Sequence record: NC_049383.1
DNA: 64,000 nt
Reading direction: 5' to 3' (one strand)
Shown here: piece after piece, positions 1 through 64,000 of the stretch
Numbering within the stretch: position 1 is the first letter of the stretch
How the letters are laid out: the number at the start of each line of letters is the position of its first letter
Notes under the pieces: model-generated
What the model saw: the letters and a program-made list of their open reading frames with translations, nothing else
What the model was told of the DNA's origin: nothing
The model's database searches: none
Position numbers and translations under genes: made by a program

Positions 1-1617
1 CTAGACCCAATTACAAATAACGACATAACAAGTATTGAAATAGATACAGAAAAGGAAGGTTCTTTAATAGCATCTTATCTTTTTTCATACTCATTCGATA
101 ATGTTAATTGGTCTGATTATGCATCAAAAAGTGATACTTTATCATATCTAAATTCAGAAGAAACACAATCACTATCAACATATTTAAGAGTTCTTTTAAG
201 TGTTGATGTTGACCCAAATGTTACACAATCATCTTTAATTAGTAACTATATAGGTATTGAAAATATCATGGTTAATGGTTCATCAATAAATGTTTGTGGT
301 ATGGAATACTACCAAGATATAAATATTGTCGCATCAAACATAACAAATAATGCATTAAACCCATTTAGGAACTTAGATAATGCACACCATATGAGGGAAC
401 AGATTTCTAAGTCAATTGCTATGACTATTGGATATGACGGTGTTTACTTTAAACGTGTTCCGAATGAGGAAACAAAATCAATTATTTTCAAGTCATATAA
501 AATGTATCAAACTTTACCTGCACGAGCGATTAAAGTAGTTATTCCACCTGATGCAAACAATAATGAAAATATCAACTCATTCCAGTTCTTTATGAATAGA
601 GAAAATATCGAAGTTGAAATTTTATTATCTCAATGGCATGATATATACGGTGTTGATGTTTATCCGAATGCAAAAGACGCTATTTACATCAATGTTTTCG
701 ATAGAATGTACACTATATCATCGGCTAAAAAGAAAAGAGATTTTATGCATAGGGCTGTTGCTTATAAATTATATCTAGGAGTGTTTAAAGAAGGTGTTGA
801 GATTGATAATTCACAAGCAGAAGAGGAAATTACAGATTTTAGTGATTTCACAGCATATGATATAGAAAATTCAGACCAAGCATATGATGAGATAGAAAAT
901 GCAACTGGCAATGGTGATGATATTGAGTTTAGCTTATCAGAAGAAGAATCAGAATTTCAAAGCATTGATTCCAAATTATTAGATTTTCACAAAGGTATTA
1001 GAAATATTAAAACTGGTTTACTATTCAATGATGTTGAGTTCCAAAGATATATGTATAAAAGCGATACAGATGTTGACTTCTTAACAAGATATGATTTATC
1101 AAAAATGGATGATAACGAATATAGTGTTTCGGCTTGGTTTAAAATTTCGGAAGTTGGTAAAAGTGTAATGTTATTTAGTCTTGGTGATGGTATAAATTAT
1201 GCAGAATTGATTTATGTAAATTCAAACGGATTCATAACCTTGCACACAAAAGCCTCAGAAATAAACAAATATGTAACAGCTACAGGTGAAGCTATTAAAG
1301 AAAATGGTTATTATTCTGTTGTTTTGTCTAGAAGAGGTAAAAATATTTCAATTTCATTGTTATATTATAATGATGGTTCAATTGATTTTGTACAAAACAT
1401 ATTAGCAAGTGTTGAAATACCAGTTAATAAAAAAGTATTGGAAATTAAAGGAAATCATAAAACATCAATAGGAAATATTAGAGTAAATAAAAAATCAGTA
1501 CCTAAACAACAAATTATACCAATGATAACAAACTGGTCATTGGATGCAAACGATTATTTAGTAATTGATAATTGTCAAACTGGTATTGATTCAATAAAAG
1601 TTCAATCAAACGCGTAA
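1..1617 (+). CDS. Neck/head-closure protein (T4 gp14-like) with C-terminal LamG/ConA-like domain; 5'-truncated
   Basis: Frame 1 is open from nt 1 to the ATG at 268, so the gene starts upstream of the window. GYDGVYFKR ... PNAKDAIYINVFDRMYTI resembles gp14. C-terminal YSVSAWFKI...LFSLG...YYSVVLSR is LamG-like. Confidence 0.5.
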   Translation, partial: LDPITNNDITSIEIDTEKEGSLIASYLFSYSFDNVNWSDYASKSDTLSYLNSEETQSLSTYLRVLLSVDVDPNVTQSSLISNYIGIENIMVNGSSINVCGMEYYQDINIVASNITNNALNPFRNLDNAHHMREQISKSIAMTIGYDGVYFKRVPNEETKSIIFKSYKMYQTLPARAIKVVIPPDANNNENINSFQFFMNRENIEVEILLSQWHDIYGVDVYPNAKDAIYINVFDRMYTISSAKKKRDFMHRAVAYKLYLGVFKEGVEIDNSQAEEEITDFSDFTAYDIENSDQAYDEIENATGNGDDIEFSLSEEESEFQSIDSKLLDFHKGIRNIKTGLLFNDVEFQRYMYKSDTDVDFLTRYDLSKMDDNEYSVSAWFKISEVGKSVMLFSLGDGINYAELIYVNSNGFITLHTKASEINKYVTATGEAIKENGYYSVVLSRRGKNISISLLYYNDGSIDFVQNILASVEIPVNKKVLEIKGNHKTSIGNIRVNKKSVPKQQIIPMITNWSLDANDYLVIDNCQTGIDSIKVQSNA

Positions 1618-1621
1618 TAAA

Positions 1622-2395
1622 ATGAATAAAGATTTTGAATTTAATGAAAATAACGCAAATTTCGATTCACTAATTCCAAAAGATATAACAGGGCATTCAA
1701 TTTATGAAGGTGGTAGCCTACAAGGTCTTAGTGAGTATAAAGAATTTGGCGTTGAGGAACAAAAGACGAAAATAGAAAAAGAAGCTAAAGACCTAGTTAA
1801 ATCATTACTAGGCGTTTACTTCGATGTTGACCTAATCAATAATGACGACCATTTAAAAGCAATTCAAGCTGTTGAAACATCAAACCTTTTAGGTTTATTG
1901 GAGTCAGCACGATATGCACAACACGCTGTATCAACATTGATGTTGAAAATAGATGCAGGTATGCACGCTGATATACAGATATATAGTATATTAATAGAGC
2001 TTCAAAAGAGTGCTTTGGATATCCAAATGAAAGTTGCTCAGTATTCTAGAACACTTTCACCTTATTTAAGGTCACTAAAAGAAGATATCGAAGAAGCAGG
2101 AAATACGACTATAAATGTTTTGAGTCGTGTTGAAACTGATGATGTTAGTAAAAAGTTGGATGGTGGTATTGAAGGTGATTCAAAACAAATAGGTGAAAAA
2201 GCATTTAGAGGTGCTTTAGCAATGAATCAGTACTTCAAAGATATGATGGAAGATATTGAGGAATCAAAGAAGGAAAGGAAAGAAACAAATCAAGCAGAAA
2301 TGAAACAATCAGAAGAAAAGAACACAGAATATATAGATTTCGAAGAGATTTCAGATGAAGATGAACCTGATGGATATTTAGATGAAGAAGAATAA
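1622..2395 (+). CDS. Hypothetical protein, possibly terminase small subunit (gp16-like)
   Basis: Helical core and acidic tail loosely match the gp16 layout; follows a neck gene as in T4 order. Weak. Confidence 0.35.
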   Translation: MNKDFEFNENNANFDSLIPKDITGHSIYEGGSLQGLSEYKEFGVEEQKTKIEKEAKDLVKSLLGVYFDVDLINNDDHLKAIQAVETSNLLGLLESARYAQHAVSTLMLKIDAGMHADIQIYSILIELQKSALDIQMKVAQYSRTLSPYLRSLKEDIEEAGNTTINVLSRVETDDVSKKLDGGIEGDSKQIGEKAFRGALAMNQYFKDMMEDIEESKKERKETNQAEMKQSEEKNTEYIDFEEISDEDEPDGYLDEEE

Positions 2396-2404
2396 AAAGA
2401 ACCA

Positions 2405-2671
2405 CTAAAATAGTGGTTCTTTTTCTTTTTTATGTGTTTCGACCTCAACAGTCATTCCTTTTTGTTTATAATCAAGATTGAAAAACTCTTTTACTTCATC
2501 CAATCTAAAATCTACTGAAACATCATCTATACCATTTACAACCATAGATACTGTGACTCTATTTAGGTGTATTTCTTTTACATTCACATACTTATCGACA
2601 TATCTAGGATATAATCTTTTTAAAACTTCATCTTTTAATTTTACTGCTAGGTTTAATTTTGTTCTTTTCAT
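2405..2671 (-). CDS. Hypothetical protein
   Basis: 88-aa ORF, last gene of a minus-strand block (4297 to 2405). Confidence 0.6.
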   Translation of the reverse strand: MKRTKLNLAVKLKDEVLKRLYPRYVDKYVNVKEIHLNRVTVSMVVNGIDDVSVDFRLDEVKEFFNLDYKQKGMTVEVETHKKEKEPLF

Positions 2672-2727
2672 TTTATTAAATTTGATATTTCAAATCTATT
2701 AAATAAAAACGAAACCACCAAAACATT

Positions 2728-3420
2728 TTATGAAATTTTTCCAACACCTAAAGATGTTGCAACACTACTACTTTTTAAAATGGTTTCAAAAGCGGGTGCA
2801 AGTCTATCACCAATCAATGAAAATGGTGTAACAAATCGATTTATTGATATTTCATAAGTTTGTTCTAAACTCATATTTTTAGCACTTGGTTCAGGTCTTA
2901 CTAACTCTGAAAATGCCTCATAAAAAGTCTCCCTAAATATATTCTCAACATTCACATAAACATTAGTGGATGAAACTGATATAAAACCACCATTTATCAA
3001 CGATGCTGAAACAAATTTTGAAAATGTTTCTATAAAATTACTCATTAACGTATAATTCCCTTTTTCAAATGTATTAGGAACACCCAATAATCTATTATTC
3101 ATTATATAAATTAAATCAATAGTTAATCCACCTATTAATTGATTTGCTAAACCTTGCGCATTAAATGGTAATGATTTTGTAGCACCATTAGATGTTGTGA
3201 CCACACCTGTTTGTGTATATGATAATAGCTCATTAGAAAAATCATTCGAAAATTTAACAAATTCGTTAGCAAACCCATTTGATGAAGCATTAGAAATATC
3301 ACTAACTGATGAATTTTTAAGAGAAACTTTAGGTGAGAAGTATGAACTAATCGCATTTTTAGATGCTGTTTCAAAAATGCTATTCAACGAAGCTCTAAAA
3401 CCTTGTGTGTTTAATGCCAT
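2728..3420 (-). CDS. Hypothetical protein (Ser/Asn-rich, possibly virion)
   Basis: 230-aa ORF tightly packed in the minus-strand block. Confidence 0.7.
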   Translation of the reverse strand: MALNTQGFRASLNSIFETASKNAISSYFSPKVSLKNSSVSDISNASSNGFANEFVKFSNDFSNELLSYTQTGVVTTSNGATKSLPFNAQGLANQLIGGLTIDLIYIMNNRLLGVPNTFEKGNYTLMSNFIETFSKFVSASLINGGFISVSSTNVYVNVENIFRETFYEAFSELVRPEPSAKNMSLEQTYEISINRFVTPFSLIGDRLAPAFETILKSSSVATSLGVGKIS

Positions 3421-3423
3421 ACC

Positions 3424-4020
3424 TTAAAATTTTAAAAATGAAGGAAATAACTCATTACCAATAACTCGTATTCCACTATTCTCTAAATGTTTCATATAAT
3501 CTTTCTCAGTCCTTCCAAACATATTATTGAACCTACTTTCAACAACTTCGGGCATTAAGAAATAATACACTAAATCAGTTTTCGTATATCCTGATTTAAT
3601 ATAGTCCGCATATTCCTGAATATGGAAATTAAATGTTGGTGTTGAGTATATAATTAAATTACTCTGTTCAAGCACACTATTTGAAAGATTTTGTAAATAT
3701 TCGTGGAAGTAAATTTTTCTATTACTCAATAACTGATTAATGATGAAAAGTTCATCGATAAAAATATCAACCTTTTTATACTTATTATCTATCATAAATT
3801 TTTCACCACCTCTTGCGAAATTATGGTCAGCTAATTGTTCAGCACCTTTAATAATACATTTTCTCATACCACCTCTTCGAATAACATCTTCGAATTTTTT
3901 AACAGAAGCTCTATTATAAGTGATAATTAGACAAGCATCAGCAGTACTATTATTAACACCTTCAATAATAGATGTTGTTTTACCCACTTGTCTTTCGACA
4001 ATATAATGTTTAATATTCAT
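3424..4020 (-). CDS. Small P-loop NTPase-like protein
   Basis: ERQVGKTT (Walker A-like, terminase style) and IFIDE (Walker B-like). Confidence 0.45.
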   Translation of the reverse strand: MNIKHYIVERQVGKTTSIIEGVNNSTADACLIITYNRASVKKFEDVIRRGGMRKCIIKGAEQLADHNFARGGEKFMIDNKYKKVDIFIDELFIINQLLSNRKIYFHEYLQNLSNSVLEQSNLIIYSTPTFNFHIQEYADYIKSGYTKTDLVYYFLMPEVVESRFNNMFGRTEKDYMKHLENSGIRVIGNELFPSFLKF

Positions 4021-4024
4021 ATAT

Positions 4025-4297
4025 TTAAGTTTTTACGTTTACGTTTTTGATATTCATTCCTGTTTTGAATGAATCTTCATATTGTAGATTATTAATTACT
4101 CTAGTGAAATTTTCACCAACTATTTCGCCATTTTTATTTTCACAAAATGATGCACCCATACAGCAATAAAATTTATGGTCTTTCGGTATTTGCTTTTTAA
4201 TAGCGTCATTTATAAGTGGTTCATATTTATCAATTATAGCATCTATTTCTGATTGTGCCTCATTGATTAACCTTTTTACTTTACTAGAATTATACAT
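4025..4297 (-). CDS. Hypothetical protein
   Basis: 90-aa ORF, first gene of the minus-strand block. Confidence 0.65.
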   Translation of the reverse strand: MYNSSKVKRLINEAQSEIDAIIDKYEPLINDAIKKQIPKDHKFYCCMGASFCENKNGEIVGENFTRVINNLQYEDSFKTGMNIKNVNVKT

Positions 4298-4400
4298 TAT
4301 AATTATTTTTTCGCAAATATAATAAAAAATTTTTTAATAAAAAGTTTGTTTTGTAATATTTTAAGTATTAAGTTTGTATCGAATTAAAAAACATTTAAAA

Positions 4401-5009
4401 ATGGAAACAATATTTGAAAAAATTGAAGATTTAAAAAGACAAATTTCTGATAAAGAGGATTTATTGGAGACTTTAAAGAAATTATTCAAGGAAGAAAACC
4501 CATTCTTTCAAGATAATTATGATTTAAGAGAATTATATAATAGTGATACAATTATTTTCGAATCATATCTAAAAACATTTGTTGATTTAGTTAGTAAAGA
4601 TTACACACCTAGTCGAGATTCATTCTATGTACAAACATTCGGGAGTTGCTTTCCGAGACACGAACCTAGAAATAGAACAAGTGATATCAGTAAGAATTAT
4701 ATAACTTTTGAGATAGGTCAAAGCACAATGTATGAAAGGGTTGCATATGGTAGAACTTACGAAGAAATTGTTAAATTTATAACTTTACAAACAAGACCGA
4801 TTCGTGAAATTTGGGTTAAGTGTTTAAATAGGAAAAGTGATTTCAATTTTTCTTTGGAAGAGTTCAAAAAGTTATTAATTGATGGTGATTCAAAAACTTT
4901 AGAATATTTTAATGAGTTCATTGAATATAAATCGCTACCTTTGCATTCAATATTAGACGTAGATTATGAATTTAACATTTTTATAGCATATTATGAGCAA
5001 CGAAATTAA
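4401..5009 (+). CDS. Hypothetical protein
   Basis: Start moved to ATG 4401, downstream of the TAAGTTTG promoter element at 4369-4376. Confidence 0.7.
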   Translation: METIFEKIEDLKRQISDKEDLLETLKKLFKEENPFFQDNYDLRELYNSDTIIFESYLKTFVDLVSKDYTPSRDSFYVQTFGSCFPRHEPRNRTSDISKNYITFEIGQSTMYERVAYGRTYEEIVKFITLQTRPIREIWVKCLNRKSDFNFSLEEFKKLLIDGDSKTLEYFNEFIEYKSLPLHSILDVDYEFNIFIAYYEQRN

Positions 5010-7203
5010 GACAAGCATTAATCAAGGAACAGACTATAATGGCAACCCTACTTGGTTGGAACGTCAACAGGAAATGTTGGAAGATGAAGAAAATAAACTA
5101 AAATCTTCTGATGTTGATTTCTCACAACTTTCCGAAGCAGAACTAAATGAATGTTTGGTTAAGGCTGTTAGAAACATTATGAGTTGGCAAAACATCAAAA
5201 AAGACCGTTTAAAGCGACAAATTAAAGTTTGTATGCATATCATTAAGGCAATAGTTAAAGGTAAGAAAACATTTGTTGTTTCAGCACCAACAGGATTCGG
5301 TAAAACAATACTTGGATTAATGATTGATGAGTTTCTAAGGAATGCAGAAGATAAATTAAATGGTGAGGTTTTCGGGTCTTATATTTTAACACCTAACAAA
5401 TTCTTACAAGACCAATACAATGATGATTTGATTAGGTTTAATTTATCAAAAACTCATGCACAAGTAAAAGGACAATCAAACTATCCATGCTTAGAAAATA
5501 GAGAATTAACATTTGCAACAAGACCTTGTTCAAAGATTTCAATTTCGAAACTACCTAAGAAAATGTCTTGTGGTGAAATATGCCCATATGTTGTTGCTAG
5601 GAATAAAGCAATTTTAACTAAGACAACAATTTTCAATTATAACTACTATCTATCACAAATGAATAGTGTATTCCCAAAGTTACAAGGTGGTGCGCCTTTC
5701 AAACCTAGAACTGTTAGTATTTTTGATGAGTGTCATACAATGCCAAGCATTTTACAAGAAACATTCCAAAAGGAATATGAATTTTCTAAAATGGCTTATG
5801 AAATCCAAAGTAAGCTAAACCTTATAGAAAGTATGTATGGTGGTATTGTTTCAGACTATAGTAATGAACCAAAGTATAAAGAAATGATATCAAAGGTTCA
5901 GCAATTTATTGGATGGTTGGAAAAATCGGAAGTATTATTTTTAGAATTATGTGATAAGTCTTCTAGAGAAGATAATCCTTCAATGATGAATGAGAGACTT
6001 ATGAAAGTTATTTCAGTTGCAACAACTGGTTTAAACCATGTTCTTAAACTTTATACAGAAATTGTACAAGATAATTTTCCCGAAGAACAAATAGGAATTG
6101 AAATTGAATATACTGACGAGCAACAAAGTATTTTAGACCATATCGAATACTTATCAGAAATTATTGAAAGTAATGAATATCTAGAATTTCAAAATAAAAA
6201 GATTGGTTTACAGTATATGGTAGTTGATACTAAAGTTATTCAACAAAAAGAAGGTAAGTCTAAAAAGGTTGCTGTTTTCAGATGTGAAAAGACAGACGAT
6301 TTAAGTAAATTTCATGTTAATAGATTTTTAAATTATTCTGTTTTCATGTCCGCAACAATCGGTGACTCTCATAAAGAACTAATGCAATTTGCTGACGATT
6401 TAGGATTAGAAGATGTTCAAACTATTATCAATCAGTCTGATTTTGATTTCACAAAATCTCCAATTGTTCAGTTCGACCCACCTTTGAAACTAAATTTCAA
6501 AGAAAAAGAAACCAACCTTCCTAAAGTAATTAAAAGAATTGTTGATATTTCTCAATATCACCCTAAAGTTACTGGTTTGATTCATACAGGTAATTATGAG
6601 TTTCAAGATGCTTTAAAGGAATATTTAGAAAATAATGGTTTGGATGATAGATTTATTTTCTGTACAAACAATAAAGATAAGATGGAAGGTATAAGACAAA
6701 TAAACTGGGATTTGGAACACGCAGGATGGTCAAACAGAATCCTTGTTGGTGCTTCACTTTTAGAGGGTGTTGATTTAAAGGGTGATTTATGTAGATTTAA
6801 TATCTTTATGAAAGTTCCATACTTATCACTAGGTGATACACTTGTTAGACGTAAAATGAACAGGATTAAAACATGGTATGGATGGCAAACAATGATTTCA
6901 TTTTTACAGGGTATCGGTAGAGGTGTTAGAGCAAAAGATGATTGGTGTGTAACATATTTATTAGATGGTTCGTTTAAAGGATTCTTTTATAACTATGGTA
7001 TTTTACCAAGTATAATTAGAACAAGGTTGAGAAACACAACAATTTTTCAATATTTTCATGGAATGAATAAGGAAATAGTTTCACCACCACCAACACCACC
7101 ATTACCACCATTAGATGATACAGCCGAAAAAATACTTGACGAAGAGTATAAAGAGCTTAAACCGTTAGATATGTTTAGTGGTCTTTCAGGCGATTATGAA
7201 TAA
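4993..7203 (+). CDS. DinG/Rad3-like SF2 helicase with probable Fe-S cluster
   Basis: APTGFGKT, DECH, MSAT, EGVDLKGD and QGIGRGVRAKDD motifs; four Cys (C..C..C..C) between motifs I and II. Confidence 0.85.
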   Translation: MSNEIKTSINQGTDYNGNPTWLERQQEMLEDEENKLKSSDVDFSQLSEAELNECLVKAVRNIMSWQNIKKDRLKRQIKVCMHIIKAIVKGKKTFVVSAPTGFGKTILGLMIDEFLRNAEDKLNGEVFGSYILTPNKFLQDQYNDDLIRFNLSKTHAQVKGQSNYPCLENRELTFATRPCSKISISKLPKKMSCGEICPYVVARNKAILTKTTIFNYNYYLSQMNSVFPKLQGGAPFKPRTVSIFDECHTMPSILQETFQKEYEFSKMAYEIQSKLNLIESMYGGIVSDYSNEPKYKEMISKVQQFIGWLEKSEVLFLELCDKSSREDNPSMMNERLMKVISVATTGLNHVLKLYTEIVQDNFPEEQIGIEIEYTDEQQSILDHIEYLSEIIESNEYLEFQNKKIGLQYMVVDTKVIQQKEGKSKKVAVFRCEKTDDLSKFHVNRFLNYSVFMSATIGDSHKELMQFADDLGLEDVQTIINQSDFDFTKSPIVQFDPPLKLNFKEKETNLPKVIKRIVDISQYHPKVTGLIHTGNYEFQDALKEYLENNGLDDRFIFCTNNKDKMEGIRQINWDLEHAGWSNRILVGASLLEGVDLKGDLCRFNIFMKVPYLSLGDTLVRRKMNRIKTWYGWQTMISFLQGIGRGVRAKDDWCVTYLLDGSFKGFFYNYGILPSIIRTRLRNTTIFQYFHGMNKEIVSPPPTPPLPPLDDTAEKILDEEYKELKPLDMFSGLSGDYE

Positions 7204-7207
7204 AAAT

Positions 7208-7239
7208 AAAATCCGTTTCAGTTTGTTGAAACGGATTTT
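7208..7239 (+). terminator. Intrinsic terminator hairpin (AAAATCCG family)
   Basis: Perfect 13-bp stem aaaatccgtttca/tgaaacggatttt; loop gtttgt. Confidence 0.8.
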
Positions 7240-7244
7240 TTGTA

Positions 7245-7252
7245 TATATTTG
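7245..7252 (+). promoter_or_regulatory. Bacteroidota-type -7 promoter element (TATATTTG)
   Basis: Matches TAnnTTTG; TTTG upstream in the hairpin loop; ATG at 7274. Confidence 0.7.
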
Positions 7253-7273
7253 TCAAAAATAAATTTAATAAAA

Positions 7274-8089
7274 ATGAATCTATTAGATAAATTTAATAAT
7301 GTTACTGTAAATAATAGTACTCGAATAAAATCAGATGTTTTAGCCAAGCTTAAAGAATATGAGTCTTTCATGAACATAAAAATAAATGAACTGGAAGACC
7401 AAATAAAGTACCTAAAATCGTATAATGGTTATGATGGTACTTATTTTAAAAATGTTATTGATGAATTGGAGTTTAGAATTTTGACTAGAAAAAGAGATTT
7501 TTTATCTAAATCTGTTGATTGTATTGAGGAAAATTACTTTTTTAAGTTTGATTACTATAAAAGGTTTCAATATAATAGGAATTTAGATAGTTTAGAAACT
7601 CTTAATAAAATGTATATAACGGTTGAATCTGTTTTAGATAATCTTTTCAAAATGACAGAAAATAAATCATTAGAAGTCTATGAAAAGGAATATCTTAAAA
7701 AAGATTTCAAAGAAACATTTAAAAGTGGTAGAAGTTGGGATGAAACAGAATTTTCATTTGCTAAAAATGGTACAGTATCATTAACAAATTCATGTTATTT
7801 ACATACTCATTATGGTGGTGATACAGTAATAACATCAAGTAACTTGAAAATAGAATGTTTATTTAGAGCAATCAATTTATTCATTAATGATAGTGTTGAT
7901 TTACCAAAGGTTTTTGCAGAATATGCTATAGAAACTAGTAATGGTAATTTAGAATTAGAAAGAAAGTATAAACCTGATGATGATTCAATTCTTTGTAAAA
8001 TTGATATGAACCTAAATTCTACAATTAAATTTAGATTTACTGACGCTCAAAATGCTAAAAAATTTCTAGAATTTTATGATTTTGCTTAA
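7274..8089 (+). CDS. Hypothetical protein
   Basis: Start moved to 7274 because the longer ORF runs through a terminator and promoter. Confidence 0.7.
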   Translation: MNLLDKFNNVTVNNSTRIKSDVLAKLKEYESFMNIKINELEDQIKYLKSYNGYDGTYFKNVIDELEFRILTRKRDFLSKSVDCIEENYFFKFDYYKRFQYNRNLDSLETLNKMYITVESVLDNLFKMTENKSLEVYEKEYLKKDFKETFKSGRSWDETEFSFAKNGTVSLTNSCYLHTHYGGDTVITSSNLKIECLFRAINLFINDSVDLPKVFAEYAIETSNGNLELERKYKPDDDSILCKIDMNLNSTIKFRFTDAQNAKKFLEFYDFA

Positions 8090-8094
8090 TAAAC

Positions 8095-8102
8095 TATAAA
8101 TA
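8095..8102 (+). promoter_or_regulatory. T4-type late promoter TATAAATA
   Basis: Exact T4 late consensus 19 nt before the ATG at 8122; a gp55-like gene is present in the window. Confidence 0.55.
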
Positions 8103-8121
8103 TTCTAAACATTTTTAGATA

Positions 8122-8904
8122 ATGAACATTACAGAATACTTAGAAAATATTACAGAAACAAAGACCTCATGTTCATGTGGTCTTGTTTTTCAAGTTGAAG
8201 AGGCTTTAGATGGTGATTTAATTGATAAGAAAGGATATGATTTAAACGGTCGTTTCAAGTACTGGAACACAAAACTTTTCAAATCAAAGTTAAAAATAGA
8301 AGGTGGTATTAAATTTGGTAGAACAACTAAAAATGCTACTGGAACAACAACATCTTTAGTTATTAGGGATAAGAGAAATAAGAAAGTTTTCACATCTGTT
8401 AGAGAAACAAAAGTTGTAATATCTAATAAGATGAATTATACACAAGAAACTTTGGATAAAGTTTTGATACATGAATTAATTCACGTATATTTTGACGAAG
8501 TTAAAATGTATGATGAAGGTCACGGTAATAACTTTAAGAAGTTAGCTAGTGAGATTTCTAAACACATTGGGTTCGAGATTCCGTTAAAAGATAATTTTTC
8601 AGAGATTGATACTGATGTTGTTAAACCAAAAGAAGTTGGTGTTATTGTTTATGAATTTCCGCATAAAACAAATGTTACATTCATGAGCGTAAATGCATAT
8701 GATAAACATATTGCTGAATGGGAATTGGCAACATTACCAAAATATAATCTTGGTGAAGTTAAAATAACTCACGGTATAGCAAAAACATTATTAGGAGATA
8801 AATACCCTAAAGTAAGAAACCTTAAAAAATTAGCTTTATATCCAATAAGCACAGATGATGCATTGAATATGCCTTGGGTTAAAGCAGAAGAATTATTTTT
8901 ATAA
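8122..8904 (+). CDS. SprT-like zinc metalloprotease with N-terminal capsid-targeting-like peptide
   Basis: VLIHELIH...GHGNNFK is the SprT signature; N-terminus MNITEYLENITE. Confidence 0.7.
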   Translation: MNITEYLENITETKTSCSCGLVFQVEEALDGDLIDKKGYDLNGRFKYWNTKLFKSKLKIEGGIKFGRTTKNATGTTTSLVIRDKRNKKVFTSVRETKVVISNKMNYTQETLDKVLIHELIHVYFDEVKMYDEGHGNNFKKLASEISKHIGFEIPLKDNFSEIDTDVVKPKEVGVIVYEFPHKTNVTFMSVNAYDKHIAEWELATLPKYNLGEVKITHGIAKTLLGDKYPKVRNLKKLALYPISTDDALNMPWVKAEELFL

Positions 8905-9521
8905 TGTTAGGTTTAGAAAGATATATCATAGAATCTTTACAAGATGTAAAAACTATGAAGACGTTTAAAAAATGGTTTGGTAAGTCAAAACTTAAAAACA
9001 AAGATGGTTCACCAAAGGTTATGTATCACGGAACAAGAGCTGAATTTAATGAATTTAGAGTTAATAATGAACTTGGCGCGCATTTTGGTGATGAGGAAGC
9101 CGCGAACGCAATACTATATGGTTCAAGTGGTAAGATAATGGAAGTTTACCTTAGATGCGAGAATCCAATTAGAGTTGATGATATGTTAGCTTTTGATTTC
9201 CCTACATTATGTGAATATTTTGAAGAAGATGAACCGAATAAATTACCAAAGGAAGAACTTGAAAAAATATTGGAGTTTAAAAAGGAATGGATAGCAATTG
9301 AGTTTAATTCACCACAAGAAATAAGAAAATCTGAAAGGATGGAAAAAGAGGGTGAAATGATGTTTGTTAATTTGTTTAAGAAAATGGGTCACGATTCTGT
9401 AGTTTACAGAAATCAAAGAGAAGGTAAAGCTGATTCATATATTATTTTTGACCCAAATCAAGTAAAATCAATTTATAATGAAGGAAAATTTAGTAGAAAA
9501 GATAACAACATCTATAAGTAA
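8904..9521 (+). CDS. ADP-ribosyltransferase-like protein (ART-PolyVal type)
   Basis: FKKWFGKSK..KDGSPKVMYHGT, GAHFG, VYLRCENP and YIIFDPNQVKS match the ART domain of polyvalent proteins. Confidence 0.65.
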   Translation: MLGLERYIIESLQDVKTMKTFKKWFGKSKLKNKDGSPKVMYHGTRAEFNEFRVNNELGAHFGDEEAANAILYGSSGKIMEVYLRCENPIRVDDMLAFDFPTLCEYFEEDEPNKLPKEELEKILEFKKEWIAIEFNSPQEIRKSERMEKEGEMMFVNLFKKMGHDSVVYRNQREGKADSYIIFDPNQVKSIYNEGKFSRKDNNIYK

Positions 9522-10008
9522 AAAAGAATGGTTAAAAAACTCAATGATTAAGAAACCAGTTTTTCACGGAACAGGTACTTACTTTGAGATTTTCAATACT
9601 GATACTAAAACTGAATTTGGTTCACATTTCGGAACATTGGAGTGTGCAAAGTATGTAGCATATAGGAGAAGTAAAAGTCCTATAATATTGAATGTTTTTC
9701 TTAATTTAGAGAATGTTTATGAATTACCCGACTTAGGAAAGTTTACTATCGAAAGAGTTCTTAACCAATTACATAAAGATGGTATTTTCACTAAAGATGA
9801 AATTATTGAATACAATCAACTAAATGATGATGTTAAATTAGGTCTTATTAAAAAAGACTTGGTTAAAAATCATAATATTGATGGTTTCAAGTATATAAAT
9901 AATAGAGAAGATAATGGAAACTTCTCTTACATAGCATTTTACCCAAATCAGATAAAATCTATTTTCGGTGAAATGACAAACCCAGTATTAACAAATTTTT
10001 ATAAGTAA
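9478..10008 (+). CDS. Second ADP-ribosyltransferase-like paralog
   Basis: PVFHGT, GSHFG, VFLNLEN and YIAFYPNQIKS are colinear with the upstream paralog. Confidence 0.65.
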   Translation: MKENLVEKITTSISKKEWLKNSMIKKPVFHGTGTYFEIFNTDTKTEFGSHFGTLECAKYVAYRRSKSPIILNVFLNLENVYELPDLGKFTIERVLNQLHKDGIFTKDEIIEYNQLNDDVKLGLIKKDLVKNHNIDGFKYINNREDNGNFSYIAFYPNQIKSIFGEMTNPVLTNFYK

Positions 10009-10011
10009 AGT

Positions 10012-10092
10012 ATGAAAAAAGATTTAAGTTGGGATTTGAATTGGAATGTAATCGATTCAAATCAAATAAAAGGTATTGATGAATTAGTATAA
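10012..10092 (+). pseudogene. 26-aa micro-ORF resembling the ART C-terminal motif
   Basis: MKKDLSWDLNWNVIDSNQIKGIDELV, compared with IFDPNQVKSI and AFYPNQIKSI in the two ARTs. Confidence 0.3.
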
Positions 10093-10183
10093 AAGATACG
10101 GATTTTGTGGTTTCTTATTTGGAACTATATAAAAAATCTCACATTAAATTGTGGGATTTTTTTGTTTTTAAGTATTTTTGTAT

Positions 10184-10191
10184 TATATTTG
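10184..10191 (+). promoter_or_regulatory. Bacteroidota-type -7 element (TATATTTG)
   Basis: Follows the hairpin at 10131-10162; ATG at 10215. Confidence 0.7.
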
Positions 10192-10214
10192 CGCAAACTA
10201 AAAATATTTTTTAT

Positions 10215-11789
10215 ATGATTTTAAACCAAAAGAAACACGACCCATCAAAGTACGTTTTTGTTATTGACGGAAATTATTTGATGTCAAGAATGGCATTTGC
10301 TACTGGTCTAGACTTCTTTAAAAATCCTACATCAGACTCTAAAGAGTATTTTAAAGCATTGTGTAGTGGTTTTTCTAAATTAGTCACAGATTATATAGAT
10401 GCTATAGATGATGTTAAAATAGCAATAGATGGTTACTCATGGCGTAAGAAAGTGAAAATGATAGTACCTGAAATTTATAATGATTTACCAGTTGATAAAA
10501 GGACTTATAAAGCAAATCGTAACGTGGATGAAGTACCTATGGATATGAAAGTTGTAAAAACTGTATTCAATGACTTTGCTGATATGATGAAAGAAAAGTA
10601 TAACGTTCCAAAACTTTTAGCAGATAATGCCGAGGGTGATGATTTTCTTTATTATGCTATCAAAAAGGAAATTGAAAATGGTAGAAAAGTTCTTTTATAT
10701 ACATCCGATGGTGATGCACATCAATTAGCAAATGAAAATGTATTCATTCTAAAACAGATGCCAAACGATAGACCTAATAAATTGGTAATGTGTGAGAGTA
10801 AAAAAGATGAATTTTACCCAAATCATGGAAAGGAAACATCAGCTTTAGAAAGTTATTTTGGTGCTAATGATATTAAAACTTCTGATAATCTAGTTAAATA
10901 CTTTAAAGAAGATGATATCATGGTCGCAACACCTGCTGAATTTCTACTTCTTAAATCTATGAGTGGTGATAAAAAAGATAATATACCACCAACATTTGCG
11001 TGGAAAAAACAAGATAAAAATGGTCAGTTAAAAGAGTTCAAACCAACAATGATGTTTATCAAAAAAGGTCTTGAACGCATGGGTAAAACTATAGAAGATG
11101 TGACAGTTAAAGATTTATTCGACCCTAATTTTGTTAAGGATATTTGTGTAAATACTTTAAAATCAACACCTTTAATTGACAAGGTTAATGATTTTAAGAG
11201 GCAGTATAAAGAAAATATGAAGCACGTTTTCGATAAGAAGGGTGATTTCAATCAAATGTTGATAGATACTGTTTTGGGTTCAGAAGAAAAGGTTTTAGCA
11301 CCATTATACACAAATACAAAATTGGATGGAACTGTTTTAAGACCAACATTATCTCAATTGGAATATGCTTTAGAGGTTACAGAAATTTATATGAATAATA
11401 ACCCTGAAAGTAAGATTAAGTTGGAGCTAAAGAACAATGCATTCATTCAAAAGTTTTGTGAAGTTATGCATGAATCACATCCATTAATGCGTGATATAGA
11501 TTTAATCGTTAAAATTTTCATACAAAATAGAACTTTACTATATTTGAATGATAAAACTATTCCTGATTATGTTTTAAAGCAAATGGATGATTGTTACGAA
11601 TCTCAATCTAATTTGAGGTGTGAGGTTAGTGTTATTTCGGATTTCAAAAACTTAATTTCAACAGCACCAGTATCTGAAAGTATGTTTGATGCTATAGATG
11701 ATGATGTTGAAGATGAAGAAAGTGATGTTACAGAAGAGGAATTAGATGATTTATTAGGTGGTATTAGTGGTTTTGAAACTATGTTTTAG
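10215..11789 (+). CDS. rnh: 5'-3' exonuclease / T4 RNase H-like flap nuclease
   Basis: VIDGNYL, WRK, YKANR, EGDD, SDGD and GDKKDNIP motifs; start moved to 10215. Confidence 0.85.
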   Translation: MILNQKKHDPSKYVFVIDGNYLMSRMAFATGLDFFKNPTSDSKEYFKALCSGFSKLVTDYIDAIDDVKIAIDGYSWRKKVKMIVPEIYNDLPVDKRTYKANRNVDEVPMDMKVVKTVFNDFADMMKEKYNVPKLLADNAEGDDFLYYAIKKEIENGRKVLLYTSDGDAHQLANENVFILKQMPNDRPNKLVMCESKKDEFYPNHGKETSALESYFGANDIKTSDNLVKYFKEDDIMVATPAEFLLLKSMSGDKKDNIPPTFAWKKQDKNGQLKEFKPTMMFIKKGLERMGKTIEDVTVKDLFDPNFVKDICVNTLKSTPLIDKVNDFKRQYKENMKHVFDKKGDFNQMLIDTVLGSEEKVLAPLYTNTKLDGTVLRPTLSQLEYALEVTEIYMNNNPESKIKLELKNNAFIQKFCEVMHESHPLMRDIDLIVKIFIQNRTLLYLNDKTIPDYVLKQMDDCYESQSNLRCEVSVISDFKNLISTAPVSESMFDAIDDDVEDEESDVTEEELDDLLGGISGFETMF

Positions 11790-11792
11790 GAT

Positions 11793-12332
11793 ATGAATAG
11801 AAATTTAACTAAAGTAGGTGTAGATGTTGATGGTGTTTTCCTCGACTTCTACAGACACCTTTGTAATCGCAAAGGAATTGATATGATGATGCTTGATGAG
11901 TGGACTAATGATGAAATTAATGAAGTGTTTTATTCGATAATAGGTGATAATGAATTTTGGCAGACAATTCCTGCATTAAATATTCCTGAAATAATAACAT
12001 TTGATTTTGATTATTATATCACAGCATTACCACCCGAACATGAAAATGATAGGAAAATAAATCTAAGAAATTTAGGATTTCCTGATAAACCAATTATTGT
12101 TTCTATTGATAAGGTTAATGATTGTATTAAGCATGGTATTGGTTTAATAATTGATGATAAAATAAGCACTATTGAGGAATGTAACAATGCAGGTTTAGAA
12201 ACTATACATTATAAACCTAATTACTATACTCATAAATATGCAGAAGGTTACCCATCAGTAAGAAGTATGTTAAAAGTTGGTCAATTAGTAAAGCAATTTC
12301 AGGCAAGAAATAAGAACACAAATAATGTATAA
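11793..12332 (+). CDS. HAD-family 5'(3')-nucleotidase-like protein
   Basis: VGVDVDGVFLDF (DxDG), ITA, K and IIDDK motifs. Confidence 0.75.
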   Translation: MNRNLTKVGVDVDGVFLDFYRHLCNRKGIDMMMLDEWTNDEINEVFYSIIGDNEFWQTIPALNIPEIITFDFDYYITALPPEHENDRKINLRNLGFPDKPIIVSIDKVNDCIKHGIGLIIDDKISTIEECNNAGLETIHYKPNYYTHKYAEGYPSVRSMLKVGQLVKQFQARNKNTNNV

Positions 12333-12334
12333 GT

Positions 12335-12808
12335 ATGAATATTTTAAACCAAGAAAAAACCGATACTATTACTAAAATTTCATGGAATGATTTTTTGGAA
12401 GCATTCTTTATTAAGAAAAGTATCTATAAAAAGTTAACACCTAAAGCTAAAGAAGAACATCATTTTATGTTATGTAGAACATTAGCTAAAAAAGACCCTA
12501 TTTATATCAATAAATTACAAGAATATAAACATTGGACTATTATAGATATGCTTCACAGAAAATATTATAATGGTAAAGTTATTCCTAATTTTGTGTTTTT
12601 ATCAAATAAACAAGGTAAGAAAATAGATGTTTTAAAGGAGTTTAAAGAAAATGTTATCGAATACTACTTAAAAATAAATAACATTGAAATAAAGTCATTA
12701 AAAAGGCTTTGTGAGCTTTACCCCGATGATATGAAAGTAGAGTTAAAAGAGATAGATAAAATTCTTAATTCTAAAATCAGAAAATTAAAAGGACAAAAAG
12801 TAAAATAA
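12335..12808 (+). CDS. Hypothetical protein (weak resemblance to clamp-loader small subunit gp62)
   Basis: HFMLCRTLA loosely resembles the gp62 PFxxNRxLS segment; lies in a replication operon. Confidence 0.3.
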   Translation: MNILNQEKTDTITKISWNDFLEAFFIKKSIYKKLTPKAKEEHHFMLCRTLAKKDPIYINKLQEYKHWTIIDMLHRKYYNGKVIPNFVFLSNKQGKKIDVLKEFKENVIEYYLKINNIEIKSLKRLCELYPDDMKVELKEIDKILNSKIRKLKGQKVK

Positions 12809-12830
12809 AAAGCCCCATTCGGGGCTTTTT
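12807..12830. terminator. Bidirectional terminator between convergent genes
   Basis: aaaaagcccc-attc-ggggcttttt. Confidence 0.8.
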
Positions 12831-13594
12831 TAGTCTAAAGAAACTATTTTTGATTTTGTTTTTGGGTAAAAATCTTTATTACTTTTATACATTTTTCCTG
12901 AAATCTGACTTTTTAATTGTGTATTTAATTTCAAAAACGGTGCAAAAAGTGGCATTAAAACAGATGATTTAATACAAATTTGTGATGCTTCTTTTGCAAA
13001 TGAATCAACTATTTCTGAAAATGCTTTAATTGTTTCATTTGTCATATCCAAAGCATCATGGTTTGTTTGTCCTAATGTTGCGGGTTCTTCTGATTTATCT
13101 TCTGAACCTAATGATATAGACTCATTTGAAAGGTGTATAACTTTATCATATTGACTATTTTTGAAATAAAGAGTATTATCCTTCCTTAAATTTATTATTG
13201 CTGATTCATCATCCTTATCATATTGTAATATTAGACCATCTTTTTCAGTAAAAAGAACCTTTACTAATCCACTCGATTCATATTCCTCTAAGTCCTTATA
13301 AAGAAGTACGGCAGACTTTGTGTACTCATTATCATCAATACCCATATCATTAGCTGATTTACCATTAAATGTGTACCAAATAGGACACATTATTTCACCT
13401 TCTATGAAGTCTATTTGTACAATAGAATCGATTGGTGGCGGGTCTAATCTATTGAATGATATATTCTTTGGTATTGCCCAAGGAATTATACTTTCATCAA
13501 CATTATCATAAAATCCATTTACACGGACTTTAACACGACCTATTTTCTTAGGGTCGTCATTATCTATTACTGTTCCAAAATATCCGTTTTCCAT
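12830..13594 (-). CDS. Baseplate hub / tail spike protein (gp5 N-terminal OB-fold)
   Basis: YFGTVIDNDDPKKIGRVKVRV...IPWAIP...PPIDSIVQIDF is the gp5/VgrG OB-fold signature. Confidence 0.8.
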   Translation of the reverse strand: MENGYFGTVIDNDDPKKIGRVKVRVNGFYDNVDESIIPWAIPKNISFNRLDPPPIDSIVQIDFIEGEIMCPIWYTFNGKSANDMGIDDNEYTKSAVLLYKDLEEYESSGLVKVLFTEKDGLILQYDKDDESAIINLRKDNTLYFKNSQYDKVIHLSNESISLGSEDKSEEPATLGQTNHDALDMTNETIKAFSEIVDSFAKEASQICIKSSVLMPLFAPFLKLNTQLKSQISGKMYKSNKDFYPKTKSKIVSLD

Positions 13595-13595
13595 A

Positions 13596-14702
13596 TTATC
13601 TTATTAAATTAGCCAAACCTGCACCTTGAATATTTCCTTGTAAAAGGTTGTTTATATCATCCAACCCAGCACCAATATTATTTGAAAGTGTTGAAACTCT
13701 AGTGGCTAAACCACTTAATTGATACTCTTGATATGTATAATATGATGCTTGACTTTCACCATATCTAGATATATTATCTGTTGTATTTGTTGCTATTTGG
13801 TCTAGAATTTTTCTAGGTGTGAAATCTTTAGTTTCACCACTCAATACAGTTGTTAAAAGACTCATTTCCTCGCTAGAAAATGTCATTTCACCCATCATTG
13901 AAGGTGATAACATACTTAAATCAACATTCTCAAATCCTATAACAAAACTATTAAAGTTTTCCTGAACACTCATATTTGTCATTGCATCATAAAAAGCACC
14001 ACCACTTTCTGTAAGAAATTCACAATTTCCAAACTCGAATAACTGGTGATTTATTTCAGCAAATGATTGTGTTTCCCAGTTTCTAAGATATTTTATATCT
14101 GTTTTAAATACTCTCATATCAATAACATAAACAGACAACCCAAAAGACCTAAGATTCTCAGGTAATACAAATACTTTTCTATTTTTATCGTAAACTACCT
14201 CTCTCCACATTCTATTCAAAGATGCAATCTTTAAATCTAATGTTTCATATGTTCCAATAATTAATTTATTTTGATTCCTAAAGAATGAAATTTGCTCAAA
14301 AGGTTTTGTATAAACCTCTCTAAGACCTTCTATATTATTAAAAATCCAAGGTTGATGTGTATTAACTTCTGAAAGTCTAGCAATGAATAATTTAAGTATG
14401 TTATAACGATATGTATCACCGATATCATCCAAGTATTTCAATGCAGAGTTTGGATAACTTTCATCAGCTAGTAAACCATCAGTTGCTGAAAAGTTAAAAA
14501 ATAGTTTGAATCCATTAACAGTTGGGTCATTTAATAAAGACCTATGATTTTGTCTTAAAAGTTCAGGTGATTTATCATACGCATTCAAAAACTTCTCAAC
14601 ATCTTTATCAACATGGTATGTTTTTCCAATTATAAGATGTTTACCTTTTTGCCTTGCTTCATGTCTTTCAGTATTTGATGCTGTAATTACTTTTAATGCC
14701 AT
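13596..14702 (-). CDS. Tail-tube-like / baseplate-tube junction protein
   Basis: Adjacent to the gp5-like gene; beta-rich pattern (LIIGTYETLDLKIASL..W) resembles tube-fold proteins. Confidence 0.4.
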   Translation of the reverse strand: MALKVITASNTERHEARQKGKHLIIGKTYHVDKDVEKFLNAYDKSPELLRQNHRSLLNDPTVNGFKLFFNFSATDGLLADESYPNSALKYLDDIGDTYRYNILKLFIARLSEVNTHQPWIFNNIEGLREVYTKPFEQISFFRNQNKLIIGTYETLDLKIASLNRMWREVVYDKNRKVFVLPENLRSFGLSVYVIDMRVFKTDIKYLRNWETQSFAEINHQLFEFGNCEFLTESGGAFYDAMTNMSVQENFNSFVIGFENVDLSMLSPSMMGEMTFSSEEMSLLTTVLSGETKDFTPRKILDQIATNTTDNISRYGESQASYYTYQEYQLSGLATRVSTLSNNIGAGLDDINNLLQGNIQGAGLANLIR

Positions 14703-14823
14703 TTTAAATAAATTTATTCTTTAGTATATTTATCATTCTAATATAACAATTAAAATAATAATTATTTTGTTCAATTTTTAACCATGTTCATGAATCGTGA
14801 ACAATACAAAATAATGAACAAAA

Positions 14824-14872
14824 TATTCCGCTTTTATGGAATATATTAACATTATTCCACTTTTATGGAATA
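14824..14872. repeat. Two tandem 20-bp imperfect palindromes (operator-like)
   Basis: TATTCC(G/A)CTTTTATGGAATA at 14824-14843 and 14853-14872. Confidence 0.85.
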
Positions 14873-14882
14873 TTTAATTAAA

Positions 14883-15290
14883 ATACTGATTATCAATATT
14901 CTACACTTTTTATTTTGTCCTTAAAAATAAATGTTAAAATTTTGTTAAAATTGTTAAAATCACATACATAAAATATTCAACATGACCAATTTTTTAACAT
15001 TTTAAATTATAATTTTAAGTAACTGATTTACAACGTTTTATAAGAATTTAACAAATTTCAGTATTTTGTTTAATTTTAAACAATTACACCCGAAAAATTT
15101 TTGACATATACAAAACTTACTGTAGCGACAATATTTTAACAATTTCTTTATCATATTCTCAATAAAACGCATTTTTCATTGAAAGAAAATCAGTAAAAAT
15201 ATACCTAGGTGCATTTTCTTTTATATATTATAAATACAAATAACATAAATAAAAGCGCGCGGAGATAGGTTTAAAAAATTCTTATAAAAA
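14883..15290. repeat. ~410-bp non-coding dispersed repeat, copy 1
   Basis: Manual alignment to 57795-58203 gives about 30 differences (~90% identity), same orientation. Confidence 0.95.
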
Positions 15291-15345
15291 CTATCTAAAA
15301 ATGATTTATTTTTATACATTTGTGATTTAATAAAACTTATAAATT

Positions 15346-15684
15346 ATGAATAGAAATTTTATACGTGATGAGATACTTTATGAATTATGTTTATTAAATG
15401 GTGGGAAACGAAAAATTGGAATAACAAATTGGATGAATATTTTAATTGTTGAAGAAACTGAAATGAAAAGAAAATATTCGATAGAATTTTCGACTGGTTA
15501 TAAATGTTTGGTTACAAAAGAGTATTCGATAAGTGGTAAAAACTTAAATAGTTCTAAAGATGATATTATATACCCACCAAGAGTAAATATTAATTTTTAT
15601 GTTGAAGTTGAAACACCAAAGGGTAAGAATGAGGATGATTTCTATAACTTCCTTACAAAAAATTTTGATAATATATTTATTTAA
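15346..15684 (+). CDS. Hypothetical protein
   Basis: 112 aa; TACATTTG element at 15315-15322. Confidence 0.7.
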   Translation: MNRNFIRDEILYELCLLNGGKRKIGITNWMNILIVEETEMKRKYSIEFSTGYKCLVTKEYSISGKNLNSSKDDIIYPPRVNINFYVEVETPKGKNEDDFYNFLTKNFDNIFI

Positions 15685-15722
15685 CGTATATTTGCATTTC
15701 AAACTAAAATTTATATAAGATT

Positions 15723-17276
15723 ATGCTTATAGACATTGTTCAACGAAAAGGGCGTGTTGAAGTTTCTTTTGTCGATAAAACAGGACAAATAGAATTAACA
15801 TCCATACCCACTACATTTGAGAATTGGGTTAAGTGTGATGAAGACGACCCACAAAAATCTAAAAAGTATCGAAACTGGACTGGTGAACCAGTTAAGAAGG
15901 TACATGATAGGGAATTTAAAGACTTGAATTTGCGTGAATTTTTATTACATAAAGTTCCGAAGGATATTCAAGAAAAGATTTTCGCTTATAATAAACCGAA
16001 TTGGTATGCTGTCGATATAGAGGTTGATGTTAGGAATTGTAATGGATTCCCTGAGCCAACAAAGGCTGAACACCCTATTTCAACAATTCAGGTAACAAAT
16101 CAACAACTTTCCACAGTTCTTTTGATTTTTGATGATATGAATCGTATTGAGGGAACACAGGAATATAAAGACTTTATTTCAGAAAGGGTTCGTAAACACT
16201 TTCAATCATCAAAAAAGGCACAAGATTTAATAAATAAGTATGCGAAGGATGGTGTTTTAAAATATGAACATATTGTTGTTAAGAGTGAGCGAGAATTATT
16301 AAAAGTTTATTTTGCTTTACAGAAAAAATCAATGCATCACATCATGGGTTGGAACTGGCTTGATTTCGATAGTCCTTATATTCATAAACGTGCTGTAAAA
16401 AATAATGTAAATCACTCAATGGCATCACCTGTTGGTGAGTTGGTGAATCGTGAAATATCTCGTGATAAGTTTGCTAAACATAAAGATTCAGAAAAGACAA
16501 AGGAAGATTTAGAACAAGAACGTAAGGAGCGAACATTTTCTACACCACGTCACAGAGTAGAAGTCGATTTGATGCAGGTTATAAATAAGTTCGATTATTC
16601 TATTGATAAAACATCATTAGCTTTAGATGCTATTGGATATCAAGCTGTTGATGTTCCGAAAATAAAGTATGATGGTAGTTTCCGTGATTTATTTTTAGAT
16701 ACAGATAATTTCCTTACATATTCGGCAGTAGATACGATTTTATTAATGATGGTTCACTTGCGTTTGAATACAATTACCTCATTGGAAATGGTTACATATT
16801 ATTCGAAAATTCCATTAGAGCGCGGATTTAGTACATTAGCTTTAGGTGATGCTATGTTTTGGGATGAACAATTTTCAAACGGATTGGTGTTTTGTCACGA
16901 AGATAGGTACTCAGATGATGATGATGGTGATACTGATTTTGAGGGTGGATATGTAATTAATCCTAGATATGCAACAGGTGAATGGGTTGCACTTGTTGAT
17001 TTTAAGTCGCTTTATCCAACTTGTGGTCAGTCTTTAGGTTGTTCTTTTGATAATATCATAAAAGAGAATGCTACGGATGAAGAAATAAAAGAGGCTATTA
17101 AACTTGGTCATAGAGTTTCAATGAATAGAACTATTTATGACAAAGATGATGATGGTACATTGACTCGTGTTTGGAATAGACTAATTTATGAGCGTTATCA
17201 CTTTAAGGATATTCGTTTATTTATTGATAATAAGATGCAACCAGTTATTAAAAAAATGATAGAAGCTCATGGATAA
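15723..17276 (+). CDS. Family-B DNA polymerase, N-terminal subunit (3'-5' exonuclease plus motif A; gp43A-like)
   Basis: ExoI VDIEVD, ExoII WNWLDFDSPYI, ExoIII YSAVD, motif A VDFKSLYP; ends in the fingers helix. Confidence 0.9.
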   Translation: MLIDIVQRKGRVEVSFVDKTGQIELTSIPTTFENWVKCDEDDPQKSKKYRNWTGEPVKKVHDREFKDLNLREFLLHKVPKDIQEKIFAYNKPNWYAVDIEVDVRNCNGFPEPTKAEHPISTIQVTNQQLSTVLLIFDDMNRIEGTQEYKDFISERVRKHFQSSKKAQDLINKYAKDGVLKYEHIVVKSERELLKVYFALQKKSMHHIMGWNWLDFDSPYIHKRAVKNNVNHSMASPVGELVNREISRDKFAKHKDSEKTKEDLEQERKERTFSTPRHRVEVDLMQVINKFDYSIDKTSLALDAIGYQAVDVPKIKYDGSFRDLFLDTDNFLTYSAVDTILLMMVHLRLNTITSLEMVTYYSKIPLERGFSTLALGDAMFWDEQFSNGLVFCHEDRYSDDDDGDTDFEGGYVINPRYATGEWVALVDFKSLYPTCGQSLGCSFDNIIKENATDEEIKEAIKLGHRVSMNRTIYDKDDDGTLTRVWNRLIYERYHFKDIRLFIDNKMQPVIKKMIEAHG

Positions 17277-17568
17277 GGATATAAAAGAATTTATAGAGAA
17301 GTTAAATAGATTAGATGGAACACAACCGTTTCATCTAATCTTTGATAGGTTAATTCAATTAAAAGATAATGAGAGTACCGAGAATACATTACAGTTCATT
17401 AATAACTTTGTTGATGCTAGAGGATTATTTGGAGAAAATAGAATAATTTCTTATCTTCGCGTAATATTAATAGTCTTCAAATCATTTAGGTATGATGAGG
17501 ATTGGAAAGAAACACTTAAAAATGTTCAAGATATAATTGAATCGGAAATGGGTGTAGAACTAAAATAG
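17269..17568 (+). CDS. Hypothetical protein nested in the split polymerase locus
   Basis: 99 aa; ATG overlaps the end of the upstream polymerase gene. Confidence 0.7.
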   Translation: MDKDIKEFIEKLNRLDGTQPFHLIFDRLIQLKDNESTENTLQFINNFVDARGLFGENRIISYLRVILIVFKSFRYDEDWKETLKNVQDIIESEMGVELK

Positions 17569-17590
17569 AACAAAATTAAATTTTAAGTAT

Positions 17591-18490
17591 ATGAGTAGAA
17601 AACTTATAGTAAAGGGTATAGACCCTTCAAATTTTATGAGATTGATTATAAAATCAGCACTTGTTAGAGATAAGAAAGGTGATAAAATCGCGGCTGAGTC
17701 TTTACCTCTTATGATTACTGGTGATAAAATCAAGTCTTTAAAAGAGACAAAAACTGAAACAACTTGTAAGTATTGGTATGAAGATTTAAGTCTTTTCTGT
17801 GAGAATGCCGATGAGGTAAAAGAAATTTTAGGGGATAATACTTGTAGAATTTGGCTTTTCAGTTGTAAAAGTTTAGTTTCGGGATGCTTGAAACATTTTA
17901 AAGAAAAGGTTAATTTAGAAATCATTTTAGATGATGGTAACTTTGATGCTGTTGAATATGTATCTATATTCAATGAGAGTGCTAAGATAAAATTTTCTGT
18001 TGGTGTTGCTTCTGCTACTTTTGATGAGTATGATGAAGAAGATTTGAATGATATTTTTGATGTATCTAGGGCTAAATGTTCATTTTCTTTATCTGATGAT
18101 GAATTAAAGAAGATTAAACAAGCATCTAAGATGGAATATATTTTAGGTAAATCACATGATGCTGTTTCATTTGTTGCTCGTGACGGTTCTTTATATTTCA
18201 AAACATTTACTGTTGAAATTAAATTACATGATACAGATGTTGAGTTCGATGAGTTTTACATTAAAAAAGATGTTATTGAAACTATTGATGCTGAGTCTCA
18301 CAATGTTTTTATAACCAACTGGAATAACACGGATTGTATTATTGTTAATTCTGTTGATTCTGATACATTCCAGTATATCGGTATCTTAAATAAATTCAAT
18401 ACATCTATTGATTTGGAAAGTGTTGAAGAAGAGATTGAAGCTGTTGATTATGCTAGTTTCGATGGTATGGATGAAAACCCATTATTCTAA
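17591..18490 (+). CDS. Probable sliding clamp (gp45/PCNA-like)
   Basis: 299 aa with two repeats of a beta-alpha-beta pattern; FSLSDDELKKIKQAS resembles the gp45 second-domain helix; acidic; lies between the polymerase halves. Confidence 0.6.
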   Translation: MSRKLIVKGIDPSNFMRLIIKSALVRDKKGDKIAAESLPLMITGDKIKSLKETKTETTCKYWYEDLSLFCENADEVKEILGDNTCRIWLFSCKSLVSGCLKHFKEKVNLEIILDDGNFDAVEYVSIFNESAKIKFSVGVASATFDEYDEEDLNDIFDVSRAKCSFSLSDDELKKIKQASKMEYILGKSHDAVSFVARDGSLYFKTFTVEIKLHDTDVEFDEFYIKKDVIETIDAESHNVFITNWNNTDCIIVNSVDSDTFQYIGILNKFNTSIDLESVEEEIEAVDYASFDGMDENPLF

Positions 18491-19902
18491 TGAGTGATGT
18501 TTTAGATATAGCTTTCAAGGCATTAGCTATTGATGAACATTTAATTACAACAAAAGGAAATTCGCCTGACCTCGCACCTGATTTATTTGATGCGAGGGTG
18601 GCGATTGAAAAAACATTTGTTGATTTATGTGAGCGTTTAGATAATGTTGATGAAATAAAGGATGATAAAAAGGCTTTAGAGATTTTGTATGATGATTTAC
18701 AGAATGCATCTATCTTTTATGATGCTACACAGTTATCCGCAAAAACTCTTGCAAATTCAATGTATGGATATGTTGGTGCGCCATTTTCTAGATACTATAA
18801 AAAGTGTGTTGCCGCTGACATTACAGCCGAAGGACGTAACGCTACAAAGATGGCAGATGTAAGAACCACTCAATATTTTGAATCACCTAAAGGATGGGCT
18901 AGTGAGACTGAATATTTCGAAAAGATTAAAGTTGAATTTGCTGATATTATTAATGTTGATAAGTTGACACCTGTAAAGGCATCTAACGGATTGGGTATTT
19001 ATGGTGATACGGATTCTGTATTCTTTATCATGAAGCCTATTTTGGATAGCTTGGGTGTTAAACCTGATGCTGATAGTTATCGTTGTACTGAATTATGTGT
19101 TAGTATAATTATGAATCCTGTTGATAAGATACATAAGGAGTTATTTAGAAGATATGCTGAGAATAGGAATTGTAAGAATTTACAAGTATTTGAATTAGAG
19201 GCTATTTTAAGGCGAACTATTCACCTTGCAAAGAAAAAGTATATTGGTTCGTATTTTTGGAAGGATGGTAAATTTTTAATTCCTAAAGATTTTGATTCGA
19301 TACCGAATGCTTATAAGAGTATTAAGTTAAAATCTACAGGTTTAGAGCTTGCCCAAAAATCGACACCAGTAATTATCAAGGAATATCTTAAAAAGTATGT
19401 TTATTTGATGTTGTCTAGTAAACAGGTTTCTGATGAGTTTTACTTTAAGATGGCTTACGCAATGACTAAAAGTTTTTCTGATATGCATATTGATGATTAT
19501 TCTAAAGCTAGGGCGTTGGGTACATTTAACAAGTATCATGATATAAAACCTAATGGTCAATATATAAAAACTGGTGGTGATAAAGTTATGGGTGCTTGTG
19601 TTCGTTATAATAATGAAGTGATAAATCACGGTTTAGAATCAAAATATCCGATGATTGCGCAAGGTTCAAGGGTTAAGTTTTATGAAGATATTAATCAACA
19701 AACATTTGCATATCCAATTGATGATAATTGTTCTTTTCCCGAAGAATTTGCACCACCACCACACATAAGGTTGAATTTGGAAAAGATGTTATTTAAACCA
19801 TTAGAAAGGATTATGTGTAAGGTTACCAATGCAGATTTGAGTATGTTGGGTTCACAACATTATCAAGTAACTAAATCTATTTTCAAGAAGAAAAAGTTAT
19901 AA
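18490..19902 (+). CDS. Family-B DNA polymerase, C-terminal subunit (gp43B-like)
   Basis: Motif B KTLANSMYG, motif C YGDTDS, KKKY and KSTGLE. Confidence 0.9.
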   Translation: MSDVLDIAFKALAIDEHLITTKGNSPDLAPDLFDARVAIEKTFVDLCERLDNVDEIKDDKKALEILYDDLQNASIFYDATQLSAKTLANSMYGYVGAPFSRYYKKCVAADITAEGRNATKMADVRTTQYFESPKGWASETEYFEKIKVEFADIINVDKLTPVKASNGLGIYGDTDSVFFIMKPILDSLGVKPDADSYRCTELCVSIIMNPVDKIHKELFRRYAENRNCKNLQVFELEAILRRTIHLAKKKYIGSYFWKDGKFLIPKDFDSIPNAYKSIKLKSTGLELAQKSTPVIIKEYLKKYVYLMLSSKQVSDEFYFKMAYAMTKSFSDMHIDDYSKARALGTFNKYHDIKPNGQYIKTGGDKVMGACVRYNNEVINHGLESKYPMIAQGSRVKFYEDINQQTFAYPIDDNCSFPEEFAPPPHIRLNLEKMLFKPLERIMCKVTNADLSMLGSQHYQVTKSIFKKKKL

Positions 19903-19932
19903 TTTATATTAAAACTATAAATAAACTGTATA

Positions 19933-19986
19933 ATATTGTTTGAAAGTCAAAGGTATTTTTTTATACTTTTGGCTTTCAAACAATAT
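19933..19986. other. 24-bp intergenic hairpin between two TATAAATA boxes
   Basis: atattgtttgaaagtcaaaggtat/atacttttggctttcaaacaatat (two G-U pairs); boxes at 19916-19923 and 19986-19993. Confidence 0.75.
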
Positions 19987-20056
19987 ATAAATAAACGACA
20001 AATTTATTTGTCATAAGTGTAAGAAGTTTCAAGATAAAATAAAATTCTAATCAAGT

Positions 20057-22867
20057 ATGAAAAATTTTCAAAGTTTTGTAGATAAGTTCGTTGGAGAATC
20101 ACAATTAGGTGAGAACTTATTACAATTAAAGCCTATGTCTTCAAAAGGGGCATTGTACAAAATTAATGCGCTTAAACACTTCAACGAATCTGTAATCGAC
20201 ATACATTACATTGTTAATGATTTAGTGGTAGAAGGTATGAAATTACAAAACACGGACAAAAGTGTTTTCCAATTCGCTGATAATTTAAGAAATATGATTG
20301 TTGAAAATGAGAATGCATTTAATATTGCATTTTTATTTGAATCAATTGAGAAGTCACCAAGAAAATCAGAGATTGATGAAAGAACTCAAAATATTATTGA
20401 GTCTATAATCTTAGAAGGTGAATTAAAAATCGGAGCATCTGTAATGACAGGTGAATTATCAAGAAGTAAATTCTATTATAATGATTTAAGAAACATCGAG
20501 CAAAGAATAATTGAGAGTAATGCATCTAAAATGAAAGATGTTGTTACTTCTGATTTCGAGATTTCGACACCAGTTTCTTACGTTTTTGAAACAGAGCAAG
20601 GAAAAATCGTTAGAGTTCAGAATGATGTATTTTTAGTAACAGAAAGTGAAATTATACCAACACAAGCACCATCACAAGAATTTGTTACAATTTCTGAGAA
20701 TGCTAAAAATTTAAAATATAACAAAGATGGTCAAACAGTTTTAGATACCGCTTTAGGAACATTAGTTTTAGAAGGTGAGTCTTTAAGTGTTATTGATAAA
20801 GAAGGTGTTATCAATGAGAGTTTAAATTCAAAAGAATCAATCTTAAATGAGTTTGCTTTCCAAGTAAACGAAATGGGATTGAATGAATCTGAGTTAACTA
20901 AATTGGATGCATTTGTTGTTATTTCTGAAAATAGCGAAAACTTTAAGAGTTTAGAAAACTTCAAAGTTTTAAAGAATTTCACAACTGGTGATATTGGTAT
21001 GATTGCAACTGTTGGTAAAAATGTATTTGGTTCTATTTTGGAATCACAAAGAGTTTTCAAAGGTTCTAAGAATTTCGAAAGTATTACAGAAGCTGTAAAC
21101 TTCATGAATGAGAAAATCGGAGTTGATGCAACGCCTATTTTTGAGGGGGAAATGAAGGATGAAAAAGAAAAAGAAGATACTAAAAATGCAAAGGTTGCTG
21201 AAATAGATGAAAGTATTGCTAAATTAGAAGCTACAAGAACTAAAGTAGAAGAAGCTATGAAAACCACTACAGAAGGTTCAGAAGCTCATACAAAGTATTT
21301 AGAAATGTCTTCACAAGTTAGTGAGGAAATGACTAAGTTAAAGAAGAAAAAGAATGAAGTTCTTAACTTCGAAGGTGAAGAGGAAGAAGATGAAGAAGAG
21401 CAAATGGAAGAGTCTAAATCAGTATCGAAAATGAAAGTAGATATGAAGTTGGTTAAACAAGCTTTAGACAACTTTAAAGGTTTACAAACTACTAAAGGTG
21501 ATTTATTTGATATTTCTTATTTCCCTGATTTCACGGATGATGTTGATAAAGGTTATATGACTGGTTTAATTGGTAAAGTTGACCCTAATAAAGTTGATTT
21601 GGGATATTCTAAGAAGGATAATTTCTTTAGAGTTGCTTTATTTGACTATAAATTCAAGTTAATAAAATCTATTGATGAGATTGATACTAAAGAATCTGAT
21701 GCTTTAAAGTTTATCGGTGAATCTGAGGAAGAGGAAGAGGAAGAGAAAACTACCTACATGAAGTGTAAGGAAGAGCGTGATAAAATGGTTGAAGAAGGTA
21801 TTAAGATGAATAACTTAGATTGGGGTAAATCAACTGAGGAAAGAAATAAAAATCTTGAAGCTTATGATAAGTTGAAAACTGATGAAGAAAGAGAAGCTTT
21901 CAAAAAGAAGTTAAAAGGTATCAACGAATCTAAAGGTGACCAAGAAGAGTACCAAAAATTCTTTAAGAAGATGTTAAAGAAATATGGTGTTGAAGAGCCT
22001 GACCAATTAAAAGATGAAGACAAAAAGAAATTCTATGAGGAAGTAGATAAAGGTTGGAAATCTGACAAAGAAGAGTGTGGTGTTGATGAGAGTAGAATGC
22101 AAGATAATCCATTTTATATAGAGTTAGAATCTTTAAAAGTTGGTACTATTGTTAAAGGTGGTGTTATAAAAAGCATGAAAGCTAAACTTAAAACATACAC
22201 AAAAGTTGGCGACAATAAATGGGAGCGCGAAGGTGATGGTAAAGTATTTGAAACATCTAATGTTTATGTTAGCATTGGTGGTACTAACGTAACCATCATA
22301 GGTAAAGATGATAAATCGGGAACTGCTAAAATAGATGATACGAAAATCACTTACATAAAAGAAGGTGAAGATGAAAAAGAAGGTGAAGAGGAAAAAAACC
22401 GTATCAAAAACGAACCTGTAAAAGAAGGTGAAGAATCACCTGCCGATAAAATCGATTCTGAGGAAGAGGAAGAGGAAAAAGATGAAGATGGTGGAAAGAA
22501 GGATAAAGGTGATGTTAAAGTAGAAGAGTCTAATAAAGGACAAAACGGTGTTATCAAATTTGCATTTGATGATGATGAAAATGTTTTTTATAGTGATGGT
22601 TATAAGACTAAAATTCAAGTTATGGATGGTTCTTTTGACTATAGAAAGAAAGCTTGGGTTGAACCTGATTTCGAATCGGATGATTGGGAATACTTAAAAA
22701 AGGACTATGCTAAACAATTAAACAAGCAAGTTAAAGGAAAAACTTTCGTTTATGATGATAGTATATTAGAGTCTGAATGTGATGAAAAAGAGGTTGAAGA
22801 GAGTTATAAAGCTATCTTAACCAAAGCTAAAAACATTAATGAGTCTATCGAAGCTCTTTTAAATTAA
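20057..22867 (+). CDS. Large prohead core/internal protein with many protease-site-like motifs
   Basis: About 30 [ILVFN]xE[SGNT]-type motifs, acidic stretches, CTS-like N-terminus MKNFQSFV, late promoter upstream. Confidence 0.55.
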   Translation: MKNFQSFVDKFVGESQLGENLLQLKPMSSKGALYKINALKHFNESVIDIHYIVNDLVVEGMKLQNTDKSVFQFADNLRNMIVENENAFNIAFLFESIEKSPRKSEIDERTQNIIESIILEGELKIGASVMTGELSRSKFYYNDLRNIEQRIIESNASKMKDVVTSDFEISTPVSYVFETEQGKIVRVQNDVFLVTESEIIPTQAPSQEFVTISENAKNLKYNKDGQTVLDTALGTLVLEGESLSVIDKEGVINESLNSKESILNEFAFQVNEMGLNESELTKLDAFVVISENSENFKSLENFKVLKNFTTGDIGMIATVGKNVFGSILESQRVFKGSKNFESITEAVNFMNEKIGVDATPIFEGEMKDEKEKEDTKNAKVAEIDESIAKLEATRTKVEEAMKTTTEGSEAHTKYLEMSSQVSEEMTKLKKKKNEVLNFEGEEEEDEEEQMEESKSVSKMKVDMKLVKQALDNFKGLQTTKGDLFDISYFPDFTDDVDKGYMTGLIGKVDPNKVDLGYSKKDNFFRVALFDYKFKLIKSIDEIDTKESDALKFIGESEEEEEEEKTTYMKCKEERDKMVEEGIKMNNLDWGKSTEERNKNLEAYDKLKTDEEREAFKKKLKGINESKGDQEEYQKFFKKMLKKYGVEEPDQLKDEDKKKFYEEVDKGWKSDKEECGVDESRMQDNPFYIELESLKVGTIVKGGVIKSMKAKLKTYTKVGDNKWEREGDGKVFETSNVYVSIGGTNVTIIGKDDKSGTAKIDDTKITYIKEGEDEKEGEEEKNRIKNEPVKEGEESPADKIDSEEEEEEKDEDGGKKDKGDVKVEESNKGQNGVIKFAFDDDENVFYSDGYKTKIQVMDGSFDYRKKAWVEPDFESDDWEYLKKDYAKQLNKQVKGKTFVYDDSILESECDEKEVEESYKAILTKAKNINESIEALLN

Positions 22868-22876
22868 TAACAAATC

Positions 22877-22903
22877 AAAAGGGTGTTTTTATAACACCCT
22901 TTT
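22877..22903 (+). terminator. Intrinsic terminator
   Basis: aaaagggtgtt/aacaccctttt plus T-run. Confidence 0.75.
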
Positions 22904-22922
22904 TTAATAACATATACAAAGA

Positions 22923-24308
22923 ATGAAAGTAACAGTTTATAAAGGTGGTGAATTACATAAAGTTAATGAATCTATCGAAAATGTTGAATTATTACAACAA
23001 AAATTGGTAAAAGAAGGTTGGACTCAAAATGAAAATGAGTTTACTTTAGGTGAAAATAAAATGGTTTTTGAATCAGTTGATGAAAAAGCACCGAAGTATG
23101 ACATGAAAGAAGTTCAGTCAAAATTTGGTAAGAAATTAACTACTCTTTTAGGTGATGTTTCTTATCAAGTTGGTCAAAAGAAACCAAGTACTACGGAATT
23201 ATATAGTACTAAGATTATTAACTCTTTTAAGGAGAAAAGAAATTCTAAAAATAATCCAAGGATTAAAAAAGAATATACAAAGTTCATTGAGTATTTAATG
23301 GATTTACACGAAGAGTGGTTTGGAACTTATTTAGGTGTTAGAAAGAATGTTTCAGAGGGATTAGATGTTAATAGTTTAGAAGCGGGTACAACATTGATTT
23401 ACGAGAATGAAGGTATTACTACTTATTTCCATATTAAAGAATTAGGTAATTTAAGGGCTGTTGGGAACATTTTAAATGAAAATGGTATGACAGTACTTAA
23501 AAATGTTGAAGTTCCATATACGATACTTGAAAAGTATTCTGAGAAGTATAGTTTAACAGAAAGTTTAGACTCTAAGTATTCAGATACTCTTTTACCAAAA
23601 ATTAAAGTAGGTAATAAAATCTCATTAGGTGGTGGTGGTGACAATAAAATGAAGGTTACTAACATCAACACTATGAAAAAGCGTTTAGAGGGTGAGTTTA
23701 TTGATAGTAATGATAAGGTTCGTTCTAATATCACAATTCCATTTTCATATTTCGCTAATCCACATTATAACAAAAACTATAAAATTGTTGAGAGTGAAGA
23801 TTTTGTTGATGTTTATTTTGTAAAGGAAAATAACACATTAAAAGTTGGTGAAGAGGTTTTTGAATTTGATACAATGGGTTCTATTAATGTTAGAGGTGTT
23901 GAAATGCAATTAACTGAAAATGTTGAAGACCTTTTAGAGTGTATGAATGATGTTTTTGCTGAAAGTTTCCGTTTTGGAAATGTTGAGTCTATGGATGATA
24001 TGAAATTATATTCTCGTGGATTAAATCATGGATTAAGACGTGATAGAGAAAGTATTAGAATAATTGAAGATAATAAGAATGCAACATCTTTTTTAGCTGA
24101 GTGGTTGGTTTTAGATACAAGGGATGAGGTTTTACAATTCCCGAAGATTTTACCACACTTAAAGGTAATTGAAGGTATGTTAACAAAAGCAAATGATAAA
24201 ACAAGTTTAGGTAAGATGAAAGTTCTTTTAGAAGAGGTTTTCTTACAACCTATTGATGAACAGGACTTTATGAATGTTGTTGATAAATATTCAAACTTGA
24301 ATTTATAA
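22923..24308 (+). CDS. Hypothetical internal head protein (modular, xES sites)
   Basis: VNES, VFES, VSEG, LTES, IVES, LTEN and FAES punctuate the protein. Confidence 0.45.
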   Translation: MKVTVYKGGELHKVNESIENVELLQQKLVKEGWTQNENEFTLGENKMVFESVDEKAPKYDMKEVQSKFGKKLTTLLGDVSYQVGQKKPSTTELYSTKIINSFKEKRNSKNNPRIKKEYTKFIEYLMDLHEEWFGTYLGVRKNVSEGLDVNSLEAGTTLIYENEGITTYFHIKELGNLRAVGNILNENGMTVLKNVEVPYTILEKYSEKYSLTESLDSKYSDTLLPKIKVGNKISLGGGGDNKMKVTNINTMKKRLEGEFIDSNDKVRSNITIPFSYFANPHYNKNYKIVESEDFVDVYFVKENNTLKVGEEVFEFDTMGSINVRGVEMQLTENVEDLLECMNDVFAESFRFGNVESMDDMKLYSRGLNHGLRRDRESIRIIEDNKNATSFLAEWLVLDTRDEVLQFPKILPHLKVIEGMLTKANDKTSLGKMKVLLEEVFLQPIDEQDFMNVVDKYSNLNL

Positions 24309-24316
24309 AAGTGTAG

Positions 24317-24343
24317 AAAAAGACGGTTTTAAGCCGTCTTTTT
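24317..24343 (+). terminator. Intrinsic terminator
   Basis: aaaaagacggt/gccgtcttttt. Confidence 0.75.
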
Positions 24344-24401
24344 TATGATTTATTTTAAAATGAATTGTTATATTATAGTAACAAATAAATAAATAATTAC
24401 A

Positions 24402-24761
24402 ATGACTAAAAAACAACCAGTTCCAAAGGATGAATTTAATGAAGAGATTCTTAAATCTAAAGCACAAGGTAGATTAACAGAACGAGCAGGACAACTTATT
24501 TTCAAGTTAGTTTCATATTATCAAGATACAAATGAATCAATGAAATATGATAGTGAAGATATAAAGCAGGATGTTAGAAGTGTTGCATTAACAATTATTT
24601 GTGAAAAGTGGTATAAATTCAATGAAAAAGAGTATAATAATGCATTTTCTTATTTTACTACAATGGCTAGAAATGGTCTTATGGAAGGTATGAATCGTCA
24701 TACTAGAAATAAAAATAATTCGGTACTGCGTTATGATACTGTATTCGATGAATCTGTTTAG
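24402..24761 (+). CDS. Late-transcription sigma factor (T4 gp55-like)
   Basis: YDSEDIKQD...KFNEKEYNNAFSYFTTMARNG matches the gp55 Y..D......FD.....NPFAYFTQI pattern. Confidence 0.8.
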   Translation: MTKKQPVPKDEFNEEILKSKAQGRLTERAGQLIFKLVSYYQDTNESMKYDSEDIKQDVRSVALTIICEKWYKFNEKEYNNAFSYFTTMARNGLMEGMNRHTRNKNNSVLRYDTVFDESV

Positions 24762-24807
24762 AAGAGGTATTTAATTTCTTATATTTATATTTAGTTTTGT
24801 TATATTT

Positions 24808-24839
24808 TGGTAACTGCATTCGTGCGGTTACCATTTTTT
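24808..24839 (+). terminator. Intrinsic terminator with UUCG loop
   Basis: tggtaactgca-ttcg-tgcggttacca-tttttt. Confidence 0.85.
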
Positions 24840-24874
24840 GTTTGAAGGATATATAAAGTAAAACAATATCATAA

Positions 24875-25450
24875 ATGAAGACAATTTTAGAATATTTCGA
24901 CCCAATTTTGACAGATATGGTTTTTGAGTCAGCTAAACATAAATTAACATCATCTGATTTGATGAATGTTATATTACAAGATTATATAGAACACGTATTT
25001 TCTTTATATGGTTTATCACCTAGTGTTAGGGTAATGGTTACTCGTTTAAAGAATGGTTATAGAGGTTATGTTGATATGGCAAAGGTTACGGAATCTGATA
25101 AAACAAAGTTATTGATAAAGGTTAATAAGGATTTGGGAATAAATGCTTTGATGAAAATTATTGCACACGAGGCTACACACGCGAGACAGATACAAAATAA
25201 TCAACTTTGGTACACCGAAGAAGGTATAATGTGGAAGGGTGAGCAGTATATAAGTATGGGTGATTTTCAGAAGATTAACCGTACTATGGCAAAGAATAAA
25301 AAAGCGTTAGAAACGTATTTAAATTTTCCGTGGGAGATTGAGGCAACAGGTAATGAGAAAAATGTTGTTAATGATTATATGGAAAGTCAAAGATTTAAGG
25401 ATTTAAAAAATAACAACCCTGATAACTGGGTTTTAGATAATTTATATTAA
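24875..25450 (+). CDS. HEXXH zinc metallopeptidase with capsid-targeting-like N-terminus
   Basis: IAHEATHARQ...PWEIEA; N-terminus MKTILEYF...VFES. Confidence 0.7.
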   Translation: MKTILEYFDPILTDMVFESAKHKLTSSDLMNVILQDYIEHVFSLYGLSPSVRVMVTRLKNGYRGYVDMAKVTESDKTKLLIKVNKDLGINALMKIIAHEATHARQIQNNQLWYTEEGIMWKGEQYISMGDFQKINRTMAKNKKALETYLNFPWEIEATGNEKNVVNDYMESQRFKDLKNNNPDNWVLDNLY

Positions 25451-25451
25451 T

Positions 25452-26045
25452 ATGATTAATTCACCAGTATTTAGTACATTCAAGACACATTTCCCTGCTG
25501 ACTTTTTCAAGTCTTCTATAGTTGGTAAGTATAACGAATGGATGTCTATATATAAAGGTAATATCGAGACGATACAAGACCTTTTAAATTTTTCGATTCA
25601 ATCGATTAAGTTTCCTGATTTGGGTAATGAGCCTATTTTACAACAAATACCAGTACAAGGTGGTGTTATTGATGTTAATACAAAACAAGTAAAACCTAGA
25701 GAATCGTTAATTGATGATAAAACATTCACCATCACATTCAAGCATATAGATGGGTTTAAGAATTATTTTCTTTTATATGAACATTATTTCCAATATGCTG
25801 AAAATAAAAACGGTGATAAACCTGATTACAGTAATATACCCGATATGAATATTGAGATTTATGATATACGCCAAAATCTATTATTTGTATTTAATTTACA
25901 GGGTGTTCAATTTACAGGTATGGATGGTTTGGATTTAACCAAATCAAGTTTAAATGCTGAATTTGATACATTCACTTGTACATTTGCGTTTAATTCATTT
26001 AGAGTATTATTTAACACACCTGAAAAAGCGGATTATCATGATTAG
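25452..26045 (+). CDS. Tail-tube-fold protein (gp19/gp54-like)
   Basis: FTITFKHIDGFKNY, IEIYD...FVFNLQGVQFTGMDGL and FTCTFAFN follow the tube-fold pattern; baseplate context. Confidence 0.6.
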   Translation: MINSPVFSTFKTHFPADFFKSSIVGKYNEWMSIYKGNIETIQDLLNFSIQSIKFPDLGNEPILQQIPVQGGVIDVNTKQVKPRESLIDDKTFTITFKHIDGFKNYFLLYEHYFQYAENKNGDKPDYSNIPDMNIEIYDIRQNLLFVFNLQGVQFTGMDGLDLTKSSLNAEFDTFTCTFAFNSFRVLFNTPEKADYHD

Positions 26046-26511
26046 TTTAACACTTTTACAAGAGAAGAAAATAAAAGATTTTTTCGATGATTCTGAATAC
26101 ACAGGAAATAATTTATATCCTAAATTAGATTTAACTTCTAATCGTTGGGAAATAGATTATGATTCTATAGTTATTGATGCAAATATTGAAGTCGATACTG
26201 TTATCGAAATGAGATTGGATAAATTAGCTAGACATATTCTAGGTAGTGAAGATTTTGTTGATGTTATTGTTAAATTTAATAGGATTTTGGATGTTTTTGC
26301 TGTAAAGAAAGGTGATGTTATACGAGTTCCGAACTTGGCTAGTTTCTTCACTAATGTTAGAAAGGCTAATTATAAATCAAAAAACATAAAAAGAGACGTT
26401 TTAATTAATAAAAAAGGTAGTTCGGGTGGTAATAATTCAATAGCAACTAAAGTTGTTGGAAAAGACCTTAAAACATATAAAAAAGGTAAGAATGGTGTAA
26501 TTATATTTTAA
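26038..26511 (+). CDS. Baseplate wedge protein (gp53/LysM-like)
   Basis: RLDKLARHILGSEDFVDVIVKFNRILDVFAVKKGDVIRVP; start moved to 26038. Confidence 0.7.
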   Translation: MISLTLLQEKKIKDFFDDSEYTGNNLYPKLDLTSNRWEIDYDSIVIDANIEVDTVIEMRLDKLARHILGSEDFVDVIVKFNRILDVFAVKKGDVIRVPNLASFFTNVRKANYKSKNIKRDVLINKKGSSGGNNSIATKVVGKDLKTYKKGKNGVIIF

Positions 26512-26514
26512 GAT

Positions 26515-27825
26515 ATGAGACAAGAATTTGAAACTAAAATAATTCCACAAGATATTGTTGTTAGACAATCAAATGAGGAAGACCAAAATATTGAAGAGAA
26601 TGCAGGCTTATGGTTTCCATTAATTCGAGTTAAAGATACTGTTTTTAACCAAGATAAAATATTATCTTTTAAATATACTGTTGGTTCTGAGCTACTACCT
26701 TCTGTTAGAGTTACTATCGATGATTATGATAAAGCATTTTTAGAAGAACAGTTTCCTATGGTTGATGATAAGATTACTATTCGTATTTCTAACAACATAG
26801 ATACTGTGCATAAGCCTATAAAATTGGATTTTATAATTACTGATATTTCGGGTTCTGCTAATAGTAAATCAACAACAATTACAGCTATTCAAGATGTTCC
26901 TAAATTACACATTTATAAGAATACAGGTTGGAATGATTCTTTATATAATATTTTAAAGAAAATAGCAACCGAATGTGATTTAGGTTTTGTGACAAATATA
27001 CAACAATCTAATGATTCAGCAAATTATATTTGTCATAATGATTATTATTCATTTTTAAAGTATTCTGAAAATAGAATTGATGTTGGTCAAGATGATTCAT
27101 GTAAGATTTTCATTGATGCATTCAATAATTTGAATTTAGTTTCATATAAGAATGCTTACAGTAATCGTGAAATTACTAGACTTCAAACCAACCCAGTTAC
27201 TGGACTGGCGTATGATGATAATATTGATTTAAAGTTATCAAATAAGACATATAATGATGAAACTGATATTCATGCTCAAATAAATAATTGGACTCCTATT
27301 TCTAATTATGGAAAAGCATTTTTAAAGACTAAGAATATTGTTAATTATAGACAGCGTTCTACAGAAAAACATTTACAAAACACATTTAATGAATTTGGTA
27401 TTCAAAACATAAATTCAATTGATAATTCAATAGATAATGTTTTCAGTAATTTTGTTCATGAAGATTCTACATATTCAAATATTTTAACGAATAGAAAGAA
27501 TAACGATAGATTAATACAGATTTATAAACAAGGTACTTATACTCGTATGGTTATGGATTATTTCATACCTGATTTGTACCCATTTGTTTATGTACCTGTT
27601 GAACTTTATAATAACGGTCGTTTGAGTAAGTTGAACTCACAAGATTCAAATGTTGATTTGGATGAATTAAGTGAGCAAGAAAGTGAATATCCGTCAAATG
27701 GATTGTCATTAAACAATGAATTTACTGGGGATTATATCGTTACAGAAATAAAGTATTCGTATTTAAGAAGTGGAAGAAGTGATTCAAACCAAGTTAAAAA
27801 TGAATTACTTGCAATAAAAGTTTAA
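26515..27825 (+). CDS. Baseplate hub protein (gp27/gpD-like)
   Basis: Size, position after the gp53-like gene, ILKKIATECDLGF motif and terminal GDYIVTEIKY strand. Confidence 0.55.
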   Translation: MRQEFETKIIPQDIVVRQSNEEDQNIEENAGLWFPLIRVKDTVFNQDKILSFKYTVGSELLPSVRVTIDDYDKAFLEEQFPMVDDKITIRISNNIDTVHKPIKLDFIITDISGSANSKSTTITAIQDVPKLHIYKNTGWNDSLYNILKKIATECDLGFVTNIQQSNDSANYICHNDYYSFLKYSENRIDVGQDDSCKIFIDAFNNLNLVSYKNAYSNREITRLQTNPVTGLAYDDNIDLKLSNKTYNDETDIHAQINNWTPISNYGKAFLKTKNIVNYRQRSTEKHLQNTFNEFGIQNINSIDNSIDNVFSNFVHEDSTYSNILTNRKNNDRLIQIYKQGTYTRMVMDYFIPDLYPFVYVPVELYNNGRLSKLNSQDSNVDLDELSEQESEYPSNGLSLNNEFTGDYIVTEIKYSYLRSGRSDSNQVKNELLAIKV

Positions 27826-27828
27826 AGT

Positions 27829-28323
27829 ATGACATTAGTTGAATTAGTTGAAAGTATTGATTTAGACGAAAGAAGAAGTAAAAAATCTATTAAAGATTTA
27901 AAACCAAACCCTAAGAGTAAATTTAAGAGTGGTTATTTTCCTTTAAAAGATTGTAAGAAATATTTACAGGTTGATGATGAGCCATGTATTTACCGTTCAT
28001 CTTTAGAATTTAAGGTTTTTTATTGGTGTGAGCAATCACCATATATTAAGAATTGGGTTTCTGAACCTTTTTCTATACCTTATTTATTTGTAAATGAGAG
28101 GGGTGAGACTAGAAGAAGAAATTATAACATTGATTGTGTTATAGAGTTTACTGATGGTAGATTATGGTTTGTTGAGATAAAACCACATAGTTTAACCAAA
28201 CCAAATTCATTTGGATTTGAATTGAATAAAGCAAAATGGAATTATGCTATTAAGTGGTGTAATGAGCAACCATTTGATATTGAATTTAAAATAATTACAG
28301 AAAAATTTAATTTTTACATATAA
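27829..28323 (+). CDS. Head completion nuclease (T4 gp4, TnsA-N fold)
   Basis: YRSSLE, W.SEP..IPY, Y..D and VEIKP...N.AKW motifs. Confidence 0.85.
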   Translation: MTLVELVESIDLDERRSKKSIKDLKPNPKSKFKSGYFPLKDCKKYLQVDDEPCIYRSSLEFKVFYWCEQSPYIKNWVSEPFSIPYLFVNERGETRRRNYNIDCVIEFTDGRLWFVEIKPHSLTKPNSFGFELNKAKWNYAIKWCNEQPFDIEFKIITEKFNFYI

Positions 28324-29105
28324 TGAAGTTATTACCCGAAGATTTCAGATTTATTGAAATCATACAACAAGAAATATCGGAACATTGTGCTGTTCCATTG
28401 GTTATTTCACCTGAAAGAATAAAGACAATCATTAAAGATTGTGCTGAATGGTTTTATGAATGGCATCCAAACGCTGTTCAAAGAAATCATTATTTAATAA
28501 AATATGATGATATATTAAAGGCGCGTGAAGGCAAATTTGCATCTACTATAAAAGTTCCCGAAGCTATAAAGTTTGTATTTAGGGTTCGTAAGGCTGATGG
28601 TGGCTTCTCTAAAACTACCGAAGCAAGGTATTTAAGAAATCCTTTATATGCAATGAATCGTTTTATGGGTTCTATGCATACTCGCGGTATGTCTTTAAAT
28701 GGTGGTGTTCAAGGACGTAATTTTGATATGGTTCAACAAGTTATATCATTATATGAGTTCCAAACACTACATTCTATAAGTTCGGCTAATAGAGGTGTTG
28801 CGCATGATTTTTCTGAATTTAGTAATGAGATTACATTTTTATCAAATGTTACTGGTGACATCATGTTGGAATGTGGTGTTAGAGTTCCGATTACTGAATT
28901 ATATTCTAATCATCATTTTAAGATGTATGTAAAGGGATTTGCTTTACAATCATTGTCTAGAATTTTGGGTACATTTGATTATAAATATATCGGTGATGTT
29001 GCTATAAATTTTGACGCTTTAAAGACAGATGGTGAGAAATTAGAGGAAAAGGTAGAGTCAGAAATAAAAGGGTTTAATTCTAGTAGTTTTATAATGACTA
29101 GGTAA
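28323..29105 (+). CDS. Neck protein (gp13-like adaptor)
   Basis: Ends with LSRILGTFD....GDVAINFDALKTDGEKLEEKVE, typical of gp13-like proteins. Confidence 0.7.
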   Translation: MKLLPEDFRFIEIIQQEISEHCAVPLVISPERIKTIIKDCAEWFYEWHPNAVQRNHYLIKYDDILKAREGKFASTIKVPEAIKFVFRVRKADGGFSKTTEARYLRNPLYAMNRFMGSMHTRGMSLNGGVQGRNFDMVQQVISLYEFQTLHSISSANRGVAHDFSEFSNEITFLSNVTGDIMLECGVRVPITELYSNHHFKMYVKGFALQSLSRILGTFDYKYIGDVAINFDALKTDGEKLEEKVESEIKGFNSSSFIMTR

Positions 29106-29142
29106 AATAATTATTATGAAAGGATTTGATGGACTATAAAAG

Positions 29143-29173
29143 AAAGGCTTGTGATTTAGAATCACAAGCCTTT
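29143..29173 (+). terminator. Intrinsic terminator
   Basis: aaaggcttgtgatt/aatcacaagccttt. Confidence 0.8.
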
Positions 29174-29233
29174 TATTTTTTGTCTTCAAACAATAAATAA
29201 ACTAAGAATGAAAAGTAAATAACAGAATATTTT

Positions 29234-32200
29234 ATGAAAAAATCAAATTCAATGGCACAGCAACTTTTTGACGTGAATCGATTAAACGATAATGCGTTGA
29301 AATTTATGCAAGCAATTTATGAAGCCATTACATCCGATAAAGAAAATATCACCACAACATTAGATTTGGGTGATGGTTCGACTAGGGATGTTATCATACC
29401 ATCAAATATATTCTTAAAATCGGAAGTTGAGCGAATGAAAGCTTCTTTTGAAAATATGATTGGTTTAGGAACATCTAGAGTAGGAACAATTGTATCAATT
29501 AATGATGGTGCTAACGATAAATTAAGGAACATAATTTTAAGTACTTTCAAAAAGGCTTTGGATAGAATGACGTTATCTGAAATGAGTTTTAAAAACCATA
29601 TTTCGGTATCACAAAATCCATTGATTGATAAGTTACTTTCGCCATTAACACATTTAGATGTTGAGTTACCTGAACGTTTCAATAATGAAAAGAATGTGGT
29701 AACTACTAAGTTTTTTGTTGAAAATTTAGATGGTTTGTCTGATGGGATGTCATATTCAGAAGTTAGGCAATATTTATCTACTAATAATGTATCATATACA
29801 ATTAAAGAAGATGTTTTAAAGTTAAATCCAACAAAGCAACGTTTTTATGGTGATTTCATGGTTATGTCAATAACAAGTAACGATGATGATACTTTAACTT
29901 GTAGAGTTGATAAATTAACATATAGTGATTCGTTGAATATTGTAGAAGATTCAAGGGAATTACAATTAGGTGATGAGCTTATAACTAGTGATGGATTAAC
30001 TCTTTATAAAGTTACTCGTGTTGTTAATGATGGTTTAGGAATTTATGTTACAATCAAATTAATAAGTGGTTTAAGTGCATTAGAAGTTGGTATAGGTGCA
30101 TTACAATACCGAGACAATACAACACCAGTTAAAACGGCTTCAATCCCTATTAAGGGTCAAGATAAAATCGTTTTATTCATTTCAAGTTTAGATGATAAAA
30201 ATGATGTGCAGGGTGTTTACTCTGATGCTAAGATTTTAGATACTGATTCATTAAAGATTTTATCTAATGGTATTGAGTTTAATTTCAATACTTATTATGC
30301 AAGTAATATTTTAGGATTAGGTGAATATTTGGAATCTGTTGTTCAAGAAAACACCGTTCCGAGAGCTTTAGCTAGTGATATCACGAAACCTGAATTAGAT
30401 GATAGTTATTTCAAGGTTGTTCAGGTAAATAAGCATATAACAAACACGGCAGATTCACAGAAGTTAAAGAGATATTCAGCAGAAAAGCAAAGATTGCGTT
30501 CACAAATACTTAAAACTTCTGATAAAATATACAGTTTAAGAACAAAAATAGGAAAAGGTCAATATAAATCGAAGGATGAGAAATCACAAGACGAATCAGC
30601 TTTAAATTTATTGATAAATAAATTACAAACAGAACAAAGCGAATTTTCATCAACTGTTGATAATATAGCTAGTTTGGCATCATTTGCGAATGCACCAAAA
30701 GCATCACCTAAGTATAGAGTTTTAGGTTTTTGGGAGATTGATGAGCCGACATCAAGTATCACAGGAGATTTACAAAGAATTGTTCAGTATAACATACGTT
30801 ACAAATATGTTCCAACAAATTCTGATGTTAGTGAACCTAGTTCTATAATGGTTGGTGATATTGATGCGTCTATATCATCTTGGAATGAATTGAAATCAGT
30901 TCCATTAAAGAAAACATTTGATGTGAATAGAAATAAATTTGTTTGGGATTCTGTTAATATTTCTGATGCTGACGTTAATAACATAAACCAAGTTGAGATA
31001 CCTATTTCATATGGTGAAAATGTTATTATTCAAGTTCAAGCTATTGGTGAAGCAGGATATCCAAGTAATCCAATATTATCTGAATGGAGTAGTCCTATAA
31101 AAGTTTCTTTTCCCGAAGAGTTGGCACAAGATGAAGATATAAAATCTATCGTTGAAGATAATAAACAAGATTTAATCAATACTAGTGTAAATAAGGAGTT
31201 TGAATCTAGGGGTATTGATAAATTAATGGGATTAGGTTATACAGAACAAGAGCGATATTTTCCTTTAGGTGTTAAGGATATTGCTTCGGGTCAATTCACA
31301 ACAGAACAAAAAACAATTTCTCTCGAAGAGTTGATAAAGTCTATGCAAACTGAGATTATTTCGTTAAGAGATATAGTTAATAGACGTACAACATCATATA
31401 GTGTAGAATTAGTTACAGGAGATAGAACATCACCTATAAATAAATTACAAACAATAGAAGTATTTGCGGGTAATTATACAGATGAGGTTGATGTAAACGT
31501 AGAATCTAATTACGGTGCTATTGTTGAGAAGGAATTTTATATTAAATTGATTAATAACAATGCTAATACAGCAGATATAACATCAATATCTAGTGGTTTA
31601 TTAACTGGTGTTACCGACAACAATAATTATAAAGATGTTGGTTTTGCGAAACATGGAACAAACACCAAACAAGCTCAAAAAAATGGGCAAATTATCTACC
31701 TTAGAAATAGAGACGTAAGTGGTTCTAATGAATTGGTTTACGTAAACAATTCACAGTCAAGCACGGAAATCGACTCAGGTGATAAAGAAACCACTACTGT
31801 TGAAGCTGAAAAAACTATTGTTGAATATGATGGTTCTAGCTTTAATAGGGTTAAATTAAGTAATGCTTCAACAGGTATAGGATATGTAGCAATGTCAATA
31901 AATCATCCTTTATATCAAGCATACTTACAAGATACAACAAATAGTACGTTATCTGATGCTTTAGTAGCTGAGTTTGAAAGAATACAAGAGTTTAACGATT
32001 CTTTATTGGAAGATAATAAACAACAAGATTTATCATCAATAGATTATATGGGATTTGTTGATAATGATAAATACATTTTAGGTAGAAATAGTACTGGTGC
32101 AAGACTATTCATGAGACTTACAGATATTCAAAATATTCAAGTTTCTAGCTCGGATTCATCAGCATCTATTCAATTACATAATGGTGAACAAAACGCATTA

Positions 32201-32464
32201 TTAATACCTGTTGTTTTCCAGTTTAGAATGATAGATATTTTAGGTAGAATAAATGGTGATTCTAAATTATCATTATCTGCATCAAATATCGAATATAAAA
32301 AGAAAATGGGTGTCGATTTAATAGTAGGTAATGAGCTATTTAAGTTTGATATAGTTGTAAGTGCTAAGTTTAGAAAAACAACATTAAGCGTTACAAGTTC
32401 AGAAACTAGTCAAGTTATTAGTGCTATTGATACTCAATCATCTAACAGACCAAATATTTTATAA
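29234..32464 (+). CDS. Large virion structural protein (baseplate/tail associated)
   Basis: 1076 aa, beta-rich with a central coiled coil; directly upstream of the tail fibre; ATAAATA at 29193. Confidence 0.5.
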   Translation: MKKSNSMAQQLFDVNRLNDNALKFMQAIYEAITSDKENITTTLDLGDGSTRDVIIPSNIFLKSEVERMKASFENMIGLGTSRVGTIVSINDGANDKLRNIILSTFKKALDRMTLSEMSFKNHISVSQNPLIDKLLSPLTHLDVELPERFNNEKNVVTTKFFVENLDGLSDGMSYSEVRQYLSTNNVSYTIKEDVLKLNPTKQRFYGDFMVMSITSNDDDTLTCRVDKLTYSDSLNIVEDSRELQLGDELITSDGLTLYKVTRVVNDGLGIYVTIKLISGLSALEVGIGALQYRDNTTPVKTASIPIKGQDKIVLFISSLDDKNDVQGVYSDAKILDTDSLKILSNGIEFNFNTYYASNILGLGEYLESVVQENTVPRALASDITKPELDDSYFKVVQVNKHITNTADSQKLKRYSAEKQRLRSQILKTSDKIYSLRTKIGKGQYKSKDEKSQDESALNLLINKLQTEQSEFSSTVDNIASLASFANAPKASPKYRVLGFWEIDEPTSSITGDLQRIVQYNIRYKYVPTNSDVSEPSSIMVGDIDASISSWNELKSVPLKKTFDVNRNKFVWDSVNISDADVNNINQVEIPISYGENVIIQVQAIGEAGYPSNPILSEWSSPIKVSFPEELAQDEDIKSIVEDNKQDLINTSVNKEFESRGIDKLMGLGYTEQERYFPLGVKDIASGQFTTEQKTISLEELIKSMQTEIISLRDIVNRRTTSYSVELVTGDRTSPINKLQTIEVFAGNYTDEVDVNVESNYGAIVEKEFYIKLINNNANTADITSISSGLLTGVTDNNNYKDVGFAKHGTNTKQAQKNGQIIYLRNRDVSGSNELVYVNNSQSSTEIDSGDKETTTVEAEKTIVEYDGSSFNRVKLSNASTGIGYVAMSINHPLYQAYLQDTTNSTLSDALVAEFERIQEFNDSLLEDNKQQDLSSIDYMGFVDNDKYILGRNSTGARLFMRLTDIQNIQVSSSDSSASIQLHNGEQNALLIPVVFQFRMIDILGRINGDSKLSLSASNIEYKKKMGVDLIVGNELFKFDIVVSAKFRKTTLSVTSSETSQVISAIDTQSSNRPNIL

Positions 32465-32467
32465 TAA

Positions 32468-35400
32468 ATGGATAATTTACAATCAAGTGGGTTAAACCTA
32501 CGAAATATTAAACTTAGAGACTTAAATACATTAGTCTCAGATATACAATATAACTTCCAACAGATAGTGCAACTACCTGGTTTTAAGGGTGTTACAGGTA
32601 AAGATGGGTTATCTATTACTGGTGCTACTGGTGAGCGTGGTAATAAATGGGTTTTTGCTAATTCAGCATCATTCATAACTGAATATGTTACCGTAACCAC
32701 ATCAGGACAAGTTACACTAAACTTTTTAAATTCACAGTTAACAGCCGACTTAGCTCGGTTGTTAACTACTTTGGGTATTGATAAGTTGGTTGGAAATGAT
32801 ATAATTGTTTTACCATCTAGAGACGTTATACAGTTCAGTAGTTTAACAAATGAATTTGTATCTACTGGTATTAGATTTGCTGACGGTCTTTCATTAAATG
32901 AAGAAGAGGTTATCGAAATTATTAATGAGGTTTTAGGAGGTCTTAATAACAATGATGTTTACGGTATTTATAAGGGTATAATAAAAAACTATGCTGATAA
33001 TAGTGCGGGTCTAAACAATCAATCAAATTACAATTCTATTATTGATTTACCAGTATCGGGTTCGGGTATTGGTTTGGAAACTAATGATTTCATTTTTTCT
33101 GCAATAAAAGAGGCAAATATCGGTAATGGTGTTAATACCATGTTTTTAACAGGTTCACCAAAAGATTATCATAATTTGGCTCAAAAAACATTGACCAACA
33201 AAACTGTTGATTATATGGCAGGTGTTGATGATTTTGGTGCTTTGGCTGTTTTACAAAACTCATACAAAAATGGTATTTTAATAGGTCATAAAGATTCTAA
33301 TGATTTTAGTACATGGGGTAGAATTTTCAGAACAGAAAACAAGTTAAGATTTTTATCAGATTATGACCCTAAATTAGATGAAGTTGGAAGATTGGATTTA
33401 GCCAAGTCGGGAACTGTTTTATTTTCACCGAAGGATTTACAATTAATGATTAAGAACGGTGTTCTAAAAATGACTGATTATAAAACAAATTATGATTGGT
33501 TGGATGCTACTAGTGAAAGAATGGTTTTAGGTAATGCTAATTTACCTTACGTTTCAATATACTCTAAAAATTATGCAAAATTATACACAAGTATAGGAGC
33601 TAATACACAAATTTTAGGACTTTATGGCAATGAATTAAAAGCATCTATTTTTCAACCAAAAAATGATTTACTTGTTAATGACCAAAATTTATTGGTCACA
33701 CATAATATTTTATTTGATATCAAAGAAGATTTAGAAACATGGATTGATGATTTAGATGATAGAGTAAGTATATTAGAATCTCAAAATGTTTATAGACAAC
33801 AAACTAGATTAGTTGGTAACGCAAACGCAAACCTTTTAACTCAATTCGGTTTATACGATATTAGATATAATTCAAGTGCATCATATACAAATTTCCCAAA
33901 TAATACATTATCTAACGGATTTGCAACAAATGCGTATTTAAAAGTAAATAGGTTTGATGAAGGTACAAATGTTGTTATTGAACAAGAATATGTTAATAAA
34001 TCAGCATCAAATAACTATTTGGTTACATCAAAAAGACAGGGTATTTCAAACGATAGCGGTTCTACATTCACATGGTCAAATTGGACTGTTTTACTAGATT
34101 CTAGAAATTCATTATTCAAAGGCGATGGTTTATCTATTGTTATAGAAAATGAGACATTTGGTGATAGTGGTAAATTAGTTATAAAACATAAAGCAGGTGT
34201 TGGTTCTAAGGTAGAAGCTGAAAATCCAACAACAGATTCACATAAAGTTGTCCGAGGTTTGAATTTAGATTCAAGCGGACACCCTACAAGTGTTATAGCA
34301 CAAGATTTAGATGAGTGGTACTATGATAAAATTGAGATTGATAAACTTTTACGCTCGAATTTACCAATTGGAACAATAGTTATTTGGAGTGGTAATCCTA
34401 ATACAATTCCTGCGGGATTTATTTTATGTGATGGTAATAATGATACACCAAATTACGGTGGTAGGTTCTTAGTTGGATATGATGCAACAAACACAGATTA
34501 TAATGTTGTAGGTGCTAGAGGTGGTGAAGCTTTCGTTACACTAACAAAAGCACAAATGCCTATACACTCACATGGTGGTGTTACAGGTTCAGGTGGTGTT
34601 CACGACCATACAATAAGATTTAGATATTCAGGTGCTGAACAAGATAATCAAATTGGTTTCTTACAACCTGAGTGGTGGACTGACCAAACTAATATGGGTG
34701 AAAGTGGTGGTAATGGTACAGATAATGGCTATGTTAATGTAACAATACCATCAAGTGATGCGCATAACCACACAATTCAATCAGAGGGTGGTGGTCAAGC
34801 ACATGAAAATAGACCACCTTATGAAGTTGTTTGCTTTATCATGTTTGTTGGTTTCGGAGTTCCGTCAGTTACTTCACCAACAAATTTAAGTACAACAGTT
34901 GGTTTACCTTTTTCTGTAGTTCCTGATAGTATTGGTGTGGTAACATCATGGAGTGCTACAAATTTACCTTTAGGATTGAGTATTAATCCTACAACTGGTG
35001 AAATTTCGGGTATTCCAACAACACCAAGTAATAATGAAGTTACATTAATCGCTACAAACTCTAACGGTTCATCAGCACCATATAAGTTTTTCATAAATGT
35101 TGAACCATTCTTAGGTAGTGTTCCTGTAATCACGTCAGGTAATGTAATTGATGTTGAGGTTGGTCAATCATTTTCATATAGAATTACAGCAAGTGGTGAC
35201 CCTACTTCTTTTGGAGCTACTGGTTTACCATCATGGATGAGTTTAGATACAACAACAGGATTTATAACTGGCACAGTTCCGTTAGGAACACCACAAAGTT
35301 TATTTGAAATTAATGTAAGTGCTATTAATGGTTCGGGTACAGGTTCACAAAATGTTTCAGTTATTGTTACATCTTTAGCTACGATAAATGCACCTTTATT

Positions 35401-35680
35401 AATAGGTGGTGGACTTACAAGAAGTTTCTATACTGGTGAGTCTGTTTCATATAGTCATATTAATGGTGGTGGTACTGCTACGAATTGGAGTGCTTTAGGT
35501 TTACCAACAGGTTTAAGTATCAATGCTTCAACTGGTAGAATCACAGGAACTATAAATTTCGCTTATTCGGGCGAAACATTTAATGTGCAAGTTACAGCAT
35601 CTAACGCGGCAGGAATTTCAACAATATCATATAACATTTATGTTTATAGTGATTTTGGTGGTGATTTTAGAATAAATTAA
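32468..35680 (+). CDS. Tail fibre: collagen-like segment, tail-collar domain, three He_PIG Ig-like domains
   Basis: GFKGVTGKDG..GATGERG; PIGTIVIWSG..IPAGFILCDG..TPNYGGRF; three LPxGLSIN/LPSWMSLD..TG.I.G repeats. Confidence 0.85.
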   Translation: MDNLQSSGLNLRNIKLRDLNTLVSDIQYNFQQIVQLPGFKGVTGKDGLSITGATGERGNKWVFANSASFITEYVTVTTSGQVTLNFLNSQLTADLARLLTTLGIDKLVGNDIIVLPSRDVIQFSSLTNEFVSTGIRFADGLSLNEEEVIEIINEVLGGLNNNDVYGIYKGIIKNYADNSAGLNNQSNYNSIIDLPVSGSGIGLETNDFIFSAIKEANIGNGVNTMFLTGSPKDYHNLAQKTLTNKTVDYMAGVDDFGALAVLQNSYKNGILIGHKDSNDFSTWGRIFRTENKLRFLSDYDPKLDEVGRLDLAKSGTVLFSPKDLQLMIKNGVLKMTDYKTNYDWLDATSERMVLGNANLPYVSIYSKNYAKLYTSIGANTQILGLYGNELKASIFQPKNDLLVNDQNLLVTHNILFDIKEDLETWIDDLDDRVSILESQNVYRQQTRLVGNANANLLTQFGLYDIRYNSSASYTNFPNNTLSNGFATNAYLKVNRFDEGTNVVIEQEYVNKSASNNYLVTSKRQGISNDSGSTFTWSNWTVLLDSRNSLFKGDGLSIVIENETFGDSGKLVIKHKAGVGSKVEAENPTTDSHKVVRGLNLDSSGHPTSVIAQDLDEWYYDKIEIDKLLRSNLPIGTIVIWSGNPNTIPAGFILCDGNNDTPNYGGRFLVGYDATNTDYNVVGARGGEAFVTLTKAQMPIHSHGGVTGSGGVHDHTIRFRYSGAEQDNQIGFLQPEWWTDQTNMGESGGNGTDNGYVNVTIPSSDAHNHTIQSEGGGQAHENRPPYEVVCFIMFVGFGVPSVTSPTNLSTTVGLPFSVVPDSIGVVTSWSATNLPLGLSINPTTGEISGIPTTPSNNEVTLIATNSNGSSAPYKFFINVEPFLGSVPVITSGNVIDVEVGQSFSYRITASGDPTSFGATGLPSWMSLDTTTGFITGTVPLGTPQSLFEINVSAINGSGTGSQNVSVIVTSLATINAPLLIGGGLTRSFYTGESVSYSHINGGGTATNWSALGLPTGLSINASTGRITGTINFAYSGETFNVQVTASNAAGISTISYNIYVYSDFGGDFRIN

Positions 35681-35807
35681 AATATATTTTTTTCATTCTT
35701 TAGGGTGGGTAATGCAATTTTTGTATGCCCACCTTTTTATTTTTATGGTAAAAAACGTTTTTAATTGTTATATTAATTAAAGAAATTAACTTATAAATAT
35801 TTAGATT

Positions 35808-36434
35808 ATGAAAAATTTAAGTACTGGTATGTACGTAAAAAAGAACGGTGAAAAGTCAGCTTCGATAGAGGTTGCTAGTTTCCAAAATGGTTTTGCAATA
35901 TTATCTGATGGTAAGTATTTGAAAATTGATGAATTAATGAGGGATTGGATGCAACCTTCTGTTAGATTAGCACCTGATTTTAGGACTGGTGATGAATTAA
36001 CAAGGGGTCTTCCTAGTGATACTGATATAATACAACCTCAACAACAAATTCCTAATGCACCTAATGTTAATGTGCCTATTTCTAATGAATCAGGAAATAA
36101 AACAACTATTATCCCTTCACAAAAACAAATTGTTCATGAAAAGGTTGTAGAGAAGGTTATTTATAAAAATCCTTTATTAGATGGTGTTGACCAAGACTCT
36201 CCATCATTTTCATTAGTTTCAAATCTTATGGCTTTATCAAAGGATGAGACTGTAAATGTTGATATTTCATTCCAACATATATTTGATTTTAACATAGAAA
36301 AGGTTGTAAAGACCGCTAAAACAATGGGTGTTGACCCAAGCTTAGTATCAAAAATTATTTTATCAACTGATGAAGGTATGAATGTATTAGTTGGTGTTTT
36401 AACATCTATAATTGAAAAGATAGGCGAAGAGTAA
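35808..36434 (+). CDS. Hypothetical protein
   Basis: 208-aa ORF. Confidence 0.7.
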   Translation: MKNLSTGMYVKKNGEKSASIEVASFQNGFAILSDGKYLKIDELMRDWMQPSVRLAPDFRTGDELTRGLPSDTDIIQPQQQIPNAPNVNVPISNESGNKTTIIPSQKQIVHEKVVEKVIYKNPLLDGVDQDSPSFSLVSNLMALSKDETVNVDISFQHIFDFNIEKVVKTAKTMGVDPSLVSKIILSTDEGMNVLVGVLTSIIEKIGEE

Positions 36435-36438
36435 TAAT

Positions 36439-36885
36439 ATGGATATACTTAAAAGAAAGTTATTAAACGTAGGCGAAAGTTGTTACTTTTTCGTTAGTTC
36501 TGTAGAAGACCCTTATGATTATATTAGGATGAAAGGTGTAATTGAAGAGGTTCATAGTGTTAAGGATGAGCAAGTAGTTTATCGAATAAGATTGACAAAT
36601 ATTTTTGAAAATGGTGATGTTATAAATACCTATATGAATAGGAATAGTTATCGTGGCTTCGATTTGAAAAGAAAGGTTAATAGGACTCGTTTAATGTACT
36701 CTTTTGATTGTAAAAGTGTTGTTGAATTTATCGAAAACAAATTAGAAGATTTCTTATTTGAAGCATCTAGTGCAATGGTTTTTCCAAATCGTGAAGAAAT
36801 GGAAAAAGAATATAAGTCAATTTGTAATTATATTTATGAATACTTGCATGAAATTATGGAAAGAAATAAAAAAAGAGGGTCATAA
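36439..36885 (+). CDS. Hypothetical protein
   Basis: 148-aa ORF. Confidence 0.7.
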   Translation: MDILKRKLLNVGESCYFFVSSVEDPYDYIRMKGVIEEVHSVKDEQVVYRIRLTNIFENGDVINTYMNRNSYRGFDLKRKVNRTRLMYSFDCKSVVEFIENKLEDFLFEASSAMVFPNREEMEKEYKSICNYIYEYLHEIMERNKKRGS

Positions 36886-36896
36886 CCCTCTTTTTT
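36869..36896 (+). terminator. Intrinsic terminator overlapping a stop codon
   Basis: aaaaaagagggt-cata-accctctttttt. Confidence 0.8.
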
Positions 36897-36940
36897 ATTT
36901 TTAGTTCTTAACAATAAATAAAGAAAGAATACTTTATATT

Positions 36941-38593
36941 ATGGAAAAAATAGTTAATGTTGTGAAAGACTTTTTAAATACTGATTCGGAAGGTCTAACA
37001 CCAAAGGAATCTAAATTAAGTGCATCATCTTTACCAAGTGAGAGTTTAAAAACAACAAGCTCTTATGATAGTAAAAATGAAGCTGAACTTCCTAGAGGTG
37101 CAGAGAAATCTGTTTTACCTTCTGGTGAGGTAAAAAATGAAAATATTGAAGCGTTACCACATTCATTATTTTCTGATTATCATTTATTTAGAGCAAAGAC
37201 CGTTAAAGGAGACAATTATCCTTTATTTAATACTGATAAAAAGGATTTAAAAGATACACTTTATAGGGAAATGACACCTGAATATTTAATTAATAATCCT
37301 ATAGGTGCATCAATTTACAAACCTATGGATTTTATTTACTTAGAAAGATTGAGAAAAGTGCCTTTAAATAGAATGATTACACTTAGACGTTTTGCATTTC
37401 CTATTGTTGATGATATATTTTCAATAACACCTGAAAACGATGAACCTGATATTGCTAGAATGATTACGTTTTCAGACCAAGAAAATAACAAGATTAGCGA
37501 TTTGATGTCATTCTCAACAGGTATGAGGTGGAAGGAGCTTGAATCTACTATGGAAGAAATGCAAATGCATGGGCCGCGGGCGGGTGTAGGTGGTTATATG
37601 AGTGACGTAATGAAGTTCATAGACCCTACTTTCGGACAAGATAGATTAAGGGGTGATGTGGCATTATCTTTTGACCCTATGCATGATAGTAATAAAGTTT
37701 ATGGTATGGTTGATTCTATTTCATCAACACATATACGCGATGTTGGATTGAACTTTGAACAAGAGTTTACTTTAACATTCAATTATAAAATGCGCTCATT
37801 CAATGGAATAAATGGAAAAGCCGCGTTTTTAGACCTTATTTCACATATTTTAATGTGTGTAACTAATGATGCTAAGTTTTGGGGTGGTGCTAGATTTTGG
37901 AAAGGTCGAAGACCAACAAAATATATTAAAAACTTAAAGTTCCTATCACCAACATCATTTAATGATTTCTTAAATAAGGCTCACGTTGAGTTTAAGGGAT
38001 TTTTAGGAAAAGGTAGTGGTAATAATCGTCAGGATGCTTTAAACCTTCTTAAAAACGTTGCTACTAATGTTTTTAATATGGGATTTGGTAAGTTATTGGA
38101 TAAAATCGGAAGACCTGCGATACCTTATACAAATTCATTATTAACATCTAATCCTGTTGGAAACTGGCACGTTACTATAGGAAATCCACACAACCCTAGT
38201 ATGACAATTGGTAATTTATTGTTAACAAATACCGTTATAAAGTTTGGTGATGTTTTGGGTCATGATGATTTCCCCGAAGATATTATAGTTGAATGTACAC
38301 TTAAACACGCAATGCCAAGGGGTAAGGCTGAAATAGAACAAATGTTTCAAGGTGGTAGAGGTCGTATGTATTGGAAACCAAAAGATGTATTTGGTTCAAT
38401 GAGTTCTACAGAACCATACTATAATGATAGTGGGAGAAGAATACCATCAAGAGTAAAAACATTACAAGAAAGACAAACATTCACCGAATATCAAAATATG
38501 TATAAAGGTGATTTAAAATTCGGACAATTTGATAAAGCTTCTGTATTAAGGAATGCTAATGAAGTTTGGTCGTTTAATAAAGTTAAAAAATAA
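36941..38593 (+). CDS. Virion protein, possibly baseplate/tail-tube cap
   Basis: 550 aa; FEQEFTLTFNYKMRS and IVECTLKHAMPR resemble tube-cap-like strands; ATAAATA at 36914. Confidence 0.4.
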   Translation: MEKIVNVVKDFLNTDSEGLTPKESKLSASSLPSESLKTTSSYDSKNEAELPRGAEKSVLPSGEVKNENIEALPHSLFSDYHLFRAKTVKGDNYPLFNTDKKDLKDTLYREMTPEYLINNPIGASIYKPMDFIYLERLRKVPLNRMITLRRFAFPIVDDIFSITPENDEPDIARMITFSDQENNKISDLMSFSTGMRWKELESTMEEMQMHGPRAGVGGYMSDVMKFIDPTFGQDRLRGDVALSFDPMHDSNKVYGMVDSISSTHIRDVGLNFEQEFTLTFNYKMRSFNGINGKAAFLDLISHILMCVTNDAKFWGGARFWKGRRPTKYIKNLKFLSPTSFNDFLNKAHVEFKGFLGKGSGNNRQDALNLLKNVATNVFNMGFGKLLDKIGRPAIPYTNSLLTSNPVGNWHVTIGNPHNPSMTIGNLLLTNTVIKFGDVLGHDDFPEDIIVECTLKHAMPRGKAEIEQMFQGGRGRMYWKPKDVFGSMSSTEPYYNDSGRRIPSRVKTLQERQTFTEYQNMYKGDLKFGQFDKASVLRNANEVWSFNKVKK

Positions 38594-38609
38594 TATTTAA
38601 AACAAAATA

Positions 38610-38930
38610 ATGAAACATATTGATATTAAAGAATACTTAACCAATGTATTCGAAAGTAAAGGTGATTGGGAAAAGGAAGTTGATTCGTGTGAAGATGGTT
38701 CATGTGATGCTAAAAATAAAGAGGAACGCAAAAAAGAACGTGCTAAAAATCTTGGATATGCTGAAAAAGAACTGGATAAGGAAAAGAAAGATGCTGAGAA
38801 AGAAGAAAAAGAAAAGGAAAAAGGTAATGAAGAAAATGATATTAATACTTTAGGTACTGATAATGATGGTGAAGGTGAAAAAGATAATTTTGAAATTGAT
38901 GGTGTTCAAGTTGATTTTGATGATGAATAA
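38610..38930 (+). CDS. Acidic prohead-core-like small protein
   Basis: MKHIDIKEYLTNVFES N-terminus; highly charged. Confidence 0.45.
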   Translation: MKHIDIKEYLTNVFESKGDWEKEVDSCEDGSCDAKNKEERKKERAKNLGYAEKELDKEKKDAEKEEKEKEKGNEENDINTLGTDNDGEGEKDNFEIDGVQVDFDDE

Positions 38931-38984
38931 AGTCTATATAAACTATACATATTGTAAAGAAAAATTAATTTAATTTTTAAAAAT

Positions 38985-39527
38985 ATGGCTTTAATTAATA
39001 ACGATGGTATTTATGTTACTGTTGGGAGTATATCTTATAATAAGAGTAATGTATTAATGATAAGTAAATCCGATGGTGATATAGTTAATGTATTATTTTC
39101 TAGTGCGCAGAGTGTATCATTTTCATTAAAAGAATTTGGTGAAGATAATGGGTTTAATACGGTTGATGAATTATATAACCACCTTAAAACAATTTTCACA
39201 TCAGAAAGTGTGGGAACTGGGGGAACTGGGGGAACTGGTATTATAAAATCAAATAACACAGTAAAAAATATTATAAATAGTTCATCAACAAGTATAAAGT
39301 TGGTAGAATCTTCTGAATCAACTAATGAAATTTTAATAAAAAATGTATCAGATAATGGTCATAAACTTTTTATAAGTAAGGTTAATCCATCAACATTTGA
39401 AGAAATAGTTGTTTTATCTGATGGTGATATTTTTTCATTGAAAAATTATACTGGTGATGTTTTTGGTATTTGGGAATCTGTTGATGCTCAAACAAAGGCT
39501 ATTATAGAAATAATGAAAAAAGTTTAA
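38985..39527 (+). CDS. Hypothetical (virion accessory) protein
   Basis: 180 aa with a Gly-Thr-Gly linker. Confidence 0.6.
   Translation: MALINNDGIYVTVGSISYNKSNVLMISKSDGDIVNVLFSSAQSVSFSLKEFGEDNGFNTVDELYNHLKTIFTSESVGTGGTGGTGIIKSNNTVKNIINSSSTSIKLVESSESTNEILIKNVSDNGHKLFISKVNPSTFEEIVVLSDGDIFSLKNYTGDVFGIWESVDAQTKAIIEIMKKV
39213..39238 (+). repeat. In-frame 9-bp tandem repeat (GGAACTGGG x3)
   Basis: ggaactggg ggaactggg ggaactgg; encodes part of a Gly/Thr linker. Confidence 0.9.
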
Positions 39528-39528
39528 T

Positions 39529-40128
39529 ATGAGTAGTACAGAAATAATTAAAAGTAAAATAAATAGAGAGGTTTTAGACAAAAGGTTAAAACTAACATAT
39601 AAGTTTGATACTTTAAATGATGTATTGGGTTCAGACATTAAATTTGAAGTTGGTGATTGTGTTAATATTGGCGATTTCACATATGAATTAAAAAACAAGG
39701 ACAATTTAATAGAAAATTGGCATAAAAAATCTGTTAAGAAAACAGGTATAATTAATTCAAATATATCACAAACACTTTTTGAAGATACTGATAATTATTT
39801 AACAATATCATGGGATGCTACATATAAACAACCAACATACACAGTTAATAATTGGGGTTGGCACGATGGTAGTATATTTAAAATTGATGGTAATTCTTCA
39901 AAAAGAAGGGCTGAGGCTGATGATAGAAGTTCAGGGAATGGTACATTTTACTTCACTAATGGTGGGGAAAGGAAAAATGAATATGATATGGAAAACTATG
40001 GTTCATATCTTTTCGCAACATTAGTTAAAGAAACATTTGAATCAACAGAATCTTTTCCATCAGTATTTTTACAGGTTAATACTGGTAGTATAGGAGCTTG
40101 TAGTTATATATTAAATATAGTTTATTAA
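39529..40128 (+). CDS. Hypothetical protein
   Basis: 199-aa ORF. Confidence 0.65.
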   Translation: MSSTEIIKSKINREVLDKRLKLTYKFDTLNDVLGSDIKFEVGDCVNIGDFTYELKNKDNLIENWHKKSVKKTGIINSNISQTLFEDTDNYLTISWDATYKQPTYTVNNWGWHDGSIFKIDGNSSKRRAEADDRSSGNGTFYFTNGGERKNEYDMENYGSYLFATLVKETFESTESFPSVFLQVNTGSIGACSYILNIVY

Positions 40129-40145
40129 CTAATAAAAACAAATAT

Positions 40146-40949
40146 ATGGTTTTTTATAATAAAAATTCAAATAATACGGATGATTTAGATATATCATTAG
40201 ATATAAAATTTTGTCAAAATCATAATTGGGATTATGGTGTTTATAACGATGAATTTGATATTAACACCGAAAGGCTAACATTAGAAAATGATGGTATAAC
40301 TATTACAAAATTAGAAAGAGTATTTGTAAGAGAAGTTTTTAAAAGTCTTAGAATTTCAAAAATATTGGATTCAACTATAAGTAATATAAAAGACTTTGAT
40401 TTCACACTACTTTCAGAACTTACTAAGGTATCACCACTTTATGACAAAGGTAGGAAAATTAAATCAGATTATATTAATAATGGTGAAATTTTTGTTGAAA
40501 AAATATTTACAGATGTGATAAATGATAGTAAGTTATCAGGTATTGAAATGACAATAAATTGGTTTAATACGGATGATAGTATTGGTTTGACTAAAACACA
40601 AATTGTTAAAAACTTCAACCCTGCTGAAAGAAAAACAGAATTAAGGAAAAGAAGAACAAGAGTAATTGATTACCTAATAGCAAGTGCAGAGGAAAGCGGT
40701 AATGGTTTTGTTATTGATATATTACTTAAAAAGTTTAAGATTGAGATAGAGCTTTTTATCGAAAATGGTACACAAGATTTTGAAAATGCATTAATTTTTG
40801 AATCAACAAATGAAAATTCAGATGTGGCTTTTAATAATGGTTCTATGGATATAACATACATGATGATTTTGAATACTCTATTACCACCAACAGAAACTTA
40901 TCCTGATGGTCAAAAGATAGTTGATGGTATTTTAGAAGAAATTACATAA
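40146..40949 (+). CDS. Hypothetical protein
   Basis: 267-aa ORF. Confidence 0.65.
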   Translation: MVFYNKNSNNTDDLDISLDIKFCQNHNWDYGVYNDEFDINTERLTLENDGITITKLERVFVREVFKSLRISKILDSTISNIKDFDFTLLSELTKVSPLYDKGRKIKSDYINNGEIFVEKIFTDVINDSKLSGIEMTINWFNTDDSIGLTKTQIVKNFNPAERKTELRKRRTRVIDYLIASAEESGNGFVIDILLKKFKIEIELFIENGTQDFENALIFESTNENSDVAFNNGSMDITYMMILNTLLPPTETYPDGQKIVDGILEEIT

Positions 40950-40957
40950 AATAAAAT

Positions 40958-41569
40958 ATGAAAACAAATACATATAAAATTATTATTGATTGCGGTCATG
41001 GTGGGATTAAAAACAATGTTTACACCACCTATCCAAACAAAATGCATAAATTCCAAAATGGTGAAATAGCATATGAGGGTGTTATAAATAGAAATATAGG
41101 AAAAGTTCTTAATGAAAAATTAGAGCTAAATGATTTTAAAACTATTTTTATTGTAGAACCATCAGACCCAACAGATTTGCCATTAACTGAAAGAGTTAAA
41201 AAAGCTAATAAAATAAAAAATAGCTTATACATTTCTATTCATTGTAATGCATTTAATACAAAAGCGCGTGGGTTTGAAGTTTGGACTTCAAAAGGAGAAA
41301 CCAAAAGTGATAAACTTGCTGAACTTGTTTATAAGCAAGTTGAAAAACATATGGATTTGAGAATGAGAAAAGATACAACAGATGGTGACCATGATAAAGA
41401 GTCGCAATTCTATGTTCTTAAAAATACAAATATGCCAGCTATTCTTTTAGAATGTCTTTTCTTTGATAATTGGGATGATTATCAACTATCTAAAGATGAG
41501 TGTTTTATTGACAAATTATGTGACTGTTTTGTTTCAGGTATAATTGAATTTATTAATACACAAAAATAA
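40958..41569 (+). CDS. N-acetylmuramoyl-L-alanine amidase (Amidase_3), endolysin
   Basis: IIDCGHGG, E, ISIHCNA, FYVLKNTNMPAILLE zinc-amidase motifs. Confidence 0.92.
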   Translation: MKTNTYKIIIDCGHGGIKNNVYTTYPNKMHKFQNGEIAYEGVINRNIGKVLNEKLELNDFKTIFIVEPSDPTDLPLTERVKKANKIKNSLYISIHCNAFNTKARGFEVWTSKGETKSDKLAELVYKQVEKHMDLRMRKDTTDGDHDKESQFYVLKNTNMPAILLECLFFDNWDDYQLSKDECFIDKLCDCFVSGIIEFINTQK

Positions 41570-41644
41570 GCCTGAAAAGTTGATTTAGAAACGATATATA
41601 GGATAAGGAGCAGTTATAAAAATAATTTTTAAATCAAGAAAGGC

Positions 41645-42226
41645 ATGAATTTTAATTGGATAATAGAATCTTTAAAAGCTGTTAAAGAAATTTCTATTAA
41701 GAAAATGATTATTTTATTTATTTGTATTTATCCACTTTTTACTGTAGTTTACTTCAAAGATGAATTGTCAATGTTATTCAAAAAGAATGTATCTATAGTG
41801 GAAGTGAGAGAATTAAACAAAGTTATACGTTTAACAAATAATTTAAAAGATGAGTATAATACATCGTTTGTTTCTGTTTGGGTTTATCAACCAAGTGGTG
41901 ATGAAAAGTTATATAAAGAACGTGTTTCTTATAGTGGTGATTATCGTAATAAATTCATTGATTTAGAAAAAGTTAACCTAATTCAACATCCTAATTTATT
42001 AAATTCACTTCGAAACAATAAATATATTAAAGTAGATAAAAATTCAAGCTTTGAATTGAGTAAATTGGTATCAGCTTATGAGGTTGGTGTTTTATATATC
42101 ATTCCTATTAAGAATGAATACGGATTATTAGTTGCCGAAGTAATGGTGGCTTTTGATAAAGAATTAAACCAAGATAAAATAGAAAAATTAATTAACTCTA
42201 CCGAATTGATAAGAATTTTAATGTAA
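41645..42226 (+). CDS. Single-TM protein with GAF-like ectodomain (T4 holin T-like), paralog 1
   Basis: Amphipathic N-terminus, TM IILFICIYPLFTVVYF, C-terminal YIIPIKNEYGLLVAEVMVAFD GAF strands; follows the endolysin. Confidence 0.55.
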   Translation: MNFNWIIESLKAVKEISIKKMIILFICIYPLFTVVYFKDELSMLFKKNVSIVEVRELNKVIRLTNNLKDEYNTSFVSVWVYQPSGDEKLYKERVSYSGDYRNKFIDLEKVNLIQHPNLLNSLRNNKYIKVDKNSSFELSKLVSAYEVGVLYIIPIKNEYGLLVAEVMVAFDKELNQDKIEKLINSTELIRILM

Positions 42227-42228
42227 TC

Positions 42229-42801
42229 ATGAAAAGAATCGTTGAAAGAACACCTAAATGGTGTTATGTGACCCTTATAGTATTAGTTGTTATGGGTTCT
42301 ATCATACACACAACTAGTATTGTAACAAAAAATATAATCGAGCAAAAAATGGCTGATGTTGAGCTTTGTAAAATTGAAAATGAAAAAGATTTCATTGATT
42401 TACAACAATACTTCCAAAATCGTTATGGTGCTGATGCATCATTGACATATATTTTGCAACCAAAAGACTATATTAAATTATATAAAGAATTAGTTAATGT
42501 AGAGTCTAAAGATAGTACTTATCTTTCTGTACCTAGAAAGAGTATTCTAAGTAAAGAAAAGAAGCTACAAATAGACTTGATGAAAAAGAAATATGTAAGA
42601 ATTGATTCAACAACTAGTTATGAAAATAATAGCATAATTGGCACAAATTGTTTTAAAACTGCTTATGTTTTTCCTATACTTCAACATCAAACACACGTTT
42701 CCGAAATAGTGTTTTTATTCAACGATGAAAAACGGTTTACTGATAAAGAACTTAATGTAATGCTTCACGAAATACAAGCATTATCTAGATACATAAAATA
42801 G
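42229..42801 (+). CDS. Single-TM protein with GAF-like ectodomain (holin T-like), paralog 2
   Basis: TM YVTLIVLVVMGSII; LTYILQP and YVFPILQHQTHVSEIVFLF are colinear with paralog 1. Confidence 0.5.
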   Translation: MKRIVERTPKWCYVTLIVLVVMGSIIHTTSIVTKNIIEQKMADVELCKIENEKDFIDLQQYFQNRYGADASLTYILQPKDYIKLYKELVNVESKDSTYLSVPRKSILSKEKKLQIDLMKKKYVRIDSTTSYENNSIIGTNCFKTAYVFPILQHQTHVSEIVFLFNDEKRFTDKELNVMLHEIQALSRYIK

Positions 42802-42812
42802 ACTTTAAAAGA

Positions 42813-42845
42813 AAAAATGGAATTTCCCTTGGAAGTTCCATTTTT
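42813..42845 (+). terminator. Intrinsic terminator
   Basis: aaaaatggaatttcc/ggaagttccattttt. Confidence 0.8.
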
Positions 42846-42881
42846 CTTTTTTACATTTGTGTAATATTAAAATAAATATAA

Positions 42882-43241
42882 ATGAACAAAAATAAATCAA
42901 TACTTGAATCTTTCAAAACTAGATTCAAAAACGAAATCGAAAAGTTAGATATTAAGATGTTAAACGAGTTGAAAGAACCTACTTACATCTATACTTTAAA
43001 GGATATGGAAAATAGAAGACAAAAATTATATTGTCAAGTAGATGTGATTGAGAATCTTTTAAATAATGAAGTACTCTTAGATAACCCAAATAAAACAATA
43101 GATGTATTAAATAATGATATACATCACCTAAAAATAGGTGTTAAACAACATATTCTAAACAAAAGTATGTCTGTCAATACATTTATAGATATGGTGTATC
43201 GAAAAGAGTTTATGATTCAAATGATTAAAATGTTATCATAA
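42882..43241 (+). CDS. Hypothetical protein
   Basis: 119 aa; TACATTTG at 42852-42859. Confidence 0.7.
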   Translation: MNKNKSILESFKTRFKNEIEKLDIKMLNELKEPTYIYTLKDMENRRQKLYCQVDVIENLLNNEVLLDNPNKTIDVLNNDIHHLKIGVKQHILNKSMSVNTFIDMVYRKEFMIQMIKMLS

Positions 43242-43304
43242 ATTAGTCTAAAAAATTACAAAAAATATTTTGTTAGTATGATATTATTTTATATCTTTGC
43301 TACT

Positions 43305-43510
43305 CAAATAAAACTGTGGAGTAACCGTCGAGACTTAACCATCCTTCGGAAAAGTTATACACAAAATATATACATAGAAAAATTTAATTGAAATGATTAG
43401 GCGGTGAAATTCCGAAGTTACCATATTTTAGACTTGGTTAAGGAGTAGTTTTAATGGTCGCGAAATTATTATATTAAAGAAACCCATCACACATTTTGAT
43501 GGGTTTCTTT
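43305..43510 (+). ncRNA. Candidate structured small RNA or attenuator leader upstream of thyA
   Basis: Promoter TATCTTTG at 43292-43299; nested stems 43309-15/43447-53, 43334-41/43435-42 and 43344-51/43410-17; 14-bp terminator 43476-43510; no ORF in the track. Confidence 0.55.
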
Positions 43511-43543
43511 TTAAAAAAGAAATAATTAAAAACAGATAAATAT

Positions 43544-44503
43544 ATGAAGCAATATTTAGATATTTTACGCCATGTTAGAGAAAATGGTGATTTAAAAGCT
43601 GATAGAACAGGAGTTGGAACAATTTCTTGTTTTGGGTTACAGATGCAACCTATAGACCTTAGAAAAGGTTTACCAGTTGTGACGACAAAGAAAATACATT
43701 TGCCATCAGTAATTCATGAGTTATTATGGTTCTTTAAAGGTACTGATAAAATCGATTATCTTACTGAAAATAAAGTACGTATATGGAATGAATGGGCTGT
43801 TGACAACTCAATAGGTAATATGTATGGTGTTCAATGGATGAAATGGAAGTGTTCAAACGGTGAAGAGATTAACCAAATTGAAGATATGTTGGAGCTTCTT
43901 AAAACAAATCCTGATTCTAGAAGGAATGTTGTAACTTCATGGAATCCCGAAACTATTCCTGATTCAAAGAAATCATTCAAAGAAAATATCGAGAATGGGA
44001 AGGGTGCTTTAGCAAATTGTCACGGATTTTTCCAAGTTTATACGGCAATTATCCCAACATACGAAAGAATGGAACTTTTCAAAAAAGAATATCCATTAAA
44101 GTATGGAGATATGGTTTATGATAAACTAAGAACTTCCGAATTTGATGAGTATTTAGATAAAGTTGGTTTTCCAAAACGTTATTTGGATATGAAACATTAT
44201 ATCAGAAGTAATGACCTTTTCCTTGGCGCGCCTTTCAATATCACATCATATTGTTTAATGATGGAAATGATTTGTAAAGAGGTTAACATGATTCCTAGAT
44301 TTTATCATCACACTTTCGGTGATGCACATATCTATACTAATCATTTAGAACAAGTTGATTTACAATTAACTAGAGAGCCTAAAAAGCTTCCAACATTGAG
44401 ACTTAATCCGAATGTTAAGCGTGTTGTTGATTTCAGGTTTGAAGATTTTGAAATCATAGGTTATGACCCACACCCTCATATTAAAGGTAAAGTAGCAGTA
44501 TAA
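43544..44503 (+). CDS. thyA: Thymidylate synthase
   Basis: DRTGVGT, ELLWF, YGVQW, DSRR, ANCH, RSND, PFN and GDAHIY motifs. Confidence 0.95.
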   Translation: MKQYLDILRHVRENGDLKADRTGVGTISCFGLQMQPIDLRKGLPVVTTKKIHLPSVIHELLWFFKGTDKIDYLTENKVRIWNEWAVDNSIGNMYGVQWMKWKCSNGEEINQIEDMLELLKTNPDSRRNVVTSWNPETIPDSKKSFKENIENGKGALANCHGFFQVYTAIIPTYERMELFKKEYPLKYGDMVYDKLRTSEFDEYLDKVGFPKRYLDMKHYIRSNDLFLGAPFNITSYCLMMEMICKEVNMIPRFYHHTFGDAHIYTNHLEQVDLQLTREPKKLPTLRLNPNVKRVVDFRFEDFEIIGYDPHPHIKGKVAV

Positions 44504-44504
44504 T

Positions 44505-45218
44505 ATGGAGCTAAAGATTTTAAACAAAGTACAACTATCAAAAGCATCCGATTTAAAATTAAATCGGATGCAAATAGAAGAGTCAATCAAACAACTAAAT
44601 CTAAGAAATGATTATGGTTTTTTCGTTCCAATCGGAACTGGAAAATTAACTAACTATATTGATTTAGATGAAATAGCTTTTATTGCTTATAATTTTAGAT
44701 TAATTGATGGATGGATTACAGCCGATTTAAGAGCATCTAAAGAAGTTTATGGTTACTTTATTGATGAAGCCATTTTAAATAGCTCAGATTGGATAAAAGA
44801 GCGTATAAAATTCATTCCTGAGTATGATAACGATTTGATTATTTGGTGGAATTTAGAAAATGTTCATAGTTCTAATAAAAAGAAAAAAGAACAATTATTA
44901 GATGAGCCTAAAAAGTCTATTATTTCAAATGGTCAAAAAATGCTTAAAATGAATTTTTGTTTCCTTCTACCAAAAAACTTTAAAGGTAGTTTGGATGATG
45001 CTTTTAATTATTTTGTTGAACAATATAAGTTGAAATCAGAACTTAGTGAAATTAATGAATATGACGATGATGTTAATGTTGATAATGACCATAATGATAT
45101 CATTTATAAATGGGCTAATCTTGCACAAAAACAAGGTTATAGGTTCTATTCAGAGTCGAGTTTAAATGAAATTGAAACAGATGAAAATGGTAAAATAATG
45201 AGTATCAATTCATTGTAA
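44505..45218 (+). CDS. Hypothetical protein
   Basis: 237-aa ORF coupled to thyA. Confidence 0.7.
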   Translation: MELKILNKVQLSKASDLKLNRMQIEESIKQLNLRNDYGFFVPIGTGKLTNYIDLDEIAFIAYNFRLIDGWITADLRASKEVYGYFIDEAILNSSDWIKERIKFIPEYDNDLIIWWNLENVHSSNKKKKEQLLDEPKKSIISNGQKMLKMNFCFLLPKNFKGSLDDAFNYFVEQYKLKSELSEINEYDDDVNVDNDHNDIIYKWANLAQKQGYRFYSESSLNEIETDENGKIMSINSL

Positions 45219-45323
45219 AATTATTGTAAATAAAATACAAAAACAGTTGCATAATATGTAACTGTTTTTTAATTTTGCGGTAAAGTATAAATAATAATAC
45301 ACACATTAAATTAGTTAACATAT

Positions 45324-46316
45324 ATGGAAGGACAAAACACACAAATCGAGCCTATTTTGGTTGAAAATCCTAATAGATTCGTTATATTCCCAATTCAACA
45401 TAATGATATTTGGGAAATGTATAAAAATCAACAAGCGATGTACTGGACGGCAGAGGAATTGGATTTACAATCAGACTTGAATGATTGGAATAACAAGCTT
45501 AATGATAATGAAAGATACTATATCAAACACATCTTAGCATTCTTTGCGGCATCTGATGGAATTGTAAATGAAAATCTTTGTGAAAACTTTGTTGCAGAAG
45601 TTCAATATACAGAAGCTAAATTTTTCTACAGTTTTCAAATGATGATGGAAAATATTCACTCTGAAACATATTCACTTTTAATTGATACATATGTTAAAGA
45701 TGAATTAGAAAAAGATAAATTATTTAAGGCAATCGAAAACTTTCCTGCAATAAAAGAAAAAGCTGAATGGGCTTTAAAATGGATTGAATCTCCATCGTTT
45801 GCTGAAAGACTTATTGCGTTCGCCGCTGTTGAGGGAATTTTCTTTAGTGGTGCTTTTTGTTCTATTTTTTGGCTTAAAAAACGTGGTCTTATGGCAGGTC
45901 TTACATTCTCTAATGAGTTGATTTCTCGTGATGAAGGATTACATTGTGACTTCGCAATACACTTGCATAAGAATCATGTTATTAATCAAGTACCTAAAGA
46001 AAGAATTACAGAAATTTTAGTTTCAGCATTGGATATAGAGCGTGGTTTCATTACAGAATCTTTACCAGTTAGTTTAATTGGTATGAACTCAAAATTAATG
46101 ACACAGTACTTAGAATTTGTTACAGATAGATTATTGACAGAGTTCGGATGTGAAAAGGTTTACAACTCTCAAAATCCTTTTGATTTCATGGAAATGCAAT
46201 CACTACAAGGTAAAACAAACTTCTTTGAGAAGAGAGTTTCGGAGTATCAAAAAGCGGGTGTTAAAAATAGCGCATTCGGTAAAAAAGATACATTCGATAT
46301 TGACTTAGATTTTTAA
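45324..46316 (+). CDS. nrdB: Ribonucleotide reductase class Ia beta subunit
   Basis: [26 protein letters not shown] and NFFEKRV..Y motifs. Confidence 0.97.
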
Positions 46317-46393
46317 TCAAACCAAAAATATAAAACAATTTATGAACCGCTTTTTTAAAGCGGTTCTTTAACCTACAAAACCATTATTTTTAA

Positions 46394-48823
46394 ATGAAAG
46401 TTACCAAGAGAAACGGTTCTACCGAAGAAATGAAGTTCGATAAAATTGTGAAAAGAATTTCATCTATGTGTAAAGGTCTTAATGAAGTAATAGACCCACA
46501 AAAAGTTGCATTAGATATTATGAACGGTCTTTATGATTGTGTATCTACTAGTGAAATAGATACATATATTGCCGAAGTTTGTGCAACAAAAGCAACTATA
46601 CATCCTGATTATTTGAAATTAGCATCAAATATTTCAATTTCAAATCTTCACAAAAACACTAAAAAAACATTCTCGTCAGTTGTGAAAGACCTTTACAACT
46701 ACGTAAATCCTAAAAATGGAAAGCATTCACCAATCGTTTCAAAAGAAATTTTAGATGTTGTTACAGCTAATAGTGCAAAAATAAACGCATATATCGACTA
46801 TGAACGCGATTATGGTTATGATTATATCGGTTTCAGAACACTTGAAAGAGCTTACTTATTAAAAATTGATGGTAAAATTGCAGAACGACCTCAACATATG
46901 TTGATGAGAGTTTCTTTAGGTATTCATGGTGATGATTTAGAAAATGCATTCAAGACATATGATTTAATGTCTAATAGAAAAATGACTCATGCAACACCTA
47001 CATTATTTAATTCGGGTACACCTAGACCTCAAATGTCTTCATGTTTCTTGATTGATATGAAAGAAGATTCAATAGATGGTATTTATGATACTTTAAAAAT
47101 TTGTGCTAAGATTTCTCAATATGCGGGTGGTATTGGTTTAAATACACATAAAATTCGTTCTACTGGTTCGTATATTGCGGGTACAAATGGTTACTCAAAT
47201 GGTTTAGTACCTATGTTGAAGGTTTTCAATGAAACAGCACGCTACGTTGACCAAGGAGGTGGAAAGAGAAAAGGTTCATTTGCAATGTATTTAGAACCTT
47301 GGCACGCTGATATTATGGATTTCTTAGACCTAAAAAAGAATCACGGAAAGGAAGAAATGAGAGCAAGAGATTTATTCTATGCATTGTGGATTAATGACCT
47401 TTTCATGGAAAAAGTTTTTGCTGATGAATATTGGTATTTAATGTCACCAAGCGATTCAAAAGGTCTTAATAAAGTACACGGTGAAGAGTTCAATGAACTT
47501 TATAATAAGTATATTGAAGAAGGTAAATATGTTGCTAAAATTAAAGCACGTCACTTATGGGAAAAGATTTTAGTATCTCAGATTGAAACAGGTACACCAT
47601 ACATGGCTTACAAGGATTCAGCTAACAGGAAATCAAATCAACAAAATTTAGGAACAATACAATCATCAAATTTATGTATTGAAATCATGGAATATACAGC
47701 ACCTGATGAAGTTGCAGTATGTAATCTAGCATCAATTTCATTACCATCATGTTTAAAACTTAATGAAGATGGCACTTATATGATTGATTATACAGACCTT
47801 TATGAAACAGCTTATCAAACTGCTTTAAATTTAGATAAAGTTATCGATAAGAATTTTTATCCTGTCGAAGAGGCTAGAAACTCAAACATGAAACATAGAC
47901 CTATCGGAATGGGTGTGCAAGGTTTAGCTGATTTATTCGCTATGTTAAAATTACCATTCACATCTGATGAAGCAAAAGAAATTAACAAGAACTTACACGA
48001 GGTTATTTATTTCGCAGGTTTAACAGCTTCTAAAGACTTGGCAAAAGTTCATGGAGCTTATGAAACTTTCAAAGGTTCACCATTATCTGATGGTAAATTC
48101 CAATTCGATTTATGGGGTGTTAATGCTTCTGAATTAAGTGGTTTATGTGATTGGGATTCTTTAAGAAAAGAAATTATTGAATATGGTGTTAGAAACTCTT
48201 TAGTTACTGCTTTAATGCCTACAGCATCAACAGGTCAAATCATGGGTAATAATGAATGTTTCGAGGCTTTCACATCAAACATCTATTTAAGACGTATTTT
48301 GAGTGGTGAATTTACTATGATTAATAAGTATTTAATTGAAGATTTGATGAAATTAGGTCTTTGGAATGATGAAATGAGACAACATATCATGTATAGAAAA
48401 GGTTCTATTCAGGAAATAGATTCTATACCACAAAACCTAAAGGATATTTATAAGACTGTTTATGAAATGTCTATGAAGGATATTATTGATATGTCTGCTG
48501 ATAGAGGTTTATTCATTGACCAATCACAGTCATTGAATTTGTTCATGGAGAATCCAACAGAACAAAAGTTAACATCTATGCACTTTTACGCATGGAAGAA
48601 AGGTTTAAAAACTGGTATGTATTACCTAAGAACAAAATCAGCTTCTGATGCTAAGATGGTAACTATTGACCCTGAATTAATTAAGAAGTTTGAAAACCAA
48701 GAGCTTTTAGAAACTCCTAGAGAAAAACCTATGTCAATGGATGAATATAAAGCAATGCTCGAAAAGAGTAGATTAGCTTCCGAAAGTGGAAACGATGAAG
48801 ACTGTTTAATGTGTGGGTCTTAA
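46394..48823 (+). CDS. nrdA: Ribonucleotide reductase class Ia alpha subunit with ATP cone
   Basis: VTKRNG cone, [23 protein letters not shown]-terminal CLMCGS. Confidence 0.97.
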
Positions 48824-48827
48824 TCAC

Positions 48828-48862
48828 AAAAAATCCGATTCAATTTTTGAATCGGATTTTTT
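48828..48862 (+). terminator. Intrinsic terminator (AAAATCCG family)
   Basis: aaaaaatccgattca/tgaatcggatttttt. Confidence 0.8.
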
Positions 48863-48879
48863 AATTTTTGTGTTCAAAC

Positions 48880-48887
48880 TATAAATA
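48880..48887 (+). promoter_or_regulatory. T4-type late promoter TATAAATA
   Basis: Exact consensus 26 nt before the ATG at 48914. Confidence 0.55.
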
Positions 48888-48913
48888 AAGTATATTAAAA
48901 AACAATTTGGAAA

Positions 48914-49360
48914 ATGAATAGTTTAGAATCTTATTATTTGGCAGAATGTGCCGAAGAAAAAATATATAATAACGTATCATTAATGTTCGAATCAAAATTA
49001 GATGGTGATGAACTTGAAATGAAAGACGTTGATGGTGATGGTGAAATGGATGAGTTCTATTTACTAATGGGAAATATCATAGATGATGAGTTAGAAAAAC
49101 AATTTCCATCAGATGAAGAGGATGAAGAAGAAACTAACGAGAGTGTTAAAGCTCGCGCACCAAAGCTTAAAGGGAAGGCATTAAAAGCTAGAAAAGCAAA
49201 AGCTAATATTATGAGGTCAATTATGGCTGAAAAAGAAGTACAAGAAGCTGTAAGCCGTCTTAAAGCTATTCTTATGCGTAAGGCTAAATCAATCTCATCA
49301 TCAAATGGTTTCAATAACAGACAAGTTCAAAAAGCGTTTAAAGGTAAAATAAAAATTTAA
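48914..49360 (+). CDS. Prohead-core-like protein: acidic N-half, basic C-half (gp68-like)
   Basis: MFES and TNES motifs; the last 72 aa contain 21 K/R and 3 E. Confidence 0.5.
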   Translation: MNSLESYYLAECAEEKIYNNVSLMFESKLDGDELEMKDVDGDGEMDEFYLLMGNIIDDELEKQFPSDEEDEEETNESVKARAPKLKGKALKARKAKANIMRSIMAEKEVQEAVSRLKAILMRKAKSISSSNGFNNRQVQKAFKGKIKI

Positions 49361-49361
49361 T

Positions 49362-49994
49362 ATGAAAGATATTTCAGTTTATATAAATGAAAAGTTAGGA
49401 AACTCAATAAATGAAGGTAAAAAAGATACTAAAATTGAGTATATCGTTAAAATGATTAAACATGAGTTTGGCTCAAAACACAATCTTAATGTTTTAGATT
49501 TTAATGATAAAGAAATTACTTTCGATATTTCAAACTTCAATGATGATAATAAAGTTCTTAAATGGGCAACTGGTATTCTTAATAGAATGTATGGCGATAA
49601 AAGGCGACCTAAAATGATGGATGCTATCACAAAAGATGGTAAATTAATCATCAATGTAAAAGATGCTAGTGTTAATGAAAGTGAGGAAATTGATGATGAA
49701 GGTAAGATTGTCGAGGCTGAACAGATAGACCCAAAAACACTTTATAAAAAAGCTAATAATGACCTTATGGTTATTCTTAGAGAATTAGGTTTAGGTGCAA
49801 CACCTAGAATTGATGAACTTTGGAGTGGTGTACAAGGATTACAAGTTGAGTGCAAAATCTCTTCTCATGTTGAATATCCAATGATTACTATGGAAAATAT
49901 GAAGGTTATATCTAAGTTGAAAACTGTTAGGTATATTAGTTTTAGAGACTTTCAACACGGATATTTCCAAGTTTACTTCAAGCACGAAAATTAA
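49362..49994 (+). CDS. Putative internal head protein
   Basis: MKDISVYINE..INEG; internal VNES and IVEA. Confidence 0.5.
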   Translation: MKDISVYINEKLGNSINEGKKDTKIEYIVKMIKHEFGSKHNLNVLDFNDKEITFDISNFNDDNKVLKWATGILNRMYGDKRRPKMMDAITKDGKLIINVKDASVNESEEIDDEGKIVEAEQIDPKTLYKKANNDLMVILRELGLGATPRIDELWSGVQGLQVECKISSHVEYPMITMENMKVISKLKTVRYISFRDFQHGYFQVYFKHEN

Positions 49995-50057
49995 TAAATT
50001 GTACAAATATCCTAGCTTATGTTAGGATATTTCGTTTTAAAACATTATATTTGTAGT

Positions 50058-50786
50058 ATGAAAGAAACAAACTCATATCATATACCATACGATAAATTGA
50101 AAGACCATGCGAGAGGTGGTGTAGTAATTTATAATGGTATTTTTTACAAAATTAAATACTTAGACGATAAAACATTTTCTGCTTATAAAGGTAAAGAAAC
50201 ATTTGAAGGTAGAAATATGCACTTACACCCTTATGGGAAAAGTAAGAACGGAACTATCGTTAATTTTGGTCAAGAACTACCTTTTTTCATGTATAACCAA
50301 AATCAAAATAGAAAAGATGTTCCAAAGGAAGAAATTAACGGAACTGATTTTGATAAAGTTAAAACAGATTCATATTTAGGTTTACTTAGAGCAAACTTGA
50401 CAACACATATCGTTCAATATAATGAAAAAGATGGTGGATTCGTTGTTTTTGATGATGGTAATAATGTTTTTCTTAAATTAAGAAATGGAAAAAATATCAC
50501 TTTACCAAAGAAAAATTTACACTATGTTAAAAATCATTATGTGAAAGGTAAATATAAAAAGCTTTGGTTCAAATATGACCCTAAAAAGGAATTACCAATG
50601 CAAGTTCAACAATTACCAGTTAAAGGCGATGCATATAAAGAATACTTAGAATTAAAGGCTAAATTTGACCCTGATTACCAAAGAACTGATGATTATAGAG
50701 TGTATAAATCTCAACAGGCAATACATGATAAAATGAAAAGACTTTGGGAAAAATTAACACCAAAACAGAAAAAGAAAGTAGCATAA
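50058..50786 (+). CDS. Hypothetical protein
   Basis: Start moved to 50058, after TATATTTG at 50046-50053. Confidence 0.7.
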   Translation: MKETNSYHIPYDKLKDHARGGVVIYNGIFYKIKYLDDKTFSAYKGKETFEGRNMHLHPYGKSKNGTIVNFGQELPFFMYNQNQNRKDVPKEEINGTDFDKVKTDSYLGLLRANLTTHIVQYNEKDGGFVVFDDGNNVFLKLRNGKNITLPKKNLHYVKNHYVKGKYKKLWFKYDPKKELPMQVQQLPVKGDAYKEYLELKAKFDPDYQRTDDYRVYKSQQAIHDKMKRLWEKLTPKQKKKVA

Positions 50787-50787
50787 A

Positions 50788-51582
50788 ATGAAAATATTTA
50801 ATAAAGATTTAGAAACATATATTAGCGAAAACCTAAAATCTACAATGACTATTGAAGAAATAGTTAATCAAAATCATGGAGAAGTTAGTATATATGTTGA
50901 CCGTGGAATGAAAGGTTTTAAAAATGATATTGATAAAGCAATATCATTAGTTCCAAAATCTGCTGTTCCTAACATCATTGCACCATTAAACGCTAAAACA
51001 TATAATGATATGATTGGTTATAAACTTGACCCTCGTATGAAAATGGCTTTCGGTGTTACTTTCCAATCAGATGATGTTATTATACCAATGCAGTATGCAA
51101 CAGATTTCATTAAGGATGAAGCTAGAAAAATGTCATTATATAAGAATGATTTAGATGGTTGGAATAGAGTTTTAGAAATCAAAAAAGATATTAGAGTCTA
51201 TTCGAAATCATTTAAGAAAAATGTTTTCCAAGTATGTCTTTTTAACCCAAAGTATAAAAATTCTAAGGGTATGACTGTAGCAAAAAAGGATTTAAACGAT
51301 AAATATATTAGTAAGCATGGTGTTCGTAGAACTGTTACTGAAACTGCTTTAGGTGTTATTGTTCATGAGTTTGGTCACGTTTATGATAGTAGAAATAAAG
51401 TTTCTAAAAGTTCGGGATGGTCTGAAATACACATGAAATGGAAACATTTAAAAGATTGTCCGTTATACATTAAAGAAAGTGCATCGGAAGCATTCTCAGA
51501 AGCTTTTGCAAACTACTTTATTGATAAAGGAAAAGATTTACCCGATTTCGTTTTAGAATATTGTAAAAAGAATTTTAAATAG
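50788..51582 (+). CDS. HEXXH zincin metallopeptidase (lethal-factor/polyvalent type)
   Basis: VIVHEFGHVYD ... SEAFSEAF; N-terminus LETYISEN. Confidence 0.7.
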   Translation: MKIFNKDLETYISENLKSTMTIEEIVNQNHGEVSIYVDRGMKGFKNDIDKAISLVPKSAVPNIIAPLNAKTYNDMIGYKLDPRMKMAFGVTFQSDDVIIPMQYATDFIKDEARKMSLYKNDLDGWNRVLEIKKDIRVYSKSFKKNVFQVCLFNPKYKNSKGMTVAKKDLNDKYISKHGVRRTVTETALGVIVHEFGHVYDSRNKVSKSSGWSEIHMKWKHLKDCPLYIKESASEAFSEAFANYFIDKGKDLPDFVLEYCKKNFK

Positions 51583-51797
51583 GAGTCAAGCAAGAGACAC
51601 AAAATAATTGAAACGTAGTTGATAGATTGAGTATCATTCGCGTATGACTCCAAAATATACCAACGCTAGGACACGTTGTATAGTCGCTTGTTAATGCAAT
51701 ATAAAAGTTATTGCAAGAACTTTTGTTAGTCACTATTCGTGCCGTTGGAATGTAAATCCCGACAAGGTTAAAACCCACTCTTTAAAGAGTGGGTTTT
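51582..51797 (+). ncRNA. Candidate structured RNA in a 3' intergenic region ending in a terminator
   Basis: GC-richer than flanks; stems ggagtca/tgactcc, caacg/cgttg, tgcaata/tattgca, gttgg/ccgac; perfect palindrome 51770-51797. Confidence 0.45.
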
Positions 51798-51901
51798 TTA
51801 TTGCGAATATGAAAAAATTAAAAATATTTTTAAATAATTATAACGATTAAATAAAATATTATAGTATATTTGTATTACACTTAGAAATAAAAACAAATAG
51901 T

Positions 51902-52246
51902 ATGAATAATTTAAAATTTAAAACACCTGATAAAAACAATAAGACTTATACAGAAGCACTTAAAACTGTTTTTAGTGAGCTTGTGGATATTGATACTAAA
52001 TATGTTGATATAAAGCCTAAAAAGACCCTTAAAATAGCTTATTATATGGTTATTTCTGATATTATGGTGATATCACTAGTTAATGGTTGTGAATTATTAT
52101 TATCGTATGGTGATGATATTGTTTGTATAGATGATAAAACTTATTATGGATGTACTGGTGGTGATTTCGAACTTATAAATTTAAATCCCGATTTTGTTAA
52201 AATTAATAGTGATTTTGAGAATGGTGTAATTTTTAAAAATAAATAA
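51902..52246 (+). CDS. Hypothetical protein
   Basis: 114 aa; TATATTTG at 51865-51872. Confidence 0.7.
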   Translation: MNNLKFKTPDKNNKTYTEALKTVFSELVDIDTKYVDIKPKKTLKIAYYMVISDIMVISLVNGCELLLSYGDDIVCIDDKTYYGCTGGDFELINLNPDFVKINSDFENGVIFKNK

Positions 52247-52254
52247 AATAAATT

Positions 52255-52557
52255 ATGAACGAACTTATTTTTAACCTTATGGTTGAACTTACTACATATG
52301 GTATTCAACCAAAAATGTGTAGAGATTTTGAGAATATTCTCTATATTGATTTAGATACTTATGCAAAATCACACTTATATCTTTACTTAGATGGTAAAAT
52401 AGTAGGTCGATATGAATACACATATCAGCTTGATTTGTCTAAAAGTATCAATGATTTACTTGTAGATTTAGGTGAAGAGTTTAAGAAATCAACTCATGGG
52501 AGAGGTGGGAATGATGCATGGTTTAATCTATGTCAACAATTAGGTATTAACATTTAA
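52255..52557 (+). CDS. Hypothetical protein
   Basis: 100-aa ORF. Confidence 0.7.
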   Translation: MNELIFNLMVELTTYGIQPKMCRDFENILYIDLDTYAKSHLYLYLDGKIVGRYEYTYQLDLSKSINDLLVDLGEEFKKSTHGRGGNDAWFNLCQQLGINI

Positions 52558-52568
52558 AACAAATAAAT

Positions 52569-53126
52569 ATGTGGCAAGGAATTAAAAGAGAAGACTATAA
52601 ATTAATAGTTGAATCAAGACAATTAGCATTTAGTGCGCACGACCGTTGGACTAATCATGATTATAAAAAAGGCGTTGGATATTCTTATCACCTGCAAATG
52701 GCTGTTGATTTTGGTATCATGTTCTTACACCTTTTAGAACCCGAAGAAAGAGCTATTGCTATTTCAGGTATTTACTTACATGATGCTGTAGAAGATGTTC
52801 GTTTAACCAAAAATGACATAATCAAGTCAATAGAAAATAAAAGAGTGGCACAATTATCATGTAATATGTGTTGTGATATTTGGGGTGGAACTCGTGATGA
52901 AAGAAATTCACCAAGCTACTATAAAAGAGTTAATAGCGATAAACTTAGTGTTTATGGTAAACTATGTGATAGAATGGCTAATATTACTGAATCTATATTA
53001 ACTAAAGGTGAACCGACTGATTTTTATATCGATGAAATGGAAGATTTCTTATCTAAATTAGATATTGATAAAAATGGTTTCCAAGAAATGAGTTTATATC
53101 TTAAAGAAATTGCAGGATTTCATTAA
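52569..53126 (+). CDS. HD-domain small alarmone hydrolase-like protein (SpoT/Mesh1 family)
   Basis: AFSAH, YSYHL, LHDAVED, KLCDRMAN. Confidence 0.8.
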   Translation: MWQGIKREDYKLIVESRQLAFSAHDRWTNHDYKKGVGYSYHLQMAVDFGIMFLHLLEPEERAIAISGIYLHDAVEDVRLTKNDIIKSIENKRVAQLSCNMCCDIWGGTRDERNSPSYYKRVNSDKLSVYGKLCDRMANITESILTKGEPTDFYIDEMEDFLSKLDIDKNGFQEMSLYLKEIAGFH

Positions 53127-53236
53127 ATAGGTTGATAAGAATGTTAAATTTTGAAAGTTTTTTAGATTTGCTATTGTAAAACTAAAAAACTTTCATATAT
53201 TTGTAGTGTATTTATTAAACATCAAAACAAAACATT

Positions 53237-53515
53237 ATGTCAATCGCAAGAGAAATTTTAACAGTAATCGAGAAAACAAACCAAATCGCATTAGTTGTAG
53301 CAGATGAACACACAATCGGTTATATTGTTCCTGAATGTCCTAATAAATTTCTAGTATTAAGACCAAATTTAGGTTCTTGGATGAAAGATGGTAGTGCAAC
53401 TACTTTAGATAATATCAGTGAATTAAGATTATTAGAAACTAAAGATTTCGAAGAGTATAAACTATGTGGTGAAGGTTACATAAGAGACACTACAAATTAC
53501 TATTTTAATAGATAA
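53237..53515 (+). CDS. Hypothetical protein
   Basis: 92 aa; TATATTTG at 53196-53203. Confidence 0.7.
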   Translation: MSIAREILTVIEKTNQIALVVADEHTIGYIVPECPNKFLVLRPNLGSWMKDGSATTLDNISELRLLETKDFEEYKLCGEGYIRDTTNYYFNR

Positions 53516-53597
53516 TAAAAAATAAAGTTAGATTTCCTTTGTTGGAAGTCTAACTTTTCTTATATTTACAAAGAATTTAATATTAATTAAAAACAAA

Positions 53598-53912
53598 ATG
53601 GAAAAATTAAATCTAATGGGTGTCGAAAGACCATTGAAAACTAGGTGTAAAATCAAGGAATTTGTTAGTTGTATGGTTTTCGAAGGAAATAAACTACCTA
53701 GAAAAGCAAAGAAAAAGTATTTAAAAACATATAATAGAGACACATACCGTAATATAATATTTCTAAACAAAATTAAAGATGAAATGTTAAAAGGCATTCC
53801 ATTAAAGTTTCAGTTACCCGCAGGAATTGGTAAAACAAATATGATATTGAATAATATTATATTTGGTGTAACCCCTAAAATTACTCACAATCCTATAACA
53901 ATTTTACCATAA
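53598..53912 (+). CDS. Hypothetical basic protein
   Basis: 104 aa; TAATG overlap with the next gene. Confidence 0.6.
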   Translation: MEKLNLMGVERPLKTRCKIKEFVSCMVFEGNKLPRKAKKKYLKTYNRDTYRNIIFLNKIKDEMLKGIPLKFQLPAGIGKTNMILNNIIFGVTPKITHNPITILP

Positions 53913-54895
53913 TGAGAACAAAAGAAGAAATAAAGTTAGCTGAATTAACACTTCAAAAGTGTTTAGAAAATGTTCAACGATTTAGTATGTTTGGTGATGA
54001 TAATCATGAACAAATTAATGCAGGTCTTAGGATTTTGCGCGACCCTTCACCAATGTATAAACTTGATGAAGAGCTTACATATTATGAAGATGAAATTGAT
54101 GATATGGCAACAGCAACTTTCATACTTTCGTTAGGTGAATGGTTTGATGGAAATGAGGAACTTGTTGATATTATTTGGGGTGAAGAAAATTTAGTAACTT
54201 CATTAGAAGATGAACCAAAAAATAAAGTTCCAGTTGTTTGTGTTAAGTTGTGTAAAGATTGTCCGTTCTCAAAAACATCTTTAAAAGGATTTTTAGCTGA
54301 TTATGAAGTAGATGATTTCACTAGAATGATGAGTGCAAATTTTTCATTCCCATGTCATAAAAACGTTAAAGATGATATGACTTTAGAAGCTGTTCAACAA
54401 AAGATTAACAATTCCGAAATGTTTCATTGTAGAGGTTATATTGAATCATTCATAAAATCGGGTAGAACTGGGTATGGTAATCCAAAGTTACAGGAAGCAA
54501 TAGATGAGGTTAAGAAGCAAGGTCTTAGTGATAATTCAATGTCTGATTATGAGTTCAAATATCACCACGATTATATTTATATGGTTGATACTTGTATCAA
54601 GAAAGAAACAGATTTTACACTATTCTCAGAATCTGTTTATAAATCATATTCACCAAAATCTTTTTCAATTGATGAAGTTGCTGAGAGATTACAAAAGATT
54701 TGTTTAAAAGGTCATGGACTAGAGATTATGGGTGAAGTTCGTCATTATATTAGTGGGAGTTTTTACAATAGATGTATTGGTGAACAGGATTATAAAAGTA
54801 TTATTAGGAAATTTCATAAAGGATGTGTAAATCTTAACATTGATGAAATTTATGAATTAAGTATTAATACTTTAAAATTAGCAAAATATGAATAA
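53912..54895 (+). CDS. Modular protein with Cys/His metal-binding domain (DUF6283-like)
   Basis: CKDCPF...FPCHK...HCRG. Confidence 0.45.
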   Translation: MRTKEEIKLAELTLQKCLENVQRFSMFGDDNHEQINAGLRILRDPSPMYKLDEELTYYEDEIDDMATATFILSLGEWFDGNEELVDIIWGEENLVTSLEDEPKNKVPVVCVKLCKDCPFSKTSLKGFLADYEVDDFTRMMSANFSFPCHKNVKDDMTLEAVQQKINNSEMFHCRGYIESFIKSGRTGYGNPKLQEAIDEVKKQGLSDNSMSDYEFKYHHDYIYMVDTCIKKETDFTLFSESVYKSYSPKSFSIDEVAERLQKICLKGHGLEIMGEVRHYISGSFYNRCIGEQDYKSIIRKFHKGCVNLNIDEIYELSINTLKLAKYE

Positions 54896-54913
54896 CAATT
54901 AAGTAAATAAAAT

Positions 54914-55258
54914 ATGGAAAAAACATTATTTCAGAGAGTAAGACAGAATTTAATAAATAGTGGTCTTTTAAAAGAGGAATCAACACATTTAGAAATAGAA
55001 GCATTGGTTGTATCTATTCTAGATACAACATCTAACCCAAGCGGATTATCAGAAGCTGTTCAATTAGAACGTATGGTTAATGATAGAAAAATGCCTCATG
55101 ATAAAAAGTTTGAACATAATAATTATACATTGGATGATATGTTTAATATGGTTAATTATGGTCATGATTATGTTCTTAAATGTCAAACAAAAGGGTTTGT
55201 TCCGAAAGGAAATATTCTGCAACATATTGAATATTTAGAGTCTAAGAAAGACGATTAA
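54914..55258 (+). CDS. Hypothetical protein
   Basis: 114-aa ORF. Confidence 0.7.
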   Translation: MEKTLFQRVRQNLINSGLLKEESTHLEIEALVVSILDTTSNPSGLSEAVQLERMVNDRKMPHDKKFEHNNYTLDDMFNMVNYGHDYVLKCQTKGFVPKGNILQHIEYLESKKDD

Positions 55259-55285
55259 TTATATCTTTTTACATATAATTTTAAT

Positions 55286-55331
55286 AAAAATCCTGAAACT
55301 ATACTTTTTTGCATATAGTTTCAGGATTTTT
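55286..55331 (+). terminator. Intrinsic terminator, 18-bp stem
   Basis: aaaaatcctgaaactata/tatagtttcaggattttt. Confidence 0.8.
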
Positions 55332-55415
55332 GAGTTAGAACAATATATATAATAAACAATTTTTATTCATTAGAGACTGGATTTAAACAAGTCTTTATTT
55401 TTAATTTACACTTAT

Positions 55416-55862
55416 ATGAGAATAGAACAATATTTAACAGAATGTTTGGTTACAGAATCAATGGCATCAAATAACGCATCAGTAAAAATAGAGAAACTTT
55501 TAAAAACACTTAATTTAAACCATGATAAAGGTGGTTTTGAACCATTCGGAAAAGATGGAAAGGCTATGTTTTTAACTGTTATGAAGGAAGTAATTAATGG
55601 AGTTTTTGATGATATAAATTATTCAGATTTGAAAGATTTGAATAAAGGACTATTCGGAAAAGATTCTACAAAAATAGAAGATGCTAAGAATAAAAATTTC
55701 ATGAAAAAAGCAGTTCTGATTGACTCTGAAATCCAAAAAGTTGTACATTCTATATCAAAAATTGTTAAGTGGGATGCTGTAGTTTTTGTAGAGGCTATGA
55801 ATCAATACTTACAAAGCCAAGGATTTAATTTAAAATTAATACACGAAAAACAAGATAAATAA
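55416..55862 (+). CDS. Putative internal head protein
   Basis: MRIEQYLTECLVTES N-terminus. Confidence 0.5.
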   Translation: MRIEQYLTECLVTESMASNNASVKIEKLLKTLNLNHDKGGFEPFGKDGKAMFLTVMKEVINGVFDDINYSDLKDLNKGLFGKDSTKIEDAKNKNFMKKAVLIDSEIQKVVHSISKIVKWDAVVFVEAMNQYLQSQGFNLKLIHEKQDK

Positions 55863-56485
55863 TGAAAAGTATTTTAGAATATGTTACCGAGTCTAGAAAT
55901 AAAACGGTAAAAGCAGATTTAGGACACTCTAATATGGGTGGTTGGGATTCTATTTATAACAAATCGAAAATGGAAAATGGTGATTATCAATATGTTGCAT
56001 TGATTTCACCTACTACTGGTGAGATTAATTGGCGTGGTGTTTTCAAAGATACCGAGGGTAAGAATTTGGATAAAGCGTCATATGATTATATCATGAAGGT
56101 TTCAAACAAATATGCTAAGAAAAACAAGAACTTAAAGAAAGTTGAGAAGAGGGTTAAGGATATTTTCAAGGCTAAGAAGCCTGTAAAAGTTCAATATCCC
56201 GAAGGGAAGGTTAAGGATGCTGTTATCGATAATGGTCGATTAGTTTTTATTGAAAATGGTATTGGTTTGTTTTCTCATTCAATTAATGATGTTATTGAAC
56301 TTGTTGCTAAAAAATCTTACGATATAGTTGAGTCTGTTAATGAATCAAAAGAAACAGATTTTGTTGTGGGTCAACCATTTATGTATGGCAATTTCGCAAC
56401 AACTGTTGTTAGTGTTACAGAAACAACAGTTGAATTAGATGCAGATGGTGAGATTTTCGAAGCTAAAATCGAAGATTTATTTTAA
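55862..56485 (+). CDS. Putative internal head protein
   Basis: MKSILEYVTES N-terminus; internal IVESVNES. Confidence 0.55.
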   Translation: MKSILEYVTESRNKTVKADLGHSNMGGWDSIYNKSKMENGDYQYVALISPTTGEINWRGVFKDTEGKNLDKASYDYIMKVSNKYAKKNKNLKKVEKRVKDIFKAKKPVKVQYPEGKVKDAVIDNGRLVFIENGIGLFSHSINDVIELVAKKSYDIVESVNESKETDFVVGQPFMYGNFATTVVSVTETTVELDADGEIFEAKIEDLF

Positions 56486-56541
56486 TAACTAATTTTTAAT
56501 ACTTATATTTGATGAGTATTAAATAAGAATAAAAATTTATA

Positions 56542-57660
56542 ATGAAAGTAGGTAAACAAGCAAAGGATTTATCGGCAAAAGTAGGGTCGAAAATTGGAAA
56601 TATTACAAATGCAGAATCCGCATTAAAAAAGTTAAAAAAAGAACGTAAAGATACAATTTTAGGATATGCTAAACAGTATATCGATAAAATAAATGAAAAT
56701 CAGTATGTTAAGGCTAAATTAGATGTACATGAGCAAGATTATACAAGAATGTATATTGATATCGATAATAGTGGTTATGGTGGTGCTATTATAATGAATC
56801 ACGGTTATTCATCTATTGATATGGGTGATGTATTCAGAACAGTTGTAAATGTTAGTCTTTCGGGATATTCTAAAGAGGTTATAGACCCAATAATCGAATA
56901 CCCTATATATGGAGAAAAGAAAGTTTCTAATGAGAAAATGGGAGCTACATTAGAAAAGGTTTCAATAATCGCAAAAGAATTATCACAATTATATTGGATT
57001 ATGAACGGTTTCATTCTTTATAAAGAGGTTGAGAAAGAAGTAAAACAATTAGATAAAGAAATTGAAAATATCGAAAGTTTAGCAACATCAAACCCATATG
57101 TTGAACAATATGGTTTAGCAGAGGTTGTAGCTAATGAAGCTATAGCACACGCATTCAAACAAAAGAATTTCAAATTCCAACCTAAGAAATTTAGTGATTT
57201 AGTAAAAGATATCAAGAAAAATAAAGGATTCTATTTTACCCAAGGTGGTAATGGTAGTGGTGATATGTTCGGTTTATCTTGGCGTTATAACTCTATGGGT
57301 GATAATCAATCAGCTTGGGAACAAATGGTTATGGATATTGTAAATGTTGATACTCGTTTAAGTGAAGGTGATGTTATTTTACCAGTATTTGTAGAAAAAG
57401 GTGGTTTATACTCTGATATGATGAGTGAATTTAAAATCGAATCTAAAGGAAAAAACTTCAAAGGTGTTGCTAAATCTGCTTCTAGTGATGAAGTTAAATT
57501 ATCTAAAAAGTTATTATCAGCAAAGCCTAGAAAAGAAGTTTATTTATCTTCAACTAAAAACGATGTTTCAGATGTTTTCATACATAAAGGAGCATTCATT
57601 CTTTTATTAGCGTTATTCACTAATGAAATGGACGAATATAAAAAACTTTTCATTAACTAA
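56542..57660 (+). CDS. Hypothetical protein
   Basis: 372-aa ORF with N-terminal coiled coil. Confidence 0.7.
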   Translation: MKVGKQAKDLSAKVGSKIGNITNAESALKKLKKERKDTILGYAKQYIDKINENQYVKAKLDVHEQDYTRMYIDIDNSGYGGAIIMNHGYSSIDMGDVFRTVVNVSLSGYSKEVIDPIIEYPIYGEKKVSNEKMGATLEKVSIIAKELSQLYWIMNGFILYKEVEKEVKQLDKEIENIESLATSNPYVEQYGLAEVVANEAIAHAFKQKNFKFQPKKFSDLVKDIKKNKGFYFTQGGNGSGDMFGLSWRYNSMGDNQSAWEQMVMDIVNVDTRLSEGDVILPVFVEKGGLYSDMMSEFKIESKGKNFKGVAKSASSDEVKLSKKLLSAKPRKEVYLSSTKNDVSDVFIHKGAFILLLALFTNEMDEYKKLFIN

Positions 57661-57687
57661 AAGAAAAATTTTTATAAATTATACTAT

Positions 57688-57725
57688 AAAAAAGACCAAA
57701 ATTCGAAAGAGTTTTGGTCTTTTTT
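57688..57725 (+). terminator. Intrinsic terminator with GAAA loop
   Basis: aaaaaagaccaaaattc-gaaa-gagttttggtctttttt. Confidence 0.85.
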
Positions 57726-57794
57726 ATTATCAGATTTAACAGATATTTGGCTAATTTTCGTCTTAAACATAATTTTATTAATTTTATTCATAAT

Positions 57795-58203
57795 ATACTG
57801 ATTATCAATATTCTACACTTTTTATTTTTGTACTTAAAATAAATGTTAAAAATTTTGTTAAAAATGTTAAAATTACATACGTAAAATATTCGACATGACA
57901 AATTTTTTAACATTTTCGATTACAATTTTAAGTAACTGATTTACAACGTTTTATAAGAATTTAACAAATTTATGAATTTTGTTAAATTTTAAACAATTAC
58001 ACCCGAAAAATTTTCGACATATACAAACCTTGCTGTAGAGACAATATTTTAACAAATTCTTTGAAAGATTCTCAATAAAACGAATTTTTCGTTTAAAGAA
58101 AATCAGTAAAAATGTACCTAGGTGCATTTTCTTTTATATATTATAAATACAAATAAAATAAATAAAAGCGCGCGGAGAGAGGTTTAAAAAATTCTTATAA
58201 AAA
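57795..58203. repeat. ~410-bp non-coding dispersed repeat, copy 2
   Basis: Direct repeat of 14883-15290. Confidence 0.95.
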
Positions 58204-58287
58204 TTGTAATTAAAAATTTTGTTTTGAAAACATTTTGTTCTTTAAAATATTAATCTTTATATTTGCTAAAATTTTAAATTTTATATT

Positions 58288-58647
58288 ATGGAAAGTAATC
58301 AGACAGAAATTGTTGTTGTATCTGCTTCATTAGGTAGTGGTAAAAAATGGGTCGGTGGTATCGAATATAAACAAAAAGTGAAAAACGTTGTTGAGAAATC
58401 TAAATGTTATGATACTATTGAACAAAACAAAAGTAAACGTTACAGGAAGTCTGAAATGAATAAGATTAAAACAAATCTTAACGGTACACTTTCAGAAGAC
58501 GGGTCATTAGTCGCATATCATATGATTGTTTTAAACAATAAAGAGGATATTGAAAATGCAGAAAATGTTTTAAAAGATAGGATTGAACAACACGTTATAA
58601 ATATTTATGAACGTGCTAAAGAATTAATGAGAAATTTAGAAAGTTAA
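58288..58647 (+). CDS. Hypothetical protein
   Basis: 119 aa; TATATTTG at 58258-58265. Confidence 0.7.
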   Translation: MESNQTEIVVVSASLGSGKKWVGGIEYKQKVKNVVEKSKCYDTIEQNKSKRYRKSEMNKIKTNLNGTLSEDGSLVAYHMIVLNNKEDIENAENVLKDRIEQHVINIYERAKELMRNLES

Positions 58648-58740
58648 AATAACTAGTTTTAAGAGACTTTTTAATATATACTTAGTATATTTATATAGAA
58701 TATATATAAAAGTCTCTTAAAACCACTTAAAAATAAGTTT

Positions 58741-59271
58741 ATGGCGACATTTAAGGCTATTGTAGCTACAGCAAGAAATAATATTATTGGAAATGGTGAA
58801 AAAATGGGTTGGAATATACCCGAAGAGTTGGAGTATTTCAAACAAGTTACACAAGGTTCAATAATTATAATGGGTCGAAAAACATTTGAATCAATTGGTT
58901 GTAGGTTATTGCCGAATAGGAAGACTATCGTAATTACTCGTGAGAATGGGTATAAGAATCGTCTTTTGAGTGAAGGTAGGATAAGCAAAAATGATTATGA
59001 TAATTTACTATTAGTCACAAGTTATCGCGATGTGATTATACGTGTTTCATTATTCAATACACAAACTGATGTTTTTGTTGTTGGTGGTGGTGAAATTTAT
59101 AAAATGTTTGAGTATCTTTATGATGAAATTTATGTGAGTCGTATTGATATGGATATTGAAGGTGATGTTACTTTCGATATTGATTTAAAGCACTATTCTA
59201 TGGATATAGTTAGAGAACCTATTATGAAGAATGGTAAAGAATTAGTTAAATTTGAAAGATATAGATTATGA
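58741..59271 (+). CDS. folA: Dihydrofolate reductase
   Basis: NNIIG..MGWNIPEEL.YFK..T, IMGRKTFESI, LPNR..IVIT, VVGGGEIY, GDVTF. Confidence 0.93.
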   Translation: MATFKAIVATARNNIIGNGEKMGWNIPEELEYFKQVTQGSIIIMGRKTFESIGCRLLPNRKTIVITRENGYKNRLLSEGRISKNDYDNLLLVTSYRDVIIRVSLFNTQTDVFVVGGGEIYKMFEYLYDEIYVSRIDMDIEGDVTFDIDLKHYSMDIVREPIMKNGKELVKFERYRL

Positions 59272-59651
59272 AATTAGAAGATTATCAAAATAAGTTTAAG
59301 GAGCTTAAAGATATTGAGTTTGAGGAATTAGAAATTCCAAAAGGTGAAACACTTGAAAAGTTTTTAAAACAACATAAAATAGATGATGATTATGAGATAA
59401 CACTATGTCATATATTCAAAAAAGATATCAAAAGATTTGATTACTTTTACAATGTCTATGTGAAGGATTGTCAGAGAAAAATTTACAGAACATTGAATGA
59501 TGATACTAAGTTACATCAACAAGTGTTTGGTGTTCCTCATGTGTATGTTAGAGAGGAAGATAAATTTTATAGAATACCAAATTCTATACTTCATAATGAT
59601 GTAGAATCGGACTTGATAATTGAGAAGATAGAGGAAAATTGGTTAAATTAA
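59268..59651 (+). CDS. Hypothetical protein
   Basis: 127 aa; ATGA overlap with DHFR. Confidence 0.7.
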   Translation: MKLEDYQNKFKELKDIEFEELEIPKGETLEKFLKQHKIDDDYEITLCHIFKKDIKRFDYFYNVYVKDCQRKIYRTLNDDTKLHQQVFGVPHVYVREEDKFYRIPNSILHNDVESDLIIEKIEENWLN

Positions 59652-59652
59652 T

Positions 59653-59689
59653 AAAAAATCCGTTTCACATTTGGTGGAATGGATTTTTT
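59653..59689 (+). terminator. Intrinsic terminator (AAAATCCG family)
   Basis: aaaaaatccgtttcac-atttg-gtggaatggatttttt; TAGATTTG follows at 59694-59701. Confidence 0.75.
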
Positions 59690-59733
59690 GTTTTAGATTT
59701 GTGTTATAATTAAAAAACTTAAAAACTATTATA

Positions 59734-60336
59734 ATGGAAAGTAATTTATTCGAAACTAGAAGAAAAGAAGTATTGGGAACTGTTGATTATGAATTGAAAG
59801 AACCATTTAGAACCCCAGTTAATTTAGAAATTGTTAAAAAAGGAACTGATTTTTTTGCTTCACTTTTTGAAGAAAAAGAAATTAAAAAAGCTATAAATAG
59901 GATATATTCAATGTATGAATTTTCCGAAAATATGATGGTAAAGGATGTAAACCTAATTCCTGCTAGGTCTGTTTTAAAACATAATACAGAATACAATTAT
60001 TATAAACAATCTTTATCTTACATTTTTTCATGGTTATTAATCAGAATTGGTGAAGGAACAATGAAAAATGAAAGTGAAACAATCCAAAGATTTAAAAACT
60101 ATATTGAGTTCAGAAAGAATAAAATAATAAGTGAAATGATTGAAAGAACACCATCATTTAACTCAACTTGTGTTATGTCTAACATGAAAGAGATTTATGA
60201 AAATGAGGCTAGAGCATATATGTTAAGAAATATATTCTTACCTATTTCAAATTCTTTAAACGGTAAGATTGGTGATACTACATCTTCTATAAGTGTTGGA
60301 TTTCCTACATCAAATTTTAATAATAAAAATTGTTAA
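59734..60336 (+). CDS. Hypothetical protein
   Basis: 200-aa ORF. Confidence 0.7.
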   Translation: MESNLFETRRKEVLGTVDYELKEPFRTPVNLEIVKKGTDFFASLFEEKEIKKAINRIYSMYEFSENMMVKDVNLIPARSVLKHNTEYNYYKQSLSYIFSWLLIRIGEGTMKNESETIQRFKNYIEFRKNKIISEMIERTPSFNSTCVMSNMKEIYENEARAYMLRNIFLPISNSLNGKIGDTTSSISVGFPTSNFNNKNC

Positions 60337-60338
60337 TC

Positions 60339-60611
60339 ATGAGTGAAGTAATTAAAGGTTTAGTTCCTGATTATAAAGATTTTGATTTTAATGTTTTATA
60401 TTGTGCTAAAATAAAACACAATTCGATTCACATTAATTATTCTTTGATGGGTGAATTTTTGAAGTTCTATAATGAGAATAAAAAGGATGATGAAGTTTTG
60501 GTACAGAGTAAGGGTGTTTATGATACTGGTGTTAAACAAGTTATTGTACTTTGGTCTTCCGAAGGCACTTATTTAAAATTCAAAGATGAGGTTTTAAAGA
60601 AATATAGTTAA
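60339..60611 (+). CDS. Hypothetical protein
   Basis: Probable start at the ATG just after the upstream stop. Confidence 0.6.
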   Translation: MSEVIKGLVPDYKDFDFNVLYCAKIKHNSIHINYSLMGEFLKFYNENKKDDEVLVQSKGVYDTGVKQVIVLWSSEGTYLKFKDEVLKKYS

Positions 60612-60634
60612 ATCATATAAAATAAATTTTGTAG

Positions 60635-60670
60635 AAAAAGCCGAGATATTTTTTAGTATCTCGGCTTTTT
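60635..60670 (+). terminator. Intrinsic terminator
   Basis: aaaaagccgagatat/gtatctcggcttttt; TAGTTTTG follows at 60675-60682. Confidence 0.8.
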
Positions 60671-60717
60671 TGATTAGTTTTGTGTAAAACAATTACAAAA
60701 TGTAAAACAATAGAACA

Positions 60718-61182
60718 ATGTTAAAAGAACTTTATGATGCTGTCATAAAACAGCCGTTCGATGAAGAACGTTATAGCCCACAACCTAAATCAAAACTAAA
60801 AGGATTTGATGTTAGGATTATAAGTAAAAGAGAAAAAATATCCAAAATACCTAGATTAATATTAAGTGTTGATATGGGAAGAGCTATCCCAAATGAGGGT
60901 AGTATAATAGTTGCTGAGGAAATTGGTGATATTTATCAAAATAAAAAGACTGTTTTAGTAGAAAATATTCATTGGATTTTCAATATTGAAATAAAACTAC
61001 CTTTGATTTATAATTATGATAGTTTATTAAATCTAGAACGTTTAGAAAATATTGATGAATTTTTATATATCGATGTTGATGCTTTGAAATTGGAATTGGA
61101 ACATAAATTTTCTATTTTAAGGAAAACAGTTAGCTATTATAATGAAGATTTTAAATATAAAAGAAATCTTTTTGGTTGGTAA
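60718..61182 (+). CDS. Hypothetical protein
   Basis: 154-aa ORF. Confidence 0.7.
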   Translation: MLKELYDAVIKQPFDEERYSPQPKSKLKGFDVRIISKREKISKIPRLILSVDMGRAIPNEGSIIVAEEIGDIYQNKKTVLVENIHWIFNIEIKLPLIYNYDSLLNLERLENIDEFLYIDVDALKLELEHKFSILRKTVSYYNEDFKYKRNLFGW

Positions 61183-61316
61183 TCAGATGTTTAAAAAATA
61201 TTTTTAAAATTTTAATAAAATTTTCATTGTATAACTAAAAAAAGTTGTATATTTGAAGTGTCTAAAGTGACAAACATTTAAAAACATAAAAACAAAACAT
61301 TTTTAAAATTAGAATC

Positions 61317-61463
61317 ATGGCAAAATTAAGTCAAAAACAAAGAGAGCAAAGAGGTCAAAACGGATTAGTAACAAAAAATGCTACTAAGAAGTTGAAGAGA
61401 AAATCTTTAAACAAGACACCAAAGGTGTCAAAGAAAGTTGACTTTAGAGAATTAGATATTTAA
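61317..61463 (+). CDS. Small basic protein missed by the ORF track (48 aa)
   Basis: MAKLSQKQREQRGQNGLVTKNATKKLKRKSLNKTPKVSKKVDFRELDI; promoter TATATTTG at 61248-61255. Confidence 0.7.
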   Translation: MAKLSQKQREQRGQNGLVTKNATKKLKRKSLNKTPKVSKKVDFRELDI

Positions 61464-61467
61464 TACT

Positions 61468-62130
61468 ATGAAGATTGTAGTAGAATATAAGGTAATGCTT
61501 CGTGGTGCAGAAGAGGTTTCAAAGTTAACTGAAACTCATTTGCTTTCCGAAGCATTATCTGATAAAGAAAGAACCTTAATCGTTAAAGACCAAAATGGCG
61601 GTGAAGACTTCGAATTGAAATCAGACTATAGTATAGCAGACCAATTCGAGGACTATTTAGATGAGACGGATTTATCAGATTGGATGGATAGTAATGATGT
61701 TTCAATTATAATTAACTATAAGGTTTTAGAGGTTATTCAAGATGGTGATTCTCGCGATTTACCAACAATTCAAAGTGACATGGAATTGCGTGAAATGAAA
61801 CAATCAACTGAATCATTTGAATTTGGGCTATATTATTTATACTCGAAAGGTGTTATAACAAATAAAAAGTTGATTTTAGATTGCATGGCTGTTTATTCAA
61901 AAATGTATGATAGTATAAAAGATTTGAAGACTCATAAACAAATAGATATAGTTTTAAAGGCGACAGGTGTTGCATACGACTCTGCATCAAATGCTTATCA
62001 ACATATGACTAACATACTTAAATCATCAAATTCTGATGAAATGAAAGAACTTATAAAATCATGTGACGATGATGAAGATATTTTAAGATTAAAACAAGAG
62101 TTTAATAAAAAACAAAGAGAAAATGAATAA
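61468..62130 (+). CDS. Hypothetical protein
   Basis: 220-aa ORF. Confidence 0.7.
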   Translation: MKIVVEYKVMLRGAEEVSKLTETHLLSEALSDKERTLIVKDQNGGEDFELKSDYSIADQFEDYLDETDLSDWMDSNDVSIIINYKVLEVIQDGDSRDLPTIQSDMELREMKQSTESFEFGLYYLYSKGVITNKKLILDCMAVYSKMYDSIKDLKTHKQIDIVLKATGVAYDSASNAYQHMTNILKSSNSDEMKELIKSCDDDEDILRLKQEFNKKQRENE

Positions 62131-62614
62131 TTTAGACCATATAGTACCCGAAATTTTAGCAAATTCTATTAGTAAAGTATTGACTAGAAACACTAAAATA
62201 AGACCTTTTAGAGTTTTAATTTTCAAAGATGATATTACTGAATTTCATATCAAAAAATACGATTACACTATAGTATTAGCTTCAATGGATTATAAAGAGT
62301 TCAAAAGCGGTATTGGATTTTTTGGTAATCAAGATTTCGATAGACAAGCTATGAAGTTAAATAAAACTCCTGAAAACTACTATGAGACTTTCAGAAAAGA
62401 ATCATGTTTACAAATAGCATTATCGGTTTCTAATAAAATAGAAGATATATTAACAAGTATTTTTTCTACTTCTATTGATATTGATACAATTAAAGGTACT
62501 GAGAATATATTAACAAATTGTGTATTGAAGGGTGAAAATTTAACACCACATATTGTAATAGGTGTTGAATTAAGTGATATTAAGTCTCCTGAATCTGTAT
62601 TAATTGTACACTAA
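62123..62614 (+). CDS. Hypothetical protein
   Basis: 163-aa ORF. Confidence 0.7.
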   Translation: MNNLDHIVPEILANSISKVLTRNTKIRPFRVLIFKDDITEFHIKKYDYTIVLASMDYKEFKSGIGFFGNQDFDRQAMKLNKTPENYYETFRKESCLQIALSVSNKIEDILTSIFSTSIDIDTIKGTENILTNCVLKGENLTPHIVIGVELSDIKSPESVLIVH

Positions 62615-62662
62615 TTTATTGAATAATAACAGTCATAACTTAAAAATTTAAAAACTTAAAAA

Positions 62663-63202
62663 ATGTACACATACGACAAAGATTATAAAAGTGATATTGT
62701 ATCACAAATGGCTTATAATAGAACTTATATGAAGTTCGTAACTTTAGTTTTTGATGAAAAATGTCTTCCAATCATTATAAAGACTGATTTATCTAGGAGT
62801 TCTTTTGAAGAAATAATTGTTTGGGTAGAAAACATTGAGTGTGATATAATGTATTTCAATGGTAAACTTATAAAAATAAACGAAGATGCTATTAAACTAA
62901 AAGGTGTTGATTTCGAAGATTTAGAAAGACTTTTCCCTGATTTATTATCTGAAATGTTTCCTAATATCAATGATTTCATAGTTTATTACAAGTATGAAAA
63001 TTACTATAAAATCATGAACAAAACCCAAGAAGATATTTTCTTTGATGTTATGAAGATTTCACCAAAATCATATAGAATTATTCAACACACTCCATATGAC
63101 CAACCAACAGTTATAGTGATTGGTGGTAAAAATTACTTGACTAGAGAGCAAGTTGAAGAGTATTTGAAAATTGATTTAGATATGGTTTCTGTACATCTTT
63201 AA
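62663..63202 (+). CDS. Hypothetical protein
   Basis: 179-aa ORF. Confidence 0.7.
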   Translation: MYTYDKDYKSDIVSQMAYNRTYMKFVTLVFDEKCLPIIIKTDLSRSSFEEIIVWVENIECDIMYFNGKLIKINEDAIKLKGVDFEDLERLFPDLLSEMFPNINDFIVYYKYENYYKIMNKTQEDIFFDVMKISPKSYRIIQHTPYDQPTVIVIGGKNYLTREQVEEYLKIDLDMVSVHL

Positions 63203-63282
63203 AATTATTTTATATTTTATTTTTATTGTTTATAAAAAAGAATTATCTTTGATGTATCGAAAGATATTTAAAAACAATAAAA

Positions 63283-63516
63283 ATGAAATTAGTACACACA
63301 AAATTAAGAAAGTCATTAAAAGAATTATCTAGAACAACTGAATCTTATTTAGTTTTAACATCGATAAAACAATTTTTGATGGGGTATAGTAACTCGATTT
63401 TAGCTATTGAAAACAATATTTCGAGTTATATTAATGATTTAACATTAGAAGAGCTTTTACCTGAGTTTAAAAGAGTGGAGATTCTTAATACTGAAAGAAG
63501 AAGCGCGAAATTATAA
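63283..63516 (+). CDS. Hypothetical protein
   Basis: 77 aa; TATCTTTG at 63244-63251. Confidence 0.65.
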   Translation: MKLVHTKLRKSLKELSRTTESYLVLTSIKQFLMGYSNSILAIENNISSYINDLTLEELLPEFKRVEILNTERRSAKL

Positions 63517-63585
63517 AAATTTCCATCTGAATTATTGTCAGATGGAAATTTTGTTGTATATTAGCACTATAAAAATTAAACAACA

Positions 63586-64000
63586 ATGAAAAATTTATTC
63601 ACAACAGCGTTATTAGTAGGATTTATAATTTTCCTTTATTCATTTTCAAAAGGTGAGCGAGAATTAGCTAATAATATCGAAATCAAAAAAGAGCAAATTA
63701 TAGAACAAATTAAAGTAGAGGCTGTCACAACAGAAGTAATCATTTTAGAGTCTGTAGATAAAGATATTACTACTATAGAGTCTGTAGAGTCTGTAGATAA
63801 AGATATTACTTTAGGTATGGTTAAATATATGGATGCTATCGGAATGCAGGAATCTTCTGATAACTATGATACTATTAATAAGTATGGTTATAAGGGTCGT
63901 TATCAATTTGGTGGTAGTGCATTAAAAGATTTAAAGATACATAATAGGAAAGATTTTCTAAAAAATGAAGAATTACAGGATAATGCTTTTATATCATTAT
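63586..64000 (+). CDS. Signal-anchored lysozyme-like peptidoglycan hydrolase, 3'-truncated (not in ORF track)
   Basis: MKNLFTTALLVGFIIFLYSF TM, then DAIGMQESSDNYDTINKYGYKGRYQFG..AL.....FLKNEELQD; open to the window end. Confidence 0.7.
   Translation, partial: MKNLFTTALLVGFIIFLYSFSKGERELANNIEIKKEQIIEQIKVEAVTTEVIILESVDKDITTIESVESVDKDITLGMVKYMDAIGMQESSDNYDTINKYGYKGRYQFGGSALKDLKIHNRKDFLKNEELQDNAFISL
63746..63810 (+). repeat. In-frame 26-bp direct repeat (ESVDKDIT x2)
   Basis: tagagtctgtagataaagatattact at 63746-63771 and 63785-63810. Confidence 0.9.

Follow-up and report, generated by a model that had tools for sequence, protein, structure and literature searches.

The jumbo Tenacibaculum phage pT24 (234,670 bp; NC_049383) carries a locus in which a gene for a SprT-type zinc protease is followed by two diverged, free-standing ADP-ribosyltransferase (ART) genes and by the probable stump of a third. 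This locus was analyzed within a window of 64,000 nucleotides of the genome record. The reading that we favor, with about even confidence, is that genes gp154 to gp158 form an accessory unit that is expressed along with the replication genes once the cell is infected, is not packaged into the virion, and provides a protease and two mono-ARTs for takeover or anti-defense. The protein families concerned were already known; new are the different sublineages of the two ARTs, their fast-diverging insert, and the gp158 relic.

Organization and expression of the locus

The features of the locus are as follows, with coordinates referring to the window.

7208..7239, + strand: terminator-like hairpin (14-pair stem and T run) after gp153; upstream border of the unit
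7245..7252, + strand: TATATTTG box, a -7 promoter element of the Bacteroidetes type, 21 nt upstream of the gp154 start codon
7274..8089, + strand: gp154, 271 aa; first gene in the unit
8095..8102, + strand: TATAAATA box of the initial annotation, with 19 nt between the box and the gp155 ATG at 8122
8122..8904, + strand: gp155, 260 aa; SprT-like zinc metallopeptidase with a lineage-specific C-terminal half
8904..9521, + strand: gp156, 205 aa; predicted stand-alone ART-PolyVal ADP-ribosyltransferase
9478..10008, + strand: gp157, 176 aa; predicted second stand-alone ART-PolyVal with a shorter insert, of a different sublineage
10012..10092, + strand: gp158, 26-aa ORF with ..DSNQIKGI..; probably what remains of the C terminus of a third ART copy
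10131..10162, + strand: terminator-like hairpin (13-pair stem and T run); downstream border of the unit
10184..10191, + strand: TATATTTG box that belongs to the next unit (gp159)
10215..11789, + strand: gp159, 5'-3' exonuclease; next unit

Genes gp154 to gp158 form one transcription unit that is bounded by the two hairpins and opened by the first TATATTTG box. The stop codon of gp155 and the start codon of gp156 have 1 base in common (TAATG), and the gp156 and gp157 ORFs overlap by 44 nt. This overlap is genuine, since the N-terminal residues of gp157 align to the FKxWFGxSK motif of the family. The initial annotation had reported the box, a SprT-type ORF with HELIH..GHG, and two overlapping paralogs with a list of shared motifs, all of which we found again. 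In GenBank NC_049383, gp155 is labeled "SprT homologues," and gp156 and gp157 are labeled "P domain-containing"; the latter label is uninformative and is corrected by the ART-PolyVal assignment presented below. The genes around the unit encode a helicase (gp153, upstream), a 5'-3' exonuclease, DNA polymerase, and ligase, and a baseplate gene pair is located 2.8 kb downstream on the opposite strand.

Two octamers were considered as promoter elements. (i) There are 72 copies of TATATTTG in the genome, 43% of which are correctly oriented and lie 17 to 54 nt upstream of an ORF start, compared with 5 to 18% for control octamers. Such boxes are also found upstream of the DNA polymerase, helicase, and 5'-3' exonuclease genes, and one gene annotated as "virion structural protein" is preceded by one as well. 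(ii) TATAAATA occurs 27 times in the window, against 18.8 ± 4.4 expected, which is not distinguishable from background, and it precedes genes in 18% of cases, close to the 15% obtained with the control octamer AATAAATA. Genes behind TATAAATA include those for the small subunit of RNR, an RNA ligase, and an esterase. We discarded TATAAATA as a late promoter of the T4 type because it is not enriched, is placed much like the control octamer, and precedes nucleotide-metabolism genes. The term "late operon" used previously is consequently not retained. The replication-gene neighbors and the host-type promoter make the cassette look like an early host-takeover or anti-defense cassette rather than a late, virion-packed one; judged from promoter motif and neighborhood, the unit would be transcribed early or with the replication genes.

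gp156 and gp157 are members of the ART-PolyVal family

Both ART genes matched Pfam family PF18760 (ART-PolyVal; cutoff, 31.2 bits), with scores of 73.8 bits (E value of 3.2e-20) for gp156 and 43.8 bits (E value of 5.6e-11) for gp157, and the two proteins are 30% identical to each other (BLASTP E value of 8e-16). These data, confirmed on the genome, establish a pair of ART-PolyVal paralogs. Except for the TATAAATA box, what the initial annotation described is far beyond chance. The earlier assignments to this family and to the SprT-like family, as well as the proposed paralogy, were thus borne out. ART-PolyVal is a Tox-ART-HYD2-related clade that is related to protein-modifying ARTs and for which an H/Y/D triad was described (Iyer et al. 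2017, PMC5512222).

The motifs [YF]HGT, G[AS]HFG, and PNQ[VI]KS are found in both proteins, which share with the family the FKxWFGxSK lead-in, the strand-1 His, an aromatic-type strand-2 position, the Asp before strand 5, and the C-terminal Q-[IV]-K-S. In gp156 the corresponding elements are H42 (YHGT), H60 (GAHFG), D164 (HDSVVY), and the C-terminal QVKS; in gp157 they are FHGT, GSHFG, IDGFKY, and PNQIKS. The strand-1 His (HG[TS]) was present in 63 of the 68 sequences of our sample alignment, and the Asp at the start of strand 5 was present in all 68. The latter residue is D164 in gp156, just before the predicted strand 165-169, and the Asp of IDGFKY in gp157; the previously listed motifs were correct, but this invariant Asp had been missed. 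All family-specific residues are intact in gp156 and gp157, and we predict that both are active enzymes.

The strand-2 Tyr described by the authors of the family is absent from gp156 and gp157, both of which have a His in its place. This His had been taken as a hint of an unusual substrate, a view that is not supported, since 12 of 58 sampled domains have it, including domains within polyvalent proteins of 1171 to 2876 aa, and since AcrIF11, discussed below, is itself non-canonical (H-F-H-D; PMC12421852). Across the family sample this position is occupied by Y (26 sequences), H (17), F (16), and W (9), and such interchangeability points to stacking as a generic role. In G[AS]HFG, the His is a within-family variant that marks a GxHFG subclade, distinct from the described Tyr type, and the predicted triad of gp156 and gp157 is H-H-D.

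A second difference from the typical family member concerns architecture. ART-PolyVal is typically a domain of virion effectors of 1000 to 4000 aa, whereas gp156 and gp157 are free-standing proteins of 176 to 205 aa in a replication-gene block. In 72 viral loci, about two-thirds of the ART-bearing ORFs measured 700 to 4000 aa, in agreement with the earlier statement that the family resides mostly inside giant polyvalent proteins. Pfam scans of gp155 to gp157, in contrast, revealed no polyvalent-associated domain, MuF or portal fusion, extra N-terminal domain, or multidomain protein. With their single domain and their replication-gene neighbors, gp156 and gp157 do not qualify as polyvalent proteins, and the notion that they are virion delivered has no support. 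Our literature searches retrieved no ART-PolyVal member with a demonstrated substrate, and as far as these searches showed, the family itself is a prediction.

Fold and structural relatives of gp156

The AlphaFold2 model of gp156 (pLDDT of 92.9) contains strands at residues 40-44, 59-62, 77-83, 88-91, 165-169, and 177-181, with helices within residues 99 to 160. A structure search, named in the initial annotation as a test that could refute it, did not refute it and gave AcrIF11Pae1 (6kyf) as the best Foldseek match (E value of 1e-3; TM of 0.33/0.45). The best VIA match was the cyanophage A4 ejection protein (Z of 8.0; 131 residues aligned, rmsd of 3.8, 16% identity), and further matches were PARP1 (Z of 7.1; 105 aligned, rmsd of 3.3), tankyrase 1 (Z of 7.0; 101 aligned, rmsd of 3.4), diphtheria toxin (Z of 5.8; 117 aligned, rmsd of 4.0), and MbcT (Z of 5.7; 114 aligned, rmsd of 4.4). 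The fold matches also comprised PARP1/2/3/4/10/13, tankyrases, exotoxin A, and RES. Although these scores are middling (Z of at most 8; Foldseek TM of 0.3 to 0.45), the model indicates that gp156 has an ART fold. The top matches are protein-modifying ARTs and NADases, and no DarT or pierisin-type chain was found among them with either Foldseek or VIA.

Three of the known systems deserve comparison. AcrIF11 is a small, stand-alone anti-CRISPR mono-ADP-ribosyltransferase of phages and plasmids; an Asp among its key residues is catalytic, and target specificity has been proposed to come from a helical region of low conservation between the halves of its sheet (PMC12421852). The host of pT24 is not expected to have its target, type I-F Cas8f, and a PDB-sequence profile search did not match 6KYF at E values of up to 10; the likeness is at the fold level only, and membership is not claimed. 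The A4 ejection protein (9K3A chain B) is the best VIA-align match, yet the matching part is one domain within a large pre-ejectosome protein that is packaged; there was no sequence-level match, and the text of the source paper does not contain "ADP-ribosyl" and does not describe the protein as an ART (PMC12002296). The T4 ModA and ModB genes are adjacent and paralogous, like gp156 and gp157, and their products are made after infection, are unpackaged, and retarget host proteins (PMC5512222, PMC9503650). However, T4 Alt, ModA, and ModB belong to a different ART clade (R-S-E, Alt/VIP2), which differs from the H-H-D triad of pT24. The pT24 genome gave no match to PF03496 (Alt-type ART) or PF01885 (Tpt1/KptA), nor did it contain a Macro, ARH, or NAPRTase gene. 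In a profile search of solved structures, the sole ART-superfamily matches were RNA 2'-phosphotransferases, which aligned over the HGT...H motifs with nonsignificant E values of 0.55 to 0.65. The HGT and VHLS motifs of Tpt1 resemble the H..H pair of YHGT ... GAHFG.

Divergence of the insert and ART sublineages

A helical insert of approximately residues 96 to 161 separates strands 4 and 5 of gp156 and is shorter in gp157. The gp156 ortholog in the metagenomic relative L005 is 48% identical to it, with 55 to 76% identity in the core and 26% in the insert, and the inserts of gp156 and gp157 are 24% identical with 13 gap columns. The insert is thus the fastest-diverging part of the two ARTs. gp157 is most closely related to the ART domain at the C terminus of a phage protein of 734 aa in L017 (35% identity; SH-aLRT of 97), and the two pT24 proteins are hence assigned, on phylogenetic grounds, to different sublineages. 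A recent tandem duplication was considered and found unsupported given the grouping of gp157 with L017, with the qualification that an AU test does not reject a single clade (P = 0.079).

In a six-frame translation of the whole genome, NQ[IV]K[SGAT]I occurred only three times, namely, in gp156, gp157, and gp158, against 0.05 expected in shuffles. This count and a DNA alignment suggest that gp158 is probably the C-terminal relic of a third ART copy. The number of ART copies varies from none in the whole genome of PTm1, beside the SprT gene or elsewhere, to one in L005 and two plus the relic in pT24, which we read as suggestive of accessory, arms-race behavior. Tandem stand-alone ARTs were also observed in other large phage contigs, with two copies in each of L007 and L066 and three in L056.

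The SprT-like peptidase gp155

The match of gp155 to the Pfam SprT-like family PF10263 had a score of 39.7 bits (E value of 4.9e-10; cutoff, 25.6 bits). HELIH corresponds to residues 117 to 121 (nucleotides 8470 to 8484), and H134 in EGHG is the third His; H117, E118, H121, H134, and C17/C19 are invariant in three homologues. The segment around the active site aligns with human Spartan (6mdx/6mdw; E value of 0.002), and gp155 is a SprT-like zincin with the HExxH plus third His arrangement seen in Spartan. The AlphaFold2 model, obtained from three sequences, was poor (pLDDT of 53.6). The C-terminal 110 residues are lineage specific, and an Atlas search with residues 150 to 260 returned only sub-threshold leads (scores of <0.9).

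Spartan-type proteases are DNA dependent (PMC7213743). The initial annotation extended this property to SprT proteases in general; it is established for eukaryotic Spartan and Wss1 but not for phage SprT, and Pfam and Atlas searches with gp155 revealed neither a Zn-ribbon nor a module for DNA binding; a conserved CxC (residues 17 to 19) is all that was observed. The Zn-binding subdomain of Spartan and the ssDNA-binding domain of the ArdC type were likewise not detected. ArdC of plasmid R388 is a precedent for an anti-restriction role of a Spartan-like metalloprotease domain carried by a mobile element (PMC7213743), and SprT-like peptidases have already been noted, in 1 to 3 copies, in group 2.2 jumbo phages (PMC7824862).

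The SprT-ART link was found in pT24 and L005 only, two related genomes, in both of which the genes are translationally coupled (TAATG in pT24; a 4-nt overlap in L005). SprT occurs without an ART in PTm1/PTm5 and L081. A jackhmmer search with gp155 against all ORFs of 74 loci (L005 to L078) retrieved SprT in L005 only, and Pfam scans of 30 neighbors of stand-alone ARTs and of six giant proteins whose ART domains are of the His type retrieved none. A conserved SprT-ART pairing was thus not found in the scanned loci beyond L005. Since the link is confined to two related genomes, functional cooperation between the protease and the ARTs is weakly grounded.

Proposed function and alternative explanations

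According to the favored reading, the products of gp154 to gp158 would be made within the infected cell alongside the replication proteins and would not be packed in the virion. gp156 and gp157 would be free-standing mono-ADP-ribosyltransferases, translationally coupled to gp155, that bind NAD+ in the cleft of a split beta-sheet by means of the strand-1 His of [YF]HGT and the strand-2 His of G[AS]HFG. The invariant Asp (D164 in gp156) would be used in the transfer of ADP-ribose to a host macromolecule, most likely a protein, and the helical insert between strands 4 and 5 would select the target; given that the insert differs in length between gp156 and gp157, different targets are expected. 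gp155 would cleave a host protein, possibly a DNA-bound one, and may act together with the ARTs. The purpose would be host takeover or the neutralization of host defenses. Our working models are the tandem ARTs ModA and ModB of T4, which are early and not packaged, and the small phage ART AcrIF11, which inactivates a CRISPR complex. PADLOC gave no meaningful match.

One competing explanation, in line with part of the earlier interpretation, is that gp155 to gp157 are late products that the head takes up and that enter the cell with the injected DNA, as a split, minimal polyvalent effector that acts in the first minutes of infection. Observations that count against an unpackaged role are that most ART-PolyVal members are domains of giant proteins predicted to be injected, that the best VIA match of gp156 comes from a packaged ejection protein, and that a TATATTTG box also precedes the gene annotated as "virion structural protein." In addition, the combination of metallopeptidase and ART is a hub in polyvalent proteins (PMC5512222), some small ART proteins (L060 and L063) adjoin a SU10-type portal gene, the baseplate genes are near, and TATAAATA precedes gp155. 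However, the zincin of polyvalent proteins belongs to a family other than SprT, and a SprT-like domain was found in only one (L005) of 72 related loci; with no polyvalent-associated domain, MuF or portal fusion, or extra N-terminal domain found in gp155 to gp157, the position of the unit between helicase and exonuclease genes behind a promoter type shared with the DNA polymerase gene, and the background behavior of TATAAATA, this explanation seems quite unlikely. We judge similarly low the chance that the ARTs modify phage or host DNA or RNA by DarT-, pierisin/Scabin-, or Tpt1-like chemistry while SprT acts on DNA-bound proteins at the replication fork. The replication block (helicase, FEN-type exonuclease, polymerase, and ligase), the resemblance of the H..H pair to Tpt1, and the DNA dependence of Spartan-type proteases would fit such a role, but the Tpt1 similarity is not significant, the top fold matches modify proteins or consume NAD+, the authors of the family place ART-PolyVal with protein-modifying clades (PMC5512222), and the exchange of the strand-2 His for Y, F, or W suggests stacking.

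That the ART-like proteins are NAD+ glycohydrolases or phosphorylases, or catalytically dead binders, which would deplete or alter the NAD+ pool, for instance to counter host defenses that depend on NAD, is highly improbable in our estimation. In its favor, the fold matches include RES toxins and MbcT, and no gene for a macrodomain, ARH, or NAD salvage that would pair with a reversible modification is present in the phage. Nevertheless, NAD+ depletion would harm the NAD-dependent DNA ligase encoded by the phage itself (gp006), the family-specific residues are intact, and the presence of two divergent copies whose inserts evolve fast is more in keeping with recognition of targets than with hydrolysis of a small molecule. 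Overall, the initial interpretation is partly supported. A more specific form of the favored reading, which we put forward as a rather doubtful conjecture, holds that gp156 and gp157 are non-packaged, AcrIF11-like H-H-D anti-defense enzymes, each of which ADP-ribosylates a different immune or DNA-transaction protein of Tenacibaculum selected by its insert, and that the coupled SprT then removes the marked or DNA-bound target. If this were true, the locus would be a turnover-prone array, with two live copies of different sublineages and a dead third, that tracks host defenses, and ART-PolyVal domains, including those of giant injected proteins, would constitute a large reservoir of enzymatic anti-defense activities.

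Few predicted effector domains are as common in phages and conjugative elements as ART-PolyVal. As small, soluble, single-domain proteins, gp156 and gp157 lend themselves far better to purification and assays than do domains of proteins of 2000 to 4000 aa and could therefore yield the first biochemistry for the family. The two proteins differ mainly in one helical insert and so represent a natural experiment on target choice, as proposed for AcrIF11.

The first gene of the unit, gp154, had no match in a Pfam scan. An Atlas search related it to DUF4942-bearing clusters (feature score of 0.96; TM of 0.67 to 0.69), a similarity that we treat as a lead only. A counterpart of gp154 follows the helicase gene also in PTm1 and precedes the SprT gene in L005.

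SprT-like and ART-PolyVal proteins of pT24

The window corresponds to bases 124,001 to 188,000 of Tenacibaculum phage pT24 (NC_049383 / LC168164), a jumbo myovirus with a genome of 234,670 bp (28.7% G+C). The open reading frames (ORFs), their overlaps, and all motifs listed in the initial annotation were found to be present. In a scan of the pT24 genome, the only matches to the SprT-like family PF10263 and the ADP-ribosyltransferase (ART) family ART-PolyVal (PF18760) were gp155 (39.7 bits; cutoff, 25.6) and gp156 and gp157 (73.8 and 43.8 bits; cutoff, 31.2), respectively. Both ART proteins, which share 30% identity, also matched positions 512 to 687 of PHROG 21376, a giant-protein family of 1,664 positions. 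GenBank names gp155 "SprT homologues" and both gp156 and gp157 (window 8904-10008) "P domain-containing"; the latter name is uninformative and could accurately be replaced by "ART-PolyVal family ADP-ribosyltransferase." The unit opens with gp154 (7274-8089), which in phage PTm1, too, is conserved together with the helicase upstream of it. Pfam gave no match for gp154. Its language-model features (0.96) and its predicted structure (TM 0.67-0.69) resemble those of DUF4942 (PF13708) clusters, in some of which this domain is joined to methyltransferase domains.

Predicted fold and catalytic residues of the ART proteins

Using an alignment of gp156, gp157, and two database relatives, we found 72 viral loci, from which a 60-row domain alignment was built. 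The AlphaFold model of gp156 based on it was confident (pLDDT 92.9, pTM 0.86) and contains the following elements.

Predicted structural elements of gp156
Residues 40-44 (MYHGT): strand 1
Residues 59-62 (AHFG): strand 2
Between strand 2 and the insert: two more strands
Residues 99-160: three-helix insert
Residues 165-169: strand 5, with D164 directly before it
Residues 177-181: strand 6, followed by the QVKS motif

A sequence-level search of solved structures gave no match for the ARTs. In a Foldseek search of the PDB, the top match of the model was 6kyf (E 1e-3), followed by a cyanophage A4 pre-ejectosome chain, RES toxins, PARP4, tankyrase 2, exotoxin A, diphtheria toxin, and MbcT. With VIA-align (48,161 chains), the A4 chain ranked first (Z 8.0, 131 residues, rmsd 3.8); PARP1 (Z 7.1, 105 aligned, rmsd 3.3) and tankyrase 1 (Z 7.0, 101 aligned, rmsd 3.4) came after it in that order, and PARP2/3/4/10/13, diphtheria toxin, and MbcT appeared lower in the list, interleaved with unrelated helical bundles that matched only the insert. 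The fold scores of the model are middling, yet its full-length matches are filled by the ART superfamily, and the ART fold proposed initially is therefore upheld for the predicted structure. The A4 match is PDB 9K3A chain B (residues about 946 to 1600), an ejection protein; the paper on this structure never mentions ADP-ribosylation, and cyanophage A4 may thus package an unremarked ART-like domain.

The structure 6KYF is that of AcrIF11Pae1, a phage/plasmid mono-ART acting on the Csy complex by ADP-ribosylation; H-F-H-D instead of the canonical H-Y-Y-E has been reported for its key residues, D115 is essential, and its poorly conserved helical region has been proposed to determine target specificity (PMC12421852). 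The layout of gp156 is the same, and AcrIF11 is its closest characterized analogue, which we use as a working analogy with no claim of membership. The helical insert is the fastest-diverging part of gp156: compared with its ortholog in L005, a metagenomic relative, the core is 55 to 76% identical and the insert 26%, and the inserts of gp156 and gp157 are 24% identical with 13 gap columns.

The authors of the ART-PolyVal family described a triad of H (strand 1), Y (strand 2), and D (strand 5) (PMC5512222), and the position of D164 in the model, just ahead of strand 5, agrees with the published aspartate. Conservation was counted over 68 domain copies.

Conservation of key positions (gp156 numbering)
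H42: H in 63/68
H60: Y in 26, H in 17, F in 16, W in 9
D164: D in 68/68
Q186: Q in 67/68
K188: K in 67/68
S189: S in 66/68

Together with the published triad, this conservation predicts that gp156 and gp157 are H-H-D enzymes with all conserved positions intact. The initial annotation had caught the strand-1, strand-2, and C-terminal motifs and missed the invariant aspartate. It had also pointed out the strand-2 histidine of both paralogs, where this fold often has an aromatic residue; the His variant (GxHFG, in most cases together with YDG[IV]VY) defines a subclade, which also includes domains of 734- to 2,876-amino-acid proteins, some with polyvalent-protein domains such as LPD38, and by sequence comparison it is a lineage trait because of this wider occurrence, not a peculiarity of pT24.

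Origin and copy number of the ART genes

Whereas gp156 grouped with the single ART of L005 (48% identity; SH-aLRT 95-96), gp157 was long-branched and paired with the C-terminal ART domain found in a 734-amino-acid protein of viral locus L017 (SH-aLRT 97; 35% identity, insert included). A single pT24 and L005 clade was not rejected by the AU test (p 0.079). The pair may have arisen by an ancient duplication or by separate acquisition. Directly after gp157, the annotated 26-amino-acid ORF gp158 (10012-10092) carries the ART C-terminal motif ..DSNQIKGI... When the complete genome was translated in six frames, the pattern NQ[IV]K[SGAT]I was found at only three sites, namely, in gp156, gp157, and gp158 (shuffles, 0.05), and a DNA alignment also backs the view that gp158 probably represents the degenerate end of a third ART gene in the tandem array. 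ART copy number is 0 in PTm1 (whole genome), 1 in L005, and 2 plus the relic in pT24.

Other large phage contigs also contained groups of two or three free-standing ART-PolyVal genes, each group spanning a few kilobases, and such small arrays may be a recurring trait of big phages.

ART arrays in other contigs
L056 (306-kb viral contig), 3020-6930
L066, 5118-6684, adjoining a GNAT acetyltransferase and an ankyrin-repeat protein
L007, 5992-7700

Small Trp-type ARTs (YTGS, without the strand-1 His) are found near an SU10-type portal gene in L060 (2319-5296; directly after the portal gene) and L063 (5678-10287; two genes before a 700-amino-acid portal-sized ORF), a head morphogenesis context unlike that of pT24.

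The SprT-like peptidase and its pairing with ARTs

In gp155, the HELIH motif (residues 117-121) and H134 can be aligned with the active site of Spartan (6mdx, E 0.0023; 6mdw, E 0.0037). Both, as well as a CxC motif (residues 17-19), are unchanged in three homologues. Homologues are few, and the AlphaFold model cannot be relied on (pLDDT 53.6). The 110 residues at the C terminus are lineage-conserved; no family was recognized there, and an Atlas search gave leads only. Spartan is DNA dependent, and the plasmid-borne Spartan-like domain of ArdC can serve anti-restriction (PMC7213743); these are properties of those two proteins. SprT-like peptidases of group 2.2 jumbo phages, present in 1 to 3 copies, have been proposed to cleave host proteins (PMC7824862).

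The SprT gene and the first ART gene are translationally coupled in pT24 (TAATG) and in L005 (4-nt overlap), where SprT occurs with one ART, and metallopeptidase and ART are a frequent pair in polyvalent proteins (PMC5512222). The pairing was restricted to these two genomes, which are related. In three others, SprT occurred without ART: its neighbors in PTm1 and PTm5 (42% identity) are small genes, with an AAA ATPase and RNR nearby, and in a metagenomic phage contig (37% identity), it adjoins an RNA ligase gene and a deaminase gene, ART-PolyVal being absent from the recorded families of the called genes. No SprT domain was found in the neighbors of 12 other stand-alone ARTs, which were heterogeneous (SU10 portal, GNAT, ankyrin protein, ClpB-like ATPase, DnaJ, SegE, and T4 baseplate protein), or in six giant proteins bearing ART domains of the His type. 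Cooperation between SprT and ART can be suggested only tentatively.

Promoter context and proposed role

The initial annotation had proposed a late operon with virion-delivered products and had noted the box TATAAATA before gp155. This box occurs 27 times in the window (expected, 18.8 ± 4.4), 18% of its copies genome-wide lie ≤60 nt upstream of an ORF compared to 15% for the control octamer AATAAATA, and it precedes, among others, the RNR small subunit, RNA ligase, and esterase genes. The box before gp154, TATATTTG, fits TAnnTTTG, the -7 consensus of Bacteroidetes promoters; 31 of its 72 genome copies (43%) are located 17 to 54 nt upstream of ORF starts. It directly follows each of two terminator-like hairpins (7208-7239 and 10131-10162), and the genes that it precedes include gp154, the 5'-3' exonuclease gene gp159, the gene for DNA polymerase at 15723, the helicase gene gp034, and numerous small genes in what is presumably the early arm. 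Punctuation of this kind recurs: a hairpin poor in G+C and bearing a T run is followed by TATATTTG, which stands about 20 to 35 nt before the next ATG.

Hairpin/TATATTTG punctuation (window positions; also found genome-wide)
7208-7252
10131-10191
15687
51865
53858
56504
58258

This arrangement likely represents the host-type promoter class of the phage for early and replication genes. The unit gp154-gp158 is punctuated like the replication genes and situated between them, which would favor early or mid-infection expression driven by the host polymerase and lends no support to the label "late" or to packaging.

The best-supported reading is that gp154-gp158 is an unpackaged accessory cassette. 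Its two mono-ARTs, with differing target-recognition inserts, would modify host macromolecules in takeover or anti-defense, accompanied by the coupled zinc peptidase gp155. The rival view that gp155-gp157 are delivered by the virion draws no support from the punctuation or the position among replication genes. Proteins are the most likely targets of the ARTs; action on nucleic acid substrates and an NADase activity of these ART-like proteins are the competing explanations.

Both families, jumbo-phage SprT peptidases (PMC7824862), and viral ART surveys (PMC5512222, PMC9503650) have been published, and the genes were already annotated. New are the definition of the H-H-D subclade, the possible two-sublineage origin of the gp156/gp157 pair, the probable relic gp158, and the replication-type promoter context. 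No NAD salvage, macrodomain, or ARH genes were detectable in pT24, which encodes two ligases, the NAD-dependent DNA ligase gp006 (genome 3857-5761) and gp169, "DNA ligase 1" (window 20057-22867).

Follow-up and report, generated by a model that had tools for sequence, protein, structure and literature searches.

The stretch of DNA analysed here, 64,000 nucleotides in length and called the window below, belongs to the Tenacibaculum phage pT24 (NC_049383.1), a jumbo phage with a genome of 234,670 bp and a G+C content of 29%. The literature on this phage consists of a single genome announcement. Dispersed over the window are genes whose products open with a similar short peptide, here called the tag. 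An earlier note on the sequence had quoted ten such N-termini; all of them match the sequence exactly (10/10), and each tag begins where its open reading frame has its first start codon, the position that GenBank also annotates as the start. The tagged genes, with gp170 added to the original list, an untagged paralogue and the boxes found upstream are given in window coordinates, a slash marking a predicted cut:

8094-8102, plus strand: CTATAAATA box, T4-late-promoter-like, 20 nt upstream of gp155
8122-8904, plus strand: gp155, tagged SprT-like zincin (Pfam SprT-like, 4.9e-10; HExxH at residue 117)
8122-8157, plus strand: tag of gp155, MNITEYLENITE, present in the sequence, with the cut predicted before T
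8904-9521, plus strand: gp156, tagged ADP-ribosyltransferase (Pfam ART-PolyVal, 3.2e-20)
8904-8933, plus strand: tag of gp156, MLGLERYIIE/S, 10 residues in the T4 register; passes the strict T4-register test
9478-10008, plus strand: gp157, untagged paralogue of gp156 (Pfam ART-PolyVal, 5.6e-11)
19984-19996, plus strand: TATATAAATAAAC box, 61 nt upstream of gp169
20057-22867, plus strand: gp169, tagged acidic protein rich in candidate cleavage sites; tag MKNFQSFVDKFVGE, then S
22923-24308, plus strand: gp170, second site-rich protein, adjoining gp169; MKVTVYKGGELHKVNE, then S
24875-25450, plus strand: gp172, tagged zincin of SprT/M78 type (HExxH at residue 98); tag MKTILEYFDPILTDMVFE, then S
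38610-38930, plus strand: gp183, tagged small acidic protein, no assigned function; tag MKHIDIKEYLTNVFE, then S
48879-48887, plus strand: CTATAAATA box, 27 nt upstream of gp195
48914-49360, plus strand: gp195, tagged protein, no assigned function; predicted cuts ...YYLAE/C and ...SLMFE/S
49362-49994, plus strand: gp196, tagged protein, no assigned function; tag MKDISVYINE/KLGNSINE/G
50788-51582, plus strand: gp198, tagged zincin of M90/ATLF type (HExxH at residue 193); tag MKIFNKDLETYISE, then N
55346-55357, plus strand: TATATAATAAAC box, 59 nt upstream of gp206
55416-55862, plus strand: gp206, tagged basic protein, no assigned function; tag MRIEQYLTE/CLVTE/S
55862-56485, plus strand: gp207, tagged protein, no assigned function; tag MKSILEYVTE/S, the closest to T4 MKTYQEFIAE/A

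The tag is a short amphipathic stretch of the form hydrophobic-x-x-aromatic-hydrophobic that ends in hydrophobic-x-Glu and is followed mostly by Ser. It is degenerate in sequence, and within the first 30 residues of pT24 proteins each sub-motif on its own is enriched weakly, as exemplified by [ILVMF]xES (odds ratio 1.8, p 0.003). With regular expressions designed after the pT24 data and the T4 tags had been viewed, the pattern [ILVFM]xxY[ILVFYM]xE was found to start within the first 12 residues of 13 proteins, against 1.45 expected from its rate in protein interiors (odds ratio 9, p 4e-8), and the two-part motif (hydrophobic-x-x-[YFH]-hydrophobic, then hydrophobic-x-E-[SAGNT] by residue 30) to open 23 of the 271 proteins encoded genome-wide, against 3.0 expected (p 9e-14). 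In phage PTm1, an equally AT-rich negative control, the same two-part test gave 5 against 2.5 expected. A blind BLOSUM seed-neighbour test recovered the same tag family with a top count of 12, while maxima reached 7-11 in 20 shuffles and 7 in interior segments; this support is real but modest, exceeding the shuffles by little (12 against a maximum of 11). Some of the regex matches are spurious, most clearly that of thymidylate synthase (window 43544) and probably also those at two alternative starts, window 4020 and 50019.

The motif is thus commoner than expected, and the description of the bearers as mutually unrelated in the earlier note also stands: once the first 30 residues are removed, no significant similarity among them is detected save that of gp195 to gp128, across the C-terminal 54 residues, and of gp156 to the untagged gp157. 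The proposal in that note that the tag could serve for discovery throughout the genome proved fruitful, yielding about ten additional candidates outside the window and bringing the bearers in pT24 to about 20. Several of these, at genome positions 6585, 43075 and 71192, are located on the minus-strand left arm, distant from the identified head and tail genes.

Which machinery could recognize such a peptide? The product of gp140 is a Peptidase_S77 protein, that is, a prohead protease of the T4 gp21 type, fused to a scaffold-like C-terminal half, and gp139 is a gp23-type capsid protein. His85 and Ser140 of the T4 enzyme are invariant in an alignment with gp140, PAU gp151 and PTm1 gp300. Candidate sites of the form hydrophobic-x-E-[SAGNT] have a background density of 0.76 per 100 aa, and gp140, gp169 and gp170 are among the proteins with the top densities, with a 3-4-fold over-representation; gp140 alone holds 26, against 6.5 +/- 2.3 in composition shuffles. 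At hydrophobic-x-Glu positions Ser follows the Glu 16 times in gp140 and 18 times in gp169, the background being 7.6%. A putative cleavage motif, hydrophobic-x-Glu/Ser, is hence derivable independently of the N-termini. The propeptide of the pT24 capsid protein contains three predicted sites, ITE22/S, ITE43/S and ILE60/S, the last of which aligns with LME64/N of the PAU capsid protein. For the latter, 585 aa long as a precursor, N-terminal sequencing gave a mature form of 520 aa (PMC5646251), a published length that implies a cut one residue off the predicted LME/N.

The T4 record provides the reference for the register, as IPII and IPIII begin MKTYQEFIAE/A and Alt begins MELITELFDE. The N-termini of gp207, gp156 and gp126 fit this 10-residue register, three matches where 0.19 would be expected. 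In T4 the gp21 prohead protease removes this tag, through which the internal proteins become associated with the core, and the tagged Alt and internal proteins are injected.

The tagged cargo enzymes are, as predicted by family or motif, one ART-PolyVal ADP-ribosyltransferase and three zincin-type proteases. In addition to its Pfam match, gp156 matches an internal region of phrog_21376 (1664 positions). Its tag appears to be a separable module, because the adjacent untagged paralogue gp157 aligns by BLASTP from gp156 residue 12, just past the predicted cut, and from its own residue 6. The PTm1 orthologue of gp155 aligns from residue 84 and is devoid of the tagged N-terminus, and the PTm1 orthologue of the protein at genome position 192736 has no tag either. 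Among neighbouring baseplate genes, gp172 matches phrog_16532 (1.6e-47), reaches an Atlas feature score of 0.97 and resembles viral SprT-like clusters in structure (TM 0.63-0.71). The ATLF match of gp198 (1.7e-5) falls under the curated Pfam cut-off, its Atlas features score 0.95, and by structure it is matched best by the cluster of a MuF-fused viral family (TM 0.62). Outside this set, gp113 matches the middle of a phage family of 740 positions. Internal candidate sites are few in the enzymes: none in gp156, one each in gp155 and gp172, and three in gp198.

A different picture emerges for gp169. Its predicted mature part has a pI of 4.7, it carries 33 candidate sites where composition-preserving shuffles gave 10.0 +/- 2.9, and its GenBank name, 'DNA ligase 1', is without support from any Pfam family. 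Since it is acidic and has this many candidate cleavage sites, it is probably a prohead core or scaffold polyprotein and not an effector. Its neighbour gp170, a further candidate for a core protein, ranks fourth in the genome by site density, with 13 sites where shuffles gave 4.5 +/- 2.0; gp207 has five internal sites (six in total against 1.5 in shuffles) and a C-terminus resembling a tagged PTm1 protein. The predicted mature part of gp183 comprises 91 aa with 37% Asp+Glu, and searches of Pfam and PHROG gave no match. The C-terminus of gp195 is homologous to gp128 and to a PTm1 protein starting MKPLYESITE. For gp196, whose tag is similar to the PAU tag MKTISKLYEAKLNE with its cut before A, neither Pfam and PHROG nor a fold search provided a lead. 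Several further tagged genes lie inside the head module gp126 to gp134. Homologues of gp126 with 23-31% identity retain a tag of the form M[RQK][DE][IL]xx[YHF]I[KQN]E, and the AlphaFold model has a pLDDT below 50 at residues 1-21 and a mean of at most about 62 until residue 60, followed by a confident domain.

Related phages carry tags of their own. In PAU, 17-20 otherwise unrelated proteins begin MKT[LI]S[KQ]LYE[AS]KLNE[AS], and the conserved residues use several synonymous codons, which points to selection acting on the peptide. GenBank notes, whose basis is absent from the literature consulted, name four PAU tag-bearers 'internal capsid protein'; the tagged scaffold gp152 is so noted as well, as scaffolding, yet gp70, also annotated as an internal capsid protein, lacks the tag. 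The PAU and pT24 tagged proteins show no detectable homology to each other, and we found no description of the tag in the literature on PAU. On the IMG/VR contig L031, five proteins begin M[KR]SLS[TN]HITE/S, with two variants, MKSLTSTIAE/S and MKPLQELVFE/S; phage MA9V-1 has MKNFFSFINE/A and MKTFTCFINE/A, and in PTm1 a few proteins bear their own version. Lineage by lineage, the end of the tag is like the first capsid-protein site: KLNE/S in PAU, LITE/S in L031 and FINE/A in MA9V-1.

The earlier note had also pointed to boxes preceding several of the tagged genes. Such late-promoter-like boxes are indeed enriched there: TATAAATA stands at a distance of 11-70 nt upstream in 5 of the 20 tagged genes and in 11 of the 277 other genes (odds ratio 8, p 0.002). 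Boxes closely similar to that of gp169 also precede the tail sheath gene and the protease gene gp140, where the form is that found at gp206.

Taken together, we consider it quite likely that the shared peptide of pT24 acts as a propeptide for prohead targeting, of the same type as the T4 capsid-targeting sequence, which would mark head-core parts as well as enzymes packed with the DNA. This reading draws on the presence of a gp21-type protease and a gp23-type capsid protein, on a cleavage motif obtained without recourse to the N-termini, on the register shared with T4 IPII, IPIII and Alt, and on the relatives, whose lineage-specific tags co-vary with their capsid-protein sites and in PAU mark four proteins annotated as internal to the capsid. 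Against it count the degeneracy of the pT24 tags, the narrow margin of the blind test, the design of the regular expressions after the data had been viewed, the one-residue offset in the PAU capsid protein, the tagless PTm1 orthologues and the absence of enrichment in PTm1, the left-arm candidates and the untagged PAU gp70. By analogy, we infer core binding, cleavage, virion retention and injection in pT24. Tagged proteins would be synthesized late and their tags would bind the assembling scaffold core, as is assumed, which in pT24 would consist of the protease-scaffold fusion gp140 and probably gp169 and gp170. After the capsid shell has enclosed this core, the serine protease gp140 would cut after Glu, free the tag of 10-26 residues, trim the capsid-protein propeptide and reduce the core proteins to small fragments. 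Folded cargo with few internal sites would remain in the head and leave it together with the DNA when the next cell is infected.

Two classes of bearers would result, since core proteins would be chopped and site-poor folded cargo retained. We infer a head-core or assembly class of gp169, gp170 and the head-module proteins gp126, gp128, gp130 and gp134. A likely injected first-strike class comprises the ADP-ribosyltransferase gp156, the zincins gp155, gp172 and gp198, gp113, and several proteins without assigned function; here the argument is that ART-PolyVal and zincin domains are found elsewhere in capsid-delivered polyvalent or MuF-fused proteins. The idea of T4-like capsid targeting in the earlier note is well supported by protease, register and relatives, while its extension to an injected effector repertoire does not hold for all ten proteins, gp169 being likelier a core or scaffold protein and gp207 being site-rich too.

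Could all tagged proteins instead be prohead core, degraded or expelled in maturation, so that none ever reaches the host? The strong enrichment of internal candidate sites in gp140, gp169, gp170 and gp207, the tagged genes of the head module and the tag on the PAU scaffold would fit such an assembly-only role. We regard it as unlikely, given that the tagged enzymes have 0-3 internal sites, that their families are those of capsid-delivered proteins, and that the tagged proteins of T4 are injected.

A pro-sequence removed by the protease might also serve a role outside the head, keeping toxic enzymes inactive until late or targeting proteins to tail, baseplate or membrane. Three zincins and an ADP-ribosyltransferase would possibly be harmful if active early, and gp172 lies among baseplate genes; T4 alt, however, adjoins gene 54, annotated as tail tube in the T4 record, and alt-family ARTs encoded beside baseplate genes are reported to be packaged in the head nonetheless. 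The tags are also short, lie outside the catalytic domains and have no hydrophobic core of the kind found in secretion signals, and in PAU they sit on the scaffold and on annotated internal capsid proteins, which makes a non-head role very improbable. Chance, biased base composition or a nucleotide-level signal at the start codon, such as translation-initiation context, could be suspected in an AT-rich genome in which Lys at positions 2-3 is common in all N-termini and the sub-motifs are singly weak. This explanation is largely refuted and retains a very slight probability, as the two-part motif is in clear excess in pT24 and not enriched in the equally AT-rich PTm1, PAU encodes its conserved residues by synonymous codons, tag ends equal the motif over-represented inside protease and scaffold, and tags change with capsid-protein sites between lineages.

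How does the putative pT24 system compare with known ones? A short N-terminal peptide is shared with the anti-defence protein DarB of phage P1, in which a packaging signal of fewer than 30 residues suffices for capsid targeting (PMC9024508); the P1 Dar proteins, however, have no common consensus, and cleavage of the T4 type is not described for them. In phiKZ, 201phi2-1 and SPN3US, head and ejection proteins have long N-terminal propeptides that are thought to direct them into the prohead and that a related prohead protease takes off by cutting after Glu (PMC5694885). These propeptides mostly exceed 100 residues and end in Ala/Ser/Gly-x-Glu, whereas the pT24 tags are far shorter and hydrophobic at that position, as in T4. 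With the polyvalent and MuF-fused effectors (Iyer et al. 2017, PMC5512222), pT24 has cargo families in common: ART-PolyVal in gp156 and gp157, gp113 within a large phage family, and the gp198 zincin fold nearest a MuF-fused viral cluster. The pT24 proteins differ in being single-domain with a short, putatively cleavable tag rather than giant polypeptides or MuF/portal fusions, and no MuF domain is found in the pT24 genome.

Within its own group, pT24 can be compared with PAU (Sphingomonas (Sphingobacterium) phage, NC_019521), whose tag likewise ends hydrophobic-x-Glu before Ala/Ser and matches the first capsid-protein site, but hardly varies and is shorter by one residue up to the first Glu. 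Compared with T4, pT24 is a 235-kb phage of the PAU-like group with a Bacteroidota host; its protease has about 20-22% identity to that of T4 and carries the scaffold-like C-terminal half, its tags are degenerate where those of T4 are near-identical, Ser mostly follows the cut, and its ADP-ribosyltransferase is of another clade, ART-PolyVal. It also has about 20 bearers against the three checked in T4 (IPII, IPIII and Alt), to which IPI should presumably be added. The likeness to the T4 system nevertheless extends from the protease and capsid-protein families to core proteins with many internal sites, to cargo that is mutually unrelated and includes an ADP-ribosyltransferase, and to the register itself: Met, two residues, a hydrophobic one, two residues, an aromatic or hydrophobic one, a hydrophobic one, one residue and Glu, with the cut before a small residue.

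The genome of Tenacibaculum phage pT24 (LC168164 / NC_049383; 234,670 bp, 29% G+C), of which the window covers 124,001-188,000, is the subject of a single paper, a genome announcement in which pT24 is described as distantly similar to the jumbo phage PAU. No Shine-Dalgarno sequence is found upstream of pT24 genes, which fits a Bacteroidota host, and the first ATG of each ORF was therefore taken as its start. The ten N-terminal peptides quoted in the earlier note (those of gp155, gp156, gp169, gp172, gp183, gp195, gp196, gp198, gp206 and gp207) were all found as quoted, each beginning at the earliest possible start codon, which is also the GenBank start. We refer to such a peptide, hydrophobic-x-x-aromatic-hydrophobic followed by hydrophobic-x-Glu, as a tag, and mark predicted cuts by a slash.

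Is this pattern truly a property of N-termini? The two-part motif proposed from these peptides opens 23 of 271 pT24 proteins against 3.0 expected (p = 9e-14), and hydrophobic-x-x-Tyr-hydrophobic-x-Glu beginning within residues 1-12 occurs in 13 proteins versus 1.45 expected from the interior rate. Simple sub-motifs (hydrophobic-x-ES, hydrophobic-x-x-[YF]) show weak or no enrichment at the N-termini, and position-specific residue counts mainly reflect Lys at positions 2-3, common to all genes. In a blind test, every 10-mer of every N-terminus was used as a BLOSUM62 seed and its neighbours were counted. The same family came out on top with 12 neighbours, compared to maxima of 7-11 in shuffled N-termini (n = 20) and 7 for interior segments, a support for the tag family that is genuine yet modest. 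The related and equally AT-rich phage PTm1, used as a negative control, shows genome-wide tag enrichment in neither test, so composition is not the cause of the pT24 motif.

The bearers had been described as mutually unrelated, and indeed similarity is absent once the first 30 residues are cut off, with the exceptions of gp195/gp128 and of gp156 with its untagged paralogue gp157. What they have in common is a short peptide of about 10-20 residues ending in hydrophobic-x-Glu, as in the capsid targeting sequence (CTS) of T4. Thymidylate synthase was discarded as the clearest false positive of the regular expression, its start being conserved in the PTm1 enzyme, and two alternative upstream starts that match are probably false positives as well. 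Conversely, gp190 (window 42882-43241) starts MNKNKSILE/SF, with a protease-type site at residue 9 and no aromatic residue before it, and may be a further bearer overlooked by the motif. A protein outside the window (genome 229101-229412), left out of the candidate count, starts MKTFTELYNKAIE, which is closer to the PAU tag than to the pT24 tags.

A CTS system includes a gp21-family serine protease that removes the peptide, and pT24 encodes one:

Genome 112,436-114,019, minus strand: gp140, protease of the T4 gp21 family (Peptidase_S77; PF03420 above cut-off, phrog_207 1e-193)

The catalytic His and Ser are in place in gp140, as T4 His85 and Ser140 are invariant across an alignment of T4, gp140, PAU gp151 and PTm1 gp300. 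Likewise, gp139 is a gp23-type major capsid protein (PF07068 match) whose propeptide bears the hydrophobic-x-Glu sites ITE22/S, ITE43/S and ILE60/S. The third of these aligns with LME64/N of the PAU capsid protein, for which a precursor of 585 residues and a mature form of 520, the latter by N-terminal sequencing, have been published (PMC5646251, Table 1); the mature length agrees with LME64/N to within one residue.

The site motif can also be derived without N-termini, by counting hydrophobic-x-Glu-[SAGNT] in every protein past residue 32. Against a background density of 0.76 per 100 residues, the highest values belong to gp140 (4.8), gp169 (3.4), gp207 (2.9) and gp170 (2.6). Compared to composition-preserving shuffles, gp140 has 26 candidate sites versus 6.5 +/- 2.3, gp169 33 versus 10.0 +/- 2.9 and gp170 13 versus 4.5 +/- 2.0, an excess of 3-4 times; core or scaffold proteins in a CTS system are expected to have many internal sites. 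Ser follows Glu at 16 hydrophobic-x-Glu positions in gp140 and 18 in gp169, compared to 7.6% elsewhere in the proteome. Because the same motif is concentrated in gp140, gp169 and gp170 and recurs in the capsid propeptide, the motif closing the tags is likely the site of the pT24 protease. In Chryseobacterium phage MA9V-1 the prohead protease gene (L032:15633-19676) encodes 1347 residues, compared to 212 in T4 gp21 and 527 in gp140, which suggests a very large protease-scaffold fusion.

Related phages carry tags of their own. In PAU, 17-20 proteins begin MKT[LI]S[KQ]LYE[AS]KLNE[AS], a tag for which we found no description in the open-access literature. With the tag cut off, no similarity could be detected among its bearers or between them and pT24 proteins, and hardly any of them belongs to a Pfam family. 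Given the lack of similarity beyond the tag in PAU and, the two pairs above excepted, in pT24, paralogy was rejected as the origin of the common N-termini. Four of the tagged PAU proteins (gp142, gp154, gp199, gp270) bear the GenBank note 'internal capsid protein', which indirectly supports a mature, virion-borne form of tagged proteins, and the tagged gp152 is annotated as scaffolding; PAU gp70 has the same note as the four, yet lacks a tag. An IMG/VR contig encodes five proteins that start M[KR]SLS[TN]HITE/S and two with variants of this start, adjacent to a capsid protein that has LITE/S. The tags of MA9V-1, MKNFFSFINE/A and MKTFTCFINE/A, correspond to FINE/A in its capsid protein, and those of PAU, ending KLNE/[AS], to KLNE/S. 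Hence the tag of each of these three lineages ends like the first site of its own capsid protein, as would follow if a single protease recognised the two.

Despite the missing genome-wide signal, PTm1 homologues of gp126, gp195 and gp169/gp207 start MKELIKHIQE/S, MKPLYESITE and MGLLDHVNE/A, respectively. An exhaustive profile-free search for the gp126 family gave six relatives, and the tag is kept in all five that were retrieved, at 23-31% identity. In an AlphaFold model of this family (overall pLDDT 80.8), residues 1-21 are below 50 and the mean does not exceed about 62 through residue 60, after which a confident domain begins; the model has no significant match among PDB folds. A single-protein scan of IMG/VR found no close pT24 relatives, and a profile scan recovered none beyond PAU, PTm1 and one contig of 32 kb. 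From metagenomes, three contigs of 3-4 kb were obtained, bearing the capsid gene and, beside it, the complete or partial protease gene, with no further neighbours.

Which proteins carry the tag in pT24? The tagged gp156 is an ART-PolyVal ADP-ribosyltransferase, and its alignment with gp157 begins just past the predicted gp156 cut. The GenBank name 'P domain-containing' for gp156 (window 8904-9521) and gp157 (9478-10008), both ART-PolyVal ADP-ribosyltransferases, looks wrong. Among the zincins, gp155 is SprT-like with HExxH, gp172 is a second one of SprT / M78 type, and gp198 is M90 / ATLF-like, with MuF-fused phage proteins as its best structural neighbours. In addition, gp113 matches the central part of a phage family of 740 positions. 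Word-indexed homologue searches with gp198 and gp172 returned the query alone, and PDB sequence searches with gp198, gp207 and gp156 gave no match. No recognisable family was found for gp183, gp195, gp196, gp206 and gp207 or for the tagged proteins at genome 6585, 43075, 71192 and 192736; gp196 gave no fold lead either.

Taken together, the tag is probably a prohead-targeting propeptide cut by gp140. The tagged enzymes and small folded proteins would then be retained in the head and injected, while gp169, gp170 and some head-module proteins would act as core parts and be degraded. The earlier note had seen a probable injected effector repertoire in all ten proteins, which we keep as likely for the enzymes and small folded proteins but not for gp169. 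This acidic protein (pI 4.7), whose candidate sites split the first 400 residues into pieces of about 15-50, looks like a core or scaffold polyprotein; its neighbour gp170 is similar in character. The GenBank name 'DNA ligase 1' of gp169 (window 20057-22867) looks wrong, a ligase domain not being found. These two proteins are what one would expect under the main rival explanation, namely that all tag-bearers serve assembly only. The enzymes point the other way: internal candidate sites are few (zero in gp156, a single one in gp155 and in gp172, and three in gp198), so they would survive the protease, and we regard a role in assembly only as unlikely. That the similarity of the tags reflects chance or a nucleotide-level signal could draw on the weak enrichment of single sub-motifs, but is largely excluded. 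Several synonymous codons are in use at the conserved tag residues of PAU, which places selection at the peptide level, and a nucleotide-level signal was rejected as the source of the shared starts.

Several tagged genes had also been noted to follow sequence boxes. Of 20 tagged genes, 5 are preceded at 11-70 nt by the T4 late-promoter octamer TATAAATA, compared to 11 of 277 other genes (odds ratio 8, p = 0.002). A slightly broader box, defined after the sequences were inspected, also precedes the protease, tail sheath, terminase and other large, possibly structural genes, as well as one ribonucleotide reductase gene. As an expression signal of the tagged genes the boxes are suggestive only.

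Two further features of the genome are recorded here. An intergenic repeat of about 150-450 bp, dispersed in at least 7 copies of 89-95% identity, holds small spurious ORFs starting MHLGTF and has no convincing match in Rfam. The annotation splits the family-B DNA polymerase into two genes with two small ORFs between them, an arrangement also seen in PAU (gp105 / gp110) and MA9V-1 (ORF135 / ORF138).

Window 14879-15330 and 57769-58245; genome 19.1k, 60.3k, 79.5k, 119.0k and 211.5k: copies of the dispersed repeat
Window 15723-17276 and 18490-19902: split family-B DNA polymerase, gp165 and gp168

The packaging-tag principle itself is textbook knowledge for T4 and established for phiKZ-like phages, and pT24 extends it. 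New would be its occurrence among PAU-like Bacteroidota jumbo phages, tags specific to each lineage that follow the capsid-protein site, and polyvalent-type domains delivered as separate tagged proteins. If the tags act as in T4, they provide a list of about twenty head-packed proteins of a marine Flavobacteriaceae jumbo phage, nearly all annotated as hypothetical, including enzymes likely active in the first seconds of infection. As PAU, MA9V-1 and uncultured relatives have their own tags, sequence alone could reveal injected anti-defence proteins in a group where homology searches mostly fail. The T4 principle would extend far past T-even phages, and a tag might serve as a tool to load foreign proteins into Bacteroidota phages.

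More tentatively, lineage-private tags in PAU-like Bacteroidota jumbo phages may co-evolve with the site preference of the protease and the first capsid-protein site. Each lineage could then load a fast-changing, non-homologous arsenal into its head: an ADP-ribosyltransferase, several zincin proteases and small proteins of unknown function, from domain families that other phages deliver in giant polyvalent or MuF-fused form. With the tag, the injected first-strike proteins of a poorly studied phage group could be listed from sequence alone, and packaged proteases would be indicated as anti-defence weapons.

How close is the analogy to known systems? The T4 peptide sends unrelated proteins into the scaffold core before gp21 removes it, T4 internal proteins are diverse defence proteins with the tag as their sole common part (both PMC3012670; PMC5694885), and related propeptides are established in phiKZ-like phages (PMC5694885). 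In the T4 record, IPII and IPIII start MKTYQEFIAE/A and Alt starts MELITELFDE. The proposed T4-like resemblance is borne out by gp207 (MKSILEYVTE/S), gp156 (MLGLERYIIE/S) and gp126 (MRDIRDYIKE/S), which share the register of the T4 CTS (hydrophobic 4, aromatic 7, hydrophobic 8, Glu 10; 3 matches in a strict test versus 0.19 expected), and by the presence of a gp21-type protease and a gp23-type capsid protein. The layout of sites is also alike, with LTE65/A in T4 gp23, LRE10/S in gp24 and many sites in gp22. T4 packages Alt and is not known to package ModA/ModB, a division that tagged gp156 and untagged gp157 resemble.

A second comparison is offered by the polyvalent and MuF-fused proteins with the domain families of the tagged pT24 enzymes, which Iyer et al. 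predicted to be co-injected with DNA (PMC5512222). Polyvalent proteins combine 2-15 disparate effector domains per polypeptide, whereas each tagged pT24 enzyme has one recognisable domain in 191-264 aa, and the MuF domain (PF04233) has no match genome-wide at E <= 1. The pT24 enzymes and the polyvalent proteins (Iyer et al. 2017) thus have their domain families in common and differ in architecture.

Follow-up and report, generated by a model that had tools for sequence, protein, structure and literature searches.

A seven-copy non-coding repeat of Tenacibaculum phage pT24 as a possible lineage-specific promoter/operator cassette

Why should a jumbo phage carry almost the same non-coding sequence at separate places in its genome? 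In our window, a 64,000-nucleotide stretch of Tenacibaculum phage pT24 (NC_049383.1, record 124001-188000), a sequence-only reading had described a direct repeat (14883-15290 and 57795-58203) with about 30 differences in unrelated gene contexts. The repeat is present there with 379 matches, 28 mismatches and 3 gap positions (31 differences), and the genes flanking the copies are indeed unrelated. By BLAST, copy 1 covers 14879-15330 and copy 2 covers 57791-58245 (both plus strand; record 138879-139330 and 181791-182245), with 90.0% identity over 458 columns. However, the element is more than the two-copy duplication proposed, and BLAST found seven copies in the pT24 genome: four measure 410-450 bp, two are 395 bp long and the shortest is about 200 bp. 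The 395-bp copies have an arm unrelated to that of the four longest, and the arms of families A and B are not alignable. Copies 1 and 2 are full-length members of family A, and a core of 150 bp is common to all seven copies.

The core (151 nt in both window copies, gacatatRcaaac ... cataaataaa, at 15103-15253 and 58016-58166, plus strand) has as its 3′ end a near-invariant block of 51 nt (15203-15253 and 58116-58166, plus strand). Only 2 of these 51 columns vary among the seven copies, compared with 24 of 100 in the remaining core (Fisher P=0.0013), and the sequence beside the block diverges by 6-17% between copies. Because the block is identical across subfamilies while their flanks differ in a structured way, sequence comparison favours purifying selection acting on every locus over a single conversion tract. 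In copy 1, a 16-bp palindrome, ATATACCTAGGTGCAT, lies at 15199-15214, TATAAATA at 15229-15236 and a second box, CATAAATA, at 15244-15251; if the TATAAATA box occupies -13..-6, the predicted start is about 15242. In copy 2, the palindrome is ATGTACCTAGGTGCAT at 58112-58127 and TATAAATA lies at 58142-58149, with a predicted start about 58155. The earlier reading had correctly noted the ACCTAGGT palindrome, a sequence found only in the seven copies, and the TATAAATA box (15229, 58142). It had taken a 48-nt identical block (15011-15058, equal to 57924-57971) for the conserved part. This block is the longest exact match between copies 1 and 2 and recurs in a third copy, but it is specific to one subfamily, and across all seven copies the conserved part is the 3′ block of 51 nt. 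The IHF-like sequence within the 48 nt does have one mismatch, but such matches are at chance level, occurring once per 216 bp in pT24.

The upstream arm of copy 1 carries three direct TGTTAAAA motifs spaced by 11 and 9 bp (14932-14959, plus strand) and an inverted TTTTAACA at 14992-14999; TTAACA recurs at 15048 and 15136. In copy 2, three direct motifs spaced by 12 and 9 bp (57844-57872, plus strand) are followed by the inverted TTTTAACA at 57905-57912. The clustering of both motifs had been described for this pair, and it extends further: genome-wide, 300-bp windows with at least six TGTTAA/TTAACA motifs occur only at the six long copies, where array density is the highest in the genome despite the non-alignable A and B arms. 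These arrays are statistically unusual. After the palindrome come about 45 nt without G and then, in family A, a GC clamp; the family-A tail of copy 1 (15254-15298, plus strand) carries the GC island AGCGCGCGGAG. Such an island had been reported from copies 1 and 2, and it is present in both but limited to the four long family-A copies among the seven.

Family A also has a 14-nt inverted repeat, which in copy 1 is perfect (TTTTATAAGAATTT at 15036-15049 and AAATTCTTATAAAA at 15276-15289, spanning 15036-15289) and brackets 226 nt in which lie the GC island and the core with its invariant block; copy 2 has the same repeat (57949-57962 and 58189-58202, spanning 57949-58202). It occurs in 4/4 family-A copies, perfect in three and 13/14 in one, which exceeds chance (P=0.007). 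Invertible promoters are common in Bacteroidota, and a promoter-like segment within a conserved inverted repeat, in a phage infecting this group, resembles these invertons. A host recombinase could then flip the 226-bp promoter-bearing segment. In another version, the palindrome itself, with two 7-bp half-sites around TA and presumably similar to hix/gix sites, would be a crossover site, explaining a large inversion whose breakpoints coincide with two inverted copies. However, general homologous recombination between repeats of 150-450 bp suffices for that inversion. Moreover, no serine or tyrosine recombinase was found among 263 pT24 proteins, near the element or elsewhere, family B and the 19k copy (three copies) have no common bracket, and the assembly shows every copy in one and the same state, so that both orientations are not seen. 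We consider a role in site-specific recombination very unlikely.

Comparison with other genomes places the element in a narrow lineage. It was absent from IMG/VR, from 185k prokaryote genomes and from all related phage contigs, so the conservation check suggested with the sequence-only reading yielded no copy outside pT24; on these comparisons the repeat is specific to the pT24 lineage. Three syntenic junctions are 58-175 bp long in the closest relative versus 543-847 bp in pT24, and the 76 kb of this relative examined contain neither dispersed repeats nor any gap longer than about 310 bp. Compared with related phages, every copy tested is an insertion, with the edges of the c138k gap still homologous to the 58-bp junction of the closest relative, and two inverted copies lie at breakpoints of a large rearrangement against this relative. 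These features would also be expected of a selfish or neutral repeat, a non-autonomous cassette with no phage function beyond causing rearrangements, which would have been carried to terminator/promoter boundaries through illegitimate or homologous recombination, a route proposed for PeSL cassettes, or through a mobilising enzyme. The ends of the copies are ragged, one copy has a truncated GIY-YIG/T5orf172 gene next to it, and all copies are confined to transcription-unit boundaries, where insertions are tolerated. However, the ends have no terminal inverted repeats or target-site duplications, no transposase or recombinase occurs among the 263 proteins, and the unrelated flanking genes speak against a gene cassette. 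In addition, the near-invariance of the 51-nt block beside diverging neighbours argues for selection, and orientation bias and even spacing would stay unexplained. A purely selfish or neutral repeat is distinctly unlikely in our judgement.

The orientation and spacing are as follows. All seven copies are intergenic and upstream of the next gene's own promoter. Copy 1 lies in a 643-bp divergent gap between gp163 (minus) and gp164 (plus), upstream of the split DNA polymerase operon, and copy 2 in a 627-bp gap between gp208 and gp209/DHFR. Five gaps are co-directional; in each, the copy lies past the upstream gene's terminator and has the direction of the operon after it (5/5 informative cases, binomial P=0.03, as the two divergent gaps cannot inform on this), giving the order upstream terminator, arm, core, spacer and downstream gene's own promoter. 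Orientation flips with the two gene arms of the genome, and copies are evenly spaced (P about 0.005), with a minimum gap of 19.2 kb (P=0.006; CV P=0.002). The operons that follow encode an SbcCD-like nuclease, clamp loader, helicase, DNA-end protector/portal, DNA polymerase, DHFR and RNA ligase, being mostly replication/nucleotide genes already provided with host-type early promoters. Thus gp164 has a host-type Bacteroidota -7 box, TACATTTG (15315-15322, plus strand), outside the repeat and 23 nt before its ATG at 15346, homologous to the promoter in the 58-bp junction of the closest relative, and gp209 has TATATTTG (58258-58265, plus strand), also outside the repeat, before its ATG at 58288. 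Because the intrinsic terminator of gp208 (57690-57731, plus strand, outside the repeat) precedes copy 2, this layout shows that the copy would be insulated from upstream transcription.

Even spacing would suit multi-copy replication origins, the role favoured in the sequence-only reading, or dual enhancer/origin modules. A phage or host factor would bind the TGTTAA arrays and the palindrome, unwinding would take place in the AT-rich, G-free stretch that follows the latter, a transcript from the TATAAATA box would prime or activate initiation, and seven evenly spaced starts would divide the copying of the 235-kb genome. A promoter-like box followed by a very AT-rich stretch recalls T4 oriF/oriG (middle promoter plus unwinding element), and short motifs repeated upstream at roughly helical spacing recall iteron origins such as lambda ori; the unique palindrome, the GC clamp of family A, the over-dispersion and the flip of orientation with the gene arms also fit. 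Baculovirus homologous regions (hrs), which act as enhancers, as origins in assays and as promoters of recombination, are likewise dispersed AT-rich non-coding homologous regions of a large viral dsDNA genome, with imperfect palindromes centred on a restriction site as in each pT24 copy. However, hrs are tandem arrays of palindrome units that bind viral IE1, whereas this bacteriophage has one palindrome per copy. Iterons are 17-22 bp long and the pT24 motifs only 6-8 bp, the T4 origins do not repeat one another's sequence, and an origin need not be strictly co-oriented with genes. Cumulative GC skew reaches its minimum at record ~123 kb, a gene strand switch where no copy is found, and skew merely follows gene strand. 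A search of the 263 proteins returned no initiator, Rep, HUH, primase-type or recombinase family, and there is no specific pointer to origin function. Since the element is absent at three syntenic junctions of the closest relative, and at the polymerase junction of three further lineages and of PTm1, a conserved origin system would need to be a recent invention. Its absence from the polymerase-operon junction in four related lineages (3-92 bp versus 643 bp in pT24) indicates that, on sequence grounds, it is not an ancestral origin of this phage group. We regard an origin as possible, if unlikely.

There is no ORF in the repeat, amber suppression included, and no Rfam family matches it. RNA covariation was found on neither strand (RNAalifold terms +0.35 and +0.04 kcal/mol, no convincing compensatory pairs), and folding z-scores are inconsistent between copies (-4.4 to +0.2). 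A 5-nt block substitution and the aaacga/tcgttt hairpin, intact only in copy 2, are uncompensated. The absence of an ORF is confirmed, and the DNA-level role proposed earlier is supported. A multi-copy small RNA gene or conserved leader RNA could be imagined from the co-orientation with transcription, from the palindrome and following T-run that could end a transcript, and from U-G wobble pairs of the palindrome helix seen only on the sense strand (6/7 copies). Nevertheless, no conserved host-type promoter lies inside the element on either strand, the palindrome, with only 2 G-C pairs, is not called a terminator by the scanner, and the most conserved sequence is downstream of its hairpin. An RNA product is extremely unlikely.

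Our preferred, though tentative, reading is a cis-acting DNA control cassette with a T4-late-type promoter, specific to the pT24 lineage; we infer its promoter activity, protein binding and timing. In this lineage alone, the cassette would have spread to seven boundaries between transcription units. The 51-nt block would be a promoter-sized module (about -39 to +12), in which TATAAATA, with the second box CATAAATA 15 nt further on, may be read by host RNA polymerase with gp171. The palindrome, centred at about -35.5, may be an operator or activator site, and the upstream arm, with motifs at 9-12 bp spacing, may bind an accessory protein. Seven operons, mostly for DNA metabolism, would thereby receive a second, phage-controlled (late or replication-coupled) transcriptional input, and as a by-product the dispersed 150-450-bp homologies would serve as recombination substrates. 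The T4 late consensus is TATAAATA at -13..-6 (PMC1524935), and in group-2 jumbo phages phage sigma factors work with host polymerase (PMC7824862). A promoter-like character of the box, suspected earlier, is made plausible by gp171 (24402-24761, plus strand; PHROG 234, E=5.2e-7), a gp55-like late sigma factor of pT24 and the candidate trans-acting reader, whose direct match to T4 gp55 is weak. In accordance with a late class, structural genes are less often preceded by host-type TAnnTTTG promoters (4/25 vs 51/102, P=0.003) and have ATAAATA among the 7-mers most enriched in front of them, and a late-like motif containing ATAAATAA is conserved at orthologous junctions of pT24 and its relative.

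Like the T4 late system (gp55, gp33, sliding clamp), pT24 thus has an exact TATAAATA in every copy, a gp55-like sigma and clamp loader, and an ATAAATA-containing motif before structural genes. However, the element boxes have the ATAAATA core without the CAAAC flank of pT24's own late-like class and score 5-9 bits, versus 11-23 bits for bona fide sites, on matrices of the inferred pT24 promoter classes; the genome contains 89 occurrences of TATAAATA where 122 are expected, which is no enrichment; and neither a sequence-specific DNA-binding protein nor a gp33 homologue was identified among pT24 proteins. T4 late promoters are 8 bp without an upstream site, unlike the invariant 51 nt with a palindrome overlapping the -35 region, and since such a promoter needs only 8 bp, it alone does not explain conservation over 51-450 bp. 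Even spacing is not predicted by a purely transcriptional role. We also counted against the cassette that close relatives manage without it and that downstream operons mostly have host-type early promoters already.

Among the nearest known systems are the PeSLs (promoter-early stem-loops) of T4-type phages, which are mobile regulatory cassettes (Arbiol et al. 2010, PMC2839356; Comeau et al. 2014, PMC4122927). Both are multi-copy non-coding cassettes at transcription-unit boundaries of T4-related myoviruses, oriented with transcription and tied to modular rearrangement between related genomes. Unlike PeSLs, the pT24 element is far longer (150-450 bp), has a weak hairpin and no internal host-type early promoter, carries an invariant block, unique palindrome and late-type box, and does not cluster in hyperplastic regions but recurs at even intervals. 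True PeSL-like cassettes, with a terminator and TAnnTTTG, do occur in pT24, at window positions 7195-7290, 53148-53235 and 59640-59735.

The genome of Tenacibaculum phage pT24 (NC_049383 / LC168164), a jumbo myovirus of 234,670 bp with 28.7% G+C, carries a non-coding repeat in seven copies. The window covers 124001-188000 of this record. The sequence-only reading had described a direct repeat of two copies with about 30 differences, and indeed window 14879-15330 (copy 1) and 57791-58245 (copy 2) aligned by BLAST at 90% identity, with 28 mismatches and 3 gap positions over the stretch it had delimited. Its described features were likewise present (a 48-nt identical block, ACCTAGGT, TATAAATA, a GC island and clusters of TGTTAAAA/TTTTAACA), but whole-genome self-comparison raised the count from two copies to seven. 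Four copies of 410-450 bp constitute family A (record 60294-60742 and 79524-79931, minus strand; 138879-139330 and 181791-182245, plus strand, the last two being copies 1 and 2). Family B comprises two 395-bp copies with 95% identity to each other (118979-119371, minus; 211278-211670, plus), and the remaining short copy has about 200 bp (19100-19299, minus).

A core of 151 nt is common to all seven copies, and no homology was detectable between the A and B arms, the sequences 5' of the core (local alignment z = 1.2-2.2 vs shuffles). The final 51 nt of the core contain the palindrome ACCTAGGT, then TATAAATA, and end in CATAAATAAA; only 2 columns vary among the seven copies in this block, compared with 24 of 100 in the remaining core (Fisher P = 0.0013). 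Within the pT24 genome ACCTAGGT is confined to the seven copies, and TATAAATA is exact in every one of them, with a second box, CATAAATA, 15 nt further downstream. Matches to ACCTAGGT in outgroup contig L032 fall within coding sequence and were rejected as chance, and A-tract phasing in the arms was unconvincing (P=0.03-0.22). The IHF site that had been proposed is not meaningful, because an IHF-like pattern at one mismatch recurs once per 216 bp in pT24, which is the chance level. The idea that CCTAGG is avoided genome-wide and kept only in the element was also dropped, since the whole genome lacks 31 of the 64 palindromes of six bp (e.g. ACATGT, AGATCT and GAATTC, each with about 78 expected) and CCTAGG comes 32nd among the 64. 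Avoidance of restriction sites in pT24 is extreme (GATC 0, 614 expected; CCGG 0, 100 expected; GGCC 1, 100 expected), and the 232-kb closest relative shows the same avoidance of GATC, CCGG and GGCC, plus CGCG.

The element is not protein-coding. The only recurrent reading frame, a reverse-strand mini-ORF (MHLGTF...), stops at codon 12-13 in four of the seven copies, and the element's variable sites lack 3-nt periodicity (P=0.48). At least 3 TAA codons occur in every frame, therefore an amber-suppressor tRNA (anticodon CUA) cannot open one. A tRNA of this type is encoded outside the window at record 191520-191594 (L004 41520-41594; ARAGORN label tRNA-Pyl), and the phage also has two 80-nt tRNA-Ile(UAU) genes; TAG ends 38 of 299 called pT24 genes, so recoding might occur in some late genes.

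A non-coding RNA is extremely improbable, as every RNA test disfavours it. The element had no Rfam match at gathering or permissive thresholds, RNAalifold covariation terms were only +0.35 and +0.04 kcal/mol, folding z-scores ranged from -4.4 to +0.2 across copies, and neither a 5-nt block substitution nor the break in the aaacga/tcgttt hairpin is compensated between copies. A structured RNA was hence rejected for want of a conserved compensatory structure or a known family, and the earlier preference for a role at the DNA level over one at the RNA level holds up. A MITE or classical transposon was rejected as well: the copies have no common terminal inverted repeats and no target-site duplication, their ends are ragged, and none of 263 pT24 proteins surveyed with Pfam (E<=1e-4) matched a transposase, recombinase, Rep/HUH or other initiator family. 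A single mobility-related gene was detected, gp270 (record 210893-211216, minus strand), divergently adjacent to the 211k copy and encoding a truncated, 107-aa T5orf172/MUG113 protein with a GIY-YIG-like homing-endonuclease-type domain. Searches of 185,579 prokaryotic genomes gave no occurrence of the element, the IMG/VR match was pT24 itself only, and two metagenome matches were chance 22-mers within unrelated coding DNA; a host-derived or widespread element was rejected on these searches.

All seven copies lie in unusually long pT24 intergenic gaps (525-847 bp). The five co-directional gaps share one order: the intrinsic terminator of the upstream gene, arm, core, a variable spacer and the downstream gene's own promoter. 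An exact-stem scan detected four of these five terminators; the one at the 119k copy has a long loop, which the scan missed, and was seen by eye. In six of the seven cases the downstream promoter is TAnnTTTG, the Bacteroidota -7 box consensus (PMC7641319). In the seventh case, gp144, it is a second conserved motif, TTGTTATATTAA; dependence of gp144 on the element's TATAAATA was rejected, since this gene has its own conserved promoter of the L1 class described below. Orientation is informative in the five co-directional gaps but not in the two divergent ones, and in all five the element points toward the downstream operon (P = 0.03). The operons downstream of the copies specify an SbcCD-like metallophosphoesterase, clamp loader, helicase, DNA-end protector and portal, split family-B DNA polymerase, DHFR and RNA ligase; a gene cassette was rejected, as the genes flanking the copies are mutually unrelated. 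The polymerase is divided into exonuclease-part and polymerase-part genes (window 15723-17276 and 18490-19902) separated by two small ORFs, a layout also seen in relatives and some T4-like phages. Gaps between copies are 41.3, 19.2, 39.4, 20.2, 42.9, 29.5 and 42.2 kb, which is more even than random intergenic placement in a post hoc test (P = 0.006 for the minimum gap and 0.002 for the CV).

Comparison with uncultured relatives, found via a large protein database, indicates a narrow distribution of the family. The closest relative (73% DNA-polymerase identity; JAHDBD010000006.1, a 231,974-bp contig of GCA_020630575.1) is collinear with pT24 from gp140 to gp208, yet the 76 kb of it that we examined had nothing of the element and no dispersed repeats, and its intergenic gaps did not exceed about 310 bp. 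The junction upstream of the polymerase operon, where copy 1 lies, has 58 bp in the relative and 643 bp in pT24; the gp145/gp144 junction, site of the 119k copy, has 77 and 543 bp; and the junction after gp208 has 175 bp in the relative, compared with 627 and 847 bp at copy 2 and the 19k copy. The polymerase junction has 92, 3 and 45 bp in two other lineages (69-70% polymerase identity) and the cultured phage PTm1, and 50 kb of PTm1 contained short terminator-promoter cassettes only. Homology to the relative's 58-bp junction persists at the outer edges of the copy-1 gap and extends to the downstream TAnnTTTG promoter, therefore about 540 bp were inserted between two divergent promoters. The family was thus acquired or expanded recently in the pT24 lineage and is not ancestral to the phage group. 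Just 5' of copy 1, within the inserted DNA and outside the repeat family, window 14822-14878 holds two tandem 20-nt hairpin-forming units (attccRcttttatggaata), whose sub-threshold match to a miRNA model is chance. The relative has a 290-bp tandem duplication with 99% identity (L029 19671-20239 = L031 10571-11139) within the 377-aa gene preceding its gp208 homologue.

Two copies coincide with a change of gene order (REARRANGEMENT). In the relative, the gp208 homologue is directly followed by homologues of gp19, gp17, gp16 and gp13 on the same strand, while in pT24 gp208 is followed by copy 2, and the four genes occupy the opposite strand immediately downstream of the 19k copy. The two pT24 breakpoints are therefore both located in gaps that carry the element (window 57661-58287 and record 18812-19658, compared with L031 12264-12438 in the relative), for which our own arithmetic gives a chance of about 0.003 for two random breakpoints (7 of 124 intergenic gaps). 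The 181k and 19k copies are mutually inverted, and the break is consistent with a ~72-kb inversion by recombination between them, across the record ends, which the authors of the genome joined by PCR. One outgroup has its gp205/gp206 and gp19 homologues on the same strand, the former about 5 kb upstream, which suggests that the relative's order is ancestral; this evidence is weak because the regions are mosaic. A search for the reciprocal junction gave no match to a DHFR homologue in the relative, and a gp100 scan of genome contigs was empty. These comparisons already show a jumbo phage in which a large genome rearrangement coincides with dispersed non-coding repeats.

Lineage specificity and the fit of the breakpoints would suit a selfish repeat, but the site-by-site conservation of the 51-nt block does not, and we regard this explanation as unlikely. 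An inverton or recombination site is considerably less probable still: each of the four family-A copies has 226 nt enclosed by a 14-nt inverted repeat (P = 0.007), a bracket missing from the other three copies, and no resolvase/invertase or integrase family was found among the 263 phage proteins, a survey of the phage genome only.

Replication from the element, as an origin or a module like the homologous regions (hrs) of baculoviruses, would fit its anatomy and even spacing, but skew support, an initiator gene and conservation in relatives are all missing, and we consider it rather unlikely. Iteron-type origins have at least three iterons, each about 17-22 bp long, and a cognate initiator gene. 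The motifs of the element, TGTTAA(AA), span only 6-8 bp; no iterons of 17-22 bp with an initiator gene were found, and position is not conserved in relatives. Cumulative GC skew tracks gene strand and has its minimum at record ~123 kb, with a composition switch at none of the copies. From the origin first proposed for this repeat, the DNA-level role and the promoter-like and array-like anatomy survive; an origin function, if any, is not ancestral in this phage group.

The reading that we tentatively favour is a cis-acting promoter/operator cassette in which the TGTTAA arrays would be accessory binding sites. T4-type late promoters use a gp33-type co-activator and the sliding clamp, with transcripts starting some 6 nt beyond the box. 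Group-2 jumbo phages, with pT24 named among them, lack their own RNA polymerase and use phage sigma factors (Iyer et al., PMC7824862), and T4 gp55 recognises a TATAAATA (or NATAAATA) box at -13..-6 (PMC1524935). In pT24, gp171 (window 24402-24761, plus strand; 119 aa; annotated hypothetical) is a gp55-like late sigma (PHROG 234 'late sigma transcription factor', E=5.2e-7), with a weak direct match to T4 gp55 (phmmer E=0.07), and is preceded by a conserved TTGTTATATTA motif in pT24 and the relative. A clamp loader is present, and the best match to a gp33-type co-activator had E=0.012 without PHROG support. The T4 register would place the invariant block at about -39 to +12, a promoter-sized footprint, and would centre the palindrome at -35.5.

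Patterns of promoter usage support grouping the pT24 promoters into classes. The most enriched 8-mer recurring in many upstream regions, TATATTTG, precedes 33 genes (3.3 expected). Host-type boxes peak 21-40 nt before start codons and are depleted upstream of structural genes (P = 0.003), whereas motifs containing ATAAATA are enriched there (P = 0.02, uncorrected) and are kept at orthologous junctions in the relative. Two non-host classes of promoter-like motif were distinguished, both 19-39 nt upstream of start codons and conserved at orthologous junctions in pT24 and the relative. Class L1, aaTTGTTATATTAa, is extended -10-like and precedes gp144, gp163, gp171 and gp180 (examples at window 14742, minus, and 24365 and 35765, plus); class L2, caaAC[AT]ATAAATAAa, is T4-late-like and precedes gp178, gp182, gp195 and gp282 (examples at window 29190, 36911 and 48878, all plus). 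The gp55-like sigma, the promoter-sized register and these classes together favour the promoter/operator cassette.

Several results weigh on the other side. With matrices from pT24's own non-host classes (eight training sites for L2), the element boxes scored 5-9 bits compared with 11-23 bits for true sites; they did not match the phage's own late-class consensus, sharing only the ATAAATA core with L2. TATAAATA is not enriched genome-wide, no candidate for a protein binding the element was identified among the 263 pT24 proteins, relatives do without the element, and transcription alone leaves the even spacing unexplained. Separately, E. coli-type sigma-70 promoters were rejected, being at shuffle level in copy 1 and irrelevant for Bacteroidota.

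By analogy, the seven copies could be a bacteriophage counterpart of baculovirus hrs, although we consider this unlikely. Baculovirus hrs combine enhancer with origin activity and are bound by a viral factor. Like hrs, they are dispersed, homologous and non-coding with an imperfect palindrome; unlike hrs, each has one palindrome and not a tandem array. A phage- or host-encoded factor would bind the palindrome and the TGTTAA arrays, and the copies would act as enhancers or late promoters for DNA-metabolism operons. They might also serve as multiple replication starts in the 235-kb genome, or as entry points for clamp loading that couple replication to late transcription. Such evenly spaced, lineage-specific cis modules would in addition drive large inversions.

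The element is akin to the promoter-early stem-loop cassettes (PeSLs), dispersed regulatory and recombinogenic cassettes of T4-type phages (PMC2839356, PMC4122927), in lying at module boundaries and being tied to shuffling between relatives. PeSLs contain an early promoter for host sigma and a stem-loop that terminates effectively. However, the element has no conserved TAnnTTTG on either strand, the host-type box lying outside, and its palindrome hairpin, with 2 G-C pairs in most copies, was not called by the terminator scan. Its length, invariant palindrome-plus-late-box module, even spacing and lineage restriction are unusual and set it apart. To our knowledge, replication and the early-to-late switch of jumbo phages outside the phiKZ group are largely unknown, and Bacteroidota phages are almost untested. 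The copies provide seven cis sites that are easy to mutate, in a phage and host that can both be cultivated, with the 232-kb relative, free of the element in the 76 kb examined, as a natural control. They could reveal a phage-specific regulator and its operator, the late-promoter architecture of Bacteroidota phages or multi-origin replication; if selfish DNA, they would represent a novel type of non-autonomous repeat among phages.

Another repeat family of pT24 has shorter, PeSL-like members, each consisting of an intrinsic terminator hairpin immediately followed by a TAnnTTTG box (window 7195-7290, 53148-53235 and 59640-59735; record 6.3k, 62.9k, 195.1k and 196.0k), and PTm1 has cassettes of the same type. 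In addition, one protein encoded within record 133478-191399 has a weak Pfam match (E=1.7e-5) to PF07737, a family named after the anthrax lethal factor N- and C-terminal domain. The same protein set includes an ART-PolyVal protein and a neighbouring set an SprT-like protein, and the match is probably a metallopeptidase-like domain of the polyvalent-protein type.

Follow-up and report, generated by a model that had tools for sequence, protein, structure and literature searches.

The thymidylate synthase gene (thyA) of Tenacibaculum phage pT24 is preceded by a strong host-type promoter, a stretch of about 170 nt in which no usable open reading frame (ORF) was found, and a strong intrinsic terminator. 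No further promoter motif was recognized between the terminator and thyA, and this layout occurs only once in the phage genome. We propose, with a probability of roughly 45%, that this orphan non-coding promoter-to-terminator unit works as a terminated leader in front of the thyA-nrd genes, which would be fed by read-through. An earlier note on the same DNA had described the same architecture (i.e., a promoter, an ORF-free RNA, a terminator, and no additional promoter before thyA), and the sequence analysis presented below agrees with it.

Genomic Context of thyA

The DNA analyzed here, termed the window, is a stretch of 64,000 nucleotides corresponding to bases 124001-188000 of the pT24 genome (NC_049383 / LC168164); the positions given below are those of the window unless the genome is specified. 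pT24 is a jumbo myovirus with a genome of 234,670 bp and 28.7% GC, and its host belongs to Flavobacteriaceae. Transcription was not discussed in the genome announcement of this phage (PMC5502841).

thyA (43544-44503, + strand) is annotated as encoding a thymidylate synthase of 319 amino acids (aa), which matched Pfam PF00303 with an E-value of 9e-88, and is the first gene in the order thyA-gp192-nrdB-nrdA, all on the + strand. The upstream neighbor, gp190 (42882-43241, + strand), is annotated as an orphan hypothetical protein of 119 aa, for which we found no Pfam match, only a marginal PHROG match, and no relative in IMG/VR or in phage PTm1. The sequence upstream of gp190 contains a -7 box of its own, TACATTTG, which ends 22 nt 5' of the gp190 ATG, and the first terminator 3' of gp190 is the one at 43476. 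The flanking genes gp189, gp190, and gp192 had no relatives in IMG/VR and are orphans or nearly so. The spacer between gp190 and thyA (43242-43543) is 302 nt long and ranks within the 17 longest of the approximately 270 inter-ORF gaps of pT24, the median of which is 24 nt.

Promoter and Terminator in Front of thyA

Promoters recognized by the Bacteroidetes sigma-A comprise a -7 box of the form TAnnTTTG and a TTTG located 19-21 nt upstream. Both pattern match and matrix score detected such a promoter at 43269-43299 on the + strand (TTTG-N19-TATCTTTG), in which the -33 TTTG at 43269-43272 is separated by exactly 19 nt from the -7 box TATCTTTG at 43292-43299. Transcription would start at around 43305-43307, judging from the position of the -7 box. 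The window contains 16 occurrences of the composite of TTTG and the -7 motif, while 5.5 are expected. The scoring matrix was trained on 48 canonical pT24 sites, namely TAnnTTTG sequences with a called ATG 15-40 nt past their end. The 43292 site was outside the training set, and the 48 training sites themselves were scored by a leave-one-out procedure. With its 30.2 bits, the promoter at 43292 would take third place among the 48 canonical promoters, and it was the sole non-canonical site in the entire genome with at least this score, while the maximum scores in five Markov-shuffled pT24 genomes ranged from 12.9 to 18.9 bits. Thus, the -7 box noticed earlier is accompanied by a -33 element and by a score that none of the shuffled genomes approached.

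A stable, GC-containing hairpin directly followed by a U-tract, the hallmark of an intrinsic terminator, was found at 43476-43515 on the + strand. It consists of a 14-bp stem (43476-43489 paired with 43497-43510), a 7-nt loop, and a U-rich 3' arm and tail (UUUCUUUUU); the arms of the stem are AAAGAAACCCATCA and TGATGGGTTTCTTT, and 5 of the 14 pairs are GC. The terminator alone folds at -18.4 kcal/mol with a folding z-score of -7.3 and a stem pair probability of approximately 1.0. The promoter and terminator before thyA far exceed chance expectation. The ATG of thyA at 43544 lies 33 nt 3' of the terminator stem, and our survey of upstream motifs detected in this interval no -7 box of the host type and no copy of the phage motif AAAC(A/T)ATAAATA (see below). 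The 14-bp stem, the distance of 33 nt, and the lack of a further TAnnTTTG before thyA had all been claimed in the earlier note and were reproduced here.

The order of the elements in front of thyA is the reverse of what is usual in pT24. A typical module of this genome comprises a stop codon, a terminator within 0-40 nt, a host-type promoter, 17-35 nt, and an ATG, whereas the elements preceding thyA are a promoter, 176 nt, a terminator, 33 nt, and the ATG. In a systematic scan of the genome, the thyA leader was the only promoter-to-terminator unit that holds no ORF; two other such units hold genes of 88 aa and 92 aa.

The Stretch Between the Promoter and Terminator is Non-coding

The predicted non-coding transcript (43306-43515, + strand) would run from the putative start site through the U-tract and be approximately 205-210 nt long. 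On the + strand, no ORF of at least 20 aa begins past the start site, and the longest ATG-initiated ORF between the promoter and terminator has 7 codons. An ORF of 37 aa at 43278-43391 was dismissed as a gene, as it begins within the promoter. All six frames of the leader are rich in stop codons and showed no similarity to the pT24 and PTm1 proteins in tblastn, by which we rejected a coding remnant or a small protein; the assertion that the leader is non-coding was thus sustained. Neither tRNA nor tmRNA was found. Two further candidates were rejected, namely an NrdR box, for which a single match with three mismatches (43258-43273) was not beyond chance, and a replication origin, as the cumulative GC skew turns elsewhere, at approximately 122 kb, and direct repeats are absent.

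The 7-codon ORF encodes MVAKLLY (43454-43477, + strand). Its ATG is preceded at a distance of 8 nt by AAGGAG (43440-43445), and its stop codon shares bases with the beginning of the terminator 5' arm. This mini-ORF is probably not translated. Shine-Dalgarno motifs of any kind were found in only 2 of 270 pT24 genes, and a leader peptide with a Shine-Dalgarno sequence was rejected because the genes of this phage essentially never use such sequences.

The base composition of the leader is uneven. The earlier description of the leader as GC-richer holds for its two flanks (approximately 40% and 39% GC, respectively) but not for the AT-rich centre between them (43353-43398, + strand), of which the GC content is 15% and thus below that of the pT24 intergenic regions (22%). 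The GC content of the whole RNA body is 30.6%, and that of the pT24 coding sequences is 28.7%.

Folding of the Leader

Three nested perfect helices had been recognized in the leader (43309-43453, + strand) by eye, and we found all of them: P1 (43309-43315/43447-43453; 7 bp), P2 (43334-43341/43435-43442; 8 bp), and P3 (43344-43351/43410-43417; 8 bp). Nested perfect helices totalling 23 bp occurred in 0.9% of the 155-nt windows of the genome and in 0.07% of shuffles, by a statistic that was picked after the helices had been seen. At the rate of 0.9%, a few such nested-helix windows are expected in any 64-kb stretch. The fold made of the three helices is doubtful: its energy of -37.5 kcal/mol exceeds that of the minimum-energy fold (-44.0 kcal/mol) by 6.5 kcal/mol, and the pairs of P1, P2, and P3 have probabilities of at most 0.01, at most 0.07, and approximately 0.44, respectively. 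The minimum-energy fold is branched and possesses no closing helix linking the two ends. It includes a competing, imperfect helix of 16 bp, in which 43312-43329 pairs with 43399-43419 (+ strand), and this helix excludes P3.

The full stretch of 216 nt with the terminator yielded a folding z-score of -2.9, but this is due to the terminator, as the z-score of the leader without it was -0.2 to -0.3, i.e., ordinary in comparison with shuffles. Altogether, the leader is structured only weakly above chance.

Two alternative pairings had been suggested in addition to the helices. The sequence pieces concerned are present (gtaac at 43321-43325, gttac at 43417-43421, and aaccatc at 43337-43343), but the nested-model ensemble gave the pairing between gtaac and gttac a probability of 0.00. 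We rejected base-pairing of aaccatc with the terminator 3' arm indirectly, from the stem pair probability of approximately 1.0 and the lack of a competing terminator-free fold. The best structure from which the terminator is removed costs 17.9 kcal/mol. In the nascent RNA, the 5' arm of the terminator remains largely single-stranded (its pairing probability does not exceed 0.44), and neither the P1-P3 fold nor the minimum-energy fold of the leader touches the terminator.

Searches for RNA Families and Homologous Leaders

A comparison of the whole window with Rfam 15 detected no match at the gathering threshold. When the threshold was relaxed to an E-value of 10 or below for 43150-43650, we obtained only chance matches driven by the terminator (E-values of 0.6-7.5, far under the gathering scores), so that the comparison with Rfam recommended in the earlier note assigned the leader to no family. 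Blastn against 50,697 phage records retrieved pT24 itself and a single terminator-like match of 61 nt. The helix pattern was matched 0 times in each of the scanned collections, namely IMG/VR, metagenomes, and GTDB genomes. In BLAST searches of 401 Flavobacteriaceae genomes, the terminator or the AT-rich centre was matched and nothing else; the AT-rich centre is the only part of the leader body that gave chance BLAST matches in other genomes.

The same note had recommended collecting the regions upstream of homologous thyA genes. Relatives of thyA were sampled from IMG/VR (4; at most 54% identity), metagenomes (80), and GTDB (80; at most 48% identity for both), and no similar leader was found upstream of 160 thyA loci by blastn, nhmmer, or a covariance model. 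The covariance model, built on the single sequence, detected nothing in PTm1, in a 269-kb phage of IMG/VR, or elsewhere in pT24.

The only relatives of pT24 are the Tenacibaculum phages PTm1 and PTm5, and no homologue of the leader was found in either of them. In a gene-by-gene comparison with PTm1, the nearest relative, 91 of the 270 pT24 ORFs were matched with a mean amino-acid identity of 37%. In PTm1, thyA abuts the upstream ORF and has no leader. Among promoter-to-terminator units in PTm1, the sole analogue was an unrelated one of approximately 100 nt, and the region at 99210-99345 of that genome comprises, in this order, a host-type promoter, ATG-AAA-TAG, a terminator, and another -7 box. 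PTm1 thyA itself is an open frame of 527 aa (positions 2302-3885 of locus L004; 199563-201146 of the PTm1 genome) with an insertion of approximately 200 aa after around residue 80, which is annotated as an HNH endonuclease in RefSeq, while pT24 thyA is uninterrupted. The insertion may be an in-frame homing endonuclease or intein-like.

Proposed Working of the thyA Leader

From the elements described above, we infer production of the short RNA, read-through into thyA, and control of that read-through as follows. The host RNA polymerase would start at the strong host-type promoter (approximately 43306), traverse the stretch of about 170 nt, and mostly stop at 43476-43515, where an RNA of approximately 205 nt would be released. 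As thyA has no promoter of its own, it would be made only by the polymerases passing the terminator, which could come from the promoter at 43299 or from that of gp190. The read-through may be a simple leak or may depend on a putative antitermination factor of the phage or host; a ligand-sensing RNA switch is not part of this proposal. We thus envisage three transcript species, namely a gp190 mRNA with the 3' end at 43512, a non-coding RNA of approximately 205 nt running from the 43299 promoter to the same terminator as the gp190 mRNA, and a thyA-nrd mRNA generated by read-through only. This map is the simplest one, since gp190 bears its own -7 box, no terminator precedes 43476, and thyA is promoterless. 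We regard a discrete transcript of approximately 205 nt or a terminated leader as the most reasonable reading of the sequence. Several results argue against this proposal: the leader body folds like shuffles, PTm1 thyA has no leader, no homologue was found, and at least one other pT24 gene (at 22923, see below) follows a terminator closely with no recognizable promoter.

The closest parallel in layout is the pR'-tR' region of lambda, in which transcription from a constitutive promoter ends after 194 nt, giving the phage "6S" transcript, until the polymerase becomes terminator-resistant. More generally, promoter-proximal terminated leaders are governed by processive antitermination in the Q, N/nut, and HK022 put systems. 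The thyA leader has the layout of an antitermination leader, i.e., a promoter-proximal terminator with a promoterless operon behind it, and shares with lambda pR'-tR' a strong promoter, approximately 200 nt free of ORFs, and a strong intrinsic terminator; this likeness is one of layout alone and implies no membership in the same class. In contrast to lambda, the genes behind the pT24 terminator are for nucleotide synthesis rather than late genes, and the host is a relative of Flavobacterium with a different type of promoter. No boxA-like sequence was noticed by eye in the thyA leader.

Should the short RNA indeed be produced, very few other candidates for a regulatory RNA or a terminated leader would be on record for the phages of Flavobacteriia, in which, to our knowledge, transcription control is almost unstudied. 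If the proposal is true, pT24 would gate the genes for its own dTMP/dNTP supply at a terminator. The thyA leader is a prediction from a single genome, and it makes a clean and easily tested candidate.

Alternative Interpretations

We consider it unlikely, albeit worth weighing, that the unit is a functionless relic, in which a former cassette of a promoter, small gene, and terminator has lost its frame, the helices are fortuitous, and the promoter merely adds transcription into a leaky terminator. The two pT24 units of similar size that hold genes of 88 aa and 92 aa would be the intact counterparts of such a cassette, the GC content of the RNA body is close to that of coding sequences, its minimum free energy is no better than those of shuffles, and no conservation was found. 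Nevertheless, none of the frames retains any resemblance to the pT24 and PTm1 proteins. In addition, decaying DNA would not be expected to keep an intact promoter and an intact terminator, both of which rank with the best of pT24, and the nested perfect helices belong to the top 0.9% of the genome windows. The same helices, together with the promoter and terminator belonging to the RNA itself, the lack of an ORF, and the GC-richer flanks, would suit a stand-alone, trans-acting phage small RNA (sRNA) of approximately 205 nt, which shares the terminator of gp190, pairs with phage or host mRNAs, and lies before thyA incidentally. Its arrangement recalls DapZ and MicL of enterobacteria, sRNAs derived from 3' untranslated regions that are transcribed from their own promoters and share the terminator of the upstream gene, as the thyA-leader promoter is situated just past the gp190 coding sequence and the intrinsic terminator is shared. 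Unlike DapZ and MicL, the pT24 leader is not conserved and its complementarity to the translation-start regions of pT24 is no better than chance: the best duplex with the 270 start regions amounted to -27.1 kcal/mol, a value equalled by 28% of shuffles (shuffled mean of -26.7 kcal/mol). The leader is a single copy in pT24 and is absent from PTm1, and its folding z-score is ordinary. We find such an sRNA about as doubtful as the relic, or slightly more so.

The remaining readings assign a regulatory activity to the leader RNA or mimicry of a promoter to its fold, and all of them are improbable. The one to which we grant the most, though still a small chance, regards the leader of about 170 nt as a new cis-acting element (a put-like polymerase modifier, a binding site of a phage antiterminator, or a nucleotide/folate sensor) that would time the expression of thyA and ribonucleotide reductase through two mutually exclusive folds. 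A ligand-sensing attenuator of the riboswitch type, in which the metabolite-bound fold of the leader chooses between a terminator and an antiterminator, is very improbable. A promoter, long leader, terminator, and metabolic gene in this order make the classical layout, as in the THF, THF-II, ZTP, and pyr leaders, and the P1-P3 fold and the minimum-energy helix exclude each other. In contrast to those leaders, however, that of pT24 lacks an Rfam match at either threshold, an antiterminator of comparable energy (the terminator-free fold being 17.9 kcal/mol worse), and a counterpart at the 160 thyA homologues, in the 401 Flavobacteriaceae genomes, or at PTm1 thyA, and its folds leave untouched a terminator of which the 5' arm stays largely single-stranded in the nascent RNA. 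The earlier note had offered this mechanism as one of two options, and it drew no support from the searches. Even less probable is attenuation coupled to translation in a pyrBI-like manner, in which a ribosome finishing the 7-codon mini-ORF at 43454-43477 blocks the hairpin and permits read-through. AAGGAG 8 nt before the ATG and the overlap of the stop codon with the terminator arm are what such a mechanism calls for, but Shine-Dalgarno motifs are practically absent from the pT24 genes, and the Flavobacteriia host is likewise not known to rely on them. Moreover, the sequence just before the mini-ORF ATG is T-rich as opposed to the A-rich start sites of pT24, and three other AAGGAG-ATG pairs in the genome precede ORFs of 2-11 codons. 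The other option of the earlier note, a 6S-type decoy of RNA polymerase in which a long rod with a central bubble mimics an open promoter, is the least probable of all. The size is near those of 6S RNAs and the AT-rich centre lies between paired flanks, but the 6S models in Rfam were not matched even at an E-value of 10, the minimum-energy fold is branched rather than a single rod closed from end to end, and no conservation was seen. The lack of support for the riboswitch and 6S readings is a caution to be drawn from this leader. Against these alternatives, a terminated leader fed by read-through remains the interpretation that we prefer.

Other Promoter-like Motifs and Terminators in pT24

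The gene starting at 22923 (region 22877-22925) is located 20 nt past an 11-bp terminator, leaving no room for a promoter. As this gene has no recognizable promoter, terminator read-through may be routine in pT24 and need no special leader. Some terminator stems recur in the genome: the stem core AAACCCATCA...TGATGGGTTT is common to the thyA-leader terminator and that at 195041-195066 of the genome, and the stem AAAAATCCGATTCAA...TTGAATCGGATTTTT occurs twice (genome 86573 and window 48828), with a related third copy at genome 191409.

The motif (C/G)AAAC(A/T)ATAAATA was found within approximately 60 nt, mostly 19-34 nt, before around nine ATGs. In most of these cases, it directly follows an intrinsic terminator and is unaccompanied by a host -7 box. 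Its sites include 8092, 29189, 36910, and 48877 in the window and 189715, 201080 (- strand), 203851 (- strand), and 93028 (- strand) in the genome. The motif resembles the late promoter of T4, TATAAATA. It may serve pT24 as a phage-specific promoter of the middle or late type. An identical 15-mer, GTATATTAGCACTAT, appeared at window 63556 and genome 224057, in both cases 15-16 nt before an ATG and just after a terminator, and may represent a third type of promoter or operator.

Finally, three further high-scoring promoters of the host type were found on the - strand at genome positions 62976, 18840, and 34272 (29.5, 28.2, and 25.8 bits, respectively), none of which is 15-40 nt from a called ATG. 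One of the three is 183 nt from the next gene, and another falls within a gene-free stretch of 1179 nt (18646-19824). These promoters may serve unannotated small genes or RNAs.
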